Shown: one piece after another, positions 1-64,000 of the stretch | Numbering within the stretch: position 1 is the stretch's first letter | Layout of the letters: the number at the start of each line of letters is the position of its first letter | From: a virus | Taxonomy: Duplodnaviria; Caudoviricetes | Virus record (IMG/VR): IMGVR_UViG_3300029288_004944 | Location: 75,458-139,457 of that record | Strand: one strand, 5' to 3' | DNA: 64,000 nucleotides | Program-made: the position numbers and the translations under genes | Notes under the pieces: generated by a model | What the model was told of the DNA's origin: nothing | The model's input: only the letters and a program-made list of their open reading frames with translations | The model's database searches: none

Positions 1-112
1 TAAATCCTAAAAAAGGAACTTCTAATCCAATAGATTCTTTCTTATCCGGAGTATTAGCATAATATTTTTCACAATATCCCAATATTTTATCTTTTATTAT
101 TTCAATTGTCAT
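1..112 (-). CDS. hypothetical protein, 5' part (runs off window)
   Basis: ATG at 112 overlaps the stop of the upstream ORF; frame open to window edge (MTIEIIKDKILGYCEK...). Confidence 0.55.
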   Translation of the reverse strand, partial: MTIEIIKDKILGYCEKYYANTPDKKESIGLEVPFLGF

Positions 113-570
113 TTTAACCTTGGATTCCATTCTTTTAAAAACTCAGCAATATAATAAATATCATTTATTTCTTTTCGCATTCTTTCAAGGTCTTTATCTT
201 GTATACTTTTCAACATAATATCTAACGACTTTCCAAGGTGATGAAATGTGCCCAAAACACCATCTATGGCCATCAATCTATCCCCAGGAGTATCTGCAAC
301 ATCTAATTTCCACAACTCTACAATAATCATTTCATAAAAATGATCAATACAGTACTGCAAATGATTTTCTCTTCCCTTAAAATTAGGAAATATTTTTTTA
401 GATAACTCCAATATTTTTTCTTTATCATAATTTAAGAATTTAATAGATAAAAAATCTTTTGTAAACCCATATAAAGACTCTTTTAACTTAACAGACAAAA
501 GCCCATTAACATCTCCATCTATCTGACTTTGATAAAGTTTTTTAAAATCAAATAATCTTAGTTCATGCAT
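109..570 (-). CDS. hypothetical protein
   Basis: 153-aa ORF, GAGG RBS, overlaps neighbours. Confidence 0.7.
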   Translation of the reverse strand: MHELRLFDFKKLYQSQIDGDVNGLLSVKLKESLYGFTKDFLSIKFLNYDKEKILELSKKIFPNFKGRENHLQYCIDHFYEMIIVELWKLDVADTPGDRLMAIDGVLGTFHHLGKSLDIMLKSIQDKDLERMRKEINDIYYIAEFLKEWNPRLK

Positions 571-1304
571 GATTTTATCCTCATTGATAAATCTTCTGCT
601 TCAATATTTGGATTCCAATAATCAGGATGTTCCCTATCAATTGTTACCCCCATAATAAAAGGTAGATATTTAATTGAATACTTCTTTGCAATTTTTAACC
701 AATAGTTATAATCTGCTCCGATTCTTCCCATTCGTTTATCTCTACCACCTGATATATCAAAAGACCATTTACCAATATCCTCATATATTGCTCTTCTGTA
801 CATGACTTCCATATTTCCAAAATAATTCCCATATTTCAACAAATAATCATAATCAACATCCTTTCTATTTGTAGCCCCAATAATTTCTTTTCTATTGGAA
901 TCTATATCACACAAAATAAAATCACCATACACAAGCCCAATAAGAGAATTGTTTTCTAAAAAATCTACACCAACCCTTATCTTTCCCTTACAAAACAAAT
1001 CATCATCATCAAGATGAGATATATATTTACCCTTTGCGATCTTTAACCCATCATTTGCAGGCTCAACAGCATACTGCCCATTCTTTTGCTCTTCGGCTGC
1101 ACTAATTTGTCGATTTATAAAATTTATTCTATCATCTTGTTTTTGTAATTTCTTGATTACATCCAATGTATCATCATCCGATTTATCATTAACAATAATT
1201 AATTCTATATTATTATAATCTTGATTTAATACACTACTTACAGCTCGTGGTAAAATCTTTGCCCTATTATATGTAGTCATAACCACACTTACACAAGGAT
1301 TCAC
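558..1304 (-). CDS. glycosyltransferase family 2
   Basis: VSVVMTTYNR, IIVNDKSDD, YISHLDDDD (DxD), ADYNYW. Confidence 0.92.
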   Translation of the reverse strand: MNPCVSVVMTTYNRAKILPRAVSSVLNQDYNNIELIIVNDKSDDDTLDVIKKLQKQDDRINFINRQISAAEEQKNGQYAVEPANDGLKIAKGKYISHLDDDDLFCKGKIRVGVDFLENNSLIGLVYGDFILCDIDSNRKEIIGATNRKDVDYDYLLKYGNYFGNMEVMYRRAIYEDIGKWSFDISGGRDKRMGRIGADYNYWLKIAKKYSIKYLPFIMGVTIDREHPDYWNPNIEAEDLSMRIKSCMN

Positions 1305-2047
1305 TTTATCTCTCCATACATATCAGCCGGAGGCATATCTTTTATTTCTCCTCTCTTCTGTTTATGCAACCATTCTCTATAAATCTTATATTTCTGAGTA
1401 TTCTCCATTCCCAATATAGGATCTTCCATCAAACTATGGGAAAACCAATCCTGATGCCAAGCCTGAATCCAACCTGCATCCGTTACCGGTATTCGATAAA
1501 AATCAAGCCAACCTGCTCCATTTTTATCATATGAAAGATTGGGGGGTATTTTAGTTACAGTAGATCTTATCATATTAATAAAACCCAAAGGAACTACACC
1601 ATACTTATCTTTCACTATAACTATCCTATCATTCTCACGTAAATACTCAAAAGGCTCTTCTCTCAAACATCTATCCATTATCCACCCAACTTTTGGCATA
1701 TGATCTAAAATATCTTGAAATGGACAAATATAATCTTTCTCGATATATGCATCACATGGAATAAATGTCTGAAATTCAAAATAATTATACTCTTTCCAAA
1801 AATCCAACATTATATCACCAAAGGGCTTATTAAATCCATTATACTGAAACTTTACCTCAAATGGCAATGAATGTAAATATTCCTTATTTTGCTCCAACTG
1901 TTTCAAATATTCTTCTGTGCCATCTATTGATCCATTATCCATTACAACACATAAATGATTAGTCTTTACATTATTAAAATAACCACACAAACAAGCACGT
2001 GTATACTCAACCCTATTAAAATTTACAATCAAAGATACATTTCTCAT
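1301..2047 (-). CDS. GT2-like glycosyltransferase (NFNRVEY paralogue family)
   Basis: NFNRVEY...MDNGSIDGT; similar to ORFs at 3583, 4473, 5249 and 18595. Confidence 0.75.
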   Translation of the reverse strand: MRNVSLIVNFNRVEYTRACLCGYFNNVKTNHLCVVMDNGSIDGTEEYLKQLEQNKEYLHSLPFEVKFQYNGFNKPFGDIMLDFWKEYNYFEFQTFIPCDAYIEKDYICPFQDILDHMPKVGWIMDRCLREEPFEYLRENDRIVIVKDKYGVVPLGFINMIRSTVTKIPPNLSYDKNGAGWLDFYRIPVTDAGWIQAWHQDWFSHSLMEDPILGMENTQKYKIYREWLHKQKRGEIKDMPPADMYGEIK

Positions 2048-2643
2048 TTAACCTCTCTTATCACTTCAAAAGCCTCAGCATATGGAGCATTTATCTGCAA
2101 ACCTCTTGTTTGAGCAAGACCATATACAAATTGCTTTGCATTCTTAAAATAAGACCTATGAGCCTGAGACTTATATTGCTTCATTGCTTGTATCTTTTTA
2201 TCAAGTTGGCTTTTCTTTAACACATAAAAACAATCAGTATCAAATGTTTGATTATTCCAAGGCAATTCATATCCCAAAATTGTAGTTTCTTTAAACGCTC
2301 TGAAAGCCTCATTTCTCACCACTTCATGATCTTGATGAGTATCGTGAGAATTTGGCACAAAAACAAGATCATAATTATCCTTTGCTGCAACCACCATATA
2401 ATCTAAAACTATTTGCCTTTCTTTGTCCAAATATCTTGGATCGGACACATTAAAACAATGACCATTATTAACACCAAACACCCTCACTGCATTTTCAAAT
2501 TCTTCTCGAAATCCATAAGGTGGGAGAGTAAAAGCATAATAATTTATATACCACCCTTCCTCTTTTAATCTTGCAATCGTACCTCCACAACCTATCTCCC
2601 CATCATCTGCGTGGGCTGCATAAACTATTGCTTTTCTTTTCAC
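2044..2643 (-). CDS. PIG-L/LmbE family N-deacetylase
   Basis: AHADDGEIGCGGT, HQDH, YKSQ, YAEAF motifs. Confidence 0.9.
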   Translation of the reverse strand: MKRKAIVYAAHADDGEIGCGGTIARLKEEGWYINYYAFTLPPYGFREEFENAVRVFGVNNGHCFNVSDPRYLDKERQIVLDYMVVAAKDNYDLVFVPNSHDTHQDHEVVRNEAFRAFKETTILGYELPWNNQTFDTDCFYVLKKSQLDKKIQAMKQYKSQAHRSYFKNAKQFVYGLAQTRGLQINAPYAEAFEVIREVK

Positions 2644-3122
2644 ATTTTCTCCTTTGTTGCTCTCACTTCTATGCTATTAGTACCAAACTCGCCCGAAGAT
2701 TTAATTACAAAACCACTTTCAAATATATCCTTTTTTAATCTTGACAAATCAAATCCATTTTTTGCCGATAAATAAATATCGCCATGATTCATCAAACTAA
2801 AAATCGGCAATGTCCAATAAAACCATTTTTTATTATAATCTGTTTCCCCCAAAAACTGATGCATAGATTTAATCAAATCAGGAACCTGAACATAAAGAAT
2901 GCCACCAAACTTAAGAACACGGTACCAATCTTTAAGAGATCGAAGCCATTCATCGTTTGTAAAATACTGAACAACATGGCTCGCAAAAATTTCATCCACT
3001 GTTTCATTACTAAACGGCAATGGTTTCGTTATATCTACACGAAGATCGGCTTTTTCACTATACAAATCTATATTTAAATAACCCTCTTTAATATCATTCC
3101 AACAACCTAAATTCAACTTCAC
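2640..3122 (-). CDS. class I SAM-dependent methyltransferase
   Basis: KLNLGC..GYLNID, LPF...VDEIFASHV, WYRVLKFGG. Confidence 0.85.
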   Translation of the reverse strand: MKLNLGCWNDIKEGYLNIDLYSEKADLRVDITKPLPFSNETVDEIFASHVVQYFTNDEWLRSLKDWYRVLKFGGILYVQVPDLIKSMHQFLGETDYNKKWFYWTLPIFSLMNHGDIYLSAKNGFDLSRLKKDIFESGFVIKSSGEFGTNSIEVRATKEKM

Positions 3123-3583
3123 TTTGTCACCTCCACCTGCATACTTGCCTGACCTACATGGCGAGATGCAATCACTTTAAATCCCTCTTCTTCTAATTCT
3201 TTACTTAATTTCTCTATATCAAATCCGTTACGATGAAAATCATATTCATCCTTTTGGGCTCCATATATTGGCATAATTCTATAATTCCACTTACGTTCAT
3301 GGTTCGGCTCATCAAGAAAATCTTTACACATTTTAGGAAAATCAGGACATTCTATAAACAATTTACCGCCAAATTTAAGAACACGGTACCAATCTTTCTT
3401 TACAACTTTCCACTCTTCTTTACTAAAATGCTCTATAACATGACTTGCAAATATTTCATCAACAGAATTTACATCAAAAGGTAATGATTTTCGCAAATCA
3501 AGTTTTACATCTACATCTTCAACAGCATCTATATTAAGATAACCCTCTTTTTTAATAGGACCACTACCTAAATTAAGTTTCAT
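3119..3583 (-). CDS. class I SAM-dependent methyltransferase (paralogue of 2640 and 10279)
   Basis: KLNLGSG, VDEIFASHVIEH, WYRVLKFGG; start moved to the ATG after GGGAG. Confidence 0.87.
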   Translation of the reverse strand: MKLNLGSGPIKKEGYLNIDAVEDVDVKLDLRKSLPFDVNSVDEIFASHVIEHFSKEEWKVVKKDWYRVLKFGGKLFIECPDFPKMCKDFLDEPNHERKWNYRIMPIYGAQKDEYDFHRNGFDIEKLSKELEEEGFKVIASRHVGQASMQVEVTK

Positions 3584-4476
3584 TATTTCTCCCATTGCTT
3601 TCTAATCAGATAGGAATCTAATGACTCCTTACCTGCATAATGATCCTGAGCATTATTTTTCCATTCATTATACAAGTTAATTACTTTATTCGCATAAAAC
3701 AATCCTTCTTTTTTGCGATCTATATTCATATCTTTATACATATCCGGCTCAACCTCTATTGCAGTATTAAGATTTCTTATTTTCTGACCATTGTAGATCT
3801 TATATTTTTCAGTATTCTCCAAATATAAAGGGCCTCTTTCCCCGCACCACTTAAGTTCCATATGAGATCTTCCTCTCTTATATCCTGTATTATCAATATC
3901 AATATAATGAAATGCCCTGCTTGCCAAACCACGATCCTTAATGTAGCCGGCCTTTTCAATCAAACAAGATCTCATTAAATTTAAAGATCCATCCATTGTG
4001 GCATTAATAATCATCACTCTCTTGCCTACCCTTTCAAATTCCTCTTTCGTTCCAGGGAAAAAACCTGTTTCATTTGAAATAATACCTATATCTTTAAACG
4101 TATCCATCATTTCTTCATTCCACTCTAACCACTGATAAGGCACCATTACATCATCCATCCATTCTCCCAAAAACTCCAAATCCGGATGATCTGACATTGC
4201 TTGACGCCAAAAATGATTTAATGCCCCGCCCACATAGTAATTTTTATCTAAATGCATAAATTTTATTTCAAATGGTAAAGACTTTAAAAAATCTTGTCTA
4301 CTCTCCAATTCTTTTAAAAACTCAGCAGTACCATCGGTAGAAGCATTATCAAGCAAATATAGATAGTGTGGCTGAGCAGTATTCACACAATAATATAAAA
4401 AACTTACAGCCGAATACTCAACTCTATTAAAGTTTATCATACCTACTGCACTTCTTATATTCTTGTCACCACTCAT
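3583..4476 (-). CDS. GT2-like glycosyltransferase
   Basis: NFNRVEY, LDNASTDGT, MDDV. Confidence 0.78.
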   Translation of the reverse strand: MSGDKNIRSAVGMINFNRVEYSAVSFLYYCVNTAQPHYLYLLDNASTDGTAEFLKELESRQDFLKSLPFEIKFMHLDKNYYVGGALNHFWRQAMSDHPDLEFLGEWMDDVMVPYQWLEWNEEMMDTFKDIGIISNETGFFPGTKEEFERVGKRVMIINATMDGSLNLMRSCLIEKAGYIKDRGLASRAFHYIDIDNTGYKRGRSHMELKWCGERGPLYLENTEKYKIYNGQKIRNLNTAIEVEPDMYKDMNIDRKKEGLFYANKVINLYNEWKNNAQDHYAGKESLDSYLIRKQWEK

Positions 4477-5261
4477 ATTACATTCCCCTTCTTTAACATA
4501 GATTTAAATTCTTTCATATTCTCTTCGGCTGAAACAATACGAGCATCCATTGACATTTTATACATATCGGAATCTATTGGGACACCCTTATACAATAAAC
4601 CAATCACTTGATTATAATAAATTTGATACTTTGGCGTACCAAATAAATCTATTATGCTTGATCCACTTCCACACTGATCTGCCCCTATTTTGGCACACCC
4701 TATCTTATAGCCGCATTCTTTGATCTTTTCATATCCATGTTGCCAATAATCTGTACGCGAATTATAACCCATCTTTGGATATAAACTACGACGCAACAAA
4801 TGTATGGGGGCATCTATCCAAGCATCCATTGCAACATTGCCGTTGGCTCCAAACACTTTATGATGTTTATCAAACCCATTATTGATATTAACAACGCCCA
4901 ACGATGGCTCTTTTTCAAGTATATCTGTAAGGAATAATAACCAATCTTTTGGCACTGCACACTTATCATTCACTGTGGCCATATACTCACACTTATCATC
5001 TGTTTTATTATATAACACATCAATGGCCATTCCGGGCTGACCATTTTTAGATAAAAATTCAAAATATATCTTAAACGGCAATCTTCTCAAAAAAGTATCA
5101 CTCATTAACATCTGCAAAAACTCTTTAGAACCATCATGAGAATCATTATCTATTATATACAGATCATGTGGTTGCTGAGTATTTAAAAAATAATAAAATA
5201 AAGTTTCTCTCAAATATTCCACTTTATTAAAAGAAATAATACAAGAACTTATTTTTGCCAT
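4473..5261 (-). CDS. GT2-like glycosyltransferase
   Basis: SFNKVEYL, IDNDSHDGS. Confidence 0.75.
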   Translation of the reverse strand: MAKISSCIISFNKVEYLRETLFYYFLNTQQPHDLYIIDNDSHDGSKEFLQMLMSDTFLRRLPFKIYFEFLSKNGQPGMAIDVLYNKTDDKCEYMATVNDKCAVPKDWLLFLTDILEKEPSLGVVNINNGFDKHHKVFGANGNVAMDAWIDAPIHLLRRSLYPKMGYNSRTDYWQHGYEKIKECGYKIGCAKIGADQCGSGSSIIDLFGTPKYQIYYNQVIGLLYKGVPIDSDMYKMSMDARIVSAEENMKEFKSMLKKGNVI

Positions 5262-6154
5262 TGCCTCAAAAACTCCTCTTCGTCTTCTTTTGTTATCCCC
5301 GTATCTAATGTAGCCGATGGAATATTTTTTCTATCAAGTAATCTATCCTGAGCCTCAAACCATTCTCTTGGCTCATCTTTTAATATATGTACTTCGCCAT
5401 CTTGTTCCCATTCCAATACACCCGATATCTGATCATATAATTTTCTCGGATAAAGGCAAAAAATTCTCTTAACCATTAAACATTGTTTCTTGTACTTTTG
5501 CGACGCTTCCTTGCCTTCCGGTAAATCATATACCTTTTCCATGATCTGGGAAGGATCTACTGCCGTAATATACCCTAAATTCCTAATATTGCCATAATAA
5601 TTACTATCTGTTTGACCATAAACATTATTTTCATAATATCCTATCTTTTCTATAATCTCAGATTTCATTAATTGACATTCATCATTAAAATCAAATAATC
5701 CCCAACTATCAGTATCCTTTTCTCCCAAATACTTAACACCAAATTTTTCAGTGGCAGGTGTTCCCCAATGTCTATCATCAGGTGAAATAATAGCAGAATG
5801 AGGCACTACTGAAAGTATTTTAATAAATCTTTCAATCCAATTATTACAAACAAGCGTATCATCATGAACTAACCCCAAATATTTAACCTGATCTTTAAAC
5901 GTTCTCATAAAAAGATTCTGAGGCCGAAAAAGACCATAATTTTTCTTAAAATACCAAACTCTTAGATCAATATTATGATGATTAAAATTATTAGTCTTTT
6001 CTAAATCTTTCAACCATTCTTTTGTACCATCAGTTGAGCCATTATCAACAATCACAAGTATATGAGGATTCCTCGTATACTCATAATAATATTTTAAACA
6101 TATCTTTAAATAATCAAGTCTATTCCACGTTGGGATTAAAACTGCTGTGTCCAT
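5249..6154 (-). CDS. glycosyltransferase family 2
   Basis: LIPTWNRLDYL, VDNGSTDGT, HDDT. Confidence 0.85.
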   Translation of the reverse strand: MDTAVLIPTWNRLDYLKICLKYYYEYTRNPHILVIVDNGSTDGTKEWLKDLEKTNNFNHHNIDLRVWYFKKNYGLFRPQNLFMRTFKDQVKYLGLVHDDTLVCNNWIERFIKILSVVPHSAIISPDDRHWGTPATEKFGVKYLGEKDTDSWGLFDFNDECQLMKSEIIEKIGYYENNVYGQTDSNYYGNIRNLGYITAVDPSQIMEKVYDLPEGKEASQKYKKQCLMVKRIFCLYPRKLYDQISGVLEWEQDGEVHILKDEPREWFEAQDRLLDRKNIPSATLDTGITKEDEEEFLRQWQK

Positions 6155-6970
6155 TTATTTATCTCCCAAATTATCAATAAAATTCCATTTTGCCCTATAA
6201 TATCCCCATCCCACACTTGAAACTTGCGAACAAAATCTTTCAAAATCTGCATTAGGAGATGTTTTATTATTTGTACCTAAAATTGCAGGATACTTTCTGC
6301 CAAAAGGCTTTCTCAGTTTTTCCATAGCAGGATTATTTAAAATTTTTCTATTATCAAATCCGGACCATATAATAGATCTGCGATAATCATCATCGGCAGG
6401 AATAAAAAACATATTCTCATCCATCATCCCCTTGCCACACCTACAATATTGTTCCAACTTTAACATATTGCTATCATTAAAATTCTGCATATACTCACTC
6501 AATAAAAAATATCTTTCTTTAATCTCATTCACAATATCTTTTGTAAAAAATGTTTCATAGAACAACCCTAAACTCAAATCATTACAAACAGCATCGACAC
6601 AATCAGGGTCTATAACCCTATCACTTTCAATAAACAAATAAACATCAGTAGATGCATTACAAATACCGTCATTAAAACCACCAGAATACCCTGTATTTTT
6701 TAAATTACGTACAATTCTAACCCTCTCATCATTATTTACAATCTTTTCAATCGCACTCATTGTGTCCTTAGGACATTCATTATCAATAAGAATTAACTCA
6801 AAATTATGTTGCGTGTTCAAAAAAGACTTAACCACTTGTTCGGCCTCAGATGGAATATTGTTGCTTGGACAAAATGCCGAAATAATAGAAACTTTACCTT
6901 TAACCAATTCCCTTGCTTTATCGACAATCTCTTCTTTCCTTTTTTCAGAAATAGTTTCTATCCTATTCAT
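6155..6970 (-). CDS. GT2-like glycosyltransferase
   Basis: ELILIDN, NTGYSGGFNDG, ESD. Confidence 0.75.
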   Translation of the reverse strand: MNRIETISEKRKEEIVDKARELVKGKVSIISAFCPSNNIPSEAEQVVKSFLNTQHNFELILIDNECPKDTMSAIEKIVNNDERVRIVRNLKNTGYSGGFNDGICNASTDVYLFIESDRVIDPDCVDAVCNDLSLGLFYETFFTKDIVNEIKERYFLLSEYMQNFNDSNMLKLEQYCRCGKGMMDENMFFIPADDDYRRSIIWSGFDNRKILNNPAMEKLRKPFGRKYPAILGTNNKTSPNADFERFCSQVSSVGWGYYRAKWNFIDNLGDK

Positions 6971-7475
6971 TATTACCTCGTATCAATGACATTATGATAT
7001 AATCCCAATATTTACCTTTTCTAAAAATTGCCTGTTTATATTTACCCTCTTTTTTAAATCCCACGTTATCATAAATCTTTATAGCCTTTTTATTATACTC
7101 TAAAACACAAAGCCATAATCTATGCATATTTAAAAAATTAAAACAATAATCTACAACCATTTTCATAGTCTCAGTTCCAAAACCCTGCCCTCTATGCTCA
7201 GGCGATATGTCGCATCCCACTCTCATACTTCTATTTATATAATCTATCTCATCCATTCTAATAACTCCAATTCTTTTAGAATCATCGTAAACTATAAAAT
7301 ATTTTTTATTTTTAGAATTAACTAAATCACTATACCATTCTCTTTGCTTTTCCGATGAAATCATACCTATATATGTTAAATTCATCCATGTAGATTCATC
7401 ATTTCTAAGAGATCTTAAAAATTCAAGATCGGTAAATTCCAATGACCTCATCTTTATATTTTTAAAAGTATACAT
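6963..7475 (-). CDS. GNAT N-acetyltransferase (RimJ/PseH-like)
   Basis: HRGQGFG acetyl-CoA motif, N..AIKIY..VGF; abuts DegT aminotransferase. Confidence 0.88.
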   Translation of the reverse strand: MYTFKNIKMRSLEFTDLEFLRSLRNDESTWMNLTYIGMISSEKQREWYSDLVNSKNKKYFIVYDDSKRIGVIRMDEIDYINRSMRVGCDISPEHRGQGFGTETMKMVVDYCFNFLNMHRLWLCVLEYNKKAIKIYDNVGFKKEGKYKQAIFRKGKYWDYIIMSLIRGNNE

Positions 7476-8593
7476 TATATTTCCTTCATAGTAGAATTTA
7501 TTGCTTCCATAATAAAATCTCTGTCAATTTGATTAATCCACCATCCTGTTGGTATAGCACATTGTTTATAATAAAATTCTGTCGCTCCCGAAACATCTTT
7601 TGGTAAGTTCTTAAAGACCGTTAATTCAGTATTCAGCCTATGAACTTTTGAACACATTACACCCTTTTGATTTAATTTATCAAGGAAATTATCTCTTTTA
7701 TCCTTTCCACCATCTATAAATATCGTATAAAACCAATAATTTGGGTTAGACCTCGGATCAATACGTCTCAAAGAAATACCTTTTACATTCTTTAATTCCT
7801 GATTAAAAAATTCTACATTATTCTTGGTAGTTGTAATTAAATTATCTATCCATTTAAGATTTTCAATTCCTATTGTAGCAGCCACATCGTTTAAGTGATA
7901 TTTATATCCTGATTCTATCACATCATCATCACAACGAGCATCCTTACCTTTTGAATTATTTCGAGGCAATCCATACCATCTTAATAACTTGCCTTTTTCA
8001 TAATCCTCTTTATTACGACAAACTAAACACCCTCCGTCCCCTGTATTGATATATTTAATCGCTTGAAAGGAGAAACAAGTAAAATCAGAAAAATTACCCA
8101 CCTGTTTCTGATCATATAAAGATCCTAACGCTTGGCAAGCATCCTCTATCACAGGAATACCATATTTTTTACCTATCTTATTGAGGAATTCAAGATAATA
8201 GGGCACTCCACCATAATGAACTGTAATAATAGCCTTTGTTTTAGATGTAATCCTTTTTTCTACACTTTCAAGATTTATATTTCCGGTGTCCGACTCACAA
8301 TCAGCCCAAACAGGAATTGCTCCTGCCTCTAAAATAGGACTATTGGTTGCAAAACAAGTCATAGGATTTGAAATTACTTCATCACCATAACTAACACCTG
8401 CCAATCTTAGAGCAAGACGTATTGCAGAAGTTCCTGAATTAACAGTTAAGACATTTTCACACCCAATATATTTTTTTAAATCTTCTTCAAAATCTTTAAC
8501 CCGAGGACCTTCACCTAAAAATCCACTTCTCATTGTCTCTTCAATCGGTTTCATTATATTTGGGGCTGTAAATACTTTAAATAATGGCAACAT
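7475..8593 (-). CDS. DegT/DnrJ/EryC1/StrS sugar aminotransferase
   Basis: NSGTSA, IEDACQA, FSFQAIK (PLP Lys), TGDGG. Confidence 0.95.
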   Translation of the reverse strand: MLPLFKVFTAPNIMKPIEETMRSGFLGEGPRVKDFEEDLKKYIGCENVLTVNSGTSAIRLALRLAGVSYGDEVISNPMTCFATNSPILEAGAIPVWADCESDTGNINLESVEKRITSKTKAIITVHYGGVPYYLEFLNKIGKKYGIPVIEDACQALGSLYDQKQVGNFSDFTCFSFQAIKYINTGDGGCLVCRNKEDYEKGKLLRWYGLPRNNSKGKDARCDDDVIESGYKYHLNDVAATIGIENLKWIDNLITTTKNNVEFFNQELKNVKGISLRRIDPRSNPNYWFYTIFIDGGKDKRDNFLDKLNQKGVMCSKVHRLNTELTVFKNLPKDVSGATEFYYKQCAIPTGWWINQIDRDFIMEAINSTMKEI

Positions 8594-8604
8594 TTTTCCT
8601 CCAA

Positions 8605-9369
8605 TTATCTTTTTTCATAAATAAAACATCTTCTTTTGTCCATCCAATCCAAACTCTTCTCCATTTCTTTTACAGGTATAACTTTACCACTACTCCATAA
8701 ATTAAACTTTTCTTCCCAAAATTTTCTTGTAGCAAATGTGATATGGGTTTCATCTCTCATATCACTGCTAAATTCATAATCATTGGCAAATATGCTGAAA
8801 TTAAGCCAAATAGTAAAATATAAATACTTCTTACTCACTCTTAGCATTTCTTTAAATCCTGCCTCAGCCTGACTTAATGTTATGTGCTCAAATAATTCTC
8901 TTCCAATAACCATGTCAAATTCATTATCTTTAAATGGCAAAGAAACAACATCTGCCACAGAAACATACTCCCTCACTTGCTCAACACAATTTTTTATTCC
9001 ATACTCACTATAATCTACCCCAACAGCATCCACACCTAAGTCACGCAAAAAATGAACTAAAAATCCCTGACCACAACCAACATCTAATATTCTTTTATTT
9101 TCTCCCACAATATTCTTTATAATAGTAGGATGCCTACCCTCCGTTATCTGTTTTGCTTCTAATGTATTATTAAATGGCCACCACTTATAATCATTAAACC
9201 ATTTCTCATCATACTTAGATGAATCAGTGGGATTTTGATTGGCAGGATAAAAACCAAAATCTATGTGGCTTGACATAAAACATTTCCAACACTTTTTAAA
9301 AAAACACTTATCACATATGGTTGTTAGTTTCTGCATTGGATTATCGTTTGAGTTATCTTTTTTAAGCAT
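8605..9369 (-). CDS. class I SAM-dependent methyltransferase
   Basis: ILDVGCGQG, LPFKDNEFD, FEH; start taken at the ATG overlapping the upstream stop. Confidence 0.88.
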   Translation of the reverse strand: MLKKDNSNDNPMQKLTTICDKCFFKKCWKCFMSSHIDFGFYPANQNPTDSSKYDEKWFNDYKWWPFNNTLEAKQITEGRHPTIIKNIVGENKRILDVGCGQGFLVHFLRDLGVDAVGVDYSEYGIKNCVEQVREYVSVADVVSLPFKDNEFDMVIGRELFEHITLSQAEAGFKEMLRVSKKYLYFTIWLNFSIFANDYEFSSDMRDETHITFATRKFWEEKFNLWSSGKVIPVKEMEKSLDWMDKRRCFIYEKR

Positions 9370-10282
9370 TTTTCTTACCCTCATTTTGTTTTCTCCATTC
9401 ATTTTGAAATTCCTGATTTGGAGGCAAACTATCCCATGGCTCCCATTGTCCCTTCCAATCAAAAAAATCTAACAGGATCTCCCATTTTAATCTAAAATAA
9501 TTAAAAGCATCGTGTGTTAGGATCTTGCGAGAATCAATAAAATTAGATCCCATAGAAGCATTCTTATGTTCAACTTCAACACCTTCTGCAATTGCTATTC
9601 TATAACCAACCAATCTACATAGTAAACTCAATTCAAAATCCTCTGTACCATAAAAATACCCCGGATCCCAAAACATACCCGGGGTTATAATGTGTCTCTC
9701 AAAATCGGCCAAATGCCTTAATTTCTCAGGATTAGCCGTAATTGATCTCATAACTGCTATCTTGTGTGTTAATTCCTCTTTACGACCGGCAAAATACTCA
9801 GAAACACGATTTATAACCTTTCTATGAACATATTGACACCACCCCATCATAATATCCACTTCTTTATAATTCGTGCGTTGTACCCTATAAGACTGCCCTG
9901 CATTGCCCATTGCACAGACCATCCCAACCTCAGGATACTCTACACTATATCTCAACATCTTAGATGTCCAATCATCTGTCTTAATAACCACATCAGAATC
10001 TAATCTAAATATATAATCCGTAGTACAAGCCAATAAACCCTGATGATTTGCCACATTAACACCTAAATTCTCTTTATTTATAATCCGCTTCCTATCAATA
10101 CCCAAACTATTGTCCTGCAACCGCCACTTATCTAAATATAACGAAATTTCAGGAGAAGCACCATTATCTATAATAATAAATTCATAAGGTGGTAAGGTAT
10201 GACTCTCAACACTCTCTACAAATTCTTTAAAACCTTGTATGTCCAATGTTTTACAAACAGCAGCAAAAACAGATACTTTCAT
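9362..10282 (-). CDS. glycosyltransferase family 2
   Basis: IIIDNG, NLG, RLDSD, YGTEDFE; paralogue of 16420..17385. Confidence 0.85.
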   Translation of the reverse strand: MKVSVFAAVCKTLDIQGFKEFVESVESHTLPPYEFIIIDNGASPEISLYLDKWRLQDNSLGIDRKRIINKENLGVNVANHQGLLACTTDYIFRLDSDVVIKTDDWTSKMLRYSVEYPEVGMVCAMGNAGQSYRVQRTNYKEVDIMMGWCQYVHRKVINRVSEYFAGRKEELTHKIAVMRSITANPEKLRHLADFERHIITPGMFWDPGYFYGTEDFELSLLCRLVGYRIAIAEGVEVEHKNASMGSNFIDSRKILTHDAFNYFRLKWEILLDFFDWKGQWEPWDSLPPNQEFQNEWRKQNEGKKNA

Positions 10283-10746
10283 TTTGTTACCTCTATGTCT
10301 ATGCCAAAATCTTTTTCAACACATTTCATAACTTTAAATCCTACCTCTTCCAAAGATTCTGAAATCTTTTTAGCATCAAAACCCTGCTTATGAAATTGAC
10401 CTTCATCCTGTTGCCCACCAAAAATAGACATAACTTTTTGACTATCCCATTCACCCAACTCACGTTTTCTTATAAACTCTTTCGCACAAGCAAAAAAATC
10501 CGGAATTTTGATCCATAAATATCCACCATACTTAAGCACTCTATACCAATCTTTCCGAATTACATCCCACTCACGACGACTAAAATGCTCTACAATATTA
10601 AGAGCCTGCATCCAATCAACTGAATTATCAGGAAAAGGCAACGGCAATCTCAAATCATGTTTAAGATCTGCCTTGGAATTATACAAGTCTACATTGACGC
10701 CATCTTTCAATAAATCTTCCCCACAACCAAGATTAATTCGGCTCAT
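10279..10746 (-). CDS. class I SAM-dependent methyltransferase
   Basis: RINLGCG, LPFPDNSVD, VEH, WYRVLKYGG. Confidence 0.87.
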   Translation of the reverse strand: MSRINLGCGEDLLKDGVNVDLYNSKADLKHDLRLPLPFPDNSVDWMQALNIVEHFSRREWDVIRKDWYRVLKYGGYLWIKIPDFFACAKEFIRKRELGEWDSQKVMSIFGGQQDEGQFHKQGFDAKKISESLEEVGFKVMKCVEKDFGIDIEVTK

Positions 10747-10759
10747 CCTTTCCCCTTAT

Positions 10760-11017
10760 TCATACTTTCCACATTGTAATGTTCATAACAGGTACACGTA
10801 TAACCTCAATCTTATTCTCTTCCGTATTTTCTTGTCCTTCTATTGTACGGTTTTCTTTAAAAACTAATCCGAATTCATCTATATCAGATAATGTTAAATT
10901 ACAAAAAGGTCCAGCATCTTTAACCACTATAGCACGTATAGCCTCAGATTTACCAATATAGTTCCTAAAAAAATCCTCACGTTTCTTTTTTTCTAAATAA
11001 TATTCTTTATCATACAT
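10760..11017 (-). CDS. small protein, possibly Sm/Hfq-like fold
   Basis: 85 aa; helix followed by beta strands with DEFGLV; fold is a weak impression only. Confidence 0.3.
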   Translation of the reverse strand: MYDKEYYLEKKKREDFFRNYIGKSEAIRAIVVKDAGPFCNLTLSDIDEFGLVFKENRTIEGQENTEENKIEVIRVPVMNITMWKV

Positions 11018-11019
11018 TT

Positions 11020-11394
11020 CTATACTCCACTATGATATTTTTTAACAGACAAATAAGGTAAAACATACTTTTTATAAGCCTTCACCACTTTTATATCTTC
11101 TTTATATTGCTCTTTTGCTTCATTTAGTGCATTTTTATACTCTTCTTTGTATGTCTTTAACAACCTTTCCGCATTGATACAGTATAGTCTGTAATGAAAC
11201 TCATTGGAAGAAAGAGGTCTAACAGGCTCATACAAAGTACTATCTAACTCGCCCCTAAAATCTCTATAACATCTTTCTGCATTACCAACTATTCTATCAC
11301 ATCTCTTAATAATGGGCTTCATTGCTTTTTCGTGGGCTTCGTCTGCTAATTCTATTATCTTTACAAACTTTTTAAATTCTTCCATTCTTCTCAT
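11020..11394 (-). CDS. hypothetical protein
   Basis: 124-aa ORF, AAGGA RBS. Confidence 0.65.
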   Translation of the reverse strand: MRRMEEFKKFVKIIELADEAHEKAMKPIIKRCDRIVGNAERCYRDFRGELDSTLYEPVRPLSSNEFHYRLYCINAERLLKTYKEEYKNALNEAKEQYKEDIKVVKAYKKYVLPYLSVKKYHSGV

Positions 11395-11413
11395 TGTTTA
11401 TCCTTTTATCACC

Positions 11414-11584
11414 CTATTTCTTTATCCATACAGGATAACCATTACCCGCCAACATTCCTTGCTCATATCCCAATTCAGCCATTCTTAAACATTTTTGTTT
11501 ATCAACTATGATACCAAAACATATTCCAAATACTATACCAATAATAATCAAATAAACAGCAATCATTTCTTTTAAATCGAACAT
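11414..11584 (-). CDS. small membrane protein (56 aa, below ORF-track cutoff)
   Basis: MFDLKEMIAVYLIIIGIVFGICFGIIVDK...; GGGGG RBS upstream. Confidence 0.6.
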   Translation of the reverse strand: MFDLKEMIAVYLIIIGIVFGICFGIIVDKQKCLRMAELGYEQGMLAGNGYPVWIKK

Positions 11585-11596
11585 AACATCCCCCTT

Positions 11597-12598
11597 TTAT
11601 TTTAACCCCAATTTCGTTCTTATCTTTGCCTCAATTTCTTTGCATATATCTTTATTCTCTTTTAAATATGCTCTTGCATTTTCTTGTCCTTGTCCGATCT
11701 TTTGCCCATTATATGCAAGCCATGATCCACTCTTTTCTATTATACCCTGCTCTGTCCCTAAATCCAAAATACAACCCTCTTTTGATATGCCCTGCCCATA
11801 AATAATATCGAATTCCGCTTTTCTGAAAGGGGGAGCAACTTTATTTTTCTTTACTGTCATTTTAACCCTATTACCTATTTCAATATCTCCATTTTTAATT
11901 GCTTCCACTCTTCTAATATCCAATCTTACCGATGCATAGAACTTTAAAGCCCTGCCACCGGGAGTTACTTCCGGATTACCAAACATCATACCGACTTTCT
12001 CTCTTAATTGATTAATAAATATCATACAAGTTTTTGTTTTACTTATAGAAGATGTTAATTTTCTCAAAGCCTGAGACATCAACCTTGCCTGCAAGGCCAT
12101 CTGTTGATCACCCATTTCTCCTTCAATTTCTGCCCTTGGCACAAGTGCTGCAACCGAATCTAATACTACAACATCTACGGCTCCGCTATTTACAAGAGTC
12201 TCTACAATTTCCAATGCCTGTTCGGCGGAATCGGGCTGAGAAACAAGGAGATCATCGATATTAACTCCAAGTTTTTGGGCATAGGAGGGGTCAAGGGCGT
12301 GTTCTACATCTATAAATGCCACAGAGCCTCCCAACTTTTGAGCCTCAGCAATAATATGCAAAGTTAGTGTCGTCTTGCCTGAAGCATCGGGACCAAATAT
12401 CTCTACAACCCTGCCACGTGGAACACCACCAATACCAAGAGCCACATCGAGCGTTAATGCTCCCGTAGGAATTGCCTCTACGTGTGCCACACGATTATCA
12501 CCCAACTTCATTATTGAACCTTTTCCAAACTGTTTCTCTATCTCGGCAATCGCAATATCTAATACCTTACTCTTACCACCATCTTTTTCTTCTGTCAT
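11597..12598 (-). CDS. recA: recombinase RecA
   Basis: [54 protein letters not shown]; start MTEEK after GGGGG RBS. Confidence 0.98.
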
Positions 12599-12790
12599 AT
12601 AATTTATTCCCCCTTTATCTCGTTCTATATCTCGGAAACCATCTCCTACCAATAAACTCTTGATAATGACAATGCTTACAAACTTTATAACAATTTAAAG
12701 CACACTTCTTTCCATCTAATATTATTGGTTCATTACAATATATCCAATAGTGATTACAATGGAAGTTTCCCCCTTTTATATTTTTTCATT

Positions 12791-13678
12791 TTACCTCCTC
12801 GTTAAAAAACATATTATTATTGTCATTAAACCAACAATTATAAACCAAATTAAATGATTCTTTTCTTTAAACCACTCGATAATATTATTCCACATATTTA
12901 AAAACCAATTAGATTTTATATTCTTAGACTTGGTATCCACAAGATTCCACATATCATAAGCATATAAAGATATATAGTCATAACTAAGATAACAATATCC
13001 TTTATCACCAAATGAAGTTCCCCAACTATTCTTTACTTTAAATAAATTTTTACTATCATCATACCCAACCACTGTCAAAGCATGCCCCCCAACACAACCT
13101 TCTTTTGAAGTATCGGGTAATGGAACAAGACCATCACTATTTGTATTAAAAAAACTATCATAAAGAGCCACAGCAATAAAAGCAGGTCCGTGTTCATATA
13201 TGGATTGCTTTAACTCATCCACATTATTTATTCTCGCATATGCACTTATTCTATAATTATATGCTTCATCTTTTAATATTTTTATCTTTTCTTGTGTTAT
13301 CCTTGAAGCATTACTTAAACTATATGGCAAACTTAATTCCAAACAATCTCCATTACTAACAAGAAAATCCATTGCATCCCTTGGGTACATTCCGTCAATA
13401 CCAAGATCAGGCCTTTGAAGATATATCCAATCAGGCGAAAAAATCAAATTTTCCTTAATATCAATCTTCTCTTCATATTCTTTAATTGCGGACAGTGCAA
13501 ATGCTACACAAGATCCTTTTTGCCCCTGATCTCTTACTGACTGCATTTGAGATGTATAATCTATCAATGATGGAATTTGCAAAATATCTTTAACAAAATA
13601 ATCTGCTATCTTGTAATCTCTATTATCTATTTTGTCTTTTAAAGCACCTAATGAATATTTATTTTTTTTCTCCAACAT
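12791..13678 (-). CDS. papain-like (C1A) cysteine peptidase with C-terminal membrane anchor
   Basis: DQGQKGSCVAF, GGHALTVVGYDD, KNSWG; hydrophobic C-terminus. Confidence 0.9.
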   Translation of the reverse strand: MLEKKNKYSLGALKDKIDNRDYKIADYFVKDILQIPSLIDYTSQMQSVRDQGQKGSCVAFALSAIKEYEEKIDIKENLIFSPDWIYLQRPDLGIDGMYPRDAMDFLVSNGDCLELSLPYSLSNASRITQEKIKILKDEAYNYRISAYARINNVDELKQSIYEHGPAFIAVALYDSFFNTNSDGLVPLPDTSKEGCVGGHALTVVGYDDSKNLFKVKNSWGTSFGDKGYCYLSYDYISLYAYDMWNLVDTKSKNIKSNWFLNMWNNIIEWFKEKNHLIWFIIVGLMTIIICFLTRR

Positions 13679-14027
13679 TATTTACTCCTCTTTTTTCATT
13701 TACTTCAAATATTATTTCTCTTTCTTTATCATATTTACACCAATCTTCACAAACAGAGGAATTTAAATAAAGATTTATTTCTGGAAATTTATCCCACAAT
13801 GCTTTCTCTACTAAAATTTCTCTATCTGAAATTTTTGTACTAAATACAGCATCATAATCCTCTTCATTTGTAAGTACCTCAATATATACATCAAGGTTAT
13901 TACTCTGCATAATAATACAATTTAGCAAGGGAAGATCTTTAAATTGATTTATTACAAGATTTTTAATTTCTTCTTTTACGCCTTCCAACCTTTCAAGACA
14001 TTCTTTACAAAGAATACCCATATTCAC
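13659..14027 (-). CDS. hypothetical protein
   Basis: 122-aa ORF. Confidence 0.6.
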   Translation of the reverse strand: MNMGILCKECLERLEGVKEEIKNLVINQFKDLPLLNCIIMQSNNLDVYIEVLTNEEDYDAVFSTKISDREILVEKALWDKFPEINLYLNSSVCEDWCKYDKEREIIFEVNEKRGVNNVGEKK

Positions 14028-14028
14028 C

Positions 14029-14139
14029 TCATTTTTTATCTCTTATACTACCACATTTCCTACATTGCCACTTTAAACCTTTTTTAACCGTTTTCCATCT
14101 GTTATTTCCACAAGTACAAGGCTCATTTTTACTTTTCAT
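14029..14139 (-). CDS. 36-aa zinc-ribbon miniprotein
   Basis: MKSKNEPCTCGNNRWKTVKKGLKWQCRKCGSIRDKK; GGAGG RBS; fills the gap. Confidence 0.6.
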   Translation of the reverse strand: MKSKNEPCTCGNNRWKTVKKGLKWQCRKCGSIRDKK

Positions 14140-14152
14140 ACTATCCTCCCCC

Positions 14153-15220
14153 TTATAAATATAACTCTCTCAATTTATTTTCATTCTTTTCTACCCACTC
14201 AATAATCTGATCATAACCTAAATCGATTCCAACACGTGGTTTCCATCCTGTATATTGTTCAATCTTCCTATTGTCTGAAATATATATGCAGTGATCGGCT
14301 TTCCTGTGTTGTGGCTCATATTCCACTTTTTTATTAATCCCAAATTTATCTTTTAACAAATTTGTGGCTTCTATTAGTGATAACGTATTCTTTGCCCCTC
14401 CCCCCGCGTTAAATACCTGCCCTGCGCACTTATCTATATTTTGAATTTCCAAATCAACAAGATTACAAATATCATCAATAAATAACACATCTCTAACTTG
14501 TTTACCATTCCATCCAATATACTTTAATGGTAATTGCAACTGAAATGCTATCGCCCACCATGCAACCCATCCCTGATCCGATATGCCCCATTGCCTTGGG
14601 CCTGCAAGACAACTCCATCTATTAACAACCGTCTTTACTCCAAACGCATCATAATACTCTTGACACATTAAATCAGACATAATCTTTGATAATCCATATA
14701 TACTATGCTGCCCACCATCAACACTAAATTCATTTGAAAATCCATAATCAGGATTAAATCCTGCCACAATATCTGACGTCATTGCTTCATCCCACACCCA
14801 CCTTGTCGCCAATTCTTTTCTTGGGAAAGCATTGATCCTATCACCTGAAAAGGTTTTATTAGTCGACCAAAATATTAAAGCACTTCCGTGCTTACGACAA
14901 AATTCCAACACATTCATAACCCCGGGAATAGTATTATTAGCAAGATCATACACCGGATTACCATATCCTAACGTTGCCGATGGTTGAGCAGAACACTCAC
15001 AAATCACATCTATATTGTGAGGTAATTTATTAAAATCTTCCATACACCTAATATCCCCATGTATAAATGTAATATTACGCTTCTTAAAATCAGGCAAGTT
15101 AAATTCCCCACCTCTCCTCACTAAATTATCCATTACAATAACATCATTGCCTTTTTCTTGAAAATAAGTCGCCAAATTTGCACCAACAAATCCTGCTCCA
15201 CCGGTAATTAAAATTTTCAC
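14153..15220 (-). CDS. NAD-dependent NDP-sugar epimerase, CDP-paratose 2-epimerase (RfbE/Tyv)-like
   Basis: TGGAGFVG, STNK, YGLSK, DQGWVAW, GKQVRDVL. Confidence 0.88.
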   Translation of the reverse strand: MKILITGGAGFVGANLATYFQEKGNDVIVMDNLVRRGGEFNLPDFKKRNITFIHGDIRCMEDFNKLPHNIDVICECSAQPSATLGYGNPVYDLANNTIPGVMNVLEFCRKHGSALIFWSTNKTFSGDRINAFPRKELATRWVWDEAMTSDIVAGFNPDYGFSNEFSVDGGQHSIYGLSKIMSDLMCQEYYDAFGVKTVVNRWSCLAGPRQWGISDQGWVAWWAIAFQLQLPLKYIGWNGKQVRDVLFIDDICNLVDLEIQNIDKCAGQVFNAGGGAKNTLSLIEATNLLKDKFGINKKVEYEPQHRKADHCIYISDNRKIEQYTGWKPRVGIDLGYDQIIEWVEKNENKLRELYL

Positions 15221-15581
15221 TCTAAGCCTCCTATTTTTATTTCTTCTAAAAATTCATGACAATTACCACAATACTTATATTTAATATCATTTGGATTATA
15301 ACTTGTCATTCCACAAACATTGCAAGTTATACTATTACCATTGATCCTATACAATAAACTATTATTCTTCATTATCAACTTTCTAAAACATCTAATAACA
15401 AAATCTTTTAATTTCCCACACTTCATTTTTTCTCCAATTCTTTCGGCTCATTTATCTTTCTTACTATTTCCATTAATTTATTAACCACATCAACTACATA
15501 CTTTTCAGAAGCCTCTGTTTTTATTTTCAAGCCTGCTCTCAATAAGGGATGCTTTACTTCAATATAATATTTATTATTCAT
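15217..15581 (-). CDS. two small hypothetical ORFs (15217..15426 with CxxC pairs; 15423..15581)
   Basis: ORF track; translationally coupled to neighbours. Confidence 0.55.
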
Positions 15582-16420
15582 TTTTTCTCCATATCCCCAG
15601 AAACAAAGGGTATTTCTTCCCAATCATGATTTTTCCTTATTTTAAGATTTTTTTCATGCACAGATTTCAGTAAACTGTAATCCAAATCAAGATCTTTATA
15701 TAAACCCATAAGAGCAACCATGTCCTTATAAAAACATTTTCCACCATATCCCTTAGATGTAGTTACGTCTAAATGTGAATCATGTATTCTTTTGTCTGCT
15801 ACCACCATTTTTTTAACTTCTTCATATTTAATTCCCAATTTCTCACACAAAGCATACATCTCATTTGCAAAAATAACCTTTGTAGACAAAAAACAGTTAG
15901 CCATATATTTTACCATTTCAGCCGTAGTTAGATCAGTACCAAATATGGGAGTCTTTGAAAACCCATGCATTCTATATAAATCCATAACTCTAATTCTCAC
16001 TCTATCATTATCTGATCCTACCACTACCCTATCCGTATTCACAAAATCTTCCAAATAATTGGCCTCAGTTAAAAACTCAGGATTAAAACAAAAATTACAA
16101 TCAGGATATTTTTTAGAATAATTGCGTGTTGTGCCAGGAACAACTGTTGACTTAATTGTAATAATCTTATCCGTACTTTTAGCATAATATGAAATTTCCT
16201 CCATATTCTCATCTATAATAGATAGATCAATCTTATTATCTTTATACAGAGTAGGTAGACACACAAAAATATGTTCAGCAAACTTTACCACACTTTCAAG
16301 AGTGTCAGATTCCTGAAACTTATCATAATATTTTATATCACAAAACTTCTTAAACCCATACTCGACAGCATTCCCGACAATTCCTTTGCCAATAATCCCT
16401 ATATTCTTACCTGCAATCAT
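15578..16420 (-). CDS. UDP-glucose/GDP-mannose 6-dehydrogenase family, short form
   Basis: GKGIVG, KSTVVPGT, NPEFL, AEMVKYMAN, GYGGKCF (catalytic Cys); lacks C-terminal domain. Confidence 0.9.
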   Translation of the reverse strand: MIAGKNIGIIGKGIVGNAVEYGFKKFCDIKYYDKFQESDTLESVVKFAEHIFVCLPTLYKDNKIDLSIIDENMEEISYYAKSTDKIITIKSTVVPGTTRNYSKKYPDCNFCFNPEFLTEANYLEDFVNTDRVVVGSDNDRVRIRVMDLYRMHGFSKTPIFGTDLTTAEMVKYMANCFLSTKVIFANEMYALCEKLGIKYEEVKKMVVADKRIHDSHLDVTTSKGYGGKCFYKDMVALMGLYKDLDLDYSLLKSVHEKNLKIRKNHDWEEIPFVSGDMEKK

Positions 16421-17385
16421 TACACTCCTCCTCTATGAAATTCCGGAAAAATATCATACACACACCAATCATTCGTTGTTTTCAATTGTTCAATAGTCTT
16501 TTTATACGCATTAATGTCTCTACCATACAACCACTTCATATAAATCTTCATAAACCCCGTATTTATAGGTATTGTTCCCCATAACGTTGCCCAACCATTA
16601 ATTCCGGTTTTTAATCCATAAGTCTTATCTACATCCCAAAAATTACACAATCTTGACCATTTGGCCCTAAAATAATTAGCCGACTTATTAGCCCAAGCAT
16701 CTCTATTGGGATTCCATCCGGCCTTATTACTTGCCTCTTTATGTATAGCCACAACATCTTTGATCATGGCAAGATCTTTTCCTGACCACCTAACAGCAAG
16801 AGAATAATCAAAATCTTCAAATCCATAAAAATAATTAGGATCGGCGTATCCTCCACCACCATTTAAATATTCTCCTGTAGATATTGAATCATCATTCATT
16901 ATAGAATAAAAATTATTCATATAATCAATTGTCTTGCGTGGGATTAACATACAATAGGTAATCAAAATATCCGTATTTATATAATCACCCATATCGATCT
17001 GATTACCGTGAGCATAGCTATAAGTACCAACAATACCAACATTTTCTGAATGCTTTTCATAGCATTCAATTAATTTTTGATCCCATTCTTCTTTTATGTC
17101 AATATCCGTATCACATCTTAATATATATTCACATTGGGCTTTTTTCATTGCCAAATTCATACCTTTGCCCAAACCAATATTTGCTCTGTTAGTTATTACT
17201 TTAATTTTATCATTTTTTAGACTGTTAAGATATTTAGATATTGAACCATCTTCGCTATTATCAGAAATAACGATCTCATAGGGATTTTTAGTATATTTTG
17301 GAATATCGGAAATAAACTTATAAAAATCTTCACGCAGTACGTGTTCCACAGCACAAATAGAAACTTTTGGAAATGTATACGGCAT
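16420..17385 (-). CDS. glycosyltransferase family 2
   Basis: IVISDNS, NIGLGKGMN, RCDTD, YGFEDFD. Confidence 0.85.
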   Translation of the reverse strand: MPYTFPKVSICAVEHVLREDFYKFISDIPKYTKNPYEIVISDNSEDGSISKYLNSLKNDKIKVITNRANIGLGKGMNLAMKKAQCEYILRCDTDIDIKEEWDQKLIECYEKHSENVGIVGTYSYAHGNQIDMGDYINTDILITYCMLIPRKTIDYMNNFYSIMNDDSISTGEYLNGGGGYADPNYFYGFEDFDYSLAVRWSGKDLAMIKDVVAIHKEASNKAGWNPNRDAWANKSANYFRAKWSRLCNFWDVDKTYGLKTGINGWATLWGTIPINTGFMKIYMKWLYGRDINAYKKTIEQLKTTNDWCVYDIFPEFHRGGV

Positions 17386-17412
17386 TTATTCTCCTTTCTT
17401 TCAAACAATTAT

Positions 17413-17441
17413 AGTATAGCATACAAATTATCATTTGTCAA
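17413..17441 (-). promoter_or_regulatory. sigma70/sigmaA promoter
   Basis: TTGACA-17 bp-TATACT with extended -10 TG. Confidence 0.85.
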
Positions 17442-17447
17442 ATTATC

Positions 17448-17744
17448 TTAACTTTTATTAATAGAAACAGTAAAACCAAAGCCTACGATTGTAATAATAA
17501 CACCCACCCAAAATAAAATTGGAACAAGAAAAATTCTAACAATTCCAAATGCAATTCCACTGCTTAACATTGGATGTTGCTGAACAGAATCTACTAACAT
17601 CTTTATACCACCGTACCCTGCCCACATCAATGAAAAGAAAATAATCGTTATCAAACCTAAGAACATAATCAACAATCCAAGCAATGTAGCAATTCTATCC
17701 CAATTTCTCTTTCTTTTATATGCCTTCATATTTACTTCGAGCAT
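17448..17744 (-). CDS. membrane protein, 2 TM segments
   Basis: two hydrophobic stretches; start uncertain. Confidence 0.7.
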   Translation of the reverse strand: MLEVNMKAYKRKRNWDRIATLLGLLIMFLGLITIIFFSLMWAGYGGIKMLVDSVQQHPMLSSGIAFGIVRIFLVPILFWVGVIITIVGFGFTVSINKS

Positions 17745-17757
17745 TTTACCTCCATTT

Positions 17758-18030
17758 TTATTTTAAATATTTTTTGCTCCATTTGCCATATCTTGAAAAA
17801 AGCATCATACATATGTTAGAAATATCTACCAACTCCAACAAAAATTTATCACTTTTCTCTCCCTCTATATTTCTCCATTCGAGATATTCTTCATCAAGTT
17901 TCTTTTCAAGAAAAGACATATCATTTAAACTGTCATCCCAACCACTTTTATGTCCATCATGCAATCTTAACACTTGCTCCATCTTCTCTGCAAATCTTTT
18001 TACAGCAGGCCTTAATACTATTTTACTCAT
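17758..18030 (-). CDS. small all-alpha NTP pyrophosphohydrolase (MazG-like) candidate
   Basis: KLDEE..E and ELVDISNICMM acidic helix motifs. Confidence 0.5.
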   Translation of the reverse strand: MSKIVLRPAVKRFAEKMEQVLRLHDGHKSGWDDSLNDMSFLEKKLDEEYLEWRNIEGEKSDKFLLELVDISNICMMLFSRYGKWSKKYLK

Positions 18031-18320
18031 TTATCCCCCTTAGTTAGACTAAAAGTCCTAACATTTTTCAAATACTCATATTTACCGGTTTTTGCTAATG
18101 CCTCTAACTTTTCATCAATAGCACTAACCAATTTAGCCTTATTCTCATTTGCGGCCCTACTTGATTTATCCCATTCGGCAATTTTTTTAAGATCAGGATT
18201 ACTTTTCTTGTGCTCATCTACTTTAAAATGTTCAAAATCTCTAACCTTTAATATCTCAATAGTAAGCCTCTCCATTAAAAATCCAACTCCCTCAACACCG
18301 ATCAATGATTTACTCTTCAT
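18027..18320 (-). CDS. helical protein, DUF4254-like
   Basis: GFLMERLTIEILK...NE.K..L...ID pattern. Confidence 0.45.
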   Translation of the reverse strand: MKSKSLIGVEGVGFLMERLTIEILKVRDFEHFKVDEHKKSNPDLKKIAEWDKSSRAANENKAKLVSAIDEKLEALAKTGKYEYLKNVRTFSLTKGDK

Positions 18321-18598
18321 AGTTCCTTATCTCCCTTTTTAAAATATTTATCAAAATTCTTATCATCTGTATACCATTTTTCTAACTCAAAAAAACCACA
18401 TTCTTCGGCGCAAGCCAAACCATCCCAAGATCTTATTCTACTCCCATCACAAAACTTGCTCTTCTTATTATCACACCTCACTTCTCCATCAAACGATTGT
18501 TTATGTTTACACCAATGACAATGCATTCCATTCTTATTGCCGAGCCACGACATTGCAACTTTTGACCATTTTTCAGAAATTTTATTTACTTTTCTCAT
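18317..18598 (-). CDS. Cys-rich hypothetical protein
   Basis: 93-aa ORF. Confidence 0.6.
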   Translation of the reverse strand: MRKVNKISEKWSKVAMSWLGNKNGMHCHWCKHKQSFDGEVRCDNKKSKFCDGSRIRSWDGLACAEECGFFELEKWYTDDKNFDKYFKKGDKEL

Positions 18599-19437
18599 CT
18601 CATTACTCCAGGAGATGCATCCTTCAACTCATTATCTTCTGGCAACTTGCCACCACATATGGGAACACCATCATACATATTTGGGCTTGGATTAAATAAC
18701 TTCCCCATTTTATGAGCATTCATATATTTGGCATATGTTTTATATTTATTTGTTCCCTCCAATCCCAATATTGGATTTATATCAAGCATTTTATTTTCAA
18801 ACGAAGGATGGTTACATACAATCCAACCTGCTTGCTGTAAAGATCCGTACCAAAACACAGGAGCCATTATACCACGAGTATCCATAAATCCAACATCTTT
18901 GATCGCAGACTTACGCATTAACTGACTATGTCCATTAAATCCGTGACCTTGTTTATTACAAATAAGTATTGTCTTTCCATTTTCAGTTAAAACTCTCGCA
19001 GGATCCATTTTAACCACATTATCAAAAAATGGTTTACCATCAGCAGTCATAATTAATCCTGTCTTAGGTATAGCATCCATTATATCCTCATATTCTTTTA
19101 ACCATTCTTTTTCCACTATGATATCGTTTAACACTCTACCATAATATTGAATATCCTCTCTATCCATATATTTCTGCCAAAATTCATTCACAGGCCTCGC
19201 ATACAGTTCGTTCTTATCATAAAAAGTGTAATGAACTTCTATGTAAGGATATTCTCTTTCAAGAAAAGAACTTTCCTGTAAATACTTTAAAAATTCAGCA
19301 GTTCCGTCCATTGATCCATTATCTACAATTTCAAGTACATGAGGATTTGTAGTGTTTTGCAAATAATTCCATAATACGGTCTTTGTATACTCAACTCTAT
19401 TAAAATTTAGAAATAGTACAGCACTTTTTTTATCCAC
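18595..19437 (-). CDS. GT2-like glycosyltransferase (NFNRVEY family)
   Basis: NFNRVEY, VDNGSMDGT, LNDI; C-terminal PILGLE.T.KYK shared with the 1301 ORF. Confidence 0.8.
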   Translation of the reverse strand: MDKKSAVLFLNFNRVEYTKTVLWNYLQNTTNPHVLEIVDNGSMDGTAEFLKYLQESSFLEREYPYIEVHYTFYDKNELYARPVNEFWQKYMDREDIQYYGRVLNDIIVEKEWLKEYEDIMDAIPKTGLIMTADGKPFFDNVVKMDPARVLTENGKTILICNKQGHGFNGHSQLMRKSAIKDVGFMDTRGIMAPVFWYGSLQQAGWIVCNHPSFENKMLDINPILGLEGTNKYKTYAKYMNAHKMGKLFNPSPNMYDGVPICGGKLPEDNELKDASPGVMR

Positions 19438-19450
19438 ACAACCTCCCTAT

Positions 19451-19696
19451 TTATTTTATTTCTTTCATATAATCTTTCATTCTGTTTATCTCTTTTTCCA
19501 ATGCATCATTAAACTCCTGTTCTGTCTGCACCTCATCGGGAGAATACCATTCTAATTTACCATCAGGAAATTTAATCCTGATAGTTTCTTTTCTACCGAG
19601 AATCTCAGGCAGAAAAGATGCCATTTCAAAAACTTCACCTTTAGCCGCTTCCATTGTTTTATATCTTAGGACATAGACAGAATCGCCCTTTTTCAT
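19451..19696 (-). CDS. small protein, SH3/KOW-like
   Basis: MKKGDSVYV...IRIKF.DG...Y...EV. Confidence 0.5.
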   Translation of the reverse strand: MKKGDSVYVLRYKTMEAAKGEVFEMASFLPEILGRKETIRIKFPDGKLEWYSPDEVQTEQEFNDALEKEINRMKDYMKEIK

Positions 19697-20325
19697 TTTA
19701 TATCACCCTTTAATACTTTTTGTATAACATCGGCAACAGGGCCAACATCACACACCTTTTTACACCAATACCTTCCTGAACTTCCCGTCATATCCCACAA
19801 TGCATCCACAGAAAAACCGGATTTATTCAATAATGCCCTTGTTTGTGCATGATTAGTCACAATAACATGATCGGGAATTCCTATATAACATTCATGTGGA
19901 ATCATTAAAACTAACTTACCCCCCACTTTCAGCACTCTATTTGCTTCATATAAGGCTATTAGTGGAGAAATTGTATGCTCTAAAATCTCCCACATTATAA
20001 CACCATCAAACATATTACTTGCCCAAGGTAATTCATGAACATCTCCAATTACTATTGATCCACCAATCCATTCGCCATATTTCTCAATCGCTTTCTTCTT
20101 TTCCACTTCGTTTATGGTTATACCAAACACAATTTTATCTTGATTATGCAATTCATTCATGGCTACACCCGTTCCACAACCAATATCCAAAATTATTTTA
20201 CAGTCATTTAAATAATCTAAATTACCCTTTCCAAGAGGCAAAGAAAGATCTTCTGTTCCACGATCCCTGTCTGCCATTTCCTTGGGCATTAACTTTAAAT
20301 ATCTATTCCACTTTTCTTGATCCAT
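19693..20325 (-). CDS. class I SAM-dependent methyltransferase
   Basis: ILDIGCGTG, GDVHELP, LEH, RVLKVGG. Confidence 0.9.
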   Translation of the reverse strand: MDQEKWNRYLKLMPKEMADRDRGTEDLSLPLGKGNLDYLNDCKIILDIGCGTGVAMNELHNQDKIVFGITINEVEKKKAIEKYGEWIGGSIVIGDVHELPWASNMFDGVIMWEILEHTISPLIALYEANRVLKVGGKLVLMIPHECYIGIPDHVIVTNHAQTRALLNKSGFSVDALWDMTGSSGRYWCKKVCDVGPVADVIQKVLKGDIK

Positions 20326-20339
20326 TATATACTCCTATA

Positions 20340-20696
20340 TCAAATTCTATCACATATCATTTTTAATCTTTCTTCCTGAATTCTTTCACTTTCAGCATGT
20401 ACCTCACAAAATCCAACTTCAATATCATTTATTAAATGAACAAATTCTTTTTCATTTCCGCTCCTAACAGTAACTTTACAACCAAAAATTTCAGCCAAAT
20501 TCGGAATATCTGTATACTTATTAAATACATGCCAATCAAGTATATAACTACCACTTGCTCTTAAATCAATTTCAAGTTTAATAATCTCAACTCGGGCTTT
20601 TCTTTCTGCTAAAACTATTGCAATTGCTATATTAGGATCATCTTCTTTTATCTTGCCCTCAGACCAACGATTAATTATTGTTTGAATTATATCCAC
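20340..20696 (-). CDS. hypothetical protein with divergent leader (MDIIQTIINRWS)
   Basis: GTG start with GGGGAG RBS. Confidence 0.65.
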   Translation of the reverse strand: MDIIQTIINRWSEGKIKEDDPNIAIAIVLAERKARVEIIKLEIDLRASGSYILDWHVFNKYTDIPNLAEIFGCKVTVRSGNEKEFVHLINDIEVGFCEVHAESERIQEERLKMICDRI

Positions 20697-20713
20697 TATA
20701 TCTCCCCATTAAA

Positions 20714-21292
20714 CTAACAATATCTCGTATCATTAACCACAATATTTCTGGAAGCAAAATAATCTGATATACAAATACAATACTCAAGCAAGTTCTCAGG
20801 CAAAGGACATCTATCAGCCTGCCAATGAGACATATGTACTTCTATTAGATCCTGAATACGCCTTGAATGCTTAAAAGGTTTCTGACCGACAATTATACTA
20901 CCATAAATGGGATGCAACTCAAAAGAACCATTCAACTTTCTTGAAAAATCAGTTTCTTTGTAGTATTTCCAATCCGGAGAATCTACTACCCCCTGCATTG
21001 TAATATCCAACATCCCAATATCGTGCATTAAAGATGCTGCAATTAAAATATTATAGTCATCCCCTGTAATTTTAAATTCTCTTGCCAACTCATGAGCAAA
21101 CCATACTGTTCTCTTTAAGTGAGTTATAATATCCCTGTCCTGCTCATGATATTTCCCTGACAAAGATGATGGTTGAACTAATAATTGTTCTTCATAGGCT
21201 TTAAATATCCTTTCTACATTGCTACGAATTACATCATCCTTAATCAATCCCAGTTCTTCTTTAAAAACAACTAAAATATCTTCACTCATCAA
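20714..21292 (-). CDS. HD-domain phosphohydrolase
   Basis: PSS.SGKYH, TH, HDIG, HP, HM, D. Confidence 0.85.
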   Translation of the reverse strand: MMSEDILVVFKEELGLIKDDVIRSNVERIFKAYEEQLLVQPSSLSGKYHEQDRDIITHLKRTVWFAHELAREFKITGDDYNILIAASLMHDIGMLDITMQGVVDSPDWKYYKETDFSRKLNGSFELHPIYGSIIVGQKPFKHSRRIQDLIEVHMSHWQADRCPLPENLLEYCICISDYFASRNIVVNDTRYC

Positions 21293-21313
21293 TTACTCCT
21301 TTATATTACTATA

Positions 21314-21718
21314 TTACTCTTCCGGAACTTCAAAATCGTTAGAGTGATCACAATTCTCATCTACACTTTGTTTTGTATTAGAATTATCAGCAGAACTTGC
21401 AGATCCTTCGCTCTTCTTAGATGATAATATTTGAATAGAACTGGCTTCCAACTGAGATTGTCGTTTATACATTCCTTTATTATTTTTATATGAATCACAA
21501 CGATACCTTCCTCCAACCATTACAAGCATACCTTTCTTTAGAATCTTTGACAATGCATCTGCTCGTGCATAAGAAACAACATCGACAAACATGTTGACAT
21601 CTTTACCTGCAAAATAATCCGAAACCCCAAGAGAAAACTTTACCACAGGCGTCTGCTTTGCCGTAAACTGCAATTCAGCGTCTGCCACCAAATACCCACA
21701 TATTGCTCCAAAAAACAT
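21314..21718 (-). CDS. ssb: single-stranded DNA-binding protein
   Basis: G.LVADAEL, FSLGV, L.KG.LV.V.GR, acidic tail. Confidence 0.88.
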   Translation of the reverse strand: MFFGAICGYLVADAELQFTAKQTPVVKFSLGVSDYFAGKDVNMFVDVVSYARADALSKILKKGMLVMVGGRYRCDSYKNNKGMYKRQSQLEASSIQILSSKKSEGSASSADNSNTKQSVDENCDHSNDFEVPEE

Positions 21719-21746
21719 TATTCCTCCCTTAATCTTTTATTTTTTA

Positions 21747-22442
21747 CTATCCTTTTATAATCTGTACCAATAATTTATTGATTACATCCAAATCAACTTC
21801 TTTTTGCAACTTTGTATTATTATAAGCATCATTTAATTCTCTATTTAATTCGTTATATCTCTTAACAATATCTTCATATTCAACTTCATAGTTCTTAATT
21901 TTAAGCAAATAGTCAGCATTTTTTCTTGGAAGCACAATTTCCCCATCTCTTAGATATTCAATACCCTCTTCCATTAATCTAACCATATTAAGAGCATTTT
22001 TGCTTAACCAACCATATTTTTCAATTAATTCTTTTCTTTTTGCTCCTGTCTTTTTATTAACCGTACTAATCGCCAAAAACTCTCCTTGGGCATACCCCCT
22101 AAAACACCTATAAATCTGCTCAGCCCCTAAAAATAATGCACGATTATTCCTAATAATTTTACCACGATAATCCATACGTAAAATACAAGGATCTGAAATA
22201 TAAAGTATTTCAAGAATATTTGGATTACATTCTGACGCTAATTTAAAAAAATCCTTTATAGGGTAATATACAGCATCTTCAACACTATCTCTTAATTCTT
22301 TTGGAGTAATAAGACATAAATGTTCTTCTAATGTCGGTAGCCACACTCCTCTTATATCTCTATCAGATGTAAGAGTAGCAGTTCCATACGAATGTGAGCC
22401 CGACAAAACTTCATATATTATATTTTTATTTCCTGTATCCAT
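21747..22442 (-). CDS. DNA-pol-beta superfamily nucleotidyltransferase (RlaP-like)
   Basis: GSHSYGT...SDRDIRGV, NPNILE. Confidence 0.88.
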   Translation of the reverse strand: MDTGNKNIIYEVLSGSHSYGTATLTSDRDIRGVWLPTLEEHLCLITPKELRDSVEDAVYYPIKDFFKLASECNPNILEILYISDPCILRMDYRGKIIRNNRALFLGAEQIYRCFRGYAQGEFLAISTVNKKTGAKRKELIEKYGWLSKNALNMVRLMEEGIEYLRDGEIVLPRKNADYLLKIKNYEVEYEDIVKRYNELNRELNDAYNNTKLQKEVDLDVINKLLVQIIKG

Positions 22443-22453
22443 TATTCCTTCCT

Positions 22454-22942
22454 TTATCTAACATTAGGCATAACAGCGCCCATTTGTTTTGAATCTTGCA
22501 AAACAGTCCAGTCATGACTCATTATTTCAGCCTCTTTATTTGAAATAAAATAAGTGGTATCATCTTTTGAACCTTTCAATATTTTACTCATTATAGTTTG
22601 CTCAACATCCGGTATTGGAATATAAATATGGGCAATATACCAATTAAAATTTTTGGAATAAGGATTATCATCTGCTATCCTATAAATAATACTTACATAA
22701 TAATAATCGAACAAGGGATCTTTCCCGTGTTTTGTAATCTGTGCCTTATATGATCCTTTTCGACAAAATAAAAATGTCCACACCTCCAAAAACATATCAA
22801 ATGTAAAAGAAGATCTAAAAGGAATACCACCATCCATTATTGTACTAAATGGCCATTGAATATAGGATGTAGTATATACCCTTGGCAAATCAGAAATATC
22901 GTCTTCTCCAAGTTTTTTAATTATCTCATCTTTCATATCCAT
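22454..22942 (-). CDS. hypothetical protein carrying the shared leader (MDMKDEIIKKLGED)
   Basis: 162-aa ORF; body unrelated to the MORN paralogues. Confidence 0.7.
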   Translation of the reverse strand: MDMKDEIIKKLGEDDISDLPRVYTTSYIQWPFSTIMDGGIPFRSSFTFDMFLEVWTFLFCRKGSYKAQITKHGKDPLFDYYYVSIIYRIADDNPYSKNFNWYIAHIYIPIPDVEQTIMSKILKGSKDDTTYFISNKEAEIMSHDWTVLQDSKQMGAVMPNVR

Positions 22943-22953
22943 AAAAAATCCTT

Positions 22954-23145
22954 TTATTTCTTCTTAAATTTCTTACATTTTTCTCTCATTTTCATTTCTT
23001 TAAATGCATCACTAACAGAACAGACCGCAGGACTTTTTGCTTTTTTTACATTACCAATCTTCCCCATTTGTTTTATAATCTTATCACATCCCCACCCAAG
23101 TTCAATATTACCATTTTTTCTTATGTGCACAAAAATTTTAGACAT
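22954..23145 (-). CDS. small basic hypothetical protein
   Basis: GGGGG RBS. Confidence 0.6.
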   Translation of the reverse strand: MSKIFVHIRKNGNIELGWGCDKIIKQMGKIGNVKKAKSPAVCSVSDAFKEMKMREKCKKFKKK

Positions 23146-23162
23146 ATATCCCCCTGTTTATA

Positions 23163-23259
23163 AAACGGTAAGACTCTTGGCAGTATAATTAGCGGAACGA
23201 AATACCATAATAGCATACTGCTGTATTATGATAACCCTAACAAAAGCCTTTAACCGCCT
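23163..23259 (-). ncRNA. candidate structured RNA (long rod with 7-bp pseudoknot)
   Basis: helices AGGCGGT/ACCGTTT, AAGGCTTTTG/CAAGAGTCTT, TATCATAATA/TATTATGGTA; loop GCAGTAT complementary to ATACTGC; G-U pairs only on minus strand. Confidence 0.6.
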
Positions 23260-23268
23260 ATTTTTCAA

Positions 23269-23469
23269 CTAACATATATGATCAGTTACAACCTCATCCA
23301 CCGGCTGTTCATAACTATAATCCCTATTGGCATCCATTTTAACAGCCGAACCCAATGCTCCCTGTATCTGTTCAACAATACCCTTACAAGACTTCCCAAG
23401 ATTCTGACCCTCAGGTAAAGATATATCCACTTTCCCCATTCTATCTATCCTTATTTTTACAATCGCCAT
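23269..23469 (-). CDS. DUF2997-like protein
   Basis: I.I...GKV......G..C......+..ALG pattern; next to DUF1257-like gene. Confidence 0.75.
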   Translation of the reverse strand: MAIVKIRIDRMGKVDISLPEGQNLGKSCKGIVEQIQGALGSAVKMDANRDYSYEQPVDEVVTDHIC

Positions 23470-23485
23470 ACTAACCTCCCCTTTT

Positions 23486-23818
23486 TTATCCTACTTCAAT
23501 CTCCATAAGAATGTCTTCATTGATATTGTCATCCCTTTGTATTACACCACTCATATTTTCCGCAATGCTGTAAACCATTCTATGAGCATATTCCCTTAAA
23601 AACTTATAAGCATCGGAACTTGTTCTGCCATAACACACATAAAGCCCTTGACTATTCTTTTTAAAACCAAAACTACCACAATTAATGTCCACCTCTTGCA
23701 CATCATTGTGCTCTCTAATAGTCCCACCCTCTTTAACCTCGTGGCCCATTTCTGTCAAGATGCTCTTCAAACAATCCAAATCCCTAATCTCCGTCTCTAC
23801 CTTTGCTACATAACTCAT
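23486..23818 (-). CDS. DUF1257 (Ycf35)-like protein
   Basis: MS....V.TEIRDL..LK..L..MG, FGF.K...G.Y. Confidence 0.78.
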   Translation of the reverse strand: MSYVAKVETEIRDLDCLKSILTEMGHEVKEGGTIREHNDVQEVDINCGSFGFKKNSQGLYVCYGRTSSDAYKFLREYAHRMVYSIAENMSGVIQRDDNINEDILMEIEVG

Positions 23819-23845
23819 AATACCTCCTTTTTATTTAAAAACTTT

Positions 23846-25381
23846 TTACACTACTTTTCTTTTTGCAAGCATTGCTCTTGTACCTTGGCCATCTTTATTA
23901 ATGTGTACCCAATCACGTAAAAATTCTATATCTTCTCTTGCTGTTTCATATATAGGAACAGTATCCCTAACAGCCTTAATCAAATGAGTATCATCCAATT
24001 CTTTCTTTTCATAAAAAGCCATAACCAATGCAGTCTTTACAACCTGCTCAATTTCGGCTCCTGTAAAATTATTTGTAGCCTGCATTAACTGTTCAAGATT
24101 ATATTTCTTGGGATCTCTTTTTCTTTTAATTAAATGAATTGCAAATATAGCCATACGCTCAATTTCATCAGGAAGATCTACAAAAAATATTCCATCCCAT
24201 CTACCGCTTCTTTTTAACTCAGGGGGCAATAATGAAATATTATTTGCAGTTGCAACTAAAATAACATCTGATTTTTTATCCTGCATCCAAGACAAGAATG
24301 TTCCGACAACTCTTGCAGACGTTCCACCATCAGAAAAATTACTTGACTGTACTCCGGATAAACCTTTTTCCATTTCATCTATAAAAAGCACACAAGGAGC
24401 AATTGCCTCAATTGTTGCCAACACATTACGAGTATTACTTTCTGAACTACCTACGGTTGAACTAAACAACTTTCCTATATCTAATCTTATCATAGGCAAA
24501 CCCCATATACTTGCCATTGCCTTACAAGCCAAACTCTTTCCAACACCGGGAATACCTACAAGCATCAACCCTTTAGGCTTGTCCAATCCAAATTTTTCAG
24601 CCTCAGATGTAAATATATTCTTTCTACTTTTAAGCCAAAATTTAAGATCATCCATTCCACCAACATTATCCATATTCTCAGGAATTCCCACATAGTCAAG
24701 AAAACCTGTCTTATAAATAATTTGTTTTTTAATATCCCTCAACATTTCAACGTTTACATTACCATATTTATTTAAACTCAAACCTGCAGAAGAAGAAACT
24801 TCTGTCTTAGTTAAGCCTTGGGATGCACTAATTACATCGTGCATTTCATCTTCCGATAAAACCTTGAATTTTTTCTTTATAGATACACACCCATCTTCTA
24901 TTTTACGATACATATCCTCCAATTCTTCTTTTGAAGGCAATGGCCACTCAATAAGCATAAAAGTTCTCTGCCAATCAGGTGGTAAAATATTACACGTATG
25001 CACAAACATAAAGATAATCTTGGTTTTTCGCCACATTTCCTGCATGGTAGACATTGCCATCAAATCAGGCTGAGGTCTTGCTGCCGAAGATCCACATAAT
25101 TGTGGAACATCACGAATTATCAATATTGTTTTCTCTTGCTGACCTATCTTTTTTTCAATTTCTTTTAACGCAGGAACAAATCCTTGTGTGGTAGGAGAAA
25201 CTTCTTTTGTTCCCCTTAAACGTAAACCTGTTCCCAATGACCATTCCCATACATTTTTTTTCTCTTTATCATTACCATACTTTGTGTCAAACTCATCCAT
25301 AAACAATTCCATATCAGGAGCCACGACATATATAAAAGGAACTGTCGTTTCAATCATGTGTTTCAAATCATCTTTTTCCAT
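23846..25381 (-). CDS. AAA+ ATPase, Ycf46-like (degenerate N-terminal AAA plus active AAA)
   Basis: VGGMDDLKFWL, PKGLMLVGIPGVGKS, LFIDEMEK, LPPELKRSGRWD, FTGAEIEQ. Confidence 0.9.
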   Translation of the reverse strand: MEKDDLKHMIETTVPFIYVVAPDMELFMDEFDTKYGNDKEKKNVWEWSLGTGLRLRGTKEVSPTTQGFVPALKEIEKKIGQQEKTILIIRDVPQLCGSSAARPQPDLMAMSTMQEMWRKTKIIFMFVHTCNILPPDWQRTFMLIEWPLPSKEELEDMYRKIEDGCVSIKKKFKVLSEDEMHDVISASQGLTKTEVSSSAGLSLNKYGNVNVEMLRDIKKQIIYKTGFLDYVGIPENMDNVGGMDDLKFWLKSRKNIFTSEAEKFGLDKPKGLMLVGIPGVGKSLACKAMASIWGLPMIRLDIGKLFSSTVGSSESNTRNVLATIEAIAPCVLFIDEMEKGLSGVQSSNFSDGGTSARVVGTFLSWMQDKKSDVILVATANNISLLPPELKRSGRWDGIFFVDLPDEIERMAIFAIHLIKRKRDPKKYNLEQLMQATNNFTGAEIEQVVKTALVMAFYEKKELDDTHLIKAVRDTVPIYETAREDIEFLRDWVHINKDGQGTRAMLAKRKVV

Positions 25382-25405
25382 ATCTCTCTCCCCCTATTTT
25401 TGTCT

Positions 25406-25726
25406 CTATATTTCCTTACCGGTTTTATAATTTAATACCACAAATTCTTTAAAATCTTTCTTTGAAAAAAGTTCTTTACCTGTTTTACCATATCTCTTTT
25501 TCTTAATCAATCTACCGTTTCTATACCATTTAAGAGTTTTAATATTTCCGTTCGGCCAATAATGCTCATATGCAGGCAAATCATTATCACGGTGAAAATC
25601 ACCTTTTTGATTACGCCAATGACGATAATAAAGGCTACCATTCTGCCAAAATTTCATTTCTGTTGGTTTGTCGTTATCGGCAATATCAGGCCCAAGACGT
25701 TTTATAATATCTTGCTTTATATCCAT
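25406..25726 (-). CDS. MORN-variant/YwqK-like repeat protein with shared leader, copy 1
   Basis: MDIKQDIIKRLGPDIADNDKP + HRDNDLPAYE...WYRNG. Confidence 0.8.
   Translation of the reverse strand: MDIKQDIIKRLGPDIADNDKPTEMKFWQNGSLYYRHWRNQKGDFHRDNDLPAYEHYWPNGNIKTLKWYRNGRLIKKKRYGKTGKELFSKKDFKEFVVLNYKTGKEI
25661..25726 (-). repeat. dispersed ~65-bp leader repeat (also 28289..28353, 47011..47075, 51331..51394, 56191..56256; partial ending at 55883)
   Basis: copy 1 vs 5: 65/66 identical; copy 2 vs 3: 62/65 identical. Confidence 0.92.
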
Positions 25727-25737
25727 GCATCCCCATC

Positions 25738-26601
25738 CTATCTTATTACTCTTTTTTTATGTTTCTTTCTATGACAATCTTCACACAGTGTTATTCCATT
25801 GTTAACATCCCACAATGGTTCATACATCATTGCTGCTGTATAGAGATCGAATAGAGATAGATTGCCTTTTATCTCTTTCATGAAACTTGAAAAAGATCTC
25901 TTATTGTGGTGTGCATTTAAATTACCACCACTATCATCCCCACACTCTTGACACGTGTATCCATCTTTCTTAAAAATATCTGTACGCCATTGATCATATT
26001 TTAAAGAATTTCTTATCAATTGTATAACGGGTGTTATACCACCCTTCCAATTACCATTTTTTTCACCTTTACTTAATTCTGAATGTTTTCGTATTGTTTC
26101 TTCTGATGGATGTTTACCCACATGAGATTCTGATTGTTTTATTCTTGTTTCTTCTGATGGATGTTTATGCCAATTACAATTCTTTTCACCCTTTTGCGAT
26201 TCTGATTTTTTCTTTTTCCATTCTTCTGTATGAGATTTACCATAATTATGATTTTTTTCACCACATTGAGATTTTGATATTTTTTGTCTTGTTTCTTCTG
26301 TGAGAGAATGTCCCATCAAAGATTCTGATTGTTTTCGTTTTGATTCCTCTGTGCGAATCTTACCCTTATGTGATTTTGAATTTTTTCTATTGTGTTCTTC
26401 TGATGGGTGTTTACCAATCTTATCATGTCCTTTTATATATTTACATTCATAACCCATCTTAGTATATTTTGAACGTAATTGATTGCAACCACAAGGGCAT
26501 AAAATTTGAATAGATAAACACTCATCACAAACTTCTTTTTTATTGGGCTTTAATGTACCATCATTGGATTTATGACAAGATTTAATTCTACAATGCATCA
26601 T
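25738..26601 (-). CDS. HNH homing endonuclease with NUMOD3 repeats
   Basis: repeated GKHPSEET..K.SES.KG; C..C...AHH...NGITLC..CH; start at ATG after AGGGAG. Confidence 0.88.
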   Translation of the reverse strand: MMHCRIKSCHKSNDGTLKPNKKEVCDECLSIQILCPCGCNQLRSKYTKMGYECKYIKGHDKIGKHPSEEHNRKNSKSHKGKIRTEESKRKQSESLMGHSLTEETRQKISKSQCGEKNHNYGKSHTEEWKKKKSESQKGEKNCNWHKHPSEETRIKQSESHVGKHPSEETIRKHSELSKGEKNGNWKGGITPVIQLIRNSLKYDQWRTDIFKKDGYTCQECGDDSGGNLNAHHNKRSFSSFMKEIKGNLSLFDLYTAAMMYEPLWDVNNGITLCEDCHRKKHKKRVIR

Positions 26602-26631
26602 ATAAACATTCTCCCTATTTCTTACACACAT

Positions 26632-26660
26632 ATTATAGCACATAATATGTCATTTGTCAA
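26632..26660 (-). promoter_or_regulatory. sigma70/sigmaA promoter
   Basis: TTGACA-17-TATAAT, extended -10 TG. Confidence 0.88.
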
Positions 26661-26663
26661 GTG

Positions 26664-27872
26664 CTATGCTGTTTTTTCTATTATTATTATCGGATTACAA
26701 GCCTCAATTACCATATCTTTTGTAATCTTAATAGATGACTGCTTATTTCCAATATCAAACATAGGAGCAAGCAATATCTTTTCCATAATACTACGCAAAC
26801 TCCTTGCTCCGGTCTCTCTTTTAATCGCTTCTGTTGCAATTGCATCAATAGAATCTTTTTCAAATGTTAAAACAATGCCTGCCATTTTAAATATTTCAAT
26901 ATATTGACTTACAAGGGAATTCTTAGGCTCAGTTAGAATCTTTACAAGATCTTCCCTGCTCAATGAATGCAAAGATAATGTAATGGGTAGCCTGCCCAAA
27001 AACTCAGGAATCATCCCAAACTCTTTAAAATCTTCATAGGACACTTTCTGATATAAATCATCTTTAGACAATTCTTTTTTAAACTCGGATGTAAATCCCA
27101 AAATACCATTTTTCTGCACGCGTTTCTTAATAATTTCTTCTATGCCCTCAAATGAACCACCACAAACAAACAAAATATTTTTTGTATCCATCATCATAGT
27201 TTCAACAGAATATGATTTTTTTACCCCCTCTTTTGGAATTTCAACAATTGAACCTTCAAGCATTTTTAATAAAGCCTGTTGAACTCCTTCACCCGATGGA
27301 TCCCTACCAAAATGCCTGCTTGGCCCGGAACTTGCTATCTTGTCCACTTCATCAATATATACAATACCCTGCTCAGCCAACTCCATATCTCCATTAGAGG
27401 CTGTATAAAGCCGTTTAAGAACATTCTCAACATCTTCACCCACATATCCCGATTGTGTTAAACTCGTGGCATCTGCAACAGCAAAAGGAACGTTTAAAAT
27501 ACGAGACAATGTTTTAAGAAGGAATGTTTTACCAACACCTGTTGGACCTAACATTAATATATTGGACTTTTCAATTTCAATGTTAGAATGAGAATTTATC
27601 CTTTTATAATGATTATAAGATGCAACCGATAATATCTTTTTGGCTTCATCTTGTCCTATAACATATTCTTGCAATTTATTGTAAATATCCTTCGGCAATA
27701 AATTCAATTCAACAAATCGTTTCTTTTTAACCTGATTTTTTTCCACAACAGTTTTAAAAAAAGTTCTTAGACAATCATAACAAATATGAATAACCCTACC
27801 ATCGTCTATCTCTTTTGATATAGTTTTACTCTCATCAACTATATCTCCGTGAAAATCACAATTAACCAACAT
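26664..27872 (-). CDS. clpX: ATP-dependent Clp protease ATP-binding subunit ClpX
   Basis: VIGQDEAKK, KSNILMLGPTGVGKT, GYVGEDVE, DEVDK, GEGVQQALLK, LGF loop, TGARSLR. Confidence 0.96.
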   Translation of the reverse strand: MLVNCDFHGDIVDESKTISKEIDDGRVIHICYDCLRTFFKTVVEKNQVKKKRFVELNLLPKDIYNKLQEYVIGQDEAKKILSVASYNHYKRINSHSNIEIEKSNILMLGPTGVGKTFLLKTLSRILNVPFAVADATSLTQSGYVGEDVENVLKRLYTASNGDMELAEQGIVYIDEVDKIASSGPSRHFGRDPSGEGVQQALLKMLEGSIVEIPKEGVKKSYSVETMMMDTKNILFVCGGSFEGIEEIIKKRVQKNGILGFTSEFKKELSKDDLYQKVSYEDFKEFGMIPEFLGRLPITLSLHSLSREDLVKILTEPKNSLVSQYIEIFKMAGIVLTFEKDSIDAIATEAIKRETGARSLRSIMEKILLAPMFDIGNKQSSIKITKDMVIEACNPIIIIEKTA

Positions 27873-27900
27873 TATTTCCTCCCCCTATTTTAATTAAGTT

Positions 27901-28001
27901 ATGGCTCTACTGAGAACACGCCAGACCGTCGGAATAGCGGAATTGCGTTTCAATGCTCGCAAATTGGATTTATACCGATATTCATCGCCCAATAGAGCCA
28001 T
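27901..28001 (-). ncRNA. candidate structured RNA between promoter and clpX
   Basis: 14-bp closing stem ATGGCTCTATTGGG/CTCAGTAGAGCCAT with 2 G-U pairs, plus internal helices; starts about 15 nt after a -10 box. Confidence 0.62.
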
Positions 28002-28016
28002 TACCCATTTGTATAT

Positions 28017-28045
28017 ATTATATCACACTTTTAAACAAAAGTCAA
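28017..28045 (-). promoter_or_regulatory. sigma70/sigmaA promoter
   Basis: TTGACT-17-TATAAT, extended -10 TG. Confidence 0.87.
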
Positions 28046-28053
28046 GAAAAATC

Positions 28054-28353
28054 TTAAACATAATCCATTAATAAATCTTCATCATCTATATATTCAATTA
28101 ATCTTCCATCCGTTCTATATTCTTCTCTTTTAACAAGTACACCATTCTTATACCATTGACGAGATAGAATGATGCCTGATTCATAAAACTCTTCATAGGC
28201 AGGGAGATCTTTATCTCTATGATAGTTTCCACATTTATCGTACCATTTAAAATAACGAATCTTACCATTAGGCCAATATACAACTTGTGATGGTTTATCA
28301 TTGTCAATAATATCAGGCCCAAGACGTTTTATGATATCTTGTTTTATATCCAT
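28054..28353 (-). CDS. MORN-variant repeat protein with shared leader, copy 2
   Basis: MDIKQDIIKRLGPDIIDNDKP + YWPNG...HRDKDLPAYE. Confidence 0.8.
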   Translation of the reverse strand: MDIKQDIIKRLGPDIIDNDKPSQVVYWPNGKIRYFKWYDKCGNYHRDKDLPAYEEFYESGIILSRQWYKNGVLVKREEYRTDGRLIEYIDDEDLLMDYV

Positions 28354-28359
28354 ATTTCA

Positions 28360-29343
28360 CTATCTCTCCATAAAATAATCAACCATATCTTTTACACTCT
28401 GTTGATCAGATATTTTTGGCTCCCAACCAATTAATGAATTTATCTTTTCATAACTTCCCAACAAAATAGGTACATCGCTCGGTCTCATCCTGCTTTGATC
28501 TATAACACACTGAATACCTGTAATACCACGATTAAAAAATTCATTTACTAACATATCAAGCCACTCTCTCATTGTTTTTGTCTTACCCGATGCAATATTT
28601 ATTACATTACCAATTATATTAATATCATCTTTACACAATCTTTCACTTAACCACCAATATGCTCTGACAATATCCCTAACATCGGTTAAATCTCTTTTAG
28701 CATCAAGATTACCTATATTAATAGATAATTTTTCTCCACGTTTCAAGAGATCGCACAATTGTTTTGTCCAATTTGAAATAGCAGCCTCAGTACCCTGCCT
28801 TGGCCCAAAATGATTGAATGCCCTTGAAACAACAGCCTTGATCCCATAGCTATGGACATATTGCAACACCAACGATTCTGCTGATATTTTAGAAACAGCA
28901 TAAGGAGACAAAGGTCTTAATGGATTTGTTTCTTTAATAGGAACTTCATTTTCTAACACTAAGCCATACTCTTCCGAACTACCGGCTACAAGCAATACAC
29001 TCTGCGGAGAATAAAGCCTTATAGCATCAAGCACGTTCAATGTTCCCAATACATTAACCTTAATAAAATCCTCAGGATACATAAAAGATTTGTCAACAGC
29101 AATCAATGCAGCCAAATGAAATATTCTGTCCGGTTGGATTTCTTTAATAGTTTTATGTACCTCATCTCTATTGCAAATATCAACTATTTTTAATTTTATC
29201 TCATCTTGAACATGCTTAATCCGAGAAAAATCATTTACATAGTCTATACCATAAATTTCGGCATCAGGATCTACATTATCTAAAATATAATCTACCAAAT
29301 GACTCCCTGCAAAACCACACACACCCGTAATCAATACTTTCAT
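28360..29343 (-). CDS. GDP-mannose 4,6-dehydratase / GDP-4-keto-6-deoxymannose reductase family
   Basis: TGVCGFAGSHL, FHLAA, SSEEYG, PLSPYAVSK, RAFNHFGPRQ, GNLDAKRD. Confidence 0.9.
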   Translation of the reverse strand: MKVLITGVCGFAGSHLVDYILDNVDPDAEIYGIDYVNDFSRIKHVQDEIKLKIVDICNRDEVHKTIKEIQPDRIFHLAALIAVDKSFMYPEDFIKVNVLGTLNVLDAIRLYSPQSVLLVAGSSEEYGLVLENEVPIKETNPLRPLSPYAVSKISAESLVLQYVHSYGIKAVVSRAFNHFGPRQGTEAAISNWTKQLCDLLKRGEKLSINIGNLDAKRDLTDVRDIVRAYWWLSERLCKDDINIIGNVINIASGKTKTMREWLDMLVNEFFNRGITGIQCVIDQSRMRPSDVPILLGSYEKINSLIGWEPKISDQQSVKDMVDYFMER

Positions 29344-29375
29344 TCCATCCTCCTATTTATATTTAACATTTATCT

Positions 29376-30167
29376 TTAATCACAATATTTTCTAACTTTG
29401 ATTACTGGTGGAGATTTATGTTTATGAGAATTGTCTCTATATCTAATACTTATAAACTTAACCATATCATTTATTGGCTGTTTACAAGTACCAGTCATAT
29501 GCTCCTTTATTGATTGTTCCATCTCATTATAACTATATCCCAATTCTTTCTCATCTGTTTGTCCTTCCCATAATCCGGCACTCGGAACCCTGTCTATCAT
29601 TTCCTCCGTAATAACATCCTTATCCCTAAAATAATCCAACAACTGATAAACTTCACTCTTAAACAATTCTCCTATCGGAAATATATCTGCAAGAGCATCC
29701 CCACCCTTTGTATCATATCCTATATAATCCTCTGATAAATTTCCTGTCCCAACAACTCTAACTCTTTTATTTAACTCAGCATTCAATTCCCAAGCAATAC
29801 CATAGAGCATACACATTCTTGATCTTGAACGAGCATTACCTTGATTAACTTTATTAATTTCTTTTTTATCAAAAATACTACTCAGTCCTTTAGTTATCTC
29901 ATCAGCAATATTACTAATATCTGCAGCAATTTCATGTATTCCCAATCTTTCACAAATATCGCGAGATTTTAAATTGAATGTTAGCCTATCATGTACATTA
30001 TATGGCATATGAACACCATATACATTATTTATTCCCAATGCTTCTGTGCATAATATAGCAACTAACGTTGAATCAGCTCCACCACTCATTCCTATCACAG
30101 CAACATCCATATTATTTCTAATATCCACATTCATCTTTACCATCAACTCTTCTATATCTTTAATCAT
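29376..30167 (-). CDS. nadE: NH3-dependent NAD+ synthetase
   Basis: GMSGGADS, GNARSRSRM, GTGNLSE, GYDTKGGD, PSAGLWEGQTDE. Confidence 0.95.
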   Translation of the reverse strand: MIKDIEELMVKMNVDIRNNMDVAVIGMSGGADSTLVAILCTEALGINNVYGVHMPYNVHDRLTFNLKSRDICERLGIHEIAADISNIADEITKGLSSIFDKKEINKVNQGNARSRSRMCMLYGIAWELNAELNKRVRVVGTGNLSEDYIGYDTKGGDALADIFPIGELFKSEVYQLLDYFRDKDVITEEMIDRVPSAGLWEGQTDEKELGYSYNEMEQSIKEHMTGTCKQPINDMVKFISIRYRDNSHKHKSPPVIKVRKYCD

Positions 30168-30185
30168 TTAAGTTCCCCCTATTTT

Positions 30186-30214
30186 ATATTAAACACACTT
30201 TTCAAATAATTCAA
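30186..30214 (-). promoter_or_regulatory. degenerate copy of the repeated promoter, upstream of nadE
   Basis: TTGAAT-17-TAATAT; spacer AAAAGTGTG matches the 28017 promoter. Confidence 0.45.
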
Positions 30215-30998
30215 ATAATTTTCATACATCTCCATCCCTTATGATGTTTTCGTTTTCCACTTGCGACTGAATACATATGTCCTACTCCCAACCTATGCTT
30301 TTTACAAAATCTATATAAACCATTGACTATATATTTTTTATCTTGTGGATCAAAAACTTCCCATTGTTTCACATTGGGAGGACTATACCTACTTCTAACT
30401 TTTCTTAATTTTCTTTTTTGATACTCCGTCCATTTGTGTCCTCTATTTTTAATGATATTTTCATTTTTGTAAATTTTGTATGATGTTTTCCCAACATAGA
30501 ACCTTTCCATAGTCCGTTTTTAAAATTTTCTTTTTTTGTTAAAGAAATCTTTTTTTTAATTTCTTTAGTTTTTGGTATTCCTTTCCAATATCTACAATTA
30601 TGTTCTTTTATTTTTTGTTTTGATTTTTCTGTATGCTTATAATGAGAAATTCCATCCCCTCCATCGGATAAATTTAAAAGAACACCCAAGCCAAGATCTT
30701 TTCTACCTATAATCTTTATTAAATTCATCTCTATTTCATATGCCCTTCTATCATTTAAACCACAAATAACTTTTTCACAAATTGGAAATAATCCATCATT
30801 CAATATTTTTCTAATTTTTTGATTTTTAGGATGAGCAAAATTACTTTTTTTAGCCATATTAACATGCTTATTCATTCTCAATCCTGTGCCTTTACCAACA
30901 TAAAAAGGCTCATAATCAAATTTAAATTTATCATATCTATATTCACCCGACTTACGAGGATCCAATAAAACATAAACATATCTATTATTTATCTTCAA
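30211..30998 (-). pseudogene. GIY-YIG-type homing endonuclease with NUMOD3 repeats, frameshifted at an A5 run (30446-30450)
   Basis: YVYVL...FYVGKG, LLNLSDGGDG; one added A joins KISLK to NRGHKWTE...HHKGW. Confidence 0.75.
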
Positions 30999-32142
30999 TG
31001 TTGAACACCTTCTTTAAATAATTTAAATAATCTTCATCTTTACACATTTGTTTAGATAGAGTATCGGAAATCTTTGCCACAGAACAACCATTACATTGTG
31101 CCATTTTAATTACAATATTTAAAGGACAAAACGAAAAGTCATTCATTAAATTCGTACCTATTCCAAATGCTGTATTTATCTTCCCCTTATATCTCTCTGC
31201 CAATTCTATTGCCTTTGGGAATGTTAAACCATCACTAAATACAGCAGTCTTTGTCATTGGGTCTATTTTTAATTTCTTATAATGTTCTATGAGTTTATCA
31301 CACCATACAAAAGGATCACCGCTATCATGTCTTGCCCCATCAAATAATTTTGCAAAATATTTATCAAAATCATTTAAAAAGGCATCCATTCCCAACGTAT
31401 CTGACAAAGCAATTCCAAGATCTCCCCTATATTCATCTGCCCAAGTTTGAAATGCGAATTTTTGGCTATCTCTTATTCTCACAAATGCCTGACAGGCCTG
31501 AATAAATTCGTGTGCCATCGTTCCAATCGGAGAAATGCCGTACTTCTTAGCAAGATAAACATTGCTTGTTCCTGTAAATCTATATGGTAATGTTTTTCTA
31601 AACAGTTCTCCTATAATATAATGCTGCCATTCAAAAGAATATCTTCTACGAGTTCCAAAATCAGAAAATTTAAAATTATCATCAGCCTTATGGTTTATTA
31701 ATTCTATCTTTTCTGTTAGTCTCTCTTGACCAACTCCGGGCACTGCTTTATTTCTAAAATAAACTTCATTTATAATTGCAAGTACAGGGACCTCAAAATA
31801 TATTGTACTTAACCATGGGCCAACTATATTTAATCCAAACTGCCCATGATACGATGTTATTTGTACACATTTTGAATCTAATTTTAACAATTTTAAAAAC
31901 TCCAAATAACTTGGTTTAAACCATCCTAATTTTCTTAAATACTTAATTTCATCATCTTGAAATCTTAAATTACAAAGATTGTCTATTTCTGCTATTATTT
32001 CGCTCGTATATGGAGTTAAATCAACATCTTCATTCCTGCATTTAAACGTATATTCAACCATAGCATCAGGAAACTTATGAAACACTACTTGACCCATCGT
32101 AAACTTGTATAAATCTGTATCTAAAAGAGACTTTATAATCAT
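30985..32142 (-). CDS. pncB: nicotinate phosphoribosyltransferase
   Basis: SLLDTDLYKFTM, DFGTRRR, GTSNV, GTMAHE, RHDSGDP, FSDGL, FGIGT, AKISD. Confidence 0.96.
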   Translation of the reverse strand: MIIKSLLDTDLYKFTMGQVVFHKFPDAMVEYTFKCRNEDVDLTPYTSEIIAEIDNLCNLRFQDDEIKYLRKLGWFKPSYLEFLKLLKLDSKCVQITSYHGQFGLNIVGPWLSTIYFEVPVLAIINEVYFRNKAVPGVGQERLTEKIELINHKADDNFKFSDFGTRRRYSFEWQHYIIGELFRKTLPYRFTGTSNVYLAKKYGISPIGTMAHEFIQACQAFVRIRDSQKFAFQTWADEYRGDLGIALSDTLGMDAFLNDFDKYFAKLFDGARHDSGDPFVWCDKLIEHYKKLKIDPMTKTAVFSDGLTFPKAIELAERYKGKINTAFGIGTNLMNDFSFCPLNIVIKMAQCNGCSVAKISDTLSKQMCKDEDYLNYLKKVFNIEDK

Positions 32143-32166
32143 ATTTCCTCCAATTCCTATCCTCTA

Positions 32167-32454
32167 TTATTTTTTACTTTTGTATTTCTTTGGGTGAATT
32201 GTATTTAGAACATAAACTATCGTACCATTATTGTCATTGTACACCACGATCTTACGTGGATAAAGACCTATAAATTTTAAATCTATTTCATTAGCGGTGT
32301 CAGACATGCGATCTTTAACCCATTGTTTACCATGTCCATCATTGCTAACTGTCTCTATAAAATCACCCTTAGTAGTTGCCCCAACATATCGCAACCCCAT
32401 TCCAAAATATCCCCAATTAGTCAATTTTTGTCTCTTCTTCAATTTCTCCTCCAT
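32167..32454 (-). CDS. hypothetical protein
   Basis: 95-aa ORF. Confidence 0.6.
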   Translation of the reverse strand: MEEKLKKRQKLTNWGYFGMGLRYVGATTKGDFIETVSNDGHGKQWVKDRMSDTANEIDLKFIGLYPRKIVVYNDNNGTIVYVLNTIHPKKYKSKK

Positions 32455-32876
32455 TCCCTTAATTTATGTATGGCATAACAATCAGCATCCCTTTCCGAAA
32501 ATTGTCCCCTACAATTATAATATCTATACCCTCTTCTGTGCTTTGCCTGCCACAAATGACGCAGTTCATGAGCCATTAAGTAAACCAACACTTCTTCCGT
32601 TGTAAACAATTTATATCCTGATAAATATCCTTTACCTTTAACGTCTACATCCTGTCCGTTATCAATTGGAAATTTGATCTTATCGCCTATCCTTATTACA
32701 ACATAAGGACTAAAATTACCATGATAACTACACCCATTATAATAACATCTACCACAAAAACCATTCTTTGAATTCTTAACACCTATCTCAAAATTAGACA
32801 GTCCGGAAGGTCTTACAAACTTAATAATTTCCTTAATACTCTTATTATCAAACTTGGTATAGTTTTTAAGTTTCAC
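32439..32876 (-). CDS. zincin-like metallopeptidase
   Basis: AHELRH (HExxH), ERDAD.YA. Confidence 0.75.
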   Translation of the reverse strand: MKLKNYTKFDNKSIKEIIKFVRPSGLSNFEIGVKNSKNGFCGRCYYNGCSYHGNFSPYVVIRIGDKIKFPIDNGQDVDVKGKGYLSGYKLFTTEEVLVYLMAHELRHLWQAKHRRGYRYYNCRGQFSERDADCYAIHKLREWRRN

Positions 32877-32889
32877 TTAACCCCTCCAA

Positions 32890-33216
32890 TTAAAGATTTA
32901 ACATTCCAATAAATTTATACTTTATATTTGGAACACTTACACCGTTAACCTTCTTTGGATCATTCCAATAATTAAAAATTGTTGCCACAGCAAACTCTTT
33001 TTCATCTGTACTATTAATCACTACTGCAAATTCTTTTTTATCTTCATCTGTAAATTTCATAACCATTAATTCCTGATCTTTCTTTAATTTTACCCCTTTT
33101 TTCTTTATCTCTCTTGAAGCAGCATCAACAAACATTCCCCCAAAAAGACCTAAGGATTCTTGTTGATCTATTGCTGAAAAAAATATTCCCCTGAGTGTTT
33201 CTTGTTTTATTTCCAT
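32890..33216 (-). CDS. hypothetical protein
   Basis: 108-aa ORF. Confidence 0.65.
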   Translation of the reverse strand: MEIKQETLRGIFFSAIDQQESLGLFGGMFVDAASREIKKKGVKLKKDQELMVMKFTDEDKKEFAVVINSTDEKEFAVATIFNYWNDPKKVNGVSVPNIKYKFIGMLNL

Positions 33217-33523
33217 TTATTGTTCCTTTAAAAATTCTTTTCTACTTTTTCTTAAAATACGCCTAATTTGTTTTAAGTGCTTTGCCTTTTTTACTTTTTC
33301 CAAAACTTTCAATAAAAACGGTATGTCCGAAAAACACATTGTTTCCATTAAACCTCCATCATTTTAATGCTTTATTTTGAATCCACAGTAAAATACAAAT
33401 TTACACCGGCAACGATTAAAAATGTTCCTAATATAAAAGATGCAAGAGATCCATACCTTCCCCCAATATAAGAAAATATACAACCCAATATGATAGCCAA
33501 AATATCCTCAATTTTTCTTTTAT

Positions 33524-33814
33524 TCATTTAATTTTTTCCTTTTTTAAGATTTTGTATTCTCCTTTATCCCATCCTACTCCCATAATATCATTTAAATCAC
33601 AATAATACATATTTCCTGATTTTGCCAAATCTATCTCTCTTTTATTTCCTGTTTCAGAAACATACTGACTAAAAGAAGATAAACAATAATTTACCCAAGA
33701 ACCCTCTTTTAATATTTTATAAAAATTAGATATAGATGTCGCCTGACCAATAACACGGCATTGTTTACCATCTTTATAAAATTGTCCATATCCATAAACT
33801 TTTAATTTTCTCAT
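33524..33814 (-). CDS. hypothetical protein, first gene after promoter
   Basis: start MRKLK after AAAGGAG. Confidence 0.65.
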   Translation of the reverse strand: MRKLKVYGYGQFYKDGKQCRVIGQATSISNFYKILKEGSWVNYCLSSFSQYVSETGNKREIDLAKSGNMYYCDLNDIMGVGWDKGEYKILKKEKIK

Positions 33815-33857
33815 TTCTTCTCCTTTGTACTTAAATCCCATATCCCATCCTACATAT

Positions 33858-33886
33858 ATTATAGCATACTTTATGGTAAAAGTCAA
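33858..33886 (-). promoter_or_regulatory. sigma70/sigmaA promoter with conserved leader
   Basis: TTGACT-17-TATAAT; downstream ATATGTAGGATGGGATATGGGATTTAA nearly identical to the leader of the 43942 promoter. Confidence 0.88.
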
Positions 33887-33896
33887 GAAAAAAATG

Positions 33897-35510
33897 CTAT
33901 ATGTCTAAACTAAGTTGACAAACAGAATCTTTAATCCTTTTTTCTGCGATCTTAATATACTCAGGATTGAGTTCAATACCTACATAATTTCTTCCAAGTT
34001 GTTTTGCCACCATACCCGTTGTTCCTGCTCCCATAAATGGATCAAGCACTATTCCGGGATTAAACTTTTCTCCACAACCACAATCACTATAACTATTAAA
34101 CTCTTTAACATTCTGTTCTGTATTTCCTGAATATGCAGAATTCTGATTACTCTCTACATGCTTTACTCCTCCTATTGGAGGAACTTTTTCTATTCCCACT
34201 ACTTTATATATCTTTTCTCTTGGCAAACCACATTTTGAACATACTTCTTTTGGACAACCGGCATTAATACATCTTTCAGGTATTTCAGGGGCAAACACGG
34301 CAAAATGGGCTCCTGAAAAAGATTTTGTTGTAATATCCCACACTGTCCTCATATTACGGCCATTTCTTTTTTTATATTCTTCTTCTAAATTATCATATCC
34401 TTTATACTTTCTCGGTTGACTCATCGTATTAGCATGAACTCCCTCAGGAAAATACTCATCCTTAGAATATTTATTTTCATTATTTCCCCTACATTCCCTT
34501 TTTAAAGATTCAATATTTAAAGATTCAAATTGCTGTTCAAAATAATAATCATTGCCTGACCAAAAACTATACTTTATCTTGCCCGTACCTTCACAACGAC
34601 TGCATCTATCTTCACTATTCCTATAAATTCTTGCCCTTGGACTACTAAAAAGTTCAGAATCCTCTTTTGAAATCTTGGTATCACATTCTGCCTCTTTACA
34701 ATTAGGACAGTCTTTCCATCCCCAATCTTGTCCCTCTACCCCACTTACCCCCAATGGCTGTTTATCTACAATTTTCAAAGTTTTCTTATTTACCCAATAC
34801 TGCACACTATTGGATTTTGTAAAATAAAAAATATATTCAAAGTCGACGGTAAATCGATCATCAGCAGAGTCTGGCATACAGTTTCTTTTGTACCAACATA
34901 TCGTATTTCTACGAATCCAACCACGATCAGACATTCCTATTACAAAACGTTCAGGAATACCCATAAGGGATTTAACCGGTATATTACTTTGCACTTTATC
35001 ATATCTACCAAGTTGCCCAAGGCCTTCTGCATTACCTAAATTACTTTTTGCACTATTCGATGCATTATTATTATAACTGTCACCTATATTCCAAAACATT
35101 ACACCTGTTTTTTTCAATACCCTTTTAATCTCATCACATATCTGCCACAAATGATCCAAATACAACTGATATGATGGCTCCAACCCAAGTTCTCCTCTCC
35201 ACGCCCCACACACAGAACAAAAATTACCACTATTTGCCTTATTTAGATCAGCAATCTTTTCGTACTTATTTCCATTAAGATCACCCTTATCATTACGATA
35301 TTCATTGCCACATCTCTTTAATTCATCTCCCCATACATGCTGACACCCTTCTTTTCCTCCCCACACCTGCGGATTAGTTTTGTACGATCTCAATCCGAAA
35401 TAGGGCGGAGAAGTGACAACGCAATCAATACTTTCGTTTGGAATAGTCTTTAATACTTCCAACGTATTACCTGAAAGTATTTTATTTGTAATATCCTCAA
35501 TTGTTTTCAT
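33897..35510 (-). CDS. N4-C/N6-A DNA methyltransferase (beta class) with Cys-rich insertions
   Basis: TSPPY, HFAVF, LDPFMGAGTT, GIELN. Confidence 0.93.
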   Translation of the reverse strand: MKTIEDITNKILSGNTLEVLKTIPNESIDCVVTSPPYFGLRSYKTNPQVWGGKEGCQHVWGDELKRCGNEYRNDKGDLNGNKYEKIADLNKANSGNFCSVCGAWRGELGLEPSYQLYLDHLWQICDEIKRVLKKTGVMFWNIGDSYNNNASNSAKSNLGNAEGLGQLGRYDKVQSNIPVKSLMGIPERFVIGMSDRGWIRRNTICWYKRNCMPDSADDRFTVDFEYIFYFTKSNSVQYWVNKKTLKIVDKQPLGVSGVEGQDWGWKDCPNCKEAECDTKISKEDSELFSSPRARIYRNSEDRCSRCEGTGKIKYSFWSGNDYYFEQQFESLNIESLKRECRGNNENKYSKDEYFPEGVHANTMSQPRKYKGYDNLEEEYKKRNGRNMRTVWDITTKSFSGAHFAVFAPEIPERCINAGCPKEVCSKCGLPREKIYKVVGIEKVPPIGGVKHVESNQNSAYSGNTEQNVKEFNSYSDCGCGEKFNPGIVLDPFMGAGTTGMVAKQLGRNYVGIELNPEYIKIAEKRIKDSVCQLSLDI

Positions 35511-35526
35511 ATTTCTTAGCCTCTCT

Positions 35527-35667
35527 TTAAAACAATTCCATTTGTTTTTCTTCTATGATGTCTTTCTTTATAAATATACTTATATCTTCTTTTGTTATTA
35601 AGTCTGCCCTTTCCTGTTCTTTTGTAATATATGGCTTACAATATTTCTGCATATCAAAATTAACCAT
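35527..35667 (-). CDS. 46-aa ORF or gene remnant ending in QMELF
   Basis: MVNFDMQKY...EEKQMELF; weak RBS. Confidence 0.35.
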   Translation of the reverse strand: MVNFDMQKYCKPYITKEQERADLITKEDISIFIKKDIIEEKQMELF

Positions 35668-35790
35668 CACTTGATTACTGACAAATTCCTCTTACAATCT
35701 TTGATCTCTCCTACAAACTTTCCATCTGCCCTTTCCGGCATAAATGTATAAAATTTATCATAAGCCATACGTATAATAGATTTTTTCTTT

Positions 35791-36117
35791 TTATTCGTCA
35801 CCATTCTTTGTCTCCTTTGGCCATTCCCCATTATTATCTTTTAATTGATATTTTTCACATATGGCACATTTTCTCATATTATACTTACCTTCAACTGCTT
35901 CCCACTCGTGTTCTTCCTCGTTCTCCTTGCACAACTTTTGAGATGAATAAGACACAGAAACAGAACAAGACACACTAAACATTTTTCCACATTTGCCACA
36001 CTCAACATCTTCTATATCTCCATCTGACATGTGCATTTCCCAACTATCATTATCTTCGTAACCACAATAAGGACACGTTATATCATCAGTAAAATCACAA
36101 TCTATATCATTGCTCAT
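35791..36117 (-). CDS. zinc-finger protein
   Basis: CPYC, CGKC, CAIC. Confidence 0.7.
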   Translation of the reverse strand: MSNDIDCDFTDDITCPYCGYEDNDSWEMHMSDGDIEDVECGKCGKMFSVSCSVSVSYSSQKLCKENEEEHEWEAVEGKYNMRKCAICEKYQLKDNNGEWPKETKNGDE

Positions 36118-36141
36118 TTTATTTCTCCTTTTCTACATTAT

Positions 36142-36483
36142 TTATTCTATATTACCCCACCCTTTTGGAAATAATTTCTTCATATAATCATAACATTTTT
36201 GGCATAGCATCTTCTCCTGCAATTCCGGTATTACATATTTTTCCCACTCTTCGTTTGGGACCATAAACATATCCGGCCATTTCTTGCCACATCTCCCACA
36301 CAGATTTGGGATTATAACGTAAGGTATTCTATCATATTTTTCAAATACTCCATCTTCTTCCGATGTAATGCCACAACCACATCCAATCAACTGTCCACCA
36401 CAATTAGGACAAGTTTCCATATCACAACCAAATTCATGCAAATGACCTTCTTTTACTCCACAATCATGGCACGTTTTCTTCAT
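36142..36483 (-). CDS. Cys-rich zinc-binding protein
   Basis: CHDC, CPNC, CGC, CGRC, CQKC. Confidence 0.72.
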   Translation of the reverse strand: MKKTCHDCGVKEGHLHEFGCDMETCPNCGGQLIGCGCGITSEEDGVFEKYDRIPYVIIPNLCGRCGKKWPDMFMVPNEEWEKYVIPELQEKMLCQKCYDYMKKLFPKGWGNIE

Positions 36484-39400
36484 TTTAACTCCCCTTCATT
36501 TTTTTGTAATTTTTCTTTATCATGAAACTCCAATGCCTTTATATCAAACTTAGCCTCAATAGCCTTTCTTAGTGGTCCTGACAATGATTCTTCAACCTTT
36601 CCCAATATCTCATCTGAAATACTTCTTTCTATCGCATCTCCGATTGTTTCCCTAACCTGAATCTGCATCATTGAAAGCATATCGCGAGCCATTCTCTCAA
36701 AATCTTCTCCAACCTGATAATTTTCAAAAGACCAATGCCCTTTAATACATTTAATTTTTAAAAGTCTTTTTGTACGCTTGGTAATAGGAACATAGCAGGG
36801 GAATCCAAAAAGATTGAATTTAAAATAACCCAACGCCCTTTCTTTAATATCAGTGGAAGCAGTTACTCCATCAGGAAGTTCTTTTATAAAACTATCAAAT
36901 ATACCCACTTTACCCCCCCTTATTCCTTTTCCACTCCGCCTAAATATATTATCCCCTGATCTGAGCCTTCCGGCTGAAAATCAGAATCTGCATTATCCAT
37001 TGTTCCATTAACAAATTCCACAAGACCATCCACATCCTCAAAATCATCCTCTACCTCAAACTCAACAATCACTTTTACTGTCTTCATTTAATCTCCTTTA
37101 TCAGTCTCTCTACTCCCCCATAGCCTCACATATCATCTTATTCGCCTCATCTTTATTCTCAACCGCCACTTTCAAAAACTCATTTTGTGTCAATGTTTTC
37201 ATATTATACCTCTATATGCCGACATTCTTAGCATTTGTAATAGCCATTAATAACTCATCTGCTGATACGGTTAGGATTGTATCCTCAAATTTTAAAACTA
37301 CCATACTACTTCTGTTCCAATGACTTTGTATAATTAATTTGTATTCTTTGCTTGGTAAACACTCTTTATTATCTCTTTCATAAACATCAATTTCGTTCGT
37401 GCTTTTTAATTTACTCATTTGACCTCCGAGTTAATTTTAATCCAACCAAACCTTTAAATGCTTTTGAAACCCTTAACAAATTTTTATATACTACACAAAT
37501 TTTTCTATCTTTACATTTTTTACACAAACAATTATCTTTAGTAGGTTTTTTACTTTTCATTCGATCCCCTCCTTACTATTTATTCAGCGATCCCATCCCA
37601 TACTGCCAAAACCAATAAAAACACAAGCCAAATACCAAAACCAAATATTGCCATTATTTAGATATGGGAAATACATGACACCCAAAATAATCCCATATGC
37701 AAAAAAACTTCTCAATATTCCTTTTATCATTTATCTCTCCTTATATTTTATTTAACTTCATTCAAATATATGACACTATTCTATCTTAATACCCATTTCA
37801 TCCTCAACATATTTTTTATAAAATAAATTTCGTTCAATCTCTTTCTTTTTATATCGAGCATACTCCAAGATATCGCACTTTTTTCTTATCTGTTCTTCGG
37901 TCAATTTCTTTCTTTTCTTACTTACGCTTAAAGTTATCTTCCATGCAACATTAAAAAGCGAACTACGATCTTTAATTTTCCTAAATCTTATCTTTTTAAT
38001 ATTATAATCTCTAATTTCATCTAAATCAATATAACTATTTATATTTTGCAATAAATACTTCTTTGCAACCCTTTCATCCAAATAGGATGTATTCACCATC
38101 ATTATCACTATATATTTTTTCATTTTCCATCCTTCACCCAAAAAGTTCCGCTCCAACTATCCCATTCTTCTTTCTGCTTCTTACCACATCTCAGACACTT
38201 TCTATGGCATAAACTATATTCATCTTTCTTCGTTTCCCATTTATGCCCCAACAATAAGCAAACCAATTTTTTCATTTGATCTCCTTTATTAATCTCGTTG
38301 CTTTATGGTTTGCATAACAAATATTAAATTGTCCACATTTCCCATCTATACATTCCTCATTCGCTACACTAAATTTAGAAACTTTACAATTTTTGTTTGC
38401 ACTCCGACAAAAAGCCTTCCAACTTATCACTCTTAAACAATGCAAAATTTCTTTTATATCTTCGTTCATTTTATTTCTCCTTATCTATCATTATATAATT
38501 TTATTAATCTTTCTTTATCTTCTGATCTTGCTATATAACTCCCATAACTATTTCTTGCCGTACCCCCACAGGTCAATATACCAAAAACTGTATTTAAAAT
38601 TATTTCTATACCCCTAAATTCATCACCTAATTTTTCCTCCCACAATAACGCTATCTTATTATTTGCACAAGGATAAAAATCTTCAACTATTTCATACCAA
38701 CCTTTTAAAGTTTCAGGATTAAAATTACCATAAAAATGCAATCGTCTACCATATAAATTTTTTGTCATTTTTGCAAAATCCTTTCTTGTTTCAGGACTTT
38801 TGATTTTTAATGCCCTATAAGTATCCCACCCATTATTAATAAAAACTTTTTTCGTTGTAAGGTATTTTTTTAAAAACATATTTAGATCTTCTTTATTTTT
38901 TATCCTTGGATAATTCATTATAACCCTCCTTCCCCAACCTTGCCAACGCCTTCCAATTTTGTTTAATATGTCTCTTTGCCATTTTTGACATATGACCATA
39001 ACTTTTCTGTGCAGATTTTATATCAATATCCTCAGGATTAATTCCAATGGAGAGAAATTTACTTTTTAATAATTTAAGAGTAATCATTTGATTCCTTCCT
39101 TACTATTTTATATTAAACTTATAATCCTTTGACATCCCTACAAAATTATCACAATCCCATTTAAAAATTCCTACCTTACTTGGCTTAAAATATTCATAAC
39201 TCTGACCACCACTATAATTCTTAGGAATTGCCATAAATCTATAACAATGCTTTCTTAATACACATTTTTTATTTTTACACATTATCATTTCTGGCATTAT
39301 TTATCCTCTACATAAATTGGTTGCTTTTGAACTGCTTCAACTATTATATTGCTTGCTTCGGCAACACACTCTGAGCCAGAAGTATCTATGTTTAGATACT

Positions 39401-39590
39401 TCACTTTTTTATACCCCTGTTTCTCGTAAAACTCTTTCGGCAACAGTTTGATAAGTTCGTTGTCAAGAGAATGGTCGGCGATGGCCTGTTTTAATCGCTC
39501 TTCAATATTAATTTCCATTTGTTTGTCCTCAATTTGCCAATAGTCTAAATTAATTGCTTCAAGAAAACTTTTCTGCTCAACCTCTTTCAT
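36480..39590 (-). CDS. run of small hypothetical ORFs (36480..36908, 37212..37418, 37776..38123, 38272..38469, 38481..38918, 38893..39087, 39103..39297, 39297..39590 and shorter ones)
   Basis: co-oriented, mostly with GGAG-type RBS; no recognisable motifs. Confidence 0.6.
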
Positions 39591-40537
39591 TTTGCCTCCC
39601 CTAAATATACTATACTCCCCTTTTCTAACTTAATCTCCTCGTCTCCACGACTAACGATTATCTCATTGTCCTTATTTTTCTCACTTATCTCATAGGCCAC
39701 GACATCGCGTTTCTGAGATATTTTCGGCGTATTCTTTGCCTCTTCCATAAAAGAAAAACTTTCCTGATTACATCTATTTCTCGCCCTCTCACAGTATTGC
39801 TCAGAAATGTCAATACCAACATAATTTCGTTTTAGATCTTTGGCCACTTTGCACGTCGTGCCTGTACCGGAAAACGGATCCAAAACCGTGTTGCCCTGAT
39901 AAGAGTAGAACTTCAGTAATCTTCTTGGTAATTCCTCCGGAAATGGAGCAGGATGACTCCTGTCGGATTCTGTCATAAAATACCAAGCGTTCTTACTCCA
40001 AACCATAAACTCTTCCTTGGTTATATCAATTTTATCTTTATTCCCCACCAATGAAGGATTGTCTTTATATGCCACAATTATATATTCAATAAATGACCTC
40101 ATATAAGGATTAGACGGCGATAAAAATGATCCCCACGCTGTAGATCCCATACAAAATATGCTCATTGTTTCATCCGTTGCTTTTATCCAAGTCACAATTT
40201 CTCTTATCGTAAATCCTGCTTTACTTAAACAATTAATATAATCCGGCAAAAAAGGCAAATATTTCTGAGATTTTGGAGTATTTGGATTATTCCCAAGAAC
40301 AGGTATATTAATTGCAATACGACCACCATCTACTAATACCCTATAAGATTGCGTTATCCATTCCTGAGTAAACTTCCAATATTCATCATACGCCATATTG
40401 TCATCCCATGTTGAGCCATAGTCCTTTCCAACATTATAAGGTGGGCTCGTTATAACCATTTCAACGCTATTCTCAGGCATCTTAGCCATTATCTCACGAC
40501 AGTCACCCAAATGTATCTTATTAATAAATTCATTCAT
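39587..40537 (-). CDS. N4-C/N6-A DNA methyltransferase (beta class)
   Basis: [22 protein letters not shown]; start MNEF. Confidence 0.93.
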
Positions 40538-40925
40538 TATTTTTCCCCTTAAAATAGTCTTCAAGAATTTGTCTATGATCAAAAGCGATAGCCATTGGTA
40601 AATCATCTTTTCCAAAAACACTTATACTGCCGGCATCATCTCCTGCATTCAATTTTCCCACTCCCTTGGCTGTAAATACAACCGTAATGGTGTGCCCTCT
40701 CGGATCTCTATTAAGATCTGAATAAACATGAAATTGCCTTAAATCTTTAAGTTCAAGACATGTTTCTTCTTTCATTTCTCTAATTGCCGTTTCTTCTACG
40801 CTTTCACCGTACTCAACAAACCCTCCGGGAATAGCCCAACCATAAGGAGGATTTTTTCTTTCTATAAGAATAATGCCTTTGGGCATTTCAATAATCACAT
40901 CACTTGTAATACTTATATGTTTCAT
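40530..40925 (-). CDS. Nudix hydrolase, ADP-ribose pyrophosphatase-like
   Basis: [23 protein letters not shown] Nudix box, RDPR, AGDDA, AFDH. Confidence 0.9.
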
Positions 40926-41082
40926 TTTGATCTCCTTAATTATTCTCCATCATAAATTACAGAACCGTATCCCTTTTTTCTTAATGCTTTATCTCTCTTT
41001 TTACAATAATGACAATGTTTGTGAAATGTTTCAATCTTATCATTATTATTTTTACACTTTTTACAACATTTTTCAGTTAATT

Positions 41083-42725
41083 TCACATTGTCTCCTTTAT
41101 CTTATTTTCTATCTTTAAATTTTTTAAACACTCGGTTATTGCATCCCACTTACAGCAACCGACAAAAGTTCCTAAATATCCATATCCTGCGACGTGCAAA
41201 TTATAATGTGAATCATTCCGTGAGAAATGTTCCACATAAATATCATTCATCTTTATTTTTAATCTTTGTCGTTCTATCCTACAAGATGATTTACACATAT
41301 TGTGTATTGCCATCATATCACTCCTTTATATATCCGTTCTTTTTTAAATAAATCCACATTTCTGCAAGGGCTTGGGATAGAGATTTGTTTTCAAATTCCG
41401 GGGTAGCCAACCTATGAAACCAACTATAACAAACACGATATTCATTATCTGAAATTTTACAAAAATCTAAACAGTAAAAATAGTTTTCAAATTTTATACT
41501 TGTTGGCAACTCTTTCAAGATTTCATCTGAAAGGGGGGCAGGTAAAATAGTTACAACCATTTCATATTTTTTTATATTTTCGGTTAAGTCTAAAATACTC
41601 CCCTTCTTGAAAAATATATGACTAAATTCAGTTTCACAGTCCCATCCCTCTCTATCCATCAAGGCAGCAATTGATGGGGGTACACAATATTTAGTCATTA
41701 CTCCTCCTCTTATTATTTAAATTTTTAATAAAAGCATATATGTCATCAAAGCAACTACCTGCAAAAATCGTGTTGGCCTCAGGGAAAAAAGCATATTGCC
41801 TCCAAGCAGGAAACCATTTAATTATTCCCAACAAATGATGACCAACTATTGAAACAACATTCCATTTTTCAGATTTACCTTCATAGGTTTCATCTTGTTC
41901 AAAATTTATCCACTTTGACATTATTCTCTCCTCAATAATTATTCCCATCTCTTCCATCGTAATATGATTCTACTCCGTGAAATTCATCACACACTGATTT
42001 CCTTATTCTATACCAACCCTTTTTATTCCGGCCAAGCAATCCCATTTTTACCATCTTTAAACATATAGGAGAAGCCCAAGCAGAATGATAATTCCCACCC
42101 TTCAATGTCCTTCCAAGTTCAGTCGGACTTACAAACCTTTTACTTTCAGAAGCAAGAGAATATAAAAAATCAAATATCATTCTCTCGTCATGACTCAATG
42201 TAACATCTCTATCATTAACAGTAAAATCCATTGATCCCCCTCATTTCTACCGAATTCTTTTTACTATAATTATACTCCCCGTATCTGTTATAATCGCCAT
42301 TCTATTATCATTTCCATACTCAGGACTCCATTGATCTACCACACACATTGCATTTGGATATTTTGAATGTATCTTATCCCATAAAATTTTATCCACTTCT
42401 TCCACTAAAAATAATCCCAAAACAATAAGTACCATAACCATTATAAGAGAAACTATCCCCACTTTTAATGCTTCCATTTTTTTCATTCTCTTATCCTCCT
42501 ATTTTTCTTTATCCATTCTATAAAACTCGGAAAATCAAATGCCCAAAATACAGCAATAGGAATATAAAAACCCATGCAAGATAAAGCCATAAGTGTTATA
42601 TAAAAAGGAAAAGGAAACATTCCCCTAAATAGAGCATTTAATCCCATAACAAATGCAAGTATAAAAAGAACAGTTCCAAAAATCCCACTTATAGTAAAAA
42701 TCCAAGAACATAAACTTCTTTTCAT
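41083..42725 (-). CDS. run of small hypothetical ORFs (41083..41316, 41318..41698, 41691..41921, 41932..42231 wHTH-like, 42247..42486 and 42483..42725 membrane)
   Basis: ORF track; hydrophobic segments; SPTELG...GLL.RN..GWY pattern in 41932. Confidence 0.6.
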
Positions 42726-42737
42726 CTTTTTATCCCC

Positions 42738-43319
42738 CTAATCTCTATACAATTGTTCACAATCTATGTGTAATTCAACCATCGCAGGAACTAATTCCTT
42801 TATTTCAAGTCCATCCCTTATTCTATCACGGATCATTGTTGATGATATATCTATTTCTTTAATTCTTGAAAAAATAATATTACCAATACTCTCATATGGA
42901 AAATCCCCTAAAATAAATTTAGGTCTATTAAATACCACAAATTGACATTCTTTCAACAAATCTTTATAGTCTTTCCATTTAGGTATGCCAATCAAAGAAT
43001 CAGATCCTGCAATAAAATATATGTCGGCCTTTGTCTTTCTCTTAAAATATCGCACAATATCAATAGTATATGACTTTCCCTTTCTTTTCGATTCAATATC
43101 CGAAACCGAAAAATCAGGATGGCCAAAAATCGCAAGTGAAACCATTTTATATCTATGAGAAAATGATACGATAGGGAGAGATTTGAAATGAGGAATAAAA
43201 GAAGGAATAAATATAACTTTATTTAAATGAAGTCTTTCCATTGCTATCTTTGCTATTTCCATATGCCCATTATGTATAGGATTGAACGTTCCCCCAAATA
43301 AACCAATTCTTTCCTTCAT
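42738..43319 (-). CDS. nadD: nicotinate-nucleotide adenylyltransferase
   Basis: GGTFNPIHNGH, SYTID, FIAGSD, W, ISSTMIR. Confidence 0.95.
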   Translation of the reverse strand: MKERIGLFGGTFNPIHNGHMEIAKIAMERLHLNKVIFIPSFIPHFKSLPIVSFSHRYKMVSLAIFGHPDFSVSDIESKRKGKSYTIDIVRYFKRKTKADIYFIAGSDSLIGIPKWKDYKDLLKECQFVVFNRPKFILGDFPYESIGNIIFSRIKEIDISSTMIRDRIRDGLEIKELVPAMVELHIDCEQLYRD

Positions 43320-43346
43320 TCTAAACTCCCCCTGTAATATTTAAGT

Positions 43347-43455
43347 TGGACCCGGCAGGACTCGAACCTACGTCTTTTGGAGACATACAGAAAATTGTGC
43401 ACATTCTCAGTATATCTTTATTCCAGTTATGGCTTTGCCAATCGCCCACAGGCCC
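43347..43455 (-). ncRNA. tRNA-like RNA with Ala identity (G3-U70, A73); anticodon arm replaced by a long hairpin; resembles tmRNA tRNA-like domain
   Basis: acceptor GGGCCTG/CGGGTCC-A; T arm GTAGG-TTCGAGT-CCTGC; D-like GGC-GATTGGCAAA-GCC; CCA not encoded. Confidence 0.75.
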
Positions 43456-43460
43456 ATCAA

Positions 43461-43898
43461 CTACCATTGCACCAAATCTTCATCACGATTTTCTAATCTC
43501 TTAATTAAATCCTTTATATAGCCTTGAACGATCATAGATGCACCCTTTTCTCTTTCTTTTAAAATAGAACCATTGCCTACAGATTCTTTTTCAACTTTTA
43601 AATCGTTTTTCAATCCTTTTATTAAATGATCCAATTCCATGCTCATATTACCCCCTACTTTTCTAATATTTTAAGTACTATAAATAATCTTCCACTATTA
43701 ATACATTATTGCATTACATGATATCTTCATCCTACTTTTTTCATCTCTCTGTACTGCCACTGTATTACCATTAATCCAAACAAATTGTTTAACACCATCT
43801 TGATAACTTCTCTCAAGTCCAAATTCGCATATTTTAGCAAAAACTTGTAGTATTTCGCTCTTTGTTGCCAATCTCATTCTACCTTTTATTTCGCCCAT
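43461..43898 (-). CDS. two small hypothetical ORFs (43461..43646, 43698..43898)
   Basis: GGGGG RBSs; directly downstream of promoter. Confidence 0.65.
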
Positions 43899-43941
43899 TT
43901 AATTCCCCCTTTCTTTAAATCCCTTATCTCATCCTACACAT

Positions 43942-43970
43942 ATTATAACATACTTTTAATCTAAAGTCAA
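43942..43970 (-). promoter_or_regulatory. sigma70/sigmaA promoter with conserved leader
   Basis: TTGACT-17-TATAAT, extended -10 TG. Confidence 0.88.
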
Positions 43971-43986
43971 GGGAAATCTTTTCCAC

Positions 43987-45525
43987 TTAAAATAATTCCA
44001 TTTGATCACTACTTTTTTCCCTTTTATCACCTTTGATCACTTTTTTACTTTTTGATTCAACTTTCACTACTCCTTTTTGTCTATTGTTTTGAACATCTGA
44101 CCAATATTTCAATCTTGCTTCGGAAATTTTACAATACTCTTTCTCTTTCTCTATTGCAATATACTTTCTACCCAAGTTCCCACATGCTATTGCCGTAGTT
44201 CCAGATCCTGAAAAAAGATCAATTACTATTCCATTTTTAGAACAAACCAAATTAACAAGATACTCCATTAATGCTATCGGCTTCACACACGGATGAATGT
44301 TCTTTGCTTTTAGAGCATTTATATTATTATCCATGGTTCTTTTTTCTACCGAACATTTTCTACCAATACCCCCTGAATTTAATTCAGATTTCCTTAAAGG
44401 AAGTTCTTCTAATCCCTCATTTTTTTCACGCACACCTGCTTTTGCACAATAAAAAAATCTGGAAGCACCCCCAATATCTCCGTATGTTTCCATTAAATAT
44501 TGATTATTAAACTTTCCATATATACCATGAGGACTTTGATACTTACCCATAGTTTTATCTCTTTTATGTAAGTTAGGAGACATATATCCACTTTTCAATA
44601 TACCTGTTTGAATATCTAATTCTTTACCTGCTTCCTCATCAAAAATTATATTAGAAGGAAAACGACCTTCATTCGAACTTAATACATTTTTTGCACATAT
44701 ATCTCCATGCGAAGGTTTATTTGTATTATAATTTCCTCCCCTTATATCTGTTTGAGTGCCAAATCTTGCACTTTCTTTATCCTCTTCATTTTTATATCCT
44801 ATTCTTGTCCCATCAATATTAATTCCACCCGTACCCCATTTCAAAACATTAAGAGCAACAGTATTCTCTGACAAAGGCTTTCGAGCAACCACGATGGGCT
44901 CACATGCAGGTTTAAGAGCAGTTCCCCATCCTTCCCATTCGGAATTACCTTTATCTTTTATTCTGTTTGTTTTGAAAATTCCATAATCAACAGTATCATA
45001 TTTTTCTTTATTGTTATGCCTCTCATTTCCATCTGGTGCTATATAATTTCCAACAATCTCTCTATTGTTCCCCTGTAATTTATCAATCGCCTTTCCTATA
45101 TTCAAACTTTTTGGAAATCCTTGCGAATATATCCACATCATACAATCTCTTATTTCAAAACCGGCATCCTCAATCCCACATATCAACCTATGATGTGTCC
45201 TCGTACCACCAAAAGCAAGTAAAAAAGCACCTGGTTTTAAAATTCTCAACAATTCATTACCCCACTCCTGACACCATTGTTGATAATTGTGCATATCTGA
45301 TTTAAAAAATCTTGGCAAGATTTTAAAATTTTTCTTCACTTTTAAATCATTATCACCTTCTTCCCCTGCTCTACCAAATCTATCAAAACTATCCCATTCT
45401 TTACCCATAAATTCTAATCCGTATGGAGGATCTGTAATACAAGCGTCAATACTATTATCAGGTAATGTTTTCATAATTTCTATATTATCACCACATATAA
45501 CCTCCCCTATAGGCAAATTACTCAT
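43987..45525 (-). CDS. N6-adenine DNA methyltransferase (phage type, beta class)
   Basis: TDPPY, GWGTALKPA.EP, ASRFFYCAKA, HPCVKP, DLFSGSGTT; start MSNLP. Confidence 0.93.
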   Translation of the reverse strand: MSNLPIGEVICGDNIEIMKTLPDNSIDACITDPPYGLEFMGKEWDSFDRFGRAGEEGDNDLKVKKNFKILPRFFKSDMHNYQQWCQEWGNELLRILKPGAFLLAFGGTRTHHRLICGIEDAGFEIRDCMMWIYSQGFPKSLNIGKAIDKLQGNNREIVGNYIAPDGNERHNNKEKYDTVDYGIFKTNRIKDKGNSEWEGWGTALKPACEPIVVARKPLSENTVALNVLKWGTGGINIDGTRIGYKNEEDKESARFGTQTDIRGGNYNTNKPSHGDICAKNVLSSNEGRFPSNIIFDEEAGKELDIQTGILKSGYMSPNLHKRDKTMGKYQSPHGIYGKFNNQYLMETYGDIGGASRFFYCAKAGVREKNEGLEELPLRKSELNSGGIGRKCSVEKRTMDNNINALKAKNIHPCVKPIALMEYLVNLVCSKNGIVIDLFSGSGTTAIACGNLGRKYIAIEKEKEYCKISEARLKYWSDVQNNRQKGVVKVESKSKKVIKGDKREKSSDQMELF

Positions 45526-46792
45526 TGTCAATAGCCTCCTCTTTCTTGTTAAACTCCAAAGCAAGAGACTTCGCATCCCTTATTGTTTCTCCCATATCCA
45601 TATATGCCCACGATCCATACCTACCTTTACTGTATATGTTTTTAGACATCAAGTATTCCTGAATTATATCCACTCGTTTTTTCCATCCCTTATCAAAAAT
45701 TGTATATGCCGGATTCAAATAATCAACTATCGGCAATACAACATTATTGCCATCTATCTCCAACGATTCAAGCATATTCACATCCGATACTAATCCCAAC
45801 TTCTTATCCTTGTACATTGATATCTCAAAGGATACGACATCGTAATTATCAGGACAGGTAAACGTTGAAAAAGACTTCATAAAATATGCTCTCATAAAGG
45901 GCATTTTAGGATCAGATGCATAGATCCAATGCGTATTCAATGGACTATTGTTCTTTGTTTTATAAATAAATGATAAAACATACATTGATGTATATTTCAA
46001 ATTCTTTGCTGCCGATTTAACTTTATAGGGAGCATTCTTAATATATTTTACCATATGGTGCAAAGGAATACTTGACACTATGGTTTCCCATTTTTCTTCA
46101 ACACCATTCATTTTTATGATCTTTTTATCTACATCAATATACTCTATATTACAATTCAACAAACAATTATCTCTCTTTATTGTTTCAGCAATCTTATTTA
46201 CAACCATTCCTGCCCCGCCCATTTGCGGATAATAAAATGAATCATTATACCCTTTACTCCCGGACTCGGCTATCCTATTAGATTTTATTAACTCAATCTT
46301 TGTGTCAGGAAATCTCCAATATTTCTTGTTATATGGCGTAAAAAAATATTTCATCATTGCATTGCCGAACTTGCTTCGCATTGATCTACCTATACTTGAT
46401 TCATCAAATCCTGATTTATTCCCTTTCTTTTGTGCCTTCAAGAAATCTTTTTCACACTCTCCTGCCACTTTCTTATTTAAATGTTTATAATTGGTCTGAA
46501 AGGGATAATCAATAACTTCCGGCTTATTAAATCCTTTACCTGAATTATATATTCTTGCATGCCTTTCCTGCTTTATTAAATTACAACCCAATCCATTAAG
46601 CCAAGCAATATCATCCTCTTTCAATGAGTGAAAAATATGCCCGGCCCTGTCAATTACAATGCGATATCCGACTCCAACCGATCTGCAATAACCGCCAATA
46701 TAAGGATCTCTTTCGATGATCCTATACTCTTTGCCTTTTAAAAAATGAGCAAAAGTTAAACCATAAAGTCCGCCACCAATTACGTGTATCAT
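45518..46792 (-). CDS. FAD-dependent oxidoreductase, UDP-galactopyranose mutase/HemY-like
   Basis: IGGGLYGL, GGYCRS, GHIFH, PYN.K.W, F.YP..GG, GRYGSW.Y. Confidence 0.82.
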   Translation of the reverse strand: MIHVIGGGLYGLTFAHFLKGKEYRIIERDPYIGGYCRSVGVGYRIVIDRAGHIFHSLKEDDIAWLNGLGCNLIKQERHARIYNSGKGFNKPEVIDYPFQTNYKHLNKKVAGECEKDFLKAQKKGNKSGFDESSIGRSMRSKFGNAMMKYFFTPYNKKYWRFPDTKIELIKSNRIAESGSKGYNDSFYYPQMGGAGMVVNKIAETIKRDNCLLNCNIEYIDVDKKIIKMNGVEEKWETIVSSIPLHHMVKYIKNAPYKVKSAAKNLKYTSMYVLSFIYKTKNNSPLNTHWIYASDPKMPFMRAYFMKSFSTFTCPDNYDVVSFEISMYKDKKLGLVSDVNMLESLEIDGNNVVLPIVDYLNPAYTIFDKGWKKRVDIIQEYLMSKNIYSKGRYGSWAYMDMGETIRDAKSLALEFNKKEEAIDNE

Positions 46793-47075
46793 TTTTTCCT
46801 CTCTCTATAACAGATTCTATTATACTTACATTTTCATCATATTCTTCATGTCTAATGCGCCTATTATTTATATACCATGAACGGCCTCTAATTCTACCAT
46901 CATCGTTATAAACCTCATAAGCAGGGAGATTACCATCTCTATGTATCAAACCAACCTCATTAAGCCATACTTTATATTGAATATTGCCATTTGGCCAATA
47001 TCTAATCCTCGATGGTTTATCATTGTCAATAATGTCAGGCCCAAGACGTTTTATGATATCCTGCTTTATATCCAT
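46722..47075 (-). CDS. MORN-variant repeat protein with shared leader, copy 3
   Basis: MDIKQDIIKRLGPDIIDNDKP + HRDGNLPAYE; tail overlaps next gene by 71 nt. Confidence 0.78.
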   Translation of the reverse strand: MDIKQDIIKRLGPDIIDNDKPSRIRYWPNGNIQYKVWLNEVGLIHRDGNLPAYEVYNDDGRIRGRSWYINNRRIRHEEYDENVSIIESVIERGKNDTRNWWRTLWFNFCSFFKRQRV

Positions 47076-47076
47076 A

Positions 47077-47604
47077 TTATTTTTTAGCCTTTTCTTCTCC
47101 CGACCACCACAATTTCTCTCTAACCATTTCCCCTATAATTGCATAACCCACTATATCCTGCCACGTATCCACAGTAGGCTCATTGGTCGGTTTTTTATCA
47201 TTTAAAACTAAATTCTCCAACCGATACACCTTATCCATAAGCCTTGTAGCAACGCCAACCAATCCTGTCATTGCAACATTCTTACCACTGTAATCCCTAC
47301 CCTTATATTCAAGTAAATCCACAACATGCTTAAATACATCTTTAACATTTTTAAACTTGCCATACCCAAACTTATCATCTTGTGCTTTTATAAATCCACC
47401 AACAGCATCCATAGCAATTAAAAATAATGTTTGTTCAAGTTTTTTAGGATTTTTTAATAATTTCTTACTCAATAACTCCTCAAATAAAAAATTAATATTT
47501 TGCTCTAGTGCATAAATAATAATATTATAATCAAAATGACTACATGACTTACTAACTGTCCACTTAGCACATATACTTTCTGCTCCCTTACGATTAAAAG
47601 CCAT
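47077..47604 (-). CDS. DUF1599/Nmad1-like (MazG-like, nucleotide-modification-associated) protein
   Basis: K.RDY, R..DK..RL.NL, DT..DI.GYAI. Confidence 0.75.
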   Translation of the reverse strand: MAFNRKGAESICAKWTVSKSCSHFDYNIIIYALEQNINFLFEELLSKKLLKNPKKLEQTLFLIAMDAVGGFIKAQDDKFGYGKFKNVKDVFKHVVDLLEYKGRDYSGKNVAMTGLVGVATRLMDKVYRLENLVLNDKKPTNEPTVDTWQDIVGYAIIGEMVREKLWWSGEEKAKK

Positions 47605-47855
47605 TAGTTTCCTCCTTCGATTGCATTAATACCCTTGGTTAAATTTTCCACATATCCAATAATTACTTTTTCTAAATTTTGTATATCCCTCTCAATCGTA
47701 TCCGGAGACGTTTCGGCCTTTACCATTTCTTTATTGATCTCCTCAATTCTTTCATTCTTACTTTTCAGATCAGATTCCACCTGCATTTTTTCAGACTTCT
47801 TTTCTTCAACCTTTTCTTTTAATGCCGAAATCTCCCTATCACTTGGCATACCCAT
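47604..47855 (-). CDS. small coiled-coil protein
   Basis: heptad-rich 83 aa. Confidence 0.7.
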   Translation of the reverse strand: MGMPSDREISALKEKVEEKKSEKMQVESDLKSKNERIEEINKEMVKAETSPDTIERDIQNLEKVIIGYVENLTKGINAIEGGN

Positions 47856-47870
47856 ACACTACCTCCCTTT

Positions 47871-48305
47871 TTATTTTTTAATCATACACTCTTCATTTTT
47901 AACAATTTTTACTATCTCATCATATATGTCTTGTCTAAACTCTAATTTTGTCCAATCAGCATGGCCTGCCCCTCCCCACCACATAACTATATTTTCATTA
48001 CTCAAATCAAAAACTGTTTTTACGACAGTTTCAACTTCTAATACATCCATTTCTTTATCACAATTTGAACATTTAATATGAATATGCACTCTTGTTTTTT
48101 CTTCATTAGATTTATCATCATCAACAAATTTTTTTATTTTATCATATATATCTTTTCTAAATTCTACACTTGTAAATTTTGCATCACATGTTCCGCCATA
48201 CCACATAATAATACCTTCATTAAGCAGATCATCCATTGACCTTCTCTCACGCCTAATCTCTTTCGTATCTTCTACATTCCCACACTTTGGACATTTAACA
48301 TACAT
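47871..48305 (-). CDS. protein made of two tandem CxxC-containing repeats
   Basis: KC..C...L.NE.I.MW.GG...A..T..EFR.DIYD.I occurs twice. Confidence 0.75.
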   Translation of the reverse strand: MYVKCPKCGNVEDTKEIRRERRSMDDLLNEGIIMWYGGTCDAKFTSVEFRKDIYDKIKKFVDDDKSNEEKTRVHIHIKCSNCDKEMDVLEVETVVKTVFDLSNENIVMWWGGAGHADWTKLEFRQDIYDEIVKIVKNEECMIKK

Positions 48306-48331
48306 TTTATTTACCCCCTATTTCTTTATTC

Positions 48332-49165
48332 CTAAACACTCATATTTTTCTTATGAAATACCTTATGCAAATAATTTACACAAAAATTTTTAATTTTGTT
48401 TAATGCTCTATATTTATTTTTTCCATTCACACCTATAATTCTTTTTGCACACATAACAGAAATGTTCTTAGAAACCTTATTCACATAATTATCAAGTTCT
48501 TCCTGACTAAATATCCTATATTCAGGAAATATCTGATCCTTTAAAAGTTTTACTATATCCTTAGTATTAAATTGATGTTGCGATGTGATTATGGAATGCA
48601 ATACATTGGGTTCATTTAATTTTTCTACAAAATAATTAGCCTCTTCTGGTTTTCTCTTTAAACATATGGCAACAATAAGTTTATCTTTAAACCTGCCAAA
48701 TGTTATAGAATCTGAAACACCATCAGTTAAAAGATCTTTAGCACGCCGGGTAACATTTGCAATAACTCCCTGCTTTAATGCAATATCAATATCTTCATCT
48801 TTTATGTCGGGCATATTTACCCCCTTTTATGGCAATATTACCATTTTTTATGTTTATTTTTTCCTAATTGTTCCATCTGCATAAATTTTAATATATGTAC
48901 CTTTTGGAAAATCAACCGATACGATTCCTCTCATTCCATGCTTTTTCCCATCCTTAAATGTAATTATTGTAACCGATGAAGAACTGAAATTTCCCTGCAT
49001 ATAAGATGCATCACAATATTGGCCTTCGGCAACAAGTGTAGTTGATCTTATTTTATCCACAGCCATCATTTCATCACCCAATTTATTCGCTCCATAAAAT
49101 AATACACCAAAAAATAATATAATACCAATCCAACATAAAATTATTTCCACTGTTTCTTTCTTCAT
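48332..49165 (-). CDS. two hypothetical ORFs (48332..48814; 48854..49165 with N-terminal TM)
   Basis: ORF track, GGGGG RBS. Confidence 0.65.
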
Positions 49166-49179
49166 TTTAACCCCCTACC

Positions 49180-50829
49180 CTATTCCAACACGATATTTTT
49201 AAACAATCTTGAATCTATGACCATATCAGCCACAGACTTTTTATTTCTCAACGCTCTTAAAATACCTGCATCCACCGTACCCCTACTTACTAAATCTATA
49301 TATACAACATTGTTCTTTTGCCCAATTCTATGAGCCCTGTCTTCTGCCTGCAATCTCTTATCCAACTCAAATGTATTAGAATAAAATATAACAGTAGATG
49401 CAGCCGTCAACGTAATACCCAACCCACCGGTATCAATCTGACCAATAAAAACACGGAACTTTCCACTTTGAAAATCTTTTACAATCCTGTCTCTTTCATC
49501 CATTGATGTCTTGCCATAAAACATTTCAGACAATATTCCATTATCCATAAACATTTTATAGATCTTCTGTATTTCTCTTGTAAACCTGCACCACACTATA
49601 AATTGACCATCAATTTCCTCAGATATTTCCAATAATTCATTTAATTTACTACAAGGCAAATCTCTAACTACTCTATTTTCCCCTGTTTTAAGACCATCAT
49701 CATCTGACAATATATCAGTTCTTTCAATATATCCACCACTAACTTCCTGTAACTTAGTCAACTTGGCAAGAGCGTTGCTTACACTAAAAACCTCTCCACC
49801 AACTTCACTCATAAGATCATCTCTTAATTCTTTATAAACAGCACTTTGTTCGGGCTCCATAGGAACATCTCTAACCTCAAATATCTTTTCGGGCAAATCA
49901 AGACACTCTTTCTTTGTCCTACGCAAACTTACCAAAGATATCAAATCCTTTAATTCCTGAACATTCTTATATCCAATGATCTTCATGTCCATATATCCGC
50001 CCATCTTGCAGTACCTTTCACGGAATAGCGTAAAATACGTGCCAAGCAGGCATCTATTCAATAATCTACTCTGCCCGAGCCAATCCACAAGGTTGTTTGA
50101 AATGGGCGTTCCTGTGGCTATAAAACGATTAGGAATGGTATCTGCAACAGAATATGCTGCCTTACTGCGATCTGCCCGTATATTCTTTATTTTAGTACTC
50201 TCATCACACATAATAGCATCAAACTTTTCATTAATGAGCAATTTTGACATAGATTTAACACCCTCATAATTAATAATGTAAAATCCATCTTCGGCCTTCA
50301 ATAAAGCATCTGTACGTTTTTTCTTGTCTCCCACCAATTTAATGACAGGCATATCTATATTAGAAGAAACCTCTCTTTCCCAGCTCCCAATAACTGATAA
50401 GGGACACACTATAAGTATCTTTTTCCACTTTCTATACAGTACAAAATCAATAAATGTCTTTGTTTTGCCTAAACCCATCTCATCTGTAATCGCTCCATAT
50501 TGCCTGCTTGCAAAAAAATCAACACCTTCTCTTTGATGAATGTAGGGTTTAATTCTAAGATTATCAAAAAATTGTTCTTCCACTTCAAATATAGGAACTT
50601 TTTGAAATATTTGAAAAAAAGTATCCATACTTTCATCATAATCAAGAAGATCATCTCCAATCCTTTCTCTTAAAATCTCATAAGAAGGCTTACATGCCGG
50701 CATTGTCCATACTTTTAATCCCTTATTCCACCGAGTACCCATTGTTTCTTTAATTTTTCTTACCATCTTCTCATCAAATGGTATAACCCTCATATGAAAT
50801 AAATGTCCGCTAAAACTAACTTTTATCAT
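49180..50829 (-). CDS. SNF2-family helicase
   Basis: DEMGLGKT, DEST, TGTP, RRTK, GGLGITLTAA, QAEDRAHRIGQ. Confidence 0.95.
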   Translation of the reverse strand: MIKVSFSGHLFHMRVIPFDEKMVRKIKETMGTRWNKGLKVWTMPACKPSYEILRERIGDDLLDYDESMDTFFQIFQKVPIFEVEEQFFDNLRIKPYIHQREGVDFFASRQYGAITDEMGLGKTKTFIDFVLYRKWKKILIVCPLSVIGSWEREVSSNIDMPVIKLVGDKKKRTDALLKAEDGFYIINYEGVKSMSKLLINEKFDAIMCDESTKIKNIRADRSKAAYSVADTIPNRFIATGTPISNNLVDWLGQSRLLNRCLLGTYFTLFRERYCKMGGYMDMKIIGYKNVQELKDLISLVSLRRTKKECLDLPEKIFEVRDVPMEPEQSAVYKELRDDLMSEVGGEVFSVSNALAKLTKLQEVSGGYIERTDILSDDDGLKTGENRVVRDLPCSKLNELLEISEEIDGQFIVWCRFTREIQKIYKMFMDNGILSEMFYGKTSMDERDRIVKDFQSGKFRVFIGQIDTGGLGITLTAASTVIFYSNTFELDKRLQAEDRAHRIGQKNNVVYIDLVSRGTVDAGILRALRNKKSVADMVIDSRLFKNIVLE

Positions 50830-51137
50830 TTTTTACCCAACATATCCAAGATTGCGTGAATATGCCCAATATTTTTATTTCGTTTCTCTTCTGATAAAAC
50901 AGTTAAAATTTCTTCTTCACCTTTCTTGGGCTTTATTGATCTCATTTCAATATTATGTTCACTCTGCACTCTATATCCTGCACAATCATTGCATAAGAAT
51001 TTTATTGTCTTCATATTACCCTTATAAACATTAACGGGCTCTTCTCCAACAAATGTCTTATATGGACGATCTTGTGTCCTATATGTCATAACCCGGGCTA
51101 ATTTTCCCGTAATCTTACCACATTCTTGACATTTCAT
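50826..51137 (-). CDS. hypothetical zinc-binding protein
   Basis: CQEC...CNDC. Confidence 0.65.
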   Translation of the reverse strand: MKCQECGKITGKLARVMTYRTQDRPYKTFVGEEPVNVYKGNMKTIKFLCNDCAGYRVQSEHNIEMRSIKPKKGEEEILTVLSEEKRNKNIGHIHAILDMLGKK

Positions 51138-51394
51138 TTTATTATTTCTCCGTTTTCATCATAATGTTCTGATCTAATCTGCACACCATCCTTAAACCAA
51201 AAGCGATAAGAAATATTGCCATTCTCATAAAACCATTCAGAAGCAGGAAGATCGTTATCACGATAAAGTTGATCATTTTTATACCAACGACGAGTTGCAA
51301 TTCTTCCATTTTTCCAATGTTTAACAATGGTTGGCTTATCATTATCAGCAATATCAGTCCCAAGACGTTTTATGATATCTTGTTTTATATCCAT
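51134..51394 (-). CDS. MORN-variant repeat protein with shared leader, copy 4
   Basis: MDIKQDIIKRLGTDIADNDKP + YRDNDLPA. Confidence 0.8.
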   Translation of the reverse strand: MDIKQDIIKRLGTDIADNDKPTIVKHWKNGRIATRRWYKNDQLYRDNDLPASEWFYENGNISYRFWFKDGVQIRSEHYDENGEIIK

Positions 51395-51395
51395 A

Positions 51396-52307
51396 TTATT
51401 TTTTCATATACTTCATTACAGAATTTAATGCCTCATCTCTAACATCATTTTCTATCCCATTTTCTTTTGCTAATGTTTTAATCACTTCTATTAAATCTAA
51501 TTGATCAAATCCTTCAACAGTATTCAATTTATTCATAAAATCTTTTATTTCTCCGGAAACAACCCCATCCATCTCCATTGCTTTTAAATCGAACACACTT
51601 TCAGGCATTTCTGCTGATTCCAAATTAATTTTTTCTATCTCTTTTGTTTCGGTATCAAATAAAATCACAGAAACTTTTTCCCTATCTGAATCATCTTTAC
51701 TCAATCTTACCAATGATCCAGGATTAATATATCTCGTATCACCATTCATTTTATCAAATGGCTGATGATAATCTCCACACAATACAAGATCTGCATTGGT
51801 TTCCAAATCAGAAATCAAGTGATGCTCAAAAGGACAAGGTTTTGGGGTTATCGTATTATGAGTTATAATAATCTTATATAAATCCTTATCTTCTTTGGGG
51901 AAATTACATACAACTTCGCTCTCAGAAGTATAATCTATACCCTTAAACACAGCATTGCCAATCTTTAAATCATTCAAACGATGAACCATTCCTGCATTTA
52001 TAAGACCACCCAATCCACACTTATACAATGTTTCCATATTATGGCTATCCACATCATGTTGGCCAACTACACTATAAAATGGTATCTTATTCTCTGATAA
52101 TAATCCCAATATAAAATTAAATACAACAAACGATGGATCCTGAACATCGCAAAGATCTCCGCCAAAAAAAATAGCATCAACTTTTTTATCTTTGGCTATA
52201 TCCATAACTTCGTGCATCTTAATCATTTCTGTATCAAAAAAATCATCAATACGCCTACGAGGCCTCATATATCTTAAATGACTATCTGTAAAAAAAAGTC
52301 CCCTCAT
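51396..52307 (-). CDS. SbcD/Mre11-like nuclease
   Basis: TDSH, GGD, GQHD, TH, GDYH, NPGS..R. Confidence 0.9.
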   Translation of the reverse strand: MRGLFFTDSHLRYMRPRRRIDDFFDTEMIKMHEVMDIAKDKKVDAIFFGGDLCDVQDPSFVVFNFILGLLSENKIPFYSVVGQHDVDSHNMETLYKCGLGGLINAGMVHRLNDLKIGNAVFKGIDYTSESEVVCNFPKEDKDLYKIIITHNTITPKPCPFEHHLISDLETNADLVLCGDYHQPFDKMNGDTRYINPGSLVRLSKDDSDREKVSVILFDTETKEIEKINLESAEMPESVFDLKAMEMDGVVSGEIKDFMNKLNTVEGFDQLDLIEVIKTLAKENGIENDVRDEALNSVMKYMKK

Positions 52308-52777
52308 TTTAACTCCTTAGATATTTGAAGTATAAAATCTTCCATGCTAACACACTGAGTTATCTTATATTTACGACAAATTATATCAACATTTCCTTTT
52401 CGCCAAAAACCATCAGGACAATAAACTATAAGTTTTTTTGAATTAGCAAATAACCCAAGTTCCAATAAACTAATTGGAGATTTTGTGTTTGGATCAAAGT
52501 ACATCGCTATAACGGTAGCCTTTTCCATTGCTTCCAACTCCCATTCTACTTGTTCTCTGAATTGTGCATTATCTATTTTTTGCTCTAAAGAAACATCCCA
52601 ATTATCTCTACGTGGATTAAGAATTGTTATAGGTTCTTTTCTTAATGCACGTACTACCATTTTCTGCCAAGCCCCTGCTTTTCCCATTTCAATAGAGCCT
52701 GCAAGGAAAACTGAACTATCCTCACATCCTTCGCAATCAATTAAATCTATTTTTTTTGGTGCCTTTACCTCTTTCAT
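52304..52777 (-). CDS. nucleoside 2-deoxyribosyltransferase-like protein
   Basis: VFLAGSI, NPRR, QVEWE, SPISLLELG, FWRKGNV. Confidence 0.85.
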   Translation of the reverse strand: MKEVKAPKKIDLIDCEGCEDSSVFLAGSIEMGKAGAWQKMVVRALRKEPITILNPRRDNWDVSLEQKIDNAQFREQVEWELEAMEKATVIAMYFDPNTKSPISLLELGLFANSKKLIVYCPDGFWRKGNVDIICRKYKITQCVSMEDFILQISKELK

Positions 52778-52806
52778 TTATGTCTCCTTTTCTAAACAAT
52801 TACATT

Positions 52807-53541
52807 CTAACCATATTTTATTATGGTATTCAAAATACAAGTTAGGTTATGTTTTACTACTTCAAAACTATCTTCAACATAAGCCATTGCTTGACCTGCA
52901 AATTCTCTTTGTTTATTTTCGGCTATCATAGCCTCTCGTTGAGTAATATACATCTCCATTTCAATCTTGCATTTTAATAAACTTGTTTCATCCATCTCAC
53001 CCCTCCTTTTCTATCAAATCTTTTAACCAATACATACATTGCAGGACATAGGATTTATCAGTGTGTGTTTTTGGAACACTATAAAATGTAAAATCTTTTA
53101 CTTTTTTAACGCCCAATTTCTTCATCAATAGCCACTCAATTTGCAGACAGTTATGTTTTAAATCGTAGGAGATCGGGAGCCAGAGATACTTTTCTTTCAT
53201 ATCACTTTCTGTCATCAAAAGATTACCTGCGTAGTCCATATTTTCGTAGTCTAACGAATAGACAAAATCGGTTTCTTCTCTTTTCCAATTCTTACTAAGG
53301 AACTTCGCCATTTTAGGTTCTGTGCATATTGATATTATTTCTTTCATTTCACTTTTCATTTGTCAACTCCCCTGCTTTCTGCATCTCTAAATTCTTTTCT
53401 TAAAATATTTTCACATTTTACACTACATACTACCATATCCCATTCTCTATCTATAATAACATTACTATTTGGTTCAAATTTCTTACCACAGTTCATACAA
53501 AAACTCCAACTATCCCCGCAACTCATATCTTTATATTTCAT
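52807..53541 (-). CDS. three small hypothetical ORFs (52807..52995, 52997..53359, 53356..53541)
   Basis: ORF track, coupled starts and stops. Confidence 0.6.
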
Positions 53542-53559
53542 TTAATCTCCCCATATACT

Positions 53560-54852
53560 TTACTTAAACTGTTCAATAATATTATCCACACTCTTTTCTG
53601 TTATATCCGAAAAACAAGTTGGACACTTTTTAGACTTTTTTAACATATCAATATATTCATTAACAACAGCATTACAGTCTTCGATTATTTCGCTTTTCTT
53701 TAACTCCAAAAATTCCAATTCTTCTCTTGTTTTATCAAACATTTCTTTTACTAATTTAATCTTATTTAACTTTTCATATGATGAAATAATAATATCCATA
53801 ATACTAAAATCAACTACTTTCATTTTTTCTGACTTACTTTTCAAAACACTTAGGTCATCTTTGATCAAAAGAAACCGATCTGCCAAACCACGTAAAACCT
53901 TATATTGATTATACTTATCAATCAAGATATCCATTACTTTCAAGTCTATTGACTTAAACAGTTCTTTCTTTTTCAACAATCCATCTCTATCTTCAATAAC
54001 ACTATTATAATTATCACAAAGATTGAACATTACCTTATATTTATTAAAATTCTCTACAATCTTCTCCATTATTTCAAAATCTAAATTTTTAAACAATTCT
54101 TTCTTTCTTAGTAGTATCTTTTTGTCCTCAATAATATCCTTATATGTATTATTAAGTGCATATAAAACATCATATTTTTCTTTCGCTTGCAAAATTTTAT
54201 CTATCAAACTTTTTAATTCAGACAACTTTTCTTTTATAATATCCATATCTTTATACTCATCTATCTGCAATTTCAAAGATTCCAATTCATCGCTTAAAAA
54301 TTTTTGTTCCTTTTTTATCCCACCCAAATCTTTATTCTTATCTTGTATAGCAAGATCAACAGCATCATTACCTGATATATTGCTCAATATCTTTGCCTTG
54401 GTAGAATCAGGATCTAATAATAAAAATGGGGACTCTTTCTGCTTACGATAATTAATCTGATAAGTCATATCTCCTATAACCAACGATCTCAATTTTAATA
54501 CATCCGATACATCCTCAGGAACAGTATTCTCAACATTCTCAAAAGGAATCTCTTGGCCATTAGCCATTGTTATAACATATTTATTAACCGTTTTACTTCC
54601 AATCTTGCCCTTTATACGTGCAACACGGACACCACTATCCAATTCAATTTCAACCTTAAAAGACTTAGTACCGTGGCGAATAAACATATCTGCACCACGT
54701 GGTTGATTATACAATATGATACTTAACGCCCTTAAAACAGATGTCTTGCCGGAATCGTTTCTTCCTACAATACAGTTATAACCATCAGAAAAATCAATTT
54801 CAGTATTTTTGTGCGATTGAAAATTCTCAAGCATTATTTTTTTTATATACAT
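53560..54852 (-). CDS. SbcC/Rad50-like ATPase, N-terminal half (Walker A, coiled coil, zinc hook)
   Basis: ENFQSH, GRNDSGKT, Q-loop region, ends shortly after CPTC. Confidence 0.9.
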   Translation of the reverse strand: MYIKKIMLENFQSHKNTEIDFSDGYNCIVGRNDSGKTSVLRALSIILYNQPRGADMFIRHGTKSFKVEIELDSGVRVARIKGKIGSKTVNKYVITMANGQEIPFENVENTVPEDVSDVLKLRSLVIGDMTYQINYRKQKESPFLLLDPDSTKAKILSNISGNDAVDLAIQDKNKDLGGIKKEQKFLSDELESLKLQIDEYKDMDIIKEKLSELKSLIDKILQAKEKYDVLYALNNTYKDIIEDKKILLRKKELFKNLDFEIMEKIVENFNKYKVMFNLCDNYNSVIEDRDGLLKKKELFKSIDLKVMDILIDKYNQYKVLRGLADRFLLIKDDLSVLKSKSEKMKVVDFSIMDIIISSYEKLNKIKLVKEMFDKTREELEFLELKKSEIIEDCNAVVNEYIDMLKKSKKCPTCFSDITEKSVDNIIEQFK

Positions 54853-54864
54853 TACATATCTCCA

Positions 54865-55503
54865 TTATCCCAATTTACTTACCCCATTTTCATCCTGTAC
54901 AATCTTTATTACTTTGCTTGCATAAGGTAAAAACTTTTCTTCGTGTGTAATAGAAATAATCTGTCTATTCATTGTTTTACTCATATCTTTCATAAACTGT
55001 CCCATCTTTTCAAGATTAATATCATCAAAACTTTCTCCTTCCTCATCTATGATCATAGGCCCTTCTATGACAGGAAGAGATAATCTTAAAAATATTATTC
55101 TCATTGCAATAGACAGGACATCGCTAATACTTCCACCCTTGGAATTAATTGGATCCAACTCAACCCATTCATCCCCCATCTTTGTCCAAACAATAAACCG
55201 GGCATTGGGAGCATTTCTCAATATCTCATACTTGATCTCAAATCTATACCCATCTCCCATAATAGTCTGCAAAGCAAAAGTCACGAGATCTTCAATACGT
55301 TTTTTAGTCGTTGCCCTCAAAGCCTCAGCAGCCAACTGCAAAAATAAAGATGTCTTTTGTAATAATTCAATTCTTTTATCCATTACTTGAATTTTAGATT
55401 CTTTATCCTGAATATTCTTCAATAACAGATCTCTTTTGCCCTCTTTACTATTGTAATCACGCAAAAGATTATCATACTTTAATATTAAATTCTCAACATC
55501 CAT
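54865..55503 (-). CDS. SbcC/Rad50-like ATPase, C-terminal half
   Basis: coiled coil, signature-like SKGG, Walker B IIDE, H-loop QIISITH. Confidence 0.88.
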   Translation of the reverse strand: MDVENLILKYDNLLRDYNSKEGKRDLLLKNIQDKESKIQVMDKRIELLQKTSLFLQLAAEALRATTKKRIEDLVTFALQTIMGDGYRFEIKYEILRNAPNARFIVWTKMGDEWVELDPINSKGGSISDVLSIAMRIIFLRLSLPVIEGPMIIDEEGESFDDINLEKMGQFMKDMSKTMNRQIISITHEEKFLPYASKVIKIVQDENGVSKLG

Positions 55504-55522
55504 AACAACTCCCTTTATTTAT

Positions 55523-55551
55523 AGTATAGCATACTTTTAAGCAAAAGTCAA
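55523..55551 (-). promoter_or_regulatory. sigma70/sigmaA promoter
   Basis: TTGACT-17-TATACT, extended -10 TG; -35 overlaps the upstream TGA stop. Confidence 0.85.
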
Positions 55552-55883
55552 GGAAAATCAACTCCCCTACAATAGTCAACTACATCTCCTTGTTCATTAT
55601 ATTCTTCTCTATCATTAAAATGACCTGCCTCCCACCATTCGAGAGATTCAAGACTACCATTCAATCTATATTCTTTTCTTTTAACAAATACACCATTCTT
55701 GTACCAATTACGATATCGGATATTTCCATTTTCATAAAACTCTTCATATGCAGGAAGATCATTATCACGATGGCATTGACTATTTTTATACCAAGAACGA
55801 TATTTTACAATACCATTTGGCCAATATTCCACATTAACAACATTAGATCCCAACCTTTTAATAATATCTTGTTTTAGGTCCAT
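55548..55883 (-). CDS. MORN-variant repeat protein with shortened leader, copy 6
   Basis: MDLKQDIIKRLGS + HRDNDLPAYE; start at TAA-T-ATG junction. Confidence 0.8.
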   Translation of the reverse strand: MDLKQDIIKRLGSNVVNVEYWPNGIVKYRSWYKNSQCHRDNDLPAYEEFYENGNIRYRNWYKNGVFVKRKEYRLNGSLESLEWWEAGHFNDREEYNEQGDVVDYCRGVDFP

Positions 55884-55884
55884 A

Positions 55885-56256
55885 TTAATTTTTCCTATTT
55901 TTACATCTCTTATCAAGATTGCCCTTCTTAGTATATCTTTTCATTCCCAAATATTTTTCACCTTCCCACCATTGAAGAAATTCAGCATTCCCATTTTCGT
56001 AAAAAAATACTCTTGAAGGAAGATCGTTGTCTCTATGCAATTGACCATTCTTGTACCAAAGACAAGAGCCATTATTGCCATTCTCATAAAACCATTTACG
56101 GGCAGGCAAACCATTATCCCTATGAATTTGACCCTCTTTATTATGCCACTCATTAAGTCTAATATTACCATTTGGCCAATAATCAACTACTGTTGGTTTG
56201 TCGTTATCGGCAATATCAGGCCCAAGACGTTTTATGATATCTTGCTTTATATCCAT
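55885..56256 (-). CDS. MORN-variant repeat protein with shared leader, copy 5 (two HRDN units)
   Basis: MDIKQDIIKRLGPDIADNDKP + HRDNGLPA, HRDNDLPS. Confidence 0.82.
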   Translation of the reverse strand: MDIKQDIIKRLGPDIADNDKPTVVDYWPNGNIRLNEWHNKEGQIHRDNGLPARKWFYENGNNGSCLWYKNGQLHRDNDLPSRVFFYENGNAEFLQWWEGEKYLGMKRYTKKGNLDKRCKNRKN

Positions 56257-56262
56257 TTTATC

Positions 56263-56559
56263 CTATCTTTTCTTACTTTTATTCATTTTTTTCTTTAAGT
56301 TTAACCATTCTTTTTTAGACGCGCACAACATTTCTCCTATACTTTTACCTCTATTACTCGGACAATTATACCCAGTTGGCATACCTCGAGCCCCATCTAT
56401 ATCAGAACAACTATCATTTTTATAACATGGGCAACCAACACATGCAATACTTATTGCATTACGGGCATAGTAATCACTTGCATTGTAATAATATTTTCCA
56501 TTAATGGCAAATTTCATGCCTAACGAAAGAAATTTTTTGTTGAATTTTTTCTTTTTCAT
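56263..56559 (-). CDS. basic Cys-rich hypothetical protein
   Basis: 98-aa ORF. Confidence 0.6.
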   Translation of the reverse strand: MKKKKFNKKFLSLGMKFAINGKYYYNASDYYARNAISIACVGCPCYKNDSCSDIDGARGMPTGYNCPSNRGKSIGEMLCASKKEWLNLKKKMNKSKKR

Positions 56560-57443
56560 TTTATTGCCCTATGAGTTACATCACCTTCCTTTCTTCCACC
56601 ACTACCATATCCATACCACCAATCACTTCGCCAATCTGCGTTAAATTTTTGTTTCAATAAATCAATTCTTGCCAAAATATCTTCTTTGGACATTAATGGA
56701 ATCTTGATAAAGCGTTGCAACCTATTTTTAATTTCTTGTTTTACTTTATCTTGAAATTCTTTTTTTAAAAGATTTTTTATTTTTTCTGCAAGCACATTTT
56801 CTTCCACTGATGACATTCTCCCTTTACTATCAACATCTACAATGAATTCACTTAATAAATTAGTTTGCAAATATAAATCTTTGGTACCTTTATTTCTAAA
56901 TATAATATCAAAATCTTTAAAATCAGGATTATTCTCTACATCTATTATATTATTATCTTTTAATGATTTAAAAAATTTTCCTCTTAAACTTATCTTTTGG
57001 GGCAATGCAATTTCATACCTACACATTATACCATAAACATATTTTTTCCCACAAATAAAAAATGAAAGTTTTATATCTTTTGTATAAGGAACTACATCAT
57101 AGATTTCATCATCATCATCCCACTCTTTTATATTTAATCCCAATTGAGTTGCATACAAAACCATTATTTTATATATATTATTTTTCTCATCACATCCATC
57201 TCCAAAATATTTTTGTATATCAAAATCCATAATCTCATTATATTGTTTTAAAATATCATTTTCAATAACCTTTGGAAGTTCATGTATATCATAATATCCA
57301 TCTAAATCTTTCATTTTTATTCTTTTCTTGGTATTCAAACGATTACTATGTTCTTTTGCCTTTTTATGACCTTTTATATCAATATGTTCATTCTCTCCAA
57401 CATCCGGAGACCAACGTTTAATTACCTCTTCTTTTAAATCCAT
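56556..57443 (-). CDS. hypothetical protein with leader variant (MDLKEEVIKRWSPDV)
   Basis: 295-aa ORF, GGAGG RBS. Confidence 0.7.
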   Translation of the reverse strand: MDLKEEVIKRWSPDVGENEHIDIKGHKKAKEHSNRLNTKKRIKMKDLDGYYDIHELPKVIENDILKQYNEIMDFDIQKYFGDGCDEKNNIYKIMVLYATQLGLNIKEWDDDDEIYDVVPYTKDIKLSFFICGKKYVYGIMCRYEIALPQKISLRGKFFKSLKDNNIIDVENNPDFKDFDIIFRNKGTKDLYLQTNLLSEFIVDVDSKGRMSSVEENVLAEKIKNLLKKEFQDKVKQEIKNRLQRFIKIPLMSKEDILARIDLLKQKFNADWRSDWWYGYGSGGRKEGDVTHRAIK

Positions 57444-57455
57444 ATCATCCTCCCT

Positions 57456-59546
57456 TTATGCAATACTCTGATAGTGTTGCACGGCACTTTCCCTATCCTT
57501 CAATTCCATTTTCTTTCCGGCATTCCAATTTTGGATCTTCGAAAAATATCCCACTATTCGCGTTATGCCATAAACATTATCACTCCCACAATGAACACAC
57601 TTCTCTTTCAACCCAAGAGACGTCTTGTTACAGGCATTACAAACCGTAAACTCCGGGCTTATCGTCATTTGAGACGTATGTGTATTCTTATAAACTTTCT
57701 CAATCAAGTTTAATATACTTTCTCTTGATGGCAACTTTTCCCCAACAAACGCATGCGTTATTGCTCCGCTCTCAATCAAAGGATGGAACTTGCTCTGCCC
57801 AATAATCCTATCCATTAAACTGATCGGTGCATTGGCTGCAAAATGGCACGAATTTGTATAATAAGGATTCCCACCCTCTATCCCCTTAACAATATTCTTT
57901 GTCTCCTCAGGATGACTCTTTAAATCCAATTTTGCCAATCGCGACGCAGCACTTTCCGCCGGACTTTCTTCCAATAACACTTTCACTTTATTTTCTTCTG
58001 TCAATTTACCTGTTTTCAATTTCATTGCAGCAATAACCTTTATCCCCAATTTGAAAGCATCTTCACTCTCATGCAATTGTTTCCCACTCATAAACTGCAC
58101 ACATTCATTCAACCCCACCATTCCTATAATGTAGGTGGCTTTATCCAAATCAACATAGGGCTTACCATCAGCACTATTCTTTCCAATCTCCCATAACGGT
58201 CCCCCATCCACCATTAATGACTGAATAAACTTCTTTCTCTGCATGTGTGCTTTCATTGCTAAACCCATCGCATTGTCCATTTTCTCATAGAATTTATCCC
58301 AATTCCCTTTACTTCTATATGCCAATTGAGGCAAGTTTATCGTAACATTCGCAAAACCGCAAAATCTCATAGACTCAGGATGATTCAATTCTTCGGGATC
58401 GACTATCTTACTGCGCAACCTGCAACAAGCCGACACTATAGCCTCATCGTTCCTATTAAATATAAAATAGGTACTGCCGTTCACGCTTGCAACCTCACAG
58501 GCTTTTTCCAATATCTTGCGTTGTTCAGGATCTGAAAAACTGTCAGCATCAATATTAAGATCTAATTTCGGAAATGAAAATGGCCTGCCGGAAGCATCGC
58601 CTTTCATCCATACGTCCAATAAAGCGTCAGCAAACATTTGAGCCTCTTTCTCATATTCGCCATATTTTTCTCCGGTATAGATTCCGCCTTTAATAACAGG
58701 CACATTTTTCAAATACTTTGGGACACCCGTAAATATGTTCGCATCAATAAATAACGATTGACCGCCGCGTGAAAATGCATTCTGCGACATGCTGTAAACC
58801 AAATACTGTGCTTCCTGCATTATTTCTTTCTTTGACAAACCCCTGATAAATGGGGCATAAAATATATTAAGGAAACTCAAACCCAAGGCACCGGCATAAT
58901 AGGCCTGCATAACCGATAGAAACGTGTTCAGGTGGCCGGTGAGAGTGTGGGCGTGATGGGCGGGGGTGGATCTTGTATCCAATCTCCCAAACTGCAATCC
59001 ATATTTCTTAATATATTCAATAGAATGCCCACTACAATAAACTCTTGATATCATACCCATATCATGGACATGAAATACTCCACTCAAATGAGCAGAAGCA
59101 ACATCTTTTGAAAAAACCTCAGATAATGCAAATTGTCTCATAATATTTTCTGAAAGAGAGAAATTTATCATTTCAGGATTATTCTGATTAACATTACTAT
59201 TTTCCAAACTCTTTCCTCTCAACATTTGATTCAAATCATACATTGATACACCAACTGTTGATTGTCTATCCAAACGCCTAAGCAATCCCATGTCCAATAA
59301 TATATTATCTATAACCTCGCGAATTAAACGCGTTGTTATTACTTTAAGACCTGAATGAGATAATCTCTTATCAACTTGTTTTGCAATCTTTTCTGCTGTT
59401 GCCTTATCAAGATTGGCTTCCAACATAAGAGAATCTATTATACGATTTTTATCCCAATCATTCACTTCTGTTGCTGTATTTGATATTAACAAAGATTTGT
59501 CAGTCAACGATGCAACATCTTTGTCTTTACGTACTTTGATGGACAT
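57456..59546 (-). CDS. nrdD: anaerobic (class III) ribonucleoside-triphosphate reductase with ATP cone
   Basis: HVHD, YC, CCRL, PAES, YTNS, CNAC/CVHC, RIVGYF glycyl-radical loop. Confidence 0.96.
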   Translation of the reverse strand: MSIKVRKDKDVASLTDKSLLISNTATEVNDWDKNRIIDSLMLEANLDKATAEKIAKQVDKRLSHSGLKVITTRLIREVIDNILLDMGLLRRLDRQSTVGVSMYDLNQMLRGKSLENSNVNQNNPEMINFSLSENIMRQFALSEVFSKDVASAHLSGVFHVHDMGMISRVYCSGHSIEYIKKYGLQFGRLDTRSTPAHHAHTLTGHLNTFLSVMQAYYAGALGLSFLNIFYAPFIRGLSKKEIMQEAQYLVYSMSQNAFSRGGQSLFIDANIFTGVPKYLKNVPVIKGGIYTGEKYGEYEKEAQMFADALLDVWMKGDASGRPFSFPKLDLNIDADSFSDPEQRKILEKACEVASVNGSTYFIFNRNDEAIVSACCRLRSKIVDPEELNHPESMRFCGFANVTINLPQLAYRSKGNWDKFYEKMDNAMGLAMKAHMQRKKFIQSLMVDGGPLWEIGKNSADGKPYVDLDKATYIIGMVGLNECVQFMSGKQLHESEDAFKLGIKVIAAMKLKTGKLTEENKVKVLLEESPAESAASRLAKLDLKSHPEETKNIVKGIEGGNPYYTNSCHFAANAPISLMDRIIGQSKFHPLIESGAITHAFVGEKLPSRESILNLIEKVYKNTHTSQMTISPEFTVCNACNKTSLGLKEKCVHCGSDNVYGITRIVGYFSKIQNWNAGKKMELKDRESAVQHYQSIA

Positions 59547-59574
59547 GAATCCTCCTTAAAATATTATCTTACTT

Positions 59575-60015
59575 CTAACTCTGTAAAAAAGTCAATAAAC
59601 CAGGATATAACGATAAATATGAACTATTACCACCCAAAGACTTTAGAATAATAGGATTGACATATAATGCTCTCGTATTATCCCACAGTTCATCCCTTTC
59701 ACAATCAAAATGTTCCAAATTATAAGATGCCTCAACCCCAACTATAACTACATTATGAGGTTTACTTGCTTCAATTTCTTCAAAAATTACCCTTGTGTAT
59801 GTTTCAAGAGTAAATGCCATATCATTAAATGGAGGCTGAGTATTAAGATCTTTCGAATATTTATCAATCACTTTGATCAAAATATCATCATCCATAATAC
59901 CTTTATCATCAAAATTATTTATATTTTCTGCCTGATAAACAATTTTAACGTTTAGGCGAATAGTTTCTTTTCCATGAACTATTTCCACTCTTTTTTTTCT
60001 CTCCATTATATGCAT
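59575..60015 (-). CDS. degenerate QueD/PTPS T-fold protein
   Basis: D.KGI.D...LN..PPF....T.E..R.IFEE pattern; no C..HGH. Confidence 0.55.
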   Translation of the reverse strand: MHIMERKKRVEIVHGKETIRLNVKIVYQAENINNFDDKGIMDDDILIKVIDKYSKDLNTQPPFNDMAFTLETYTRVIFEEIEASKPHNVVIVGVEASYNLEHFDCERDELWDNTRALYVNPIILKSLGGNSSYLSLYPGLLTFLQS

Positions 60016-60289
60016 TACCGTACTCCTCCTTTTTTAATTCAACATAATCAATGCACTTGTAAACAAGATGAGAACATTTGTTAACATATTTTTCAAAATT
60101 ACCGTTTCCGGGAACTTTAATCTTTGTTATAGATAAAGCAAATTGCCAATTTAGATGATTAGGACAACTATTTTTTTTGGAACATTTATGGCATAAATCA
60201 ACAATAATACCCTTTTTGCTCTTTAAAAAATTTTGTATATCTTCATCTATTTTATAAGTCAACTCTTTCTCTTTCTTTTCATAACTCAT
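59945..60289 (-). CDS. Cys-rich hypothetical protein
   Basis: 114-aa ORF. Confidence 0.55.
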   Translation of the reverse strand: MSYEKKEKELTYKIDEDIQNFLKSKKGIIVDLCHKCSKKNSCPNHLNWQFALSITKIKVPGNGNFEKYVNKCSHLVYKCIDYVELKKEEYGNAYNGEKKKSGNSSWKRNYSPKR

Positions 60290-60753
60290 GCAAGACTCCC
60301 AAGAATTGTATCATGATCAATAAATGCTTTTCTTATCTTAATCAAACCAACATACCATTCACCATACTCTTTAACAGTTTCAGCAAGTATTGATAATTTA
60401 TCCTTACTCTTAGACCATTTCATTTCACCTTTTTTAGATTGCCTTAAAATTCCGTGCAACAAAATATAATAAGTTAATGCTTCTTTCTGTGTTGGAGTTA
60501 AGATATCCCATTGCTCTTTTGATACTACAACAACATAGTCTGCATCAATTAAATATCTATTAACACCATTTATTAAAGAAATCTTAATCTTATCATCAAT
60601 ATCACTATTTTCTTTTGATTTCTTTGTACTAAACAAATATCTCACTCGTGCAGTTTTAATATCTAAATCCACATGCTTTATCATTGCCATAATCGTTCCT
60701 GCAACCTCTTTTACTTCTGCTGAATCATAAAAATCCTGTGTTTCATCACTCAT
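60286..60753 (-). CDS. phage metallopeptidase-like protein with degenerate active site
   Basis: D+V+++....W..L...QKEAL pattern; expected HEL.H reads YILLH. Confidence 0.55.
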   Translation of the reverse strand: MSDETQDFYDSAEVKEVAGTIMAMIKHVDLDIKTARVRYLFSTKKSKENSDIDDKIKISLINGVNRYLIDADYVVVVSKEQWDILTPTQKEALTYYILLHGILRQSKKGEMKWSKSKDKLSILAETVKEYGEWYVGLIKIRKAFIDHDTILGSLA

Positions 60754-60768
60754 TTTATCCTCCCTTTT

Positions 60769-61050
60769 TTATTTTTTATTAAAAACATCTCCCGATTCTA
60801 CCATCTTTTTATCTTCATATCCGCAAGCAATCCTGCGATAAAACTCCATACCAACACATTGCAATACTCCCATTATCTCATTTATTGAACAATAACGTAA
60901 TTTCTCTCCATACACTTCCCATAAAAGAGATGAGATAAAATAATTTAAATGCCCTGCTTTTGCATCCGGACCAACGATCTTGATTTTATCGGAAACTTCT
61001 TTGATTGCATTGTCATACTGTGGCCTATCTTCTTGTTTGATATAGGGCAT
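60769..61050 (-). CDS. conserved phage hypothetical protein
   Basis: MPYIK..R, G.LNY, EFYRR...YED.K...GDV. Confidence 0.75.
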   Translation of the reverse strand: MPYIKQEDRPQYDNAIKEVSDKIKIVGPDAKAGHLNYFISSLLWEVYGEKLRYCSINEIMGVLQCVGMEFYRRIACGYEDKKMVESGDVFNKK

Positions 61051-61415
61051 ATAACCTCCTTTTGTTTTTTACTCCAAACACATTCATACTGAACTTTCAT
61101 CATATCAATCACATCTTTTTTATGCTGTGTAATAATAATCTCATAAAGACTCATTTCATCTTCTTCAAAAATATCCCCATTAAACTTTGGAGGACTATTT
61201 GGTAGTATGTGTATTATATTTTTAGCAATATCTTGATATTGTTTAACCATATTGGCGTAAACTACAATAAAAAATAAGTTTTTATTTTTATTAGAGAAAA
61301 TATACTTTACACCATGTTTGCCTTTAAAAGAATTTAAAACCAATTCTGTTAGATTTGAAACTATCAAATTTCTCTTCTTAACATAAACTTTCTTGTATGC
61401 TTGCATAAATTTCAT
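60945..61415 (-). CDS. hypothetical protein
   Basis: 156-aa ORF; 3' end overlaps next gene by 106 nt. Confidence 0.5.
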   Translation of the reverse strand: MKFMQAYKKVYVKKRNLIVSNLTELVLNSFKGKHGVKYIFSNKNKNLFFIVVYANMVKQYQDIAKNIIHILPNSPPKFNGDIFEEDEMSLYEIIITQHKKDVIDMMKVQYECVWSKKQKEVICPISNKKIGHSMTMQSKKFPIKSRSLVRMQKQGI

Positions 61416-61438
61416 AAATTCATCCTTTCCACAATTTC

Positions 61439-61897
61439 TTATGGTGTCCTATAATCCTGATCTGGAATTGATAAATACCAATTACATATATGTTTAAGAG
61501 CATCATCAACATTATCAAAAACTCTTGAACAAAATCTTCTTACCCAAAAATGTTTTCTAAGATCACTACTATCGGAAACAAACACCACGGGAATATGTTT
61601 TATAAGATGAGCAATAGTTATTTCACATGGCGTTCCAAAAGGAATTTTACCCGTACCCTCTTTGGGCTTATTCATAACAGCCAAAACTAAATCTGAATTC
61701 ATTACATCCATTACATCACGATCAACAACCTCCCCACAGCACATTTCATCATATTCTAATTTTTCCTTTCCTCTCATTGGATTTAAAATCTTTACCTTAT
61801 CACTATACTCTTTTAAAAATTTAGTTGCATGCTCACGCCAATTAGTTGCTCCGGCCATATCTTTTCGATCAATAATCCCTGCTAAATAAATATTCAC
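61439..61897 (-). CDS. nucleoside 2-deoxyribosyltransferase / dNMP N-glycosidase family
   Basis: IYLAG.I, NPMR, RD..DV..SD.V, GT..E. Confidence 0.83.
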   Translation of the reverse strand: MNIYLAGIIDRKDMAGATNWREHATKFLKEYSDKVKILNPMRGKEKLEYDEMCCGEVVDRDVMDVMNSDLVLAVMNKPKEGTGKIPFGTPCEITIAHLIKHIPVVFVSDSSDLRKHFWVRRFCSRVFDNVDDALKHICNWYLSIPDQDYRTP

Positions 61898-63121
61898 TTA
61901 TTTACCCCCTTTTCCATTCTTATCCTTTTTTGGTTTTGAATTTGCCATTGCTCTAAAAGGAGGAATAGAATGTCCCATACCATCTTCATTTGGAGTCATT
62001 ATATTACCTGTTGTAGATAATTCTGATTTTTCAGATAGTTTTAATTGAAATCTCCAAGTTATGCCATTTCTCGGATGAACACCAAAAACAGTTTGTTTCG
62101 GAGTATTAACTGTTTTAATTTTTCTAAAAACATAATACGAACTACCTGCAAAAGAACCATTTGCTACAACCTCAGACGTTGAAACATCAAAAGATGAACT
62201 AACATGGTAATGCCCTGCACACATAACATCCCATATTGTATTCAAAGCCATACTATAACTCTTTAAAACACGATCTAAACCATAAAAGGGGAAATTCAAA
62301 AACATTGGAACTTCATCTCCATGAATTAACAAACATTTCGTATCATATACCTTTACCCCCATAACAGGAGATTCTGACAAATGTATTTTCACATTACTTT
62401 GATTAGACAAAATAGCAGAAAGCATTTGATAAAACAAATAATCAAAAGATGAACGATGATGATTCTCTCCTGGCTTTCCCGGCCTACCATGATTTCCTTG
62501 AACACAAAATACTTCAATTAAAGGAAAAACCGTTGCCAATCTTAAAACCTTCTCAGCAACAACCCTTGATCCCTCAATAAGTTGCTTATATAAAGGCATA
62601 TCAATATGAAAAGCCTGACCAGGATATATAGTTTCACCTTCAACCATATCTCCCAACATAAACAAATCAAGTTCAGGAATATCTCTCTTTGCACTCTGAT
62701 TATCATGCAAACTTAAAATACCATCCTCCCACTTATCAAGCCGTTGTTTAAAAATTGGGAAATTATATTCTTCCATGCCTGCAACATCATCACTCTCAAC
62801 CTTTTCCCCTATCTGAGGATCAGAAAATAATCCAACCATTTTTTCAGGCAAATGCTTTGTTTTCCTTGGTTTATATTTTGGAATTTTTTGAGGAGGATAA
62901 CTTATGGCATATTTCTTAATTGTTTCCGTAAAAATAGATGACCTACTCTTCTCTTTTACAAGGGAAGCACTTAACCTATTGTTTTCACTAACCAACGTTT
63001 CAAACGATACAGCCTTATCATTCAACATTTTATTTCTTTCTTCAAGCCTTGCATTCTTTTCTCTTAAATATTTATTAATTTTCTCCAAATCAACAACGCT
63101 AACCTTTGTACCCATCTTCAA
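61898..63121 (-). CDS. calcineurin-like metallophosphoesterase with N-terminal coiled coil
   Basis: SDPQ, GDMVEG, GNHGR, HGD, GHYH. Confidence 0.88.
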   Translation of the reverse strand: MKMGTKVSVVDLEKINKYLREKNARLEERNKMLNDKAVSFETLVSENNRLSASLVKEKSRSSIFTETIKKYAISYPPQKIPKYKPRKTKHLPEKMVGLFSDPQIGEKVESDDVAGMEEYNFPIFKQRLDKWEDGILSLHDNQSAKRDIPELDLFMLGDMVEGETIYPGQAFHIDMPLYKQLIEGSRVVAEKVLRLATVFPLIEVFCVQGNHGRPGKPGENHHRSSFDYLFYQMLSAILSNQSNVKIHLSESPVMGVKVYDTKCLLIHGDEVPMFLNFPFYGLDRVLKSYSMALNTIWDVMCAGHYHVSSSFDVSTSEVVANGSFAGSSYYVFRKIKTVNTPKQTVFGVHPRNGITWRFQLKLSEKSELSTTGNIMTPNEDGMGHSIPPFRAMANSKPKKDKNGKGGK

Positions 63122-63136
63122 TTCTCCTTTAATAAA

Positions 63137-63925
63137 TTATTTTATAGCCAAACCCTGCAAATCAAACATTTTTACAAATTTATCCACACCAAGAATCTCT
63201 ATTTCATTATAACTTATATCTTTTTTAGATAACCCATGTTTATTTATAAAATTACGAACAGATCCGTTTCCCAATGAAATATTATATTGTCTTTCCACCT
63301 CACTATTTATCTGAGCATACGTCATATGTTCATTATCTCTTAATCTTAGAGCCTCTAAAAGCATATCCAAAGATAATTTACTTGGGATTTTAAATTTTCC
63401 ACCAAAACCACGTTTTCTTACAGAATCACACAATCCAATGTAATATTCTTTTTTATTATCATCTTTTCCCCATAATTTCTTACCTACATCTTTCCATGAT
63501 AATCTTTTTACAAAATGTAAAAATGATGCTCTTCTTAATTCTTTTGCACTATATTTATAATGCACAACTTGTTTTCCATATGAATAACCTTTTACACGCA
63601 ATGTATTTCGTATACCTTCGGTATTTAAAATACTACCCCCAACTTTACCACACATTTTTTCTCTCACTTGTCTCCATGGCAATCGCTTTACAAAATGCAA
63701 ATCATAAGCCTTCTTTAAAATCTTATCATCATATTTTTTAAAAGAATTCGACCACTTACGAGAATACCCCTTTCTTCCCATTGTTGATACCAAATTACCT
63801 GTATTCATTTTTTTACCATCGTTCCCCCAAATCTTTATAGCAACATTCCTCCAAGATAATCGTTTGTCATAATGTAGAAATGCTGCTCTTTCCAAAATTT
63901 TATTGCTATATCCTTCTTTTAGCAT
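63137..63925 (-). CDS. tandem HTH-repeat DNA-binding protein
   Basis: three ~60-aa repeats L..A..LH..KRL.W..V..K..G plus a fourth divergent unit. Confidence 0.7.
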   Translation of the reverse strand: MLKEGYSNKILERAAFLHYDKRLSWRNVAIKIWGNDGKKMNTGNLVSTMGRKGYSRKWSNSFKKYDDKILKKAYDLHFVKRLPWRQVREKMCGKVGGSILNTEGIRNTLRVKGYSYGKQVVHYKYSAKELRRASFLHFVKRLSWKDVGKKLWGKDDNKKEYYIGLCDSVRKRGFGGKFKIPSKLSLDMLLEALRLRDNEHMTYAQINSEVERQYNISLGNGSVRNFINKHGLSKKDISYNEIEILGVDKFVKMFDLQGLAIK

Positions 63926-64000
63926 TATTCTTTACCCCCTTTACCTTCTTATCAAATCCTGAAACAAACATGTCTTTCCCACGTGGAATAACCACGACAT

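Follow-up and report, generated by a model that had tools for sequence, protein, structure and literature searches.

Why would a phage place one short peptide at the N termini of many small proteins with unrelated bodies? The window analysed here makes up the final 64 kb of a virus record of 139 kb, which in turn comes from a 216.8-kb contig. The phage, which is uncultivated and falls in the huge-phage class, belongs to a lineage related to phage G; its portal shares 35% identity with the portal of Bacillus phage G. All nine tagged genes named in the initial annotation are present on the minus strand, with the N termini described there: six MORN-like genes and three others. The exact tag, a 14-residue peptide (MDIKQDIIKRLGPD), heads the MORN-like paralogues at 25406..25726 (106 aa; 24 nt upstream of an AAA ATPase gene), 28054..28353 (99 aa; 181 nt upstream of clpX), 46722..47075 (117 aa; its 3′ end overlaps an amine-oxidase-like ORF) and 55885..56256 (123 aa). 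The paralogue at 51134..51394 (86 aa), which lies between a gene for an Mre11-like phosphoesterase and a 103-aa gene, has the tag with T13. In tandem with 55885..56256 lies 55548..55883 (111 aa), which has the tag MDLKQDIIKRLGSN and lacks a 'DNDKP' half-repeat; its start is the ATG at 55883, one base past the stop of its neighbour, rather than the TTG at 55916. The three carriers with unrelated bodies are 56556..57443 (295 aa; MDLKEEVIKRWSPD, a form intermediate between two tag subtypes), 22454..22942 (162 aa; variant MDMKDEIIKKLGED) and 20340..20696 (118 aa; GTG start and an R-W-type tag, (V/M)DIIQTIINRWSEG). Outside the window we found a seventh MORN copy (genome 67389-67667) and two non-MORN proteins with the exact 14-residue tag (genome 44299-44574 and 45795-46217), which confirms that the leader is not confined to MORN bodies.

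A 15-residue profile run over the 139-kb record recovered 23–24 tagged ORFs, about one-ninth of the genes in the record. Every tag was N-terminal and on the coding strand, and the scan gave no internal match in 141,174 six-frame residues. Members scored 12.7–31.5 bits; the top score over five shuffled sets was 10.1 bits, and unrelated DNA (650 kb) gave at most 6.8 bits. The wider family follows the pattern M-x-h-I-[DEQ]-x-h-I-x-R-[WL]-[GSAK]. When each of the three non-MORN carriers in the window was left out of the profile, they scored 29.4 (56556), 27.3 (20340) and 13.8 bits (22454), with the best non-family N terminus at about 11.5 bits, and none of 2000 shuffles equalled any of these scores. 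All three thus exceed both shuffles and the genome background, as the initial annotation supposed. It had ranked 20340 as the weaker match; at 27.3 bits this gene is instead a solid member of the R-W subtype, and 22454, at 13.8 bits against a background of about 11.5, is the weakest of the family.

The portable unit is shorter than the 21-residue leader first described. Conservation begins exactly at the ATG, with unrelated upstream DNA, including ribosome-binding sites, between copies, and it is residues 1–14 that travel between bodies. Direct reading of the sequence shows that 'D-N-D-K-P-[ST]..YWPNG' resembles the MORN repeat unit 'D-N-D-L-P-A..FYENG', and 'DNDKP' is therefore a degenerate first MORN half-repeat that lies outside the portable tag. 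With the tag stripped, phmmer sorted the carrier bodies into the MORN family of seven, a family of three with an alpha/beta model, two pairs and about nine singletons. None of the tagged bodies matched a Pfam or PHROG family. Other huge-phage lineages have the putative N-terminal tags MNRYDIALGKKP and MNWYK, which are unlike the present tag in sequence; here, the tag is borne by an expanded family of MORN-like binders.

The MORN-like bodies are built of WYxNG...HRDNDLPA beta-hairpin units. Taken singly, they fall below the Pfam PF07661 cut-off (best 23.3 versus 29.6 bits), and no NCBIfam model matches them. When the seven paralogues were combined in a profile, it retrieved 975 relatives at E ≤ 0.001, many of which bear PF07661 or are labelled YwqK antitoxin in their source annotation, and a Foldseek search with a MORN-like model gave weak matches only, including the MORN domain of SET7/9. 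The bodies thus share beta-hairpin units and profile homology with MORN repeat variant (PF07661)/YwqK proteins. They differ from that family in scoring below its cut-off, in having no YwqJ/LXG-type toxin gene among their neighbours and in their tag, which is present in 0 of the best 112 external MORN homologues. Genes next to the MORN copies encode an AAA ATPase, ClpX, a GDP-mannose-dehydratase-like protein, an Mre11-like protein, split Rad50-like proteins and an amine-oxidase-like protein; the surroundings of the window's copies are replication, repair and nucleotide-metabolism genes, and the head module is far off.

Structure prediction also sets the tag apart from the body. AlphaFold2 modelled 55885..56256 as a helix at residues 3–10, with pLDDT below 50 across residues 1–17, followed by beta-hairpins at pLDDT 70–80. 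A helix spanning residues 3–10 or 3–12, with a low-confidence segment next, was predicted both on this all-beta body and on an alpha/beta body; confidence in the two models is modest, with mean pLDDT values of 62 and 65, and low pLDDT is no proof of a free helix. A helix modelled at pLDDT below 50 ahead of two different folds agrees with the earlier proposal that the leader is a separate unit and not an integral capping helix. The helix is amphipathic: positions 3, 4, 7, 8 and 11 are hydrophobic, and Arg10 and Trp11 lie at the edge of that face. Arg10 is nearly invariant, position 11 is Trp or Leu, and a Gly/Pro cap follows.

Tag and body have evolved very differently. Across the MORN paralogues, pN is 0.011 in the tag and 0.41 in the bodies, with pS at 0.31 and 0.53, respectively. 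The diversification claimed for the bodies was apparent in their pN/pS of 0.8–0.86 versus 0.06–0.10 in neighbouring genes. In the comparison with the related phage L009, whose syntenic island bears the same tag, pN/pS was 0.86 for the MORN body and 0.06–0.10 for the flanking genes at similar pS. The body of 51134..51394 is 43% identical to its positional orthologue in L009, the flanking genes are 92–94% identical, and the loss of DNA identity coincides with the stretch bounded by the tag and the stop codon. In the second body family (n = 3), the only invariant columns are I4, I8, R10, W11 and one body residue. Selection acts on the tag peptide. On balance, we read the tag as a portable N-terminal docking peptide on unrelated, hypervariable bodies.

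A tag with no addressing role is an unlikely alternative: it could be an ancestral remnant, a self-association or folding element, a translation-initiation element or a homology arm for cassette swaps. At the DNA level, copies of the tag are about 90% identical, as are the tags of different phages, and because pS is lower in the tag than in the body, constraint on DNA or RNA or gene conversion may add to its conservation. The L009 MORN body is no nearer to its positional orthologue than to the other paralogues, which is compatible with cassette exchange, and several bodies form small paralogous families. However, at least seven codons differ solely synonymously among the exact-tag copies, and in the R-W subtype the peptide pattern persists although the underlying DNA is quite different, which indicates that the peptide is what selection sees. 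The unconserved upstream DNA, ribosome-binding sites included, also argues against this alternative, and the all-beta and alpha/beta bodies of the models would be hard to derive from one ancestor.

Somewhat less likely still is that the tag binds a host component, either a host protein targeted by all carriers or the membrane, to which it would be an amphipathic anchor lying in the plane. The amphipathic character of the helix is strong, and across subtypes it is mainly the hydrophobic pattern that is kept, not the polar face. Within the MDIKQ subtype, however, the polar residues too are invariant in nine copies despite synonymous divergence, which points to a stereospecific protein interface rather than general membrane affinity, and the net charge of the tag is just about +1, with two acidic residues included. 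A conserved host target would also be expected to select similar tags in other phages, and none was found: an exhaustive profile search of 1.84 billion representative proteins placed the tag in this phage and its near relatives, with the exception of one internal match in an 1864-aa protein. This lineage restriction and the lack of the tag in the top 112 external MORN homologues favour a reader that would be phage-encoded or fast-evolving.

Such a reader might be an AAA+ unfoldase, although we consider this improbable. The tag would then tether its carriers to the phage ClpX, through its zinc-binding N-domain, or to the neighbouring AAA ATPase. The carriers would act either as adaptors, bringing in the host proteins they bind to be unfolded or degraded, or as phage proteins destroyed on schedule. 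The clpX gene (26664..27872, minus strand) passes the NCBIfam ClpX equivalog cut-off (484 versus 359 bits), and its product is a complete ClpX: it has both a zinc-binding N-domain (CxxH..CxxC) and the LGF loop for ClpP docking. The second candidate reader (23846..25381, minus strand) is a classical-clade, CDC48/PAN/FtsH-like AAA ATPase of 511 aa that scores below every family cut-off. For each of these genes the nearest upstream non-endonuclease gene is a MORN paralogue (chance about 0.0012, with the gene class picked post hoc), and the restriction of the tag to one lineage would suit a phage-encoded reader. The layout also resembles that of known ClpX adaptors such as SspB, in which a linker connects a short terminal peptide to a variable binding domain. 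However, the adjacency reported in the initial annotation, which we confirmed, holds for just two of the seven MORN genes, or two of some 24 tagged genes overall, and the link it was taken to hint at is suggestive at most. In addition, clpX has its own sigma-A-like promoter site in the 181-nt gap after the MORN gene. The 139-kb record contains no clpP gene, and by eye the tag is unlike the tether motifs of SspB or UmuD. Moreover, a tag read by the conserved zinc-binding domain would be expected in other phages, from which it is absent, and at 45–50% identity to cellular ClpX over its full length, the phage ClpX is not a lineage-specific reader.

A more specific version, in which the tag recruits the diversified small binders to a phage AAA+ unfoldase as substrate receptors that feed host defence proteins to destruction, is more doubtful again. 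Poxvirus ankyrin-PRANC and F-box families are viral substrate receptors with one conserved docking motif and variable repeats, and they share with the tagged proteins, as SspB does, a short conserved terminal motif joined to a variable repeat or binding domain; the families are likewise expanded. The present tag differs in being N-terminal and in showing no evident likeness, by eye, to published tether motifs, and its link to degradation is putative. If true, AAA+ substrate receptors of this kind would be a bacterial-virus counterpart of the poxvirus ankyrin/F-box families. A bacteriocin-type double-glycine leader can be set aside, as G-[GAS] at positions 12–13 occurs in MDLAKEIAKRLGGD only among 24 aligned tags, and no C39 peptidase or ABC exporter was seen among the annotated genes.

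We return to the reading of the tag as a docking peptide. Residues 1–14 would form a three-turn amphipathic helix joined to the body without confident packing. In this lineage, some 24 small proteins that evolve quickly and span several unrelated folds would have been given the peptide, among them the seven MORN-like paralogues as one expanded family of beta-hairpin binders, and one lineage-specific receptor would read the peptide. For the tagged proteins, loading into the capsid (prohead) may be the single most likely route, which we propose tentatively and by analogy; carriers loaded into the prohead would enter the next host with the DNA. The model for such loading is the N-terminal leader of T4 Ip1–3, which are inhibitors of host restriction enzymes. 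These proteins have in common just the leader that directs packaging, and each inhibits a different GmrSD enzyme (PMC12373910); the T4 capsid targeting sequence is summarised in PMC5694885. As with the leader of T4 Ip1–3 and Alt, a peptide of 10–20 residues, the tag is a short N-terminal peptide on fast-evolving bodies, here 23–24 proteins with bodies unrelated by phmmer and two predicted folds. Carriers in T4 likewise number several per genome, some of them dispersed, and these cargoes act against host defence as specific inhibitors (PMC12373910, PMC5694885). We infer docking, the identity of the receptor, virion packaging and an anti-defence role of the carriers.

The tag differs from the T4 leader in several respects. 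It has no sequence similarity to that leader, there are about 24 carriers versus 3–5 in T4, and the head here is of the phage G/HK97 type, with a protease–scaffold fusion (prohead protease; L010:13653-16634). Packaging of the carriers is putative. No conserved protease-type cleavage motif was seen past the tag: neither [LI]-x-E nor [SAG]-x-E nor K-x-[AS] recurred at a constant distance from it, and K-x-[AS] occurred in 4 of 24 tagged and 38 of 172 untagged proteins. No carrier lies within the 21.6 kb around the portal, protease–scaffold fusion and major capsid protein. A second N-terminal pattern, M-x-[KD]-F, is present on six proteins in the 14–52 kb stretch beside the head module, where 1.3 were expected (p about 0.002, for a pattern picked after the fact). 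Four of the six are 374–2246 aa long, including a giant 2246-aa protein near the head module. As a candidate for head propeptides this leader is no weaker than the tag, with which it competes for the T4-like role.

For now, the value of these findings is limited by an uncultivated phage and an inferred function. A defined tag would offer a simple experimental hook, and could be used, like the T4 leader before it, to load foreign proteins. Should a single receptor read it, some 24 genes that otherwise defy annotation would be united as a class by a 14-residue peptide; the hypervariable bodies of their products are promising candidates for inhibitors specific to the host. Evolution of the MORN copies is about tenfold faster than that of neighbouring genes, against an unchanging tag, as would be expected of an arms-race payload on a constant handle.

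All nine genes to which the initial annotation had assigned a shared leader are present as it described them, and a profile built on residues 1–15 raised the number of carriers of this N-terminal tag to 23–24 in the 139-kb record. Every tag lies at a start codon on the coding strand, with no more than 24 residues separating it from the stop before it, and no internal position scored in 141,174 six-frame residues. Similarity between copies starts at the ATG, and the DNA upstream is unconserved. Members scored 12.7–31.5 bits; the maximum in five shuffled sets was 10.1 bits, and the best score in 650 kb of unrelated metagenome DNA was 6.8 bits. For the three tagged window genes with unrelated bodies, 56556 (295 amino acids), 20340 (118) and 22454 (162), leave-one-out scoring gave 29.4, 27.3 and 13.8 bits, respectively, against about 11.5 bits for the top non-family N terminus, and none of 2,000 shuffles attained any of the three. 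On these scores 20340, which had been called a weaker match, is judged a good member of the R-W subtype (the tag variant with Arg10-Trp11; a comparable copy at another genomic position is MGIIETMIERWGEGK), and 22454 is the weakest.

The tag proved shorter than the 21-residue leader originally proposed, which included DNDKP. The segment DNDKP[ST]-x-V-x-YWPNG aligns with the repeat unit DNDLPA-x-E-x-FYENG, indicating that the leader is a composite in which residues 16–22 are a degenerate first MORN half-repeat. Residues 1–14 stand as the portable part; DNDKP belongs to the MORN body. The claim that the tag also heads unrelated proteins was borne out, since the bodies without it split into a MORN family of seven, a family of three for which an alpha/beta fold was modelled, two more pairs and about nine singletons. 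Outside the window, the exact tag MDIKQDIIKRLGPD heads two non-MORN proteins and the seventh MORN copy. No non-MORN body matched a family in Pfam, PHROGs or NCBIfam, and the ESM Atlas yielded nothing usable for the 295-residue protein (56556). Tagged bodies did not differ from other small proteins in isoelectric point (median 6.4 versus 6.8). A DUF2190-like decoration fold, considered for some bodies, was dropped for want of Pfam support. One MORN gene (46722–47075) overlaps, by 71 nt at its 3′ end (46722–46792), the longest open reading frame of the next, amine-oxidase-like gene, and the C-terminal tail of its product (WWRTLWFNFCSFF...) differs from those of the other MORN paralogues.

Among six MORN paralogues, pN was 0.011 and pS 0.31 in the tag, compared with 0.41 and 0.53 in the body; the lower pS of the tag could partly reflect DNA-level constraint or gene conversion. 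Half of the invariant columns of the MORN family (11 of 22) fall within the first 12 residues, with the others making up the scaffold of the repeat (W, N-G, R-D..L-P-A). In a second tagged family, with related-phage members included, only I4, I8, R10, W11 and one body residue are invariant. A fragment of a related phage (L009) contains the positional orthologue of the MORN gene 51134–51394. There, the preceding gene is 92% and the two following genes are 94% identical at the protein level, with pN/pS of 0.06–0.10; the tag is about 85% identical, and the MORN body only 43%, with a pN/pS of 0.86 and a pS similar to that of the flanks. The drop in DNA identity, from about 90% to about 60%, coincides exactly with the stretch bounded by the tag and the stop codon. 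Because this body is no nearer to its positional orthologue than to other paralogues, it has either changed roughly tenfold faster than the genes beside it or been exchanged.

HMMER, run exhaustively against 1.84 billion representative proteins, returned 21 tag matches at E ≤ 0.001, all from this phage or near relatives apart from one internal match in a protein of 1,864 residues. A MORN-body profile found 975 relatives, many of them YwqK-like by name or containing PF07661, and the tag was absent from all 112 best external relatives among these. Because the matches are bound to one lineage and the external relatives lack the tag, we regard it as specific to this lineage, added to a widespread family of repeats as well as to several orphan bodies. 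In AlphaFold2 models from the MORN paralogue alignment, residues 3–10 form a helix, residues 1–17 have pLDDT below 50, and beta-hairpins with pLDDT of 70–80 follow; the second tagged family was modelled with a helix at residues 3–12, about 18 low-confidence residues and an alpha/beta body. The predicted tag helix thus has no confident packing on either body, a low confidence that is no proof of flexibility. Foldseek found no PDB match to the MORN model at E ≤ 0.001.

The window spans bases 75,458–139,457 of an IMG/VR virus record of 139,457 bp, a sequence also contained in a 216,802-bp ENA metagenome contig. The G+C content is about 32%, 189 of 206 crude open reading frame calls lie on the minus strand, and the 139,457-bp record contains genes for a portal and a large terminase. 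Bacillus phage G is the nearest cultured relative by portal (35% identity). Portal queries of IMG/VR found no close relative, megablast of 5.5 kb of the window found no match among GenBank phages, and a degenerate DNA pattern of the exact 14-residue tag had no match in IMG/VR. Word-based searches with one tagged non-MORN protein yielded nothing beyond a fragment of 95% identity and one protein from the same phage; with one MORN body, they recovered only the query itself. Scanning metagenome contigs for ClpX recovered no related phage, only ClpX genes at 44–52% identity, judged cellular from their divergence. The tag profile search did recover related-phage fragments, and the syntenic island of the related phage also carries six or seven R-W tags. 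Samples containing fragments of relatives are JGI 3300037067 and 3300035208, SRR8542065, SRR18595300 and ENA ERZ27247363. Gene content in the window includes NrdD, NAPRTase, two DNA methylases, an SNF2 helicase, Mre11/Rad50-like genes, clpX and a second AAA ATPase. MORN genes are interleaved with the repair module, which comprises an Mre11-like phosphoesterase (51396–52307) and a split Rad50-like ATPase (53560–54852, 430 residues with the zinc hook, and 54865–55503, 212 residues), all on the minus strand. An RlaP-type RNA-repair nucleotidyltransferase (21747–22442, minus strand) lies directly downstream of the tagged gene 22454–22942. Within a tag-dense island outside the window, an untagged 1,135-residue protein (genome 38473–41880; L001:5473–8880, minus strand) has a hit to a PHROG whose annotation is RNA ligase; the orthologue from the related phage (L007:711–3989) matches Pfam Acb1 and, weakly, 2′,5′ RNA ligase.

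These findings support a peptide that is portable and strongly selected, carried by fast-changing cargo, which is how an address or docking tag would look. Among documented systems, the closest is the N-terminal leader of the T4 internal proteins Ip1–3, which have nothing in common beyond it, are packaged and injected, and each block a different GmrSD enzyme (PMC12373910; the capsid targeting sequence is summarized in PMC5694885). On this precedent, loading of tagged proteins into the capsid would be the single most likely route, a possibility we hold only tentatively. No cleavage-type motif follows the tag, however; it is missing from all proteins around the head genes, and the copies in the window sit amid replication and repair genes. 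The longer contig carries, downstream of the portal, a 993-residue protease–scaffold fusion (L010:13653–16634, plus strand), with an N-terminal head-maturation-protease domain at residues 27–234 and a long Lys/Glu-rich region that is scaffold-like by sequence; a 153-residue protein and the 307-residue major head protein come directly after it. Beside this module (genome 14503–52332, outside the window; loci L001, L003, L004 and L005), six proteins, against 1.3 expected, begin with another pattern, M-x-[KD]-F, four of them of 374–2,246 residues, and an SSLNKK[AS]-type motif occurs within five large untagged proteins. Taken together, these resemble propeptides and protease sites of the head better than the tag does, and may form a second leader and protease-site system of head-internal proteins. 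The N-terminal LIDQRLGA of the major capsid protein, considered as a tag, was in the wrong register and had no score.

It is unlikely that the tag has no addressing role and reflects ancestry, self-association or an expression or recombination handle, and a shade less likely that it binds a host target or membrane. A double-glycine leader (no G-G), a PIP-box or clamp-binding motif (no Q..h..aromatic pair) and a signal peptide (no hydrophobic core) were dropped. Tethering to an AAA+ unfoldase is the most doubtful reading: upstream of clpX (26664–27872) and of the AAA ATPase (23846–25381) alike, the nearest gene not encoding an endonuclease is a MORN gene, with a chance of about 0.0012 before correction for after-the-fact choice, but clpX has its own near-perfect sigma-A-type promoter site with an extended −10 in the gap after the MORN gene (28045–28017, minus strand), the phage ClpX is ordinary and full-length (45–50% identity to cellular ClpX), and the 139-kb record has no clpP. 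When the tag alignment was co-folded with two ClpX N-domain copies (residues 1–62), the score was 0.00, which weighs neither for nor against binding. A second such site (26660–26632, minus strand) lies before or overlaps the start of a NUMOD3-motif endonuclease gene (25738–26643, minus strand; C terminus HNH-like by eye) between clpX and the MORN/AAA pair; the two sites read TTGACT-17-TATAAT and TTGACA-17-TATAAT, and the total of sigma-70-like sites was no higher than in shuffles (48 versus 49.9). Two further NUMOD3 genes flank the portal and terminase on the longer contig (L010:4333–5010 and L010:11769–12467). If the peptide is a docking tag, its restriction to one lineage suggests that its reader is encoded by the phage or evolves fast.

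Follow-up and report, generated by a model that had tools for sequence, protein, structure and literature searches.

An orphan oversized tRNA-shaped gene located upstream of nadD in an uncultured large phage

The window analysed here, a stretch of 64,000 nt, belongs to a 139,457-bp IMG/VR virus record in which all long genes are located on one strand and are tightly packed. Between two CDS of this strand lies a tRNA-shaped gene that is too long for a tRNA (109 nt, running on the minus strand from 43455 at the 5' end to 43347 at the 3' end, the coordinates first given to it). It displays the acceptor end of an alanine tRNA together with D and T arms, while a long hairpin is found where the anticodon arm is expected. 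The locus raises the question of whether this is a genuine RNA gene and, if so, what a phage would gain from a tRNA shape that seems unable to decode. An earlier note on the same DNA had proposed a tag-less tmRNA-like RNA, a decoy for anticodon nucleases or for SmpB, or a tRNA with an unusual intron.

The existence of the element was supported by the Rfam tRNA model (RF00005), which matched 43347-43455 from end to end (model positions 1-71, i.e. all 71) with a score of 34.5 bits against a gathering score of 29; this confirms the 109-nt tRNA-like element of the earlier note. The corresponding E-value was 0.0019 when the window was compared with all Rfam families and 9.5e-7 when the tRNA model alone was run on the 139-kb record, in which the element is the sole match to this model. 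Searches with Infernal and ARAGORN had both been suggested in the earlier note: in the former the tRNA model exceeded its gathering score and the tmRNA families were not the best match, two weaker matches within the tRNA clan being suppressed in the output, while the latter, run with and without introns, called neither a tRNA nor a tmRNA. Ordinary phage tRNAs reach 55-73 bits on the same model. The GC content has a maximum of 0.45 across the element versus 0.27-0.35 in its flanks, in a genome of 33% GC, and the fold of the whole element compared with shuffled sequences has a z-score of -2.31. Because the model match, the stability of the central hairpin (z = -3.83, see below) and the GC peak coincide, the element is a real feature and not the product of chance.

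The element retains an intact upper half of a type-I, alanine-like tRNA. The acceptor stem is formed by the 5' strand GGGCCUG (43449-43455, with G3 at 43453) and the 3' strand CGGGUCC (43348-43354), the latter being followed by the discriminator A73 so that the 3' part spans 43347-43354. All seven pairs, including G3-U70 and U6-G67, as well as A73 were read from the sequence, as the earlier note had described, and the position of the 3' strand agrees with the model alignment. CCA is not encoded after A73, where the next bases are ACU. Both the D arm (GGC-G AUUGGCAA A-GCC; 43431-43446) and the T arm (GUAGG-UUCGAGU-CCUGC; 43355-43371) were aligned to the tRNA model with a posterior of about 1. 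What had been reported as a good T arm was found as such, and the D-like hairpin corresponds to the D arm of the model with its stem present; U8, A14, G18 and G19 are all there and the D stem comprises three pairs followed by G13.A22. AAGAC forms the variable loop (5 nt, 43372-43376, with G46 and C48), and the GAC preceding the T arm, which had been taken as a mark of tmRNA, is no more than the G46-N47-C48 normally present in the variable loop of tRNAs. Three small flaws were observed, namely a U15/C48 pair, the 3-bp D stem and a surplus of 3 nt between the D stem and the central hairpin. When 262 phage tRNAs were ranked by their likeness to the core of the element, a tRNA-Ala(GGC) came first but the list was of mixed isotypes. 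Finally, G3-U70 may be an accident, since a single transition separates it from the A3-U70 found in phage tRNA-Met/Ile(CAU) genes with an almost identical 3' half.

The element departs from a tRNA at the anticodon arm, where 52 nt occur at the place of the 15-nt core of the Rfam tRNA alignment. Of these, ca. 45 nt take the place of the 7-nt anticodon loop and prolong the anticodon stem into a rod of 17 bp (43377-43426, minus strand). From its base upwards, the rod is composed of four pairs (UGGA/UCCA), a 5-nt bulge on the 5' side (AUAAA), seven pairs (GAUAUAC/GUAUGUC), a U.U mismatch, six pairs (GAGAAU/AUUUUC) and a 7-nt loop; 17 of 18 pairs are kept. Folded alone it has a minimum free energy of -14.6 kcal/mol, with the z-score of -3.83 given above and only 2 of 200 shuffled sequences equalling it, and the same pairs reappear when the whole element is folded. 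At its tip is found the palindrome UGUGCACA (43396-43403), which contains the self-complementary hexamer GUGCAC as well as the words UGC and GCA; the loop itself, GUGCACA, lies within this palindrome atop the 17 pairs and is the only 7-nt loop in place. The pairs of the rod and its palindromic tip were thus as the earlier note had described. Its view that the anticodon arm is replaced holds in part: a rod is indeed present, but its base, CUGGA/UCCAA, sits at the proper place of an anticodon stem on the 3' side, whereas on the 5' side it is separated from the D stem by 4 nt (AUAA) instead of 1. A canonical arm, with a 5-bp stem starting one base after the D stem and a 7-nt loop having U33 and a purine at 37, was not found, in agreement with the absence claimed earlier, and ARAGORN recognised no canonical anticodon loop in either mode.

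The genomic setting of the element is that of a protein-coding operon. The record derives from a landfill metagenome and is estimated by CheckV to be 45% complete, which corresponds to a phage of ca. 300 kb; a 216.8-kb contig of the same phage occurs in the source run. A portal protein and a large terminase are encoded. By terminase, the closest isolate is Bacillus phage G (34% identity), and the closest sequences overall are a partial protein of 398 aa on a 2.2-kb contig (58%) and that of the nearest IMG/VR record (43%); an exact-word search retrieved no relative of the portal. Since the nearest IMG/VR terminase is only 43% identical, the lineage appears to be barely sampled. The host is probably a bacterium because a near-consensus sigma-70 promoter and a nadD gene of bacterial type are present, the nearest cellular relatives of the latter being those of uncultured bacteria such as Omnitrophota.

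This promoter-like site (TTGACT-17-TGnTATAAT; 43942-43970, minus strand, read 43970->43942) was identified by its consensus match only and is the likely transcript start for the element. It agrees with the consensus at 11 of 12 positions, a score shared with one site of the plus strand, and is the sole one to have the TG of an extended -10. Further downstream, an ORF of 61 aa (43461-43646, minus strand) has a codon-usage score of 0.53 bits per codon and no Pfam family; 5 nt separate its stop codon from the element. On the other side, the ATG of nadD (nicotinate-nucleotide adenylyltransferase, with homologues in PF01467; 42738-43319, minus strand) follows the element by 27 nt behind a GGGGGAG Shine-Dalgarno, so that the location downstream of the promoter and just before nadD proposed in the earlier note is upheld. 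With spacers of 5 and 27 nt, the element exactly fills the 141-nt gap. Its position between the 61-aa ORF and nadD suggests that it is transcribed within an mRNA operon and not in a tRNA cluster. Nothing related to tRNA was recognised among the neighbouring proteins, and the fragment (ca. 45% of the genome) yielded no CCA-adding enzyme, RtcB, FemAB, Rnl2-type ligase or RNase III, nor, in a search that had no positive control, Rnl1.

No homologue of the element was retrieved in the collections that were searched. The region 43300-43700 had no blastn match in 50,697 phage records, and exact or degenerate patterns of the T arm, the D arm and the whole layout returned from IMG/VR either nothing or chance matches in coding sequences. 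The layout pattern found in GTDB genomes only one intron-containing tRNA of a Woesearchaeota and one chance match. The element has no second copy in the record. As for its neighbour, the nadD relatives in IMG/VR, among them those of very distant huge phages, are at most 39% identical, and 20 of the 37 corresponding loci, those with the closest nadD matches, were scanned and displayed only ordinary tRNAs nearby. Metagenome relatives of nadD are located in bacterial proA-nadD operons. A nadD that is 77% identical (P0002) is encoded on a 1,004-nt JGI contig. A covariance model built from the element and run on 44 records of terminase relatives matched ordinary tRNAs only; two of the three best-fitting ones are tRNA-Ala(UGC) that share the GGGC...GUCCA acceptor end. 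Likewise, the best 150 matches of the tRNA model in 21 huge-phage records were ordinary tRNAs. Searching sequencing runs for the stretch recovered one DNA run, probably that of the source sample, and no RNA run, and the contigs of that DNA run contain no variant within the element. No anticodon-less phage tRNA decoy was found described in the literature.

The design itself already exists in phages, which lowers the novelty of the element. Phages have been known for decades to produce stable, non-decoding RNAs with the shape of a tRNA, such as RNA1 of T5 and species 1 of T4. RNA1 of T5 (NC_005859, 30501-30644) is annotated as a "tRNA-like stable RNA with unknown functions". When aligned over the full length of the Rfam tRNA model, it carries 47 nt where the 7-nt anticodon loop would be, and by eye these could form a helix that prolongs the anticodon stem. 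If a kind is defined on RNA1 by design and not by homology, it comprises phage-encoded RNAs that align to the tRNA model over its whole length with intact acceptor, D and T arms, and whose anticodon stem is kept and extended by tens of nucleotides that fold as a helix in place of the loop; the element, with its ca. 45 nt, displays all of these. The two RNAs otherwise differ, since RNA1 has a type-II body with a long variable arm, is 144 nt long, scores 24 bits, which is below the Rfam cut-off, and lies in a tRNA cluster, whereas the element stands alone in an mRNA operon and has a type-I body with an alanine-type acceptor; they share no sequence similarity. RNA2 of T5 had no match to the tRNA model. 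The species 1 and 2 RNAs of T4 (rnaC and rnaD; NC_000866, 70908-71171) are also small stable phage RNAs, located beside tRNA genes. The 3' end of rnaC forms a good T arm and an acceptor-like stem, but its overall likeness to tRNA is weak (17.5 bits with the tRNA-Sec model, E = 0.5) and neither a D arm nor a rod is recognisable.

Oversized tRNA genes of the same layout were also found in uncultured phages. A pattern made of the GGGC...GUCCA acceptor end, U8, A14 and GG, followed by 55-85 nt and by the T loop, retrieved 34 loci from IMG/VR, where ca. 0.2 would be expected by chance according to a rough estimate that assumes ca. 6e10 bases. Eight of these are artefacts in which an ordinary tRNA lies behind a chance 5' match, while the remaining 26, which include some duplicates, are oversized tRNA-shaped genes. 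For most of the latter, ARAGORN either made no call or proposed an anticodon at odds with the alanine-type acceptor. Inserts similar to the rod of the element occur in four loci, labelled L120, L135, L137 and L138.

L120 (IMGVR_UViG_3300029935_000001, 2161-2263) is a tRNA-Ala(UGC) with a rod-forming insert of 30 nt, carried by a complete uncultured phage of 323 kb whose terminase is unrelated to that of the phage studied here. It belongs to a cluster of 12 tRNAs that contains a bacterial-type tRNA-Tyr of 86 nt and no other tRNA-Ala. It shares with the element the GGGC...GUCCA acceptor end, G3-U70, A73, the succession of D arm, rod, 5-nt variable loop and T arm, and the lack of a bulge-helix-bulge; the covariance model of the element aligns over its whole rod with 41.9 bits. 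In contrast to the element, L120 has U33-U34-G35-C36 at the base of its rod, which is continuous and without bulges, and removal of the 30 nt restores a canonical tRNA-Ala(UGC). The oversized class thus probably includes true tRNAs. A further locus, L119, found in a 144-kb record of what appears to be an archaeal virus, has a classical bulge-helix-bulge intron that pairs with the anticodon region into a long rod as in the element. It differs in that two 3-nt bulges lie 4 bp apart and that it splices to a tRNA-Ala(UGC), whereas the element has one 5-nt bulge and then seven uninterrupted pairs; the phage of the element also has bacterial marks (sigma-70 promoter, bacterial-type nadD and a terminase nearest to that of Bacillus phage G). 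Finally, "enigmatic" tRNA introns that are conserved between cohorts, and that are possibly common in large phages, have been described in the Lak megaphages (Devoto et al., bioRxiv 10.1101/356790). These resemble the element in being part of oversized tRNA genes of huge phages of bacteria, which were spotted as too-long pseudo-tRNAs, but their removal is reported to leave a typed tRNA with its anticodon (10.1101/356790), whereas no credible tRNA is obtained from the element. With T5 RNA1, the Lak megaphages and many uncultured phages as precedents, the element is a new orphan example of the already known, unexplained oversized tRNA look-alikes of phages, and by itself such a copy adds one more member of the kind, not an explanation.

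The reading that we prefer, and to which we would give an even chance, is that this phage gene encodes a non-decoding RNA derived from a tRNA, with the design of T5 RNA1. The RNA would be transcribed with the operon from the 43970->43942 promoter, cut by the host RNase P at G43455 and processed at its 3' side beside A43347, and then completed with CCA by the CCA-adding enzyme of the host; the resulting L-shaped RNA would be stable and persist, with a long arm that could not offer an anticodon to the ribosome. Excision would in addition part the message of the small ORF from that of nadD. The rationale for excision, CCA completion and persistence is that RNase P, the 3'-processing enzymes and the CCA-adding enzyme need only the acceptor/T-arm half of a tRNA. 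AlaRS also uses this half together with G3-U70 and, more speculatively, could charge the acceptor end; equally speculative is that the mimic might occupy a host reader of the tRNA shape, whether an anticodon nuclease, a modification enzyme or a synthetase. Bait for a tRNA-directed nuclease or enzyme of the host may be the most attractive of these ideas. In favour of a non-decoding RNA are the full-length match to the tRNA model above cut-off with all contact bases of the T and D loops, a rod far more stable than shuffled sequences, the local GC peak in a genome of low GC, the exact fill of the intergenic gap in a tightly packed, one-strand genome, the lack of a canonical anticodon loop together with the implausible tRNAs produced by deletion (see below), the same design in T5 RNA1 and its recurrence in uncultured phages, and the two tRNA-Ala(UGC) with the same acceptor end among the three best-fitting ordinary tRNAs. 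Against it stands the lack of a homologue in the collections searched, in which covariation would speak for selection; L120, the closest structural analogue, becomes a normal tRNA-Ala(UGC) once its insert is removed, G3-U70 may be accidental, the small flaws fit decay equally well and the element, unlike the clustered T5 RNA1, is isolated in an mRNA operon.

Both L120 and the Lak megaphages bring to mind a true tRNA from which the rod would be removed at the RNA level by an unknown process, leaving a decoding tRNA, and the tip of the rod (U-G-UGC-A-C) further shares six of seven bases with the loop of E. coli tRNA-Ala(UGC), which we take to be UUUGCAC. This possibility was addressed by removing every stretch of 5-59 nt and submitting the 3,575 resulting variants to ARAGORN, which made poor calls only: an Ile-AAU with G33, a Cys-GCA of 87 nt or more with an unpaired variable region of 19 nt, and few others. 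The outcome that would have turned the element into a canonical tRNA, which the earlier note had raised against its own proposal, was thus looked for and no single excision gave a credible one; in its intron mode, ARAGORN found nothing at the element. By hand, all loops that a single excision can create between CUGGA and UCCAA carry A34, and to our knowledge such tRNAs are not found with A34 in bacteria, except for Arg-ACG. Those loops that have both U33 and a purine at 37 give only the anticodon AAA (for instance, excision of A41..U73 leaves the loop AUAAAGC), in conflict with the alanine-type acceptor. A perfect tRNA-Ala(UGC) loop, AUUGCAC, does arise once the rod has lost both of its strands, but this route would require four cleavages and two ligation steps around an exon of 5 nt, for which no mechanism is known. 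The archaeal type of intron was rejected because the rod does not have two opposite 3-nt bulges 4 bp apart; instead, one 5-nt bulge, seven pairs and a 1x1 mismatch follow each other, and no alternative pairing gives a bulge-helix-bulge. A group I intron was also discarded, as the insert of ca. 40 nt is far too short and has no match to an Rfam intron; the core of these ribozymes alone requires ca. 200 nt or more. RtcB, Rnl1/Rnl2 ligases and RNase III were also not found in the available 45% of the genome. The unusual intron of the earlier note was not borne out in any known form, and a spliced tRNA is regarded as rather unlikely. Alternatively, the element may be a dead relic, i.e. a phage tRNA gene of the Ala or Met/Ile type whose anticodon loop was destroyed by an inserted palindromic sequence, and which persists either because the event is recent or only because cleavage of the operon transcript at its RNase P and RNase Z sites is useful. 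Because relatives are lacking, in all collections searched as in the record itself, and because several small flaws are present (an AUAA linker that is too long, the U15/C48 pair and the acceptor stem with its two G-U pairs), decay deserves some weight and is a possible, if minority, explanation; the low Rfam score compared with that of ordinary phage tRNAs and the AT-rich composition of the rod, which is that of the phage genome, point in the same direction. However, the conserved elbow bases and the pairs of the acceptor and T stems (12 of 12) have all survived in a genome of 33% GC, the rod has kept all but one of its pairs with a stability well beyond that of shuffled sequences, useless DNA should vanish from such a tightly packed genome, and the analogous RNAs of T5 are stable according to the annotation of the record.

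Two further explanations were considered and both appear very improbable. In one, the element would be a tag-less mini-tmRNA that is charged with alanine, bound by SmpB and able to enter stalled ribosomes. The tRNA-like domain of tmRNA combines an acceptor stem bearing G3-U70 with a T arm and with a long helix at the place of the anticodon arm, all of which are found in the element along with A73, and genes for tmRNA and SmpB are known from huge phages. A tmRNA also has a tag reading frame and pseudoknots as well as a stemless D region, and it needs SmpB. None of these RNA features occurs here: the D arm has a stem, the GAC is that of an ordinary variable loop, and the 109 nt, whose interior is one hairpin, offer neither a resume codon nor a tag frame nor a pseudoknot, the earlier note being right that there is no room for such a frame. 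Moreover, no Rfam tmRNA family outscores the tRNA model at this site, ARAGORN calls no tmRNA even with a lowered threshold, and SmpB (PF01668) is absent from the fragment of ca. 45% of the genome, although it could be supplied by the host. The tag-less tmRNA put forward earlier is therefore largely ruled out by the model comparisons, the missing tag frame and the D stem. In the other, the tRNA likeness would be incidental to a gene of 48 aa (43467->43321, minus strand) that bridges the neighbouring CDS. This frame was listed by a gene caller, its ATG overlaps the upstream stop codon, it ends 1 nt before the ATG of nadD (which begins 2 nt after the stop codon) and its codon score is weakly positive (0.13 bits per codon). 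That score is nevertheless below those of all its neighbours (0.22-0.53), its GC content is 0.44 versus 0.30-0.33, the strong GGGGG-type Shine-Dalgarno of the neighbours is missing, a search of 5.8 billion proteins found no relative, and the frame matches no Pfam family. These features, together with the E-value of the tRNA model for the record, indicate that the stretch is probably not a protein gene.

Returning to the non-decoding tRNA mimic, the element offers a convenient test object for cleavage by RNase P, CCA addition, charging by AlaRS, splicing and binding by defence nucleases, as it is small and clean, with one hairpin on a type-I alanine-like body. Should RNAs of this kind turn out to be decoys or aminoacyl carriers that act outside the ribosome, they would add a new layer to the conflict of phages and their hosts over tRNAs; should they be spliced, this would point to an undescribed route of tRNA splicing in bacteria or in their phages. 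A more elaborate version of the same reading, which we hold to be unlikely, is that of a purpose-built alanine-accepting mimic, matured by RNase P and CCA addition, charged by AlaRS and kept off the ribosome by its 17-bp arm, that would lure an anticodon-loop nuclease or another tRNA-sensing defence of the host, or form a kissing dimer. The apical loop presents words of the tRNA-Ala and tRNA-Cys anticodon loops (U-G-UGC-A-C and GCA, respectively) and might in this way attract such a nuclease, while the self-complementary hexamer GUGCAC could allow two RNAs to pair tip to tip. The site immediately before nadD, finally, would couple release of the RNA to the expression of the genes with which the phage rebuilds NAD.

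Among the loci compared with the element (the 109-nt tRNA-shaped gene of the window), a tRNA-Ala(UGC) gene carrying a 30-nt insert was found in a 323-kb phage record with direct terminal repeats (L120:2161-2263 in IMGVR_UViG_3300029935_000001). The insert forms a continuous rod together with the anticodon, and the bulge-helix-bulge motif is absent. This gene belongs to a cluster of 12 tRNA genes that includes a bacterial-type tRNA-Tyr of 86 nt and no second tRNA-Ala; the gene is a good candidate for asking how phages of bacteria handle such tRNA inserts.

Other tRNA-shaped genes appear to be enlarged toward the D arm. High-GC phage contigs contain such genes of 96 to 120 nt, found as three identical copies (L121:4954-5073, L126:1422-1541 and L143:11233-11352) and as further members at L123:5645-5742, L132:2253-2353 and L136:621-716. 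Their extra hairpin, often located around GGUGGCCACC, seems to be placed inside the D loop, and the gap between the D and T arms is nearly empty. Even with introns allowed, ARAGORN made no call for the genes at L121, L126, L143, L123 and L136; the only call in this group was a poor Arg-UCG with a 5-nt intron for L132. A 101-nt gene of a Candidatus Woesearchaeota MAG (JAFGRK010000004.1; L052:345-445), which starts with GGGCCUGUGG as does the element, seems to have its additional sequence beginning within or right behind the D arm. It falls below the cut-off of the Rfam tRNA model, in a search that did pick up a tRNA close by, whose intron is 32 nt long. In phage T5, RNA1 fits this model whereas RNA2, annotated as a "tRNA-like stable RNA" (L149:2660-2784), does not, and the latter matched none of the Rfam families at E values as high as 1.

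The phage nadD (window 42738-43319; compared locus L047:1156-1752) shares 53-54% identity with nadD of uncultured bacteria and 46-47% with its named relatives, which are Omnitrophota. This likeness hints at the host lineage or at the donor of the gene. One such bacterial nadD lies directly downstream of a long ORF, read by eye as a putative proA, in a bacterial-looking context. A nadD homologue also occurs ca. 1.5 kb downstream of a HEARO RNA (RF02033, 127.5 bits; L009:1274-1483) in a 545-kb phage record, IMGVR_UViG_3300037484_000435.

Outside the window, a minus-strand gene (G000:C1:38473-41880, also numbered L050:473-3880) encodes a 1,135-aa protein with a 2H phosphoesterase domain (Pfam 2_5_RNA_ligase2, 1.8e-12; Acb1 anti-CBASS, 7.5e-9). 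This protein may break down defence signals made of cyclic nucleotides, or it may work on the ends of RNA as a cyclic phosphodiesterase. Finally, the element's locus is flanked by two minus-strand DNA methyltransferase-like genes (window 43987-45576, N6_N4_Mtase, 1.5e-35; and window 39587-40621), and the apical palindrome of the element contains GTGCAC, a typical restriction-site-like word.
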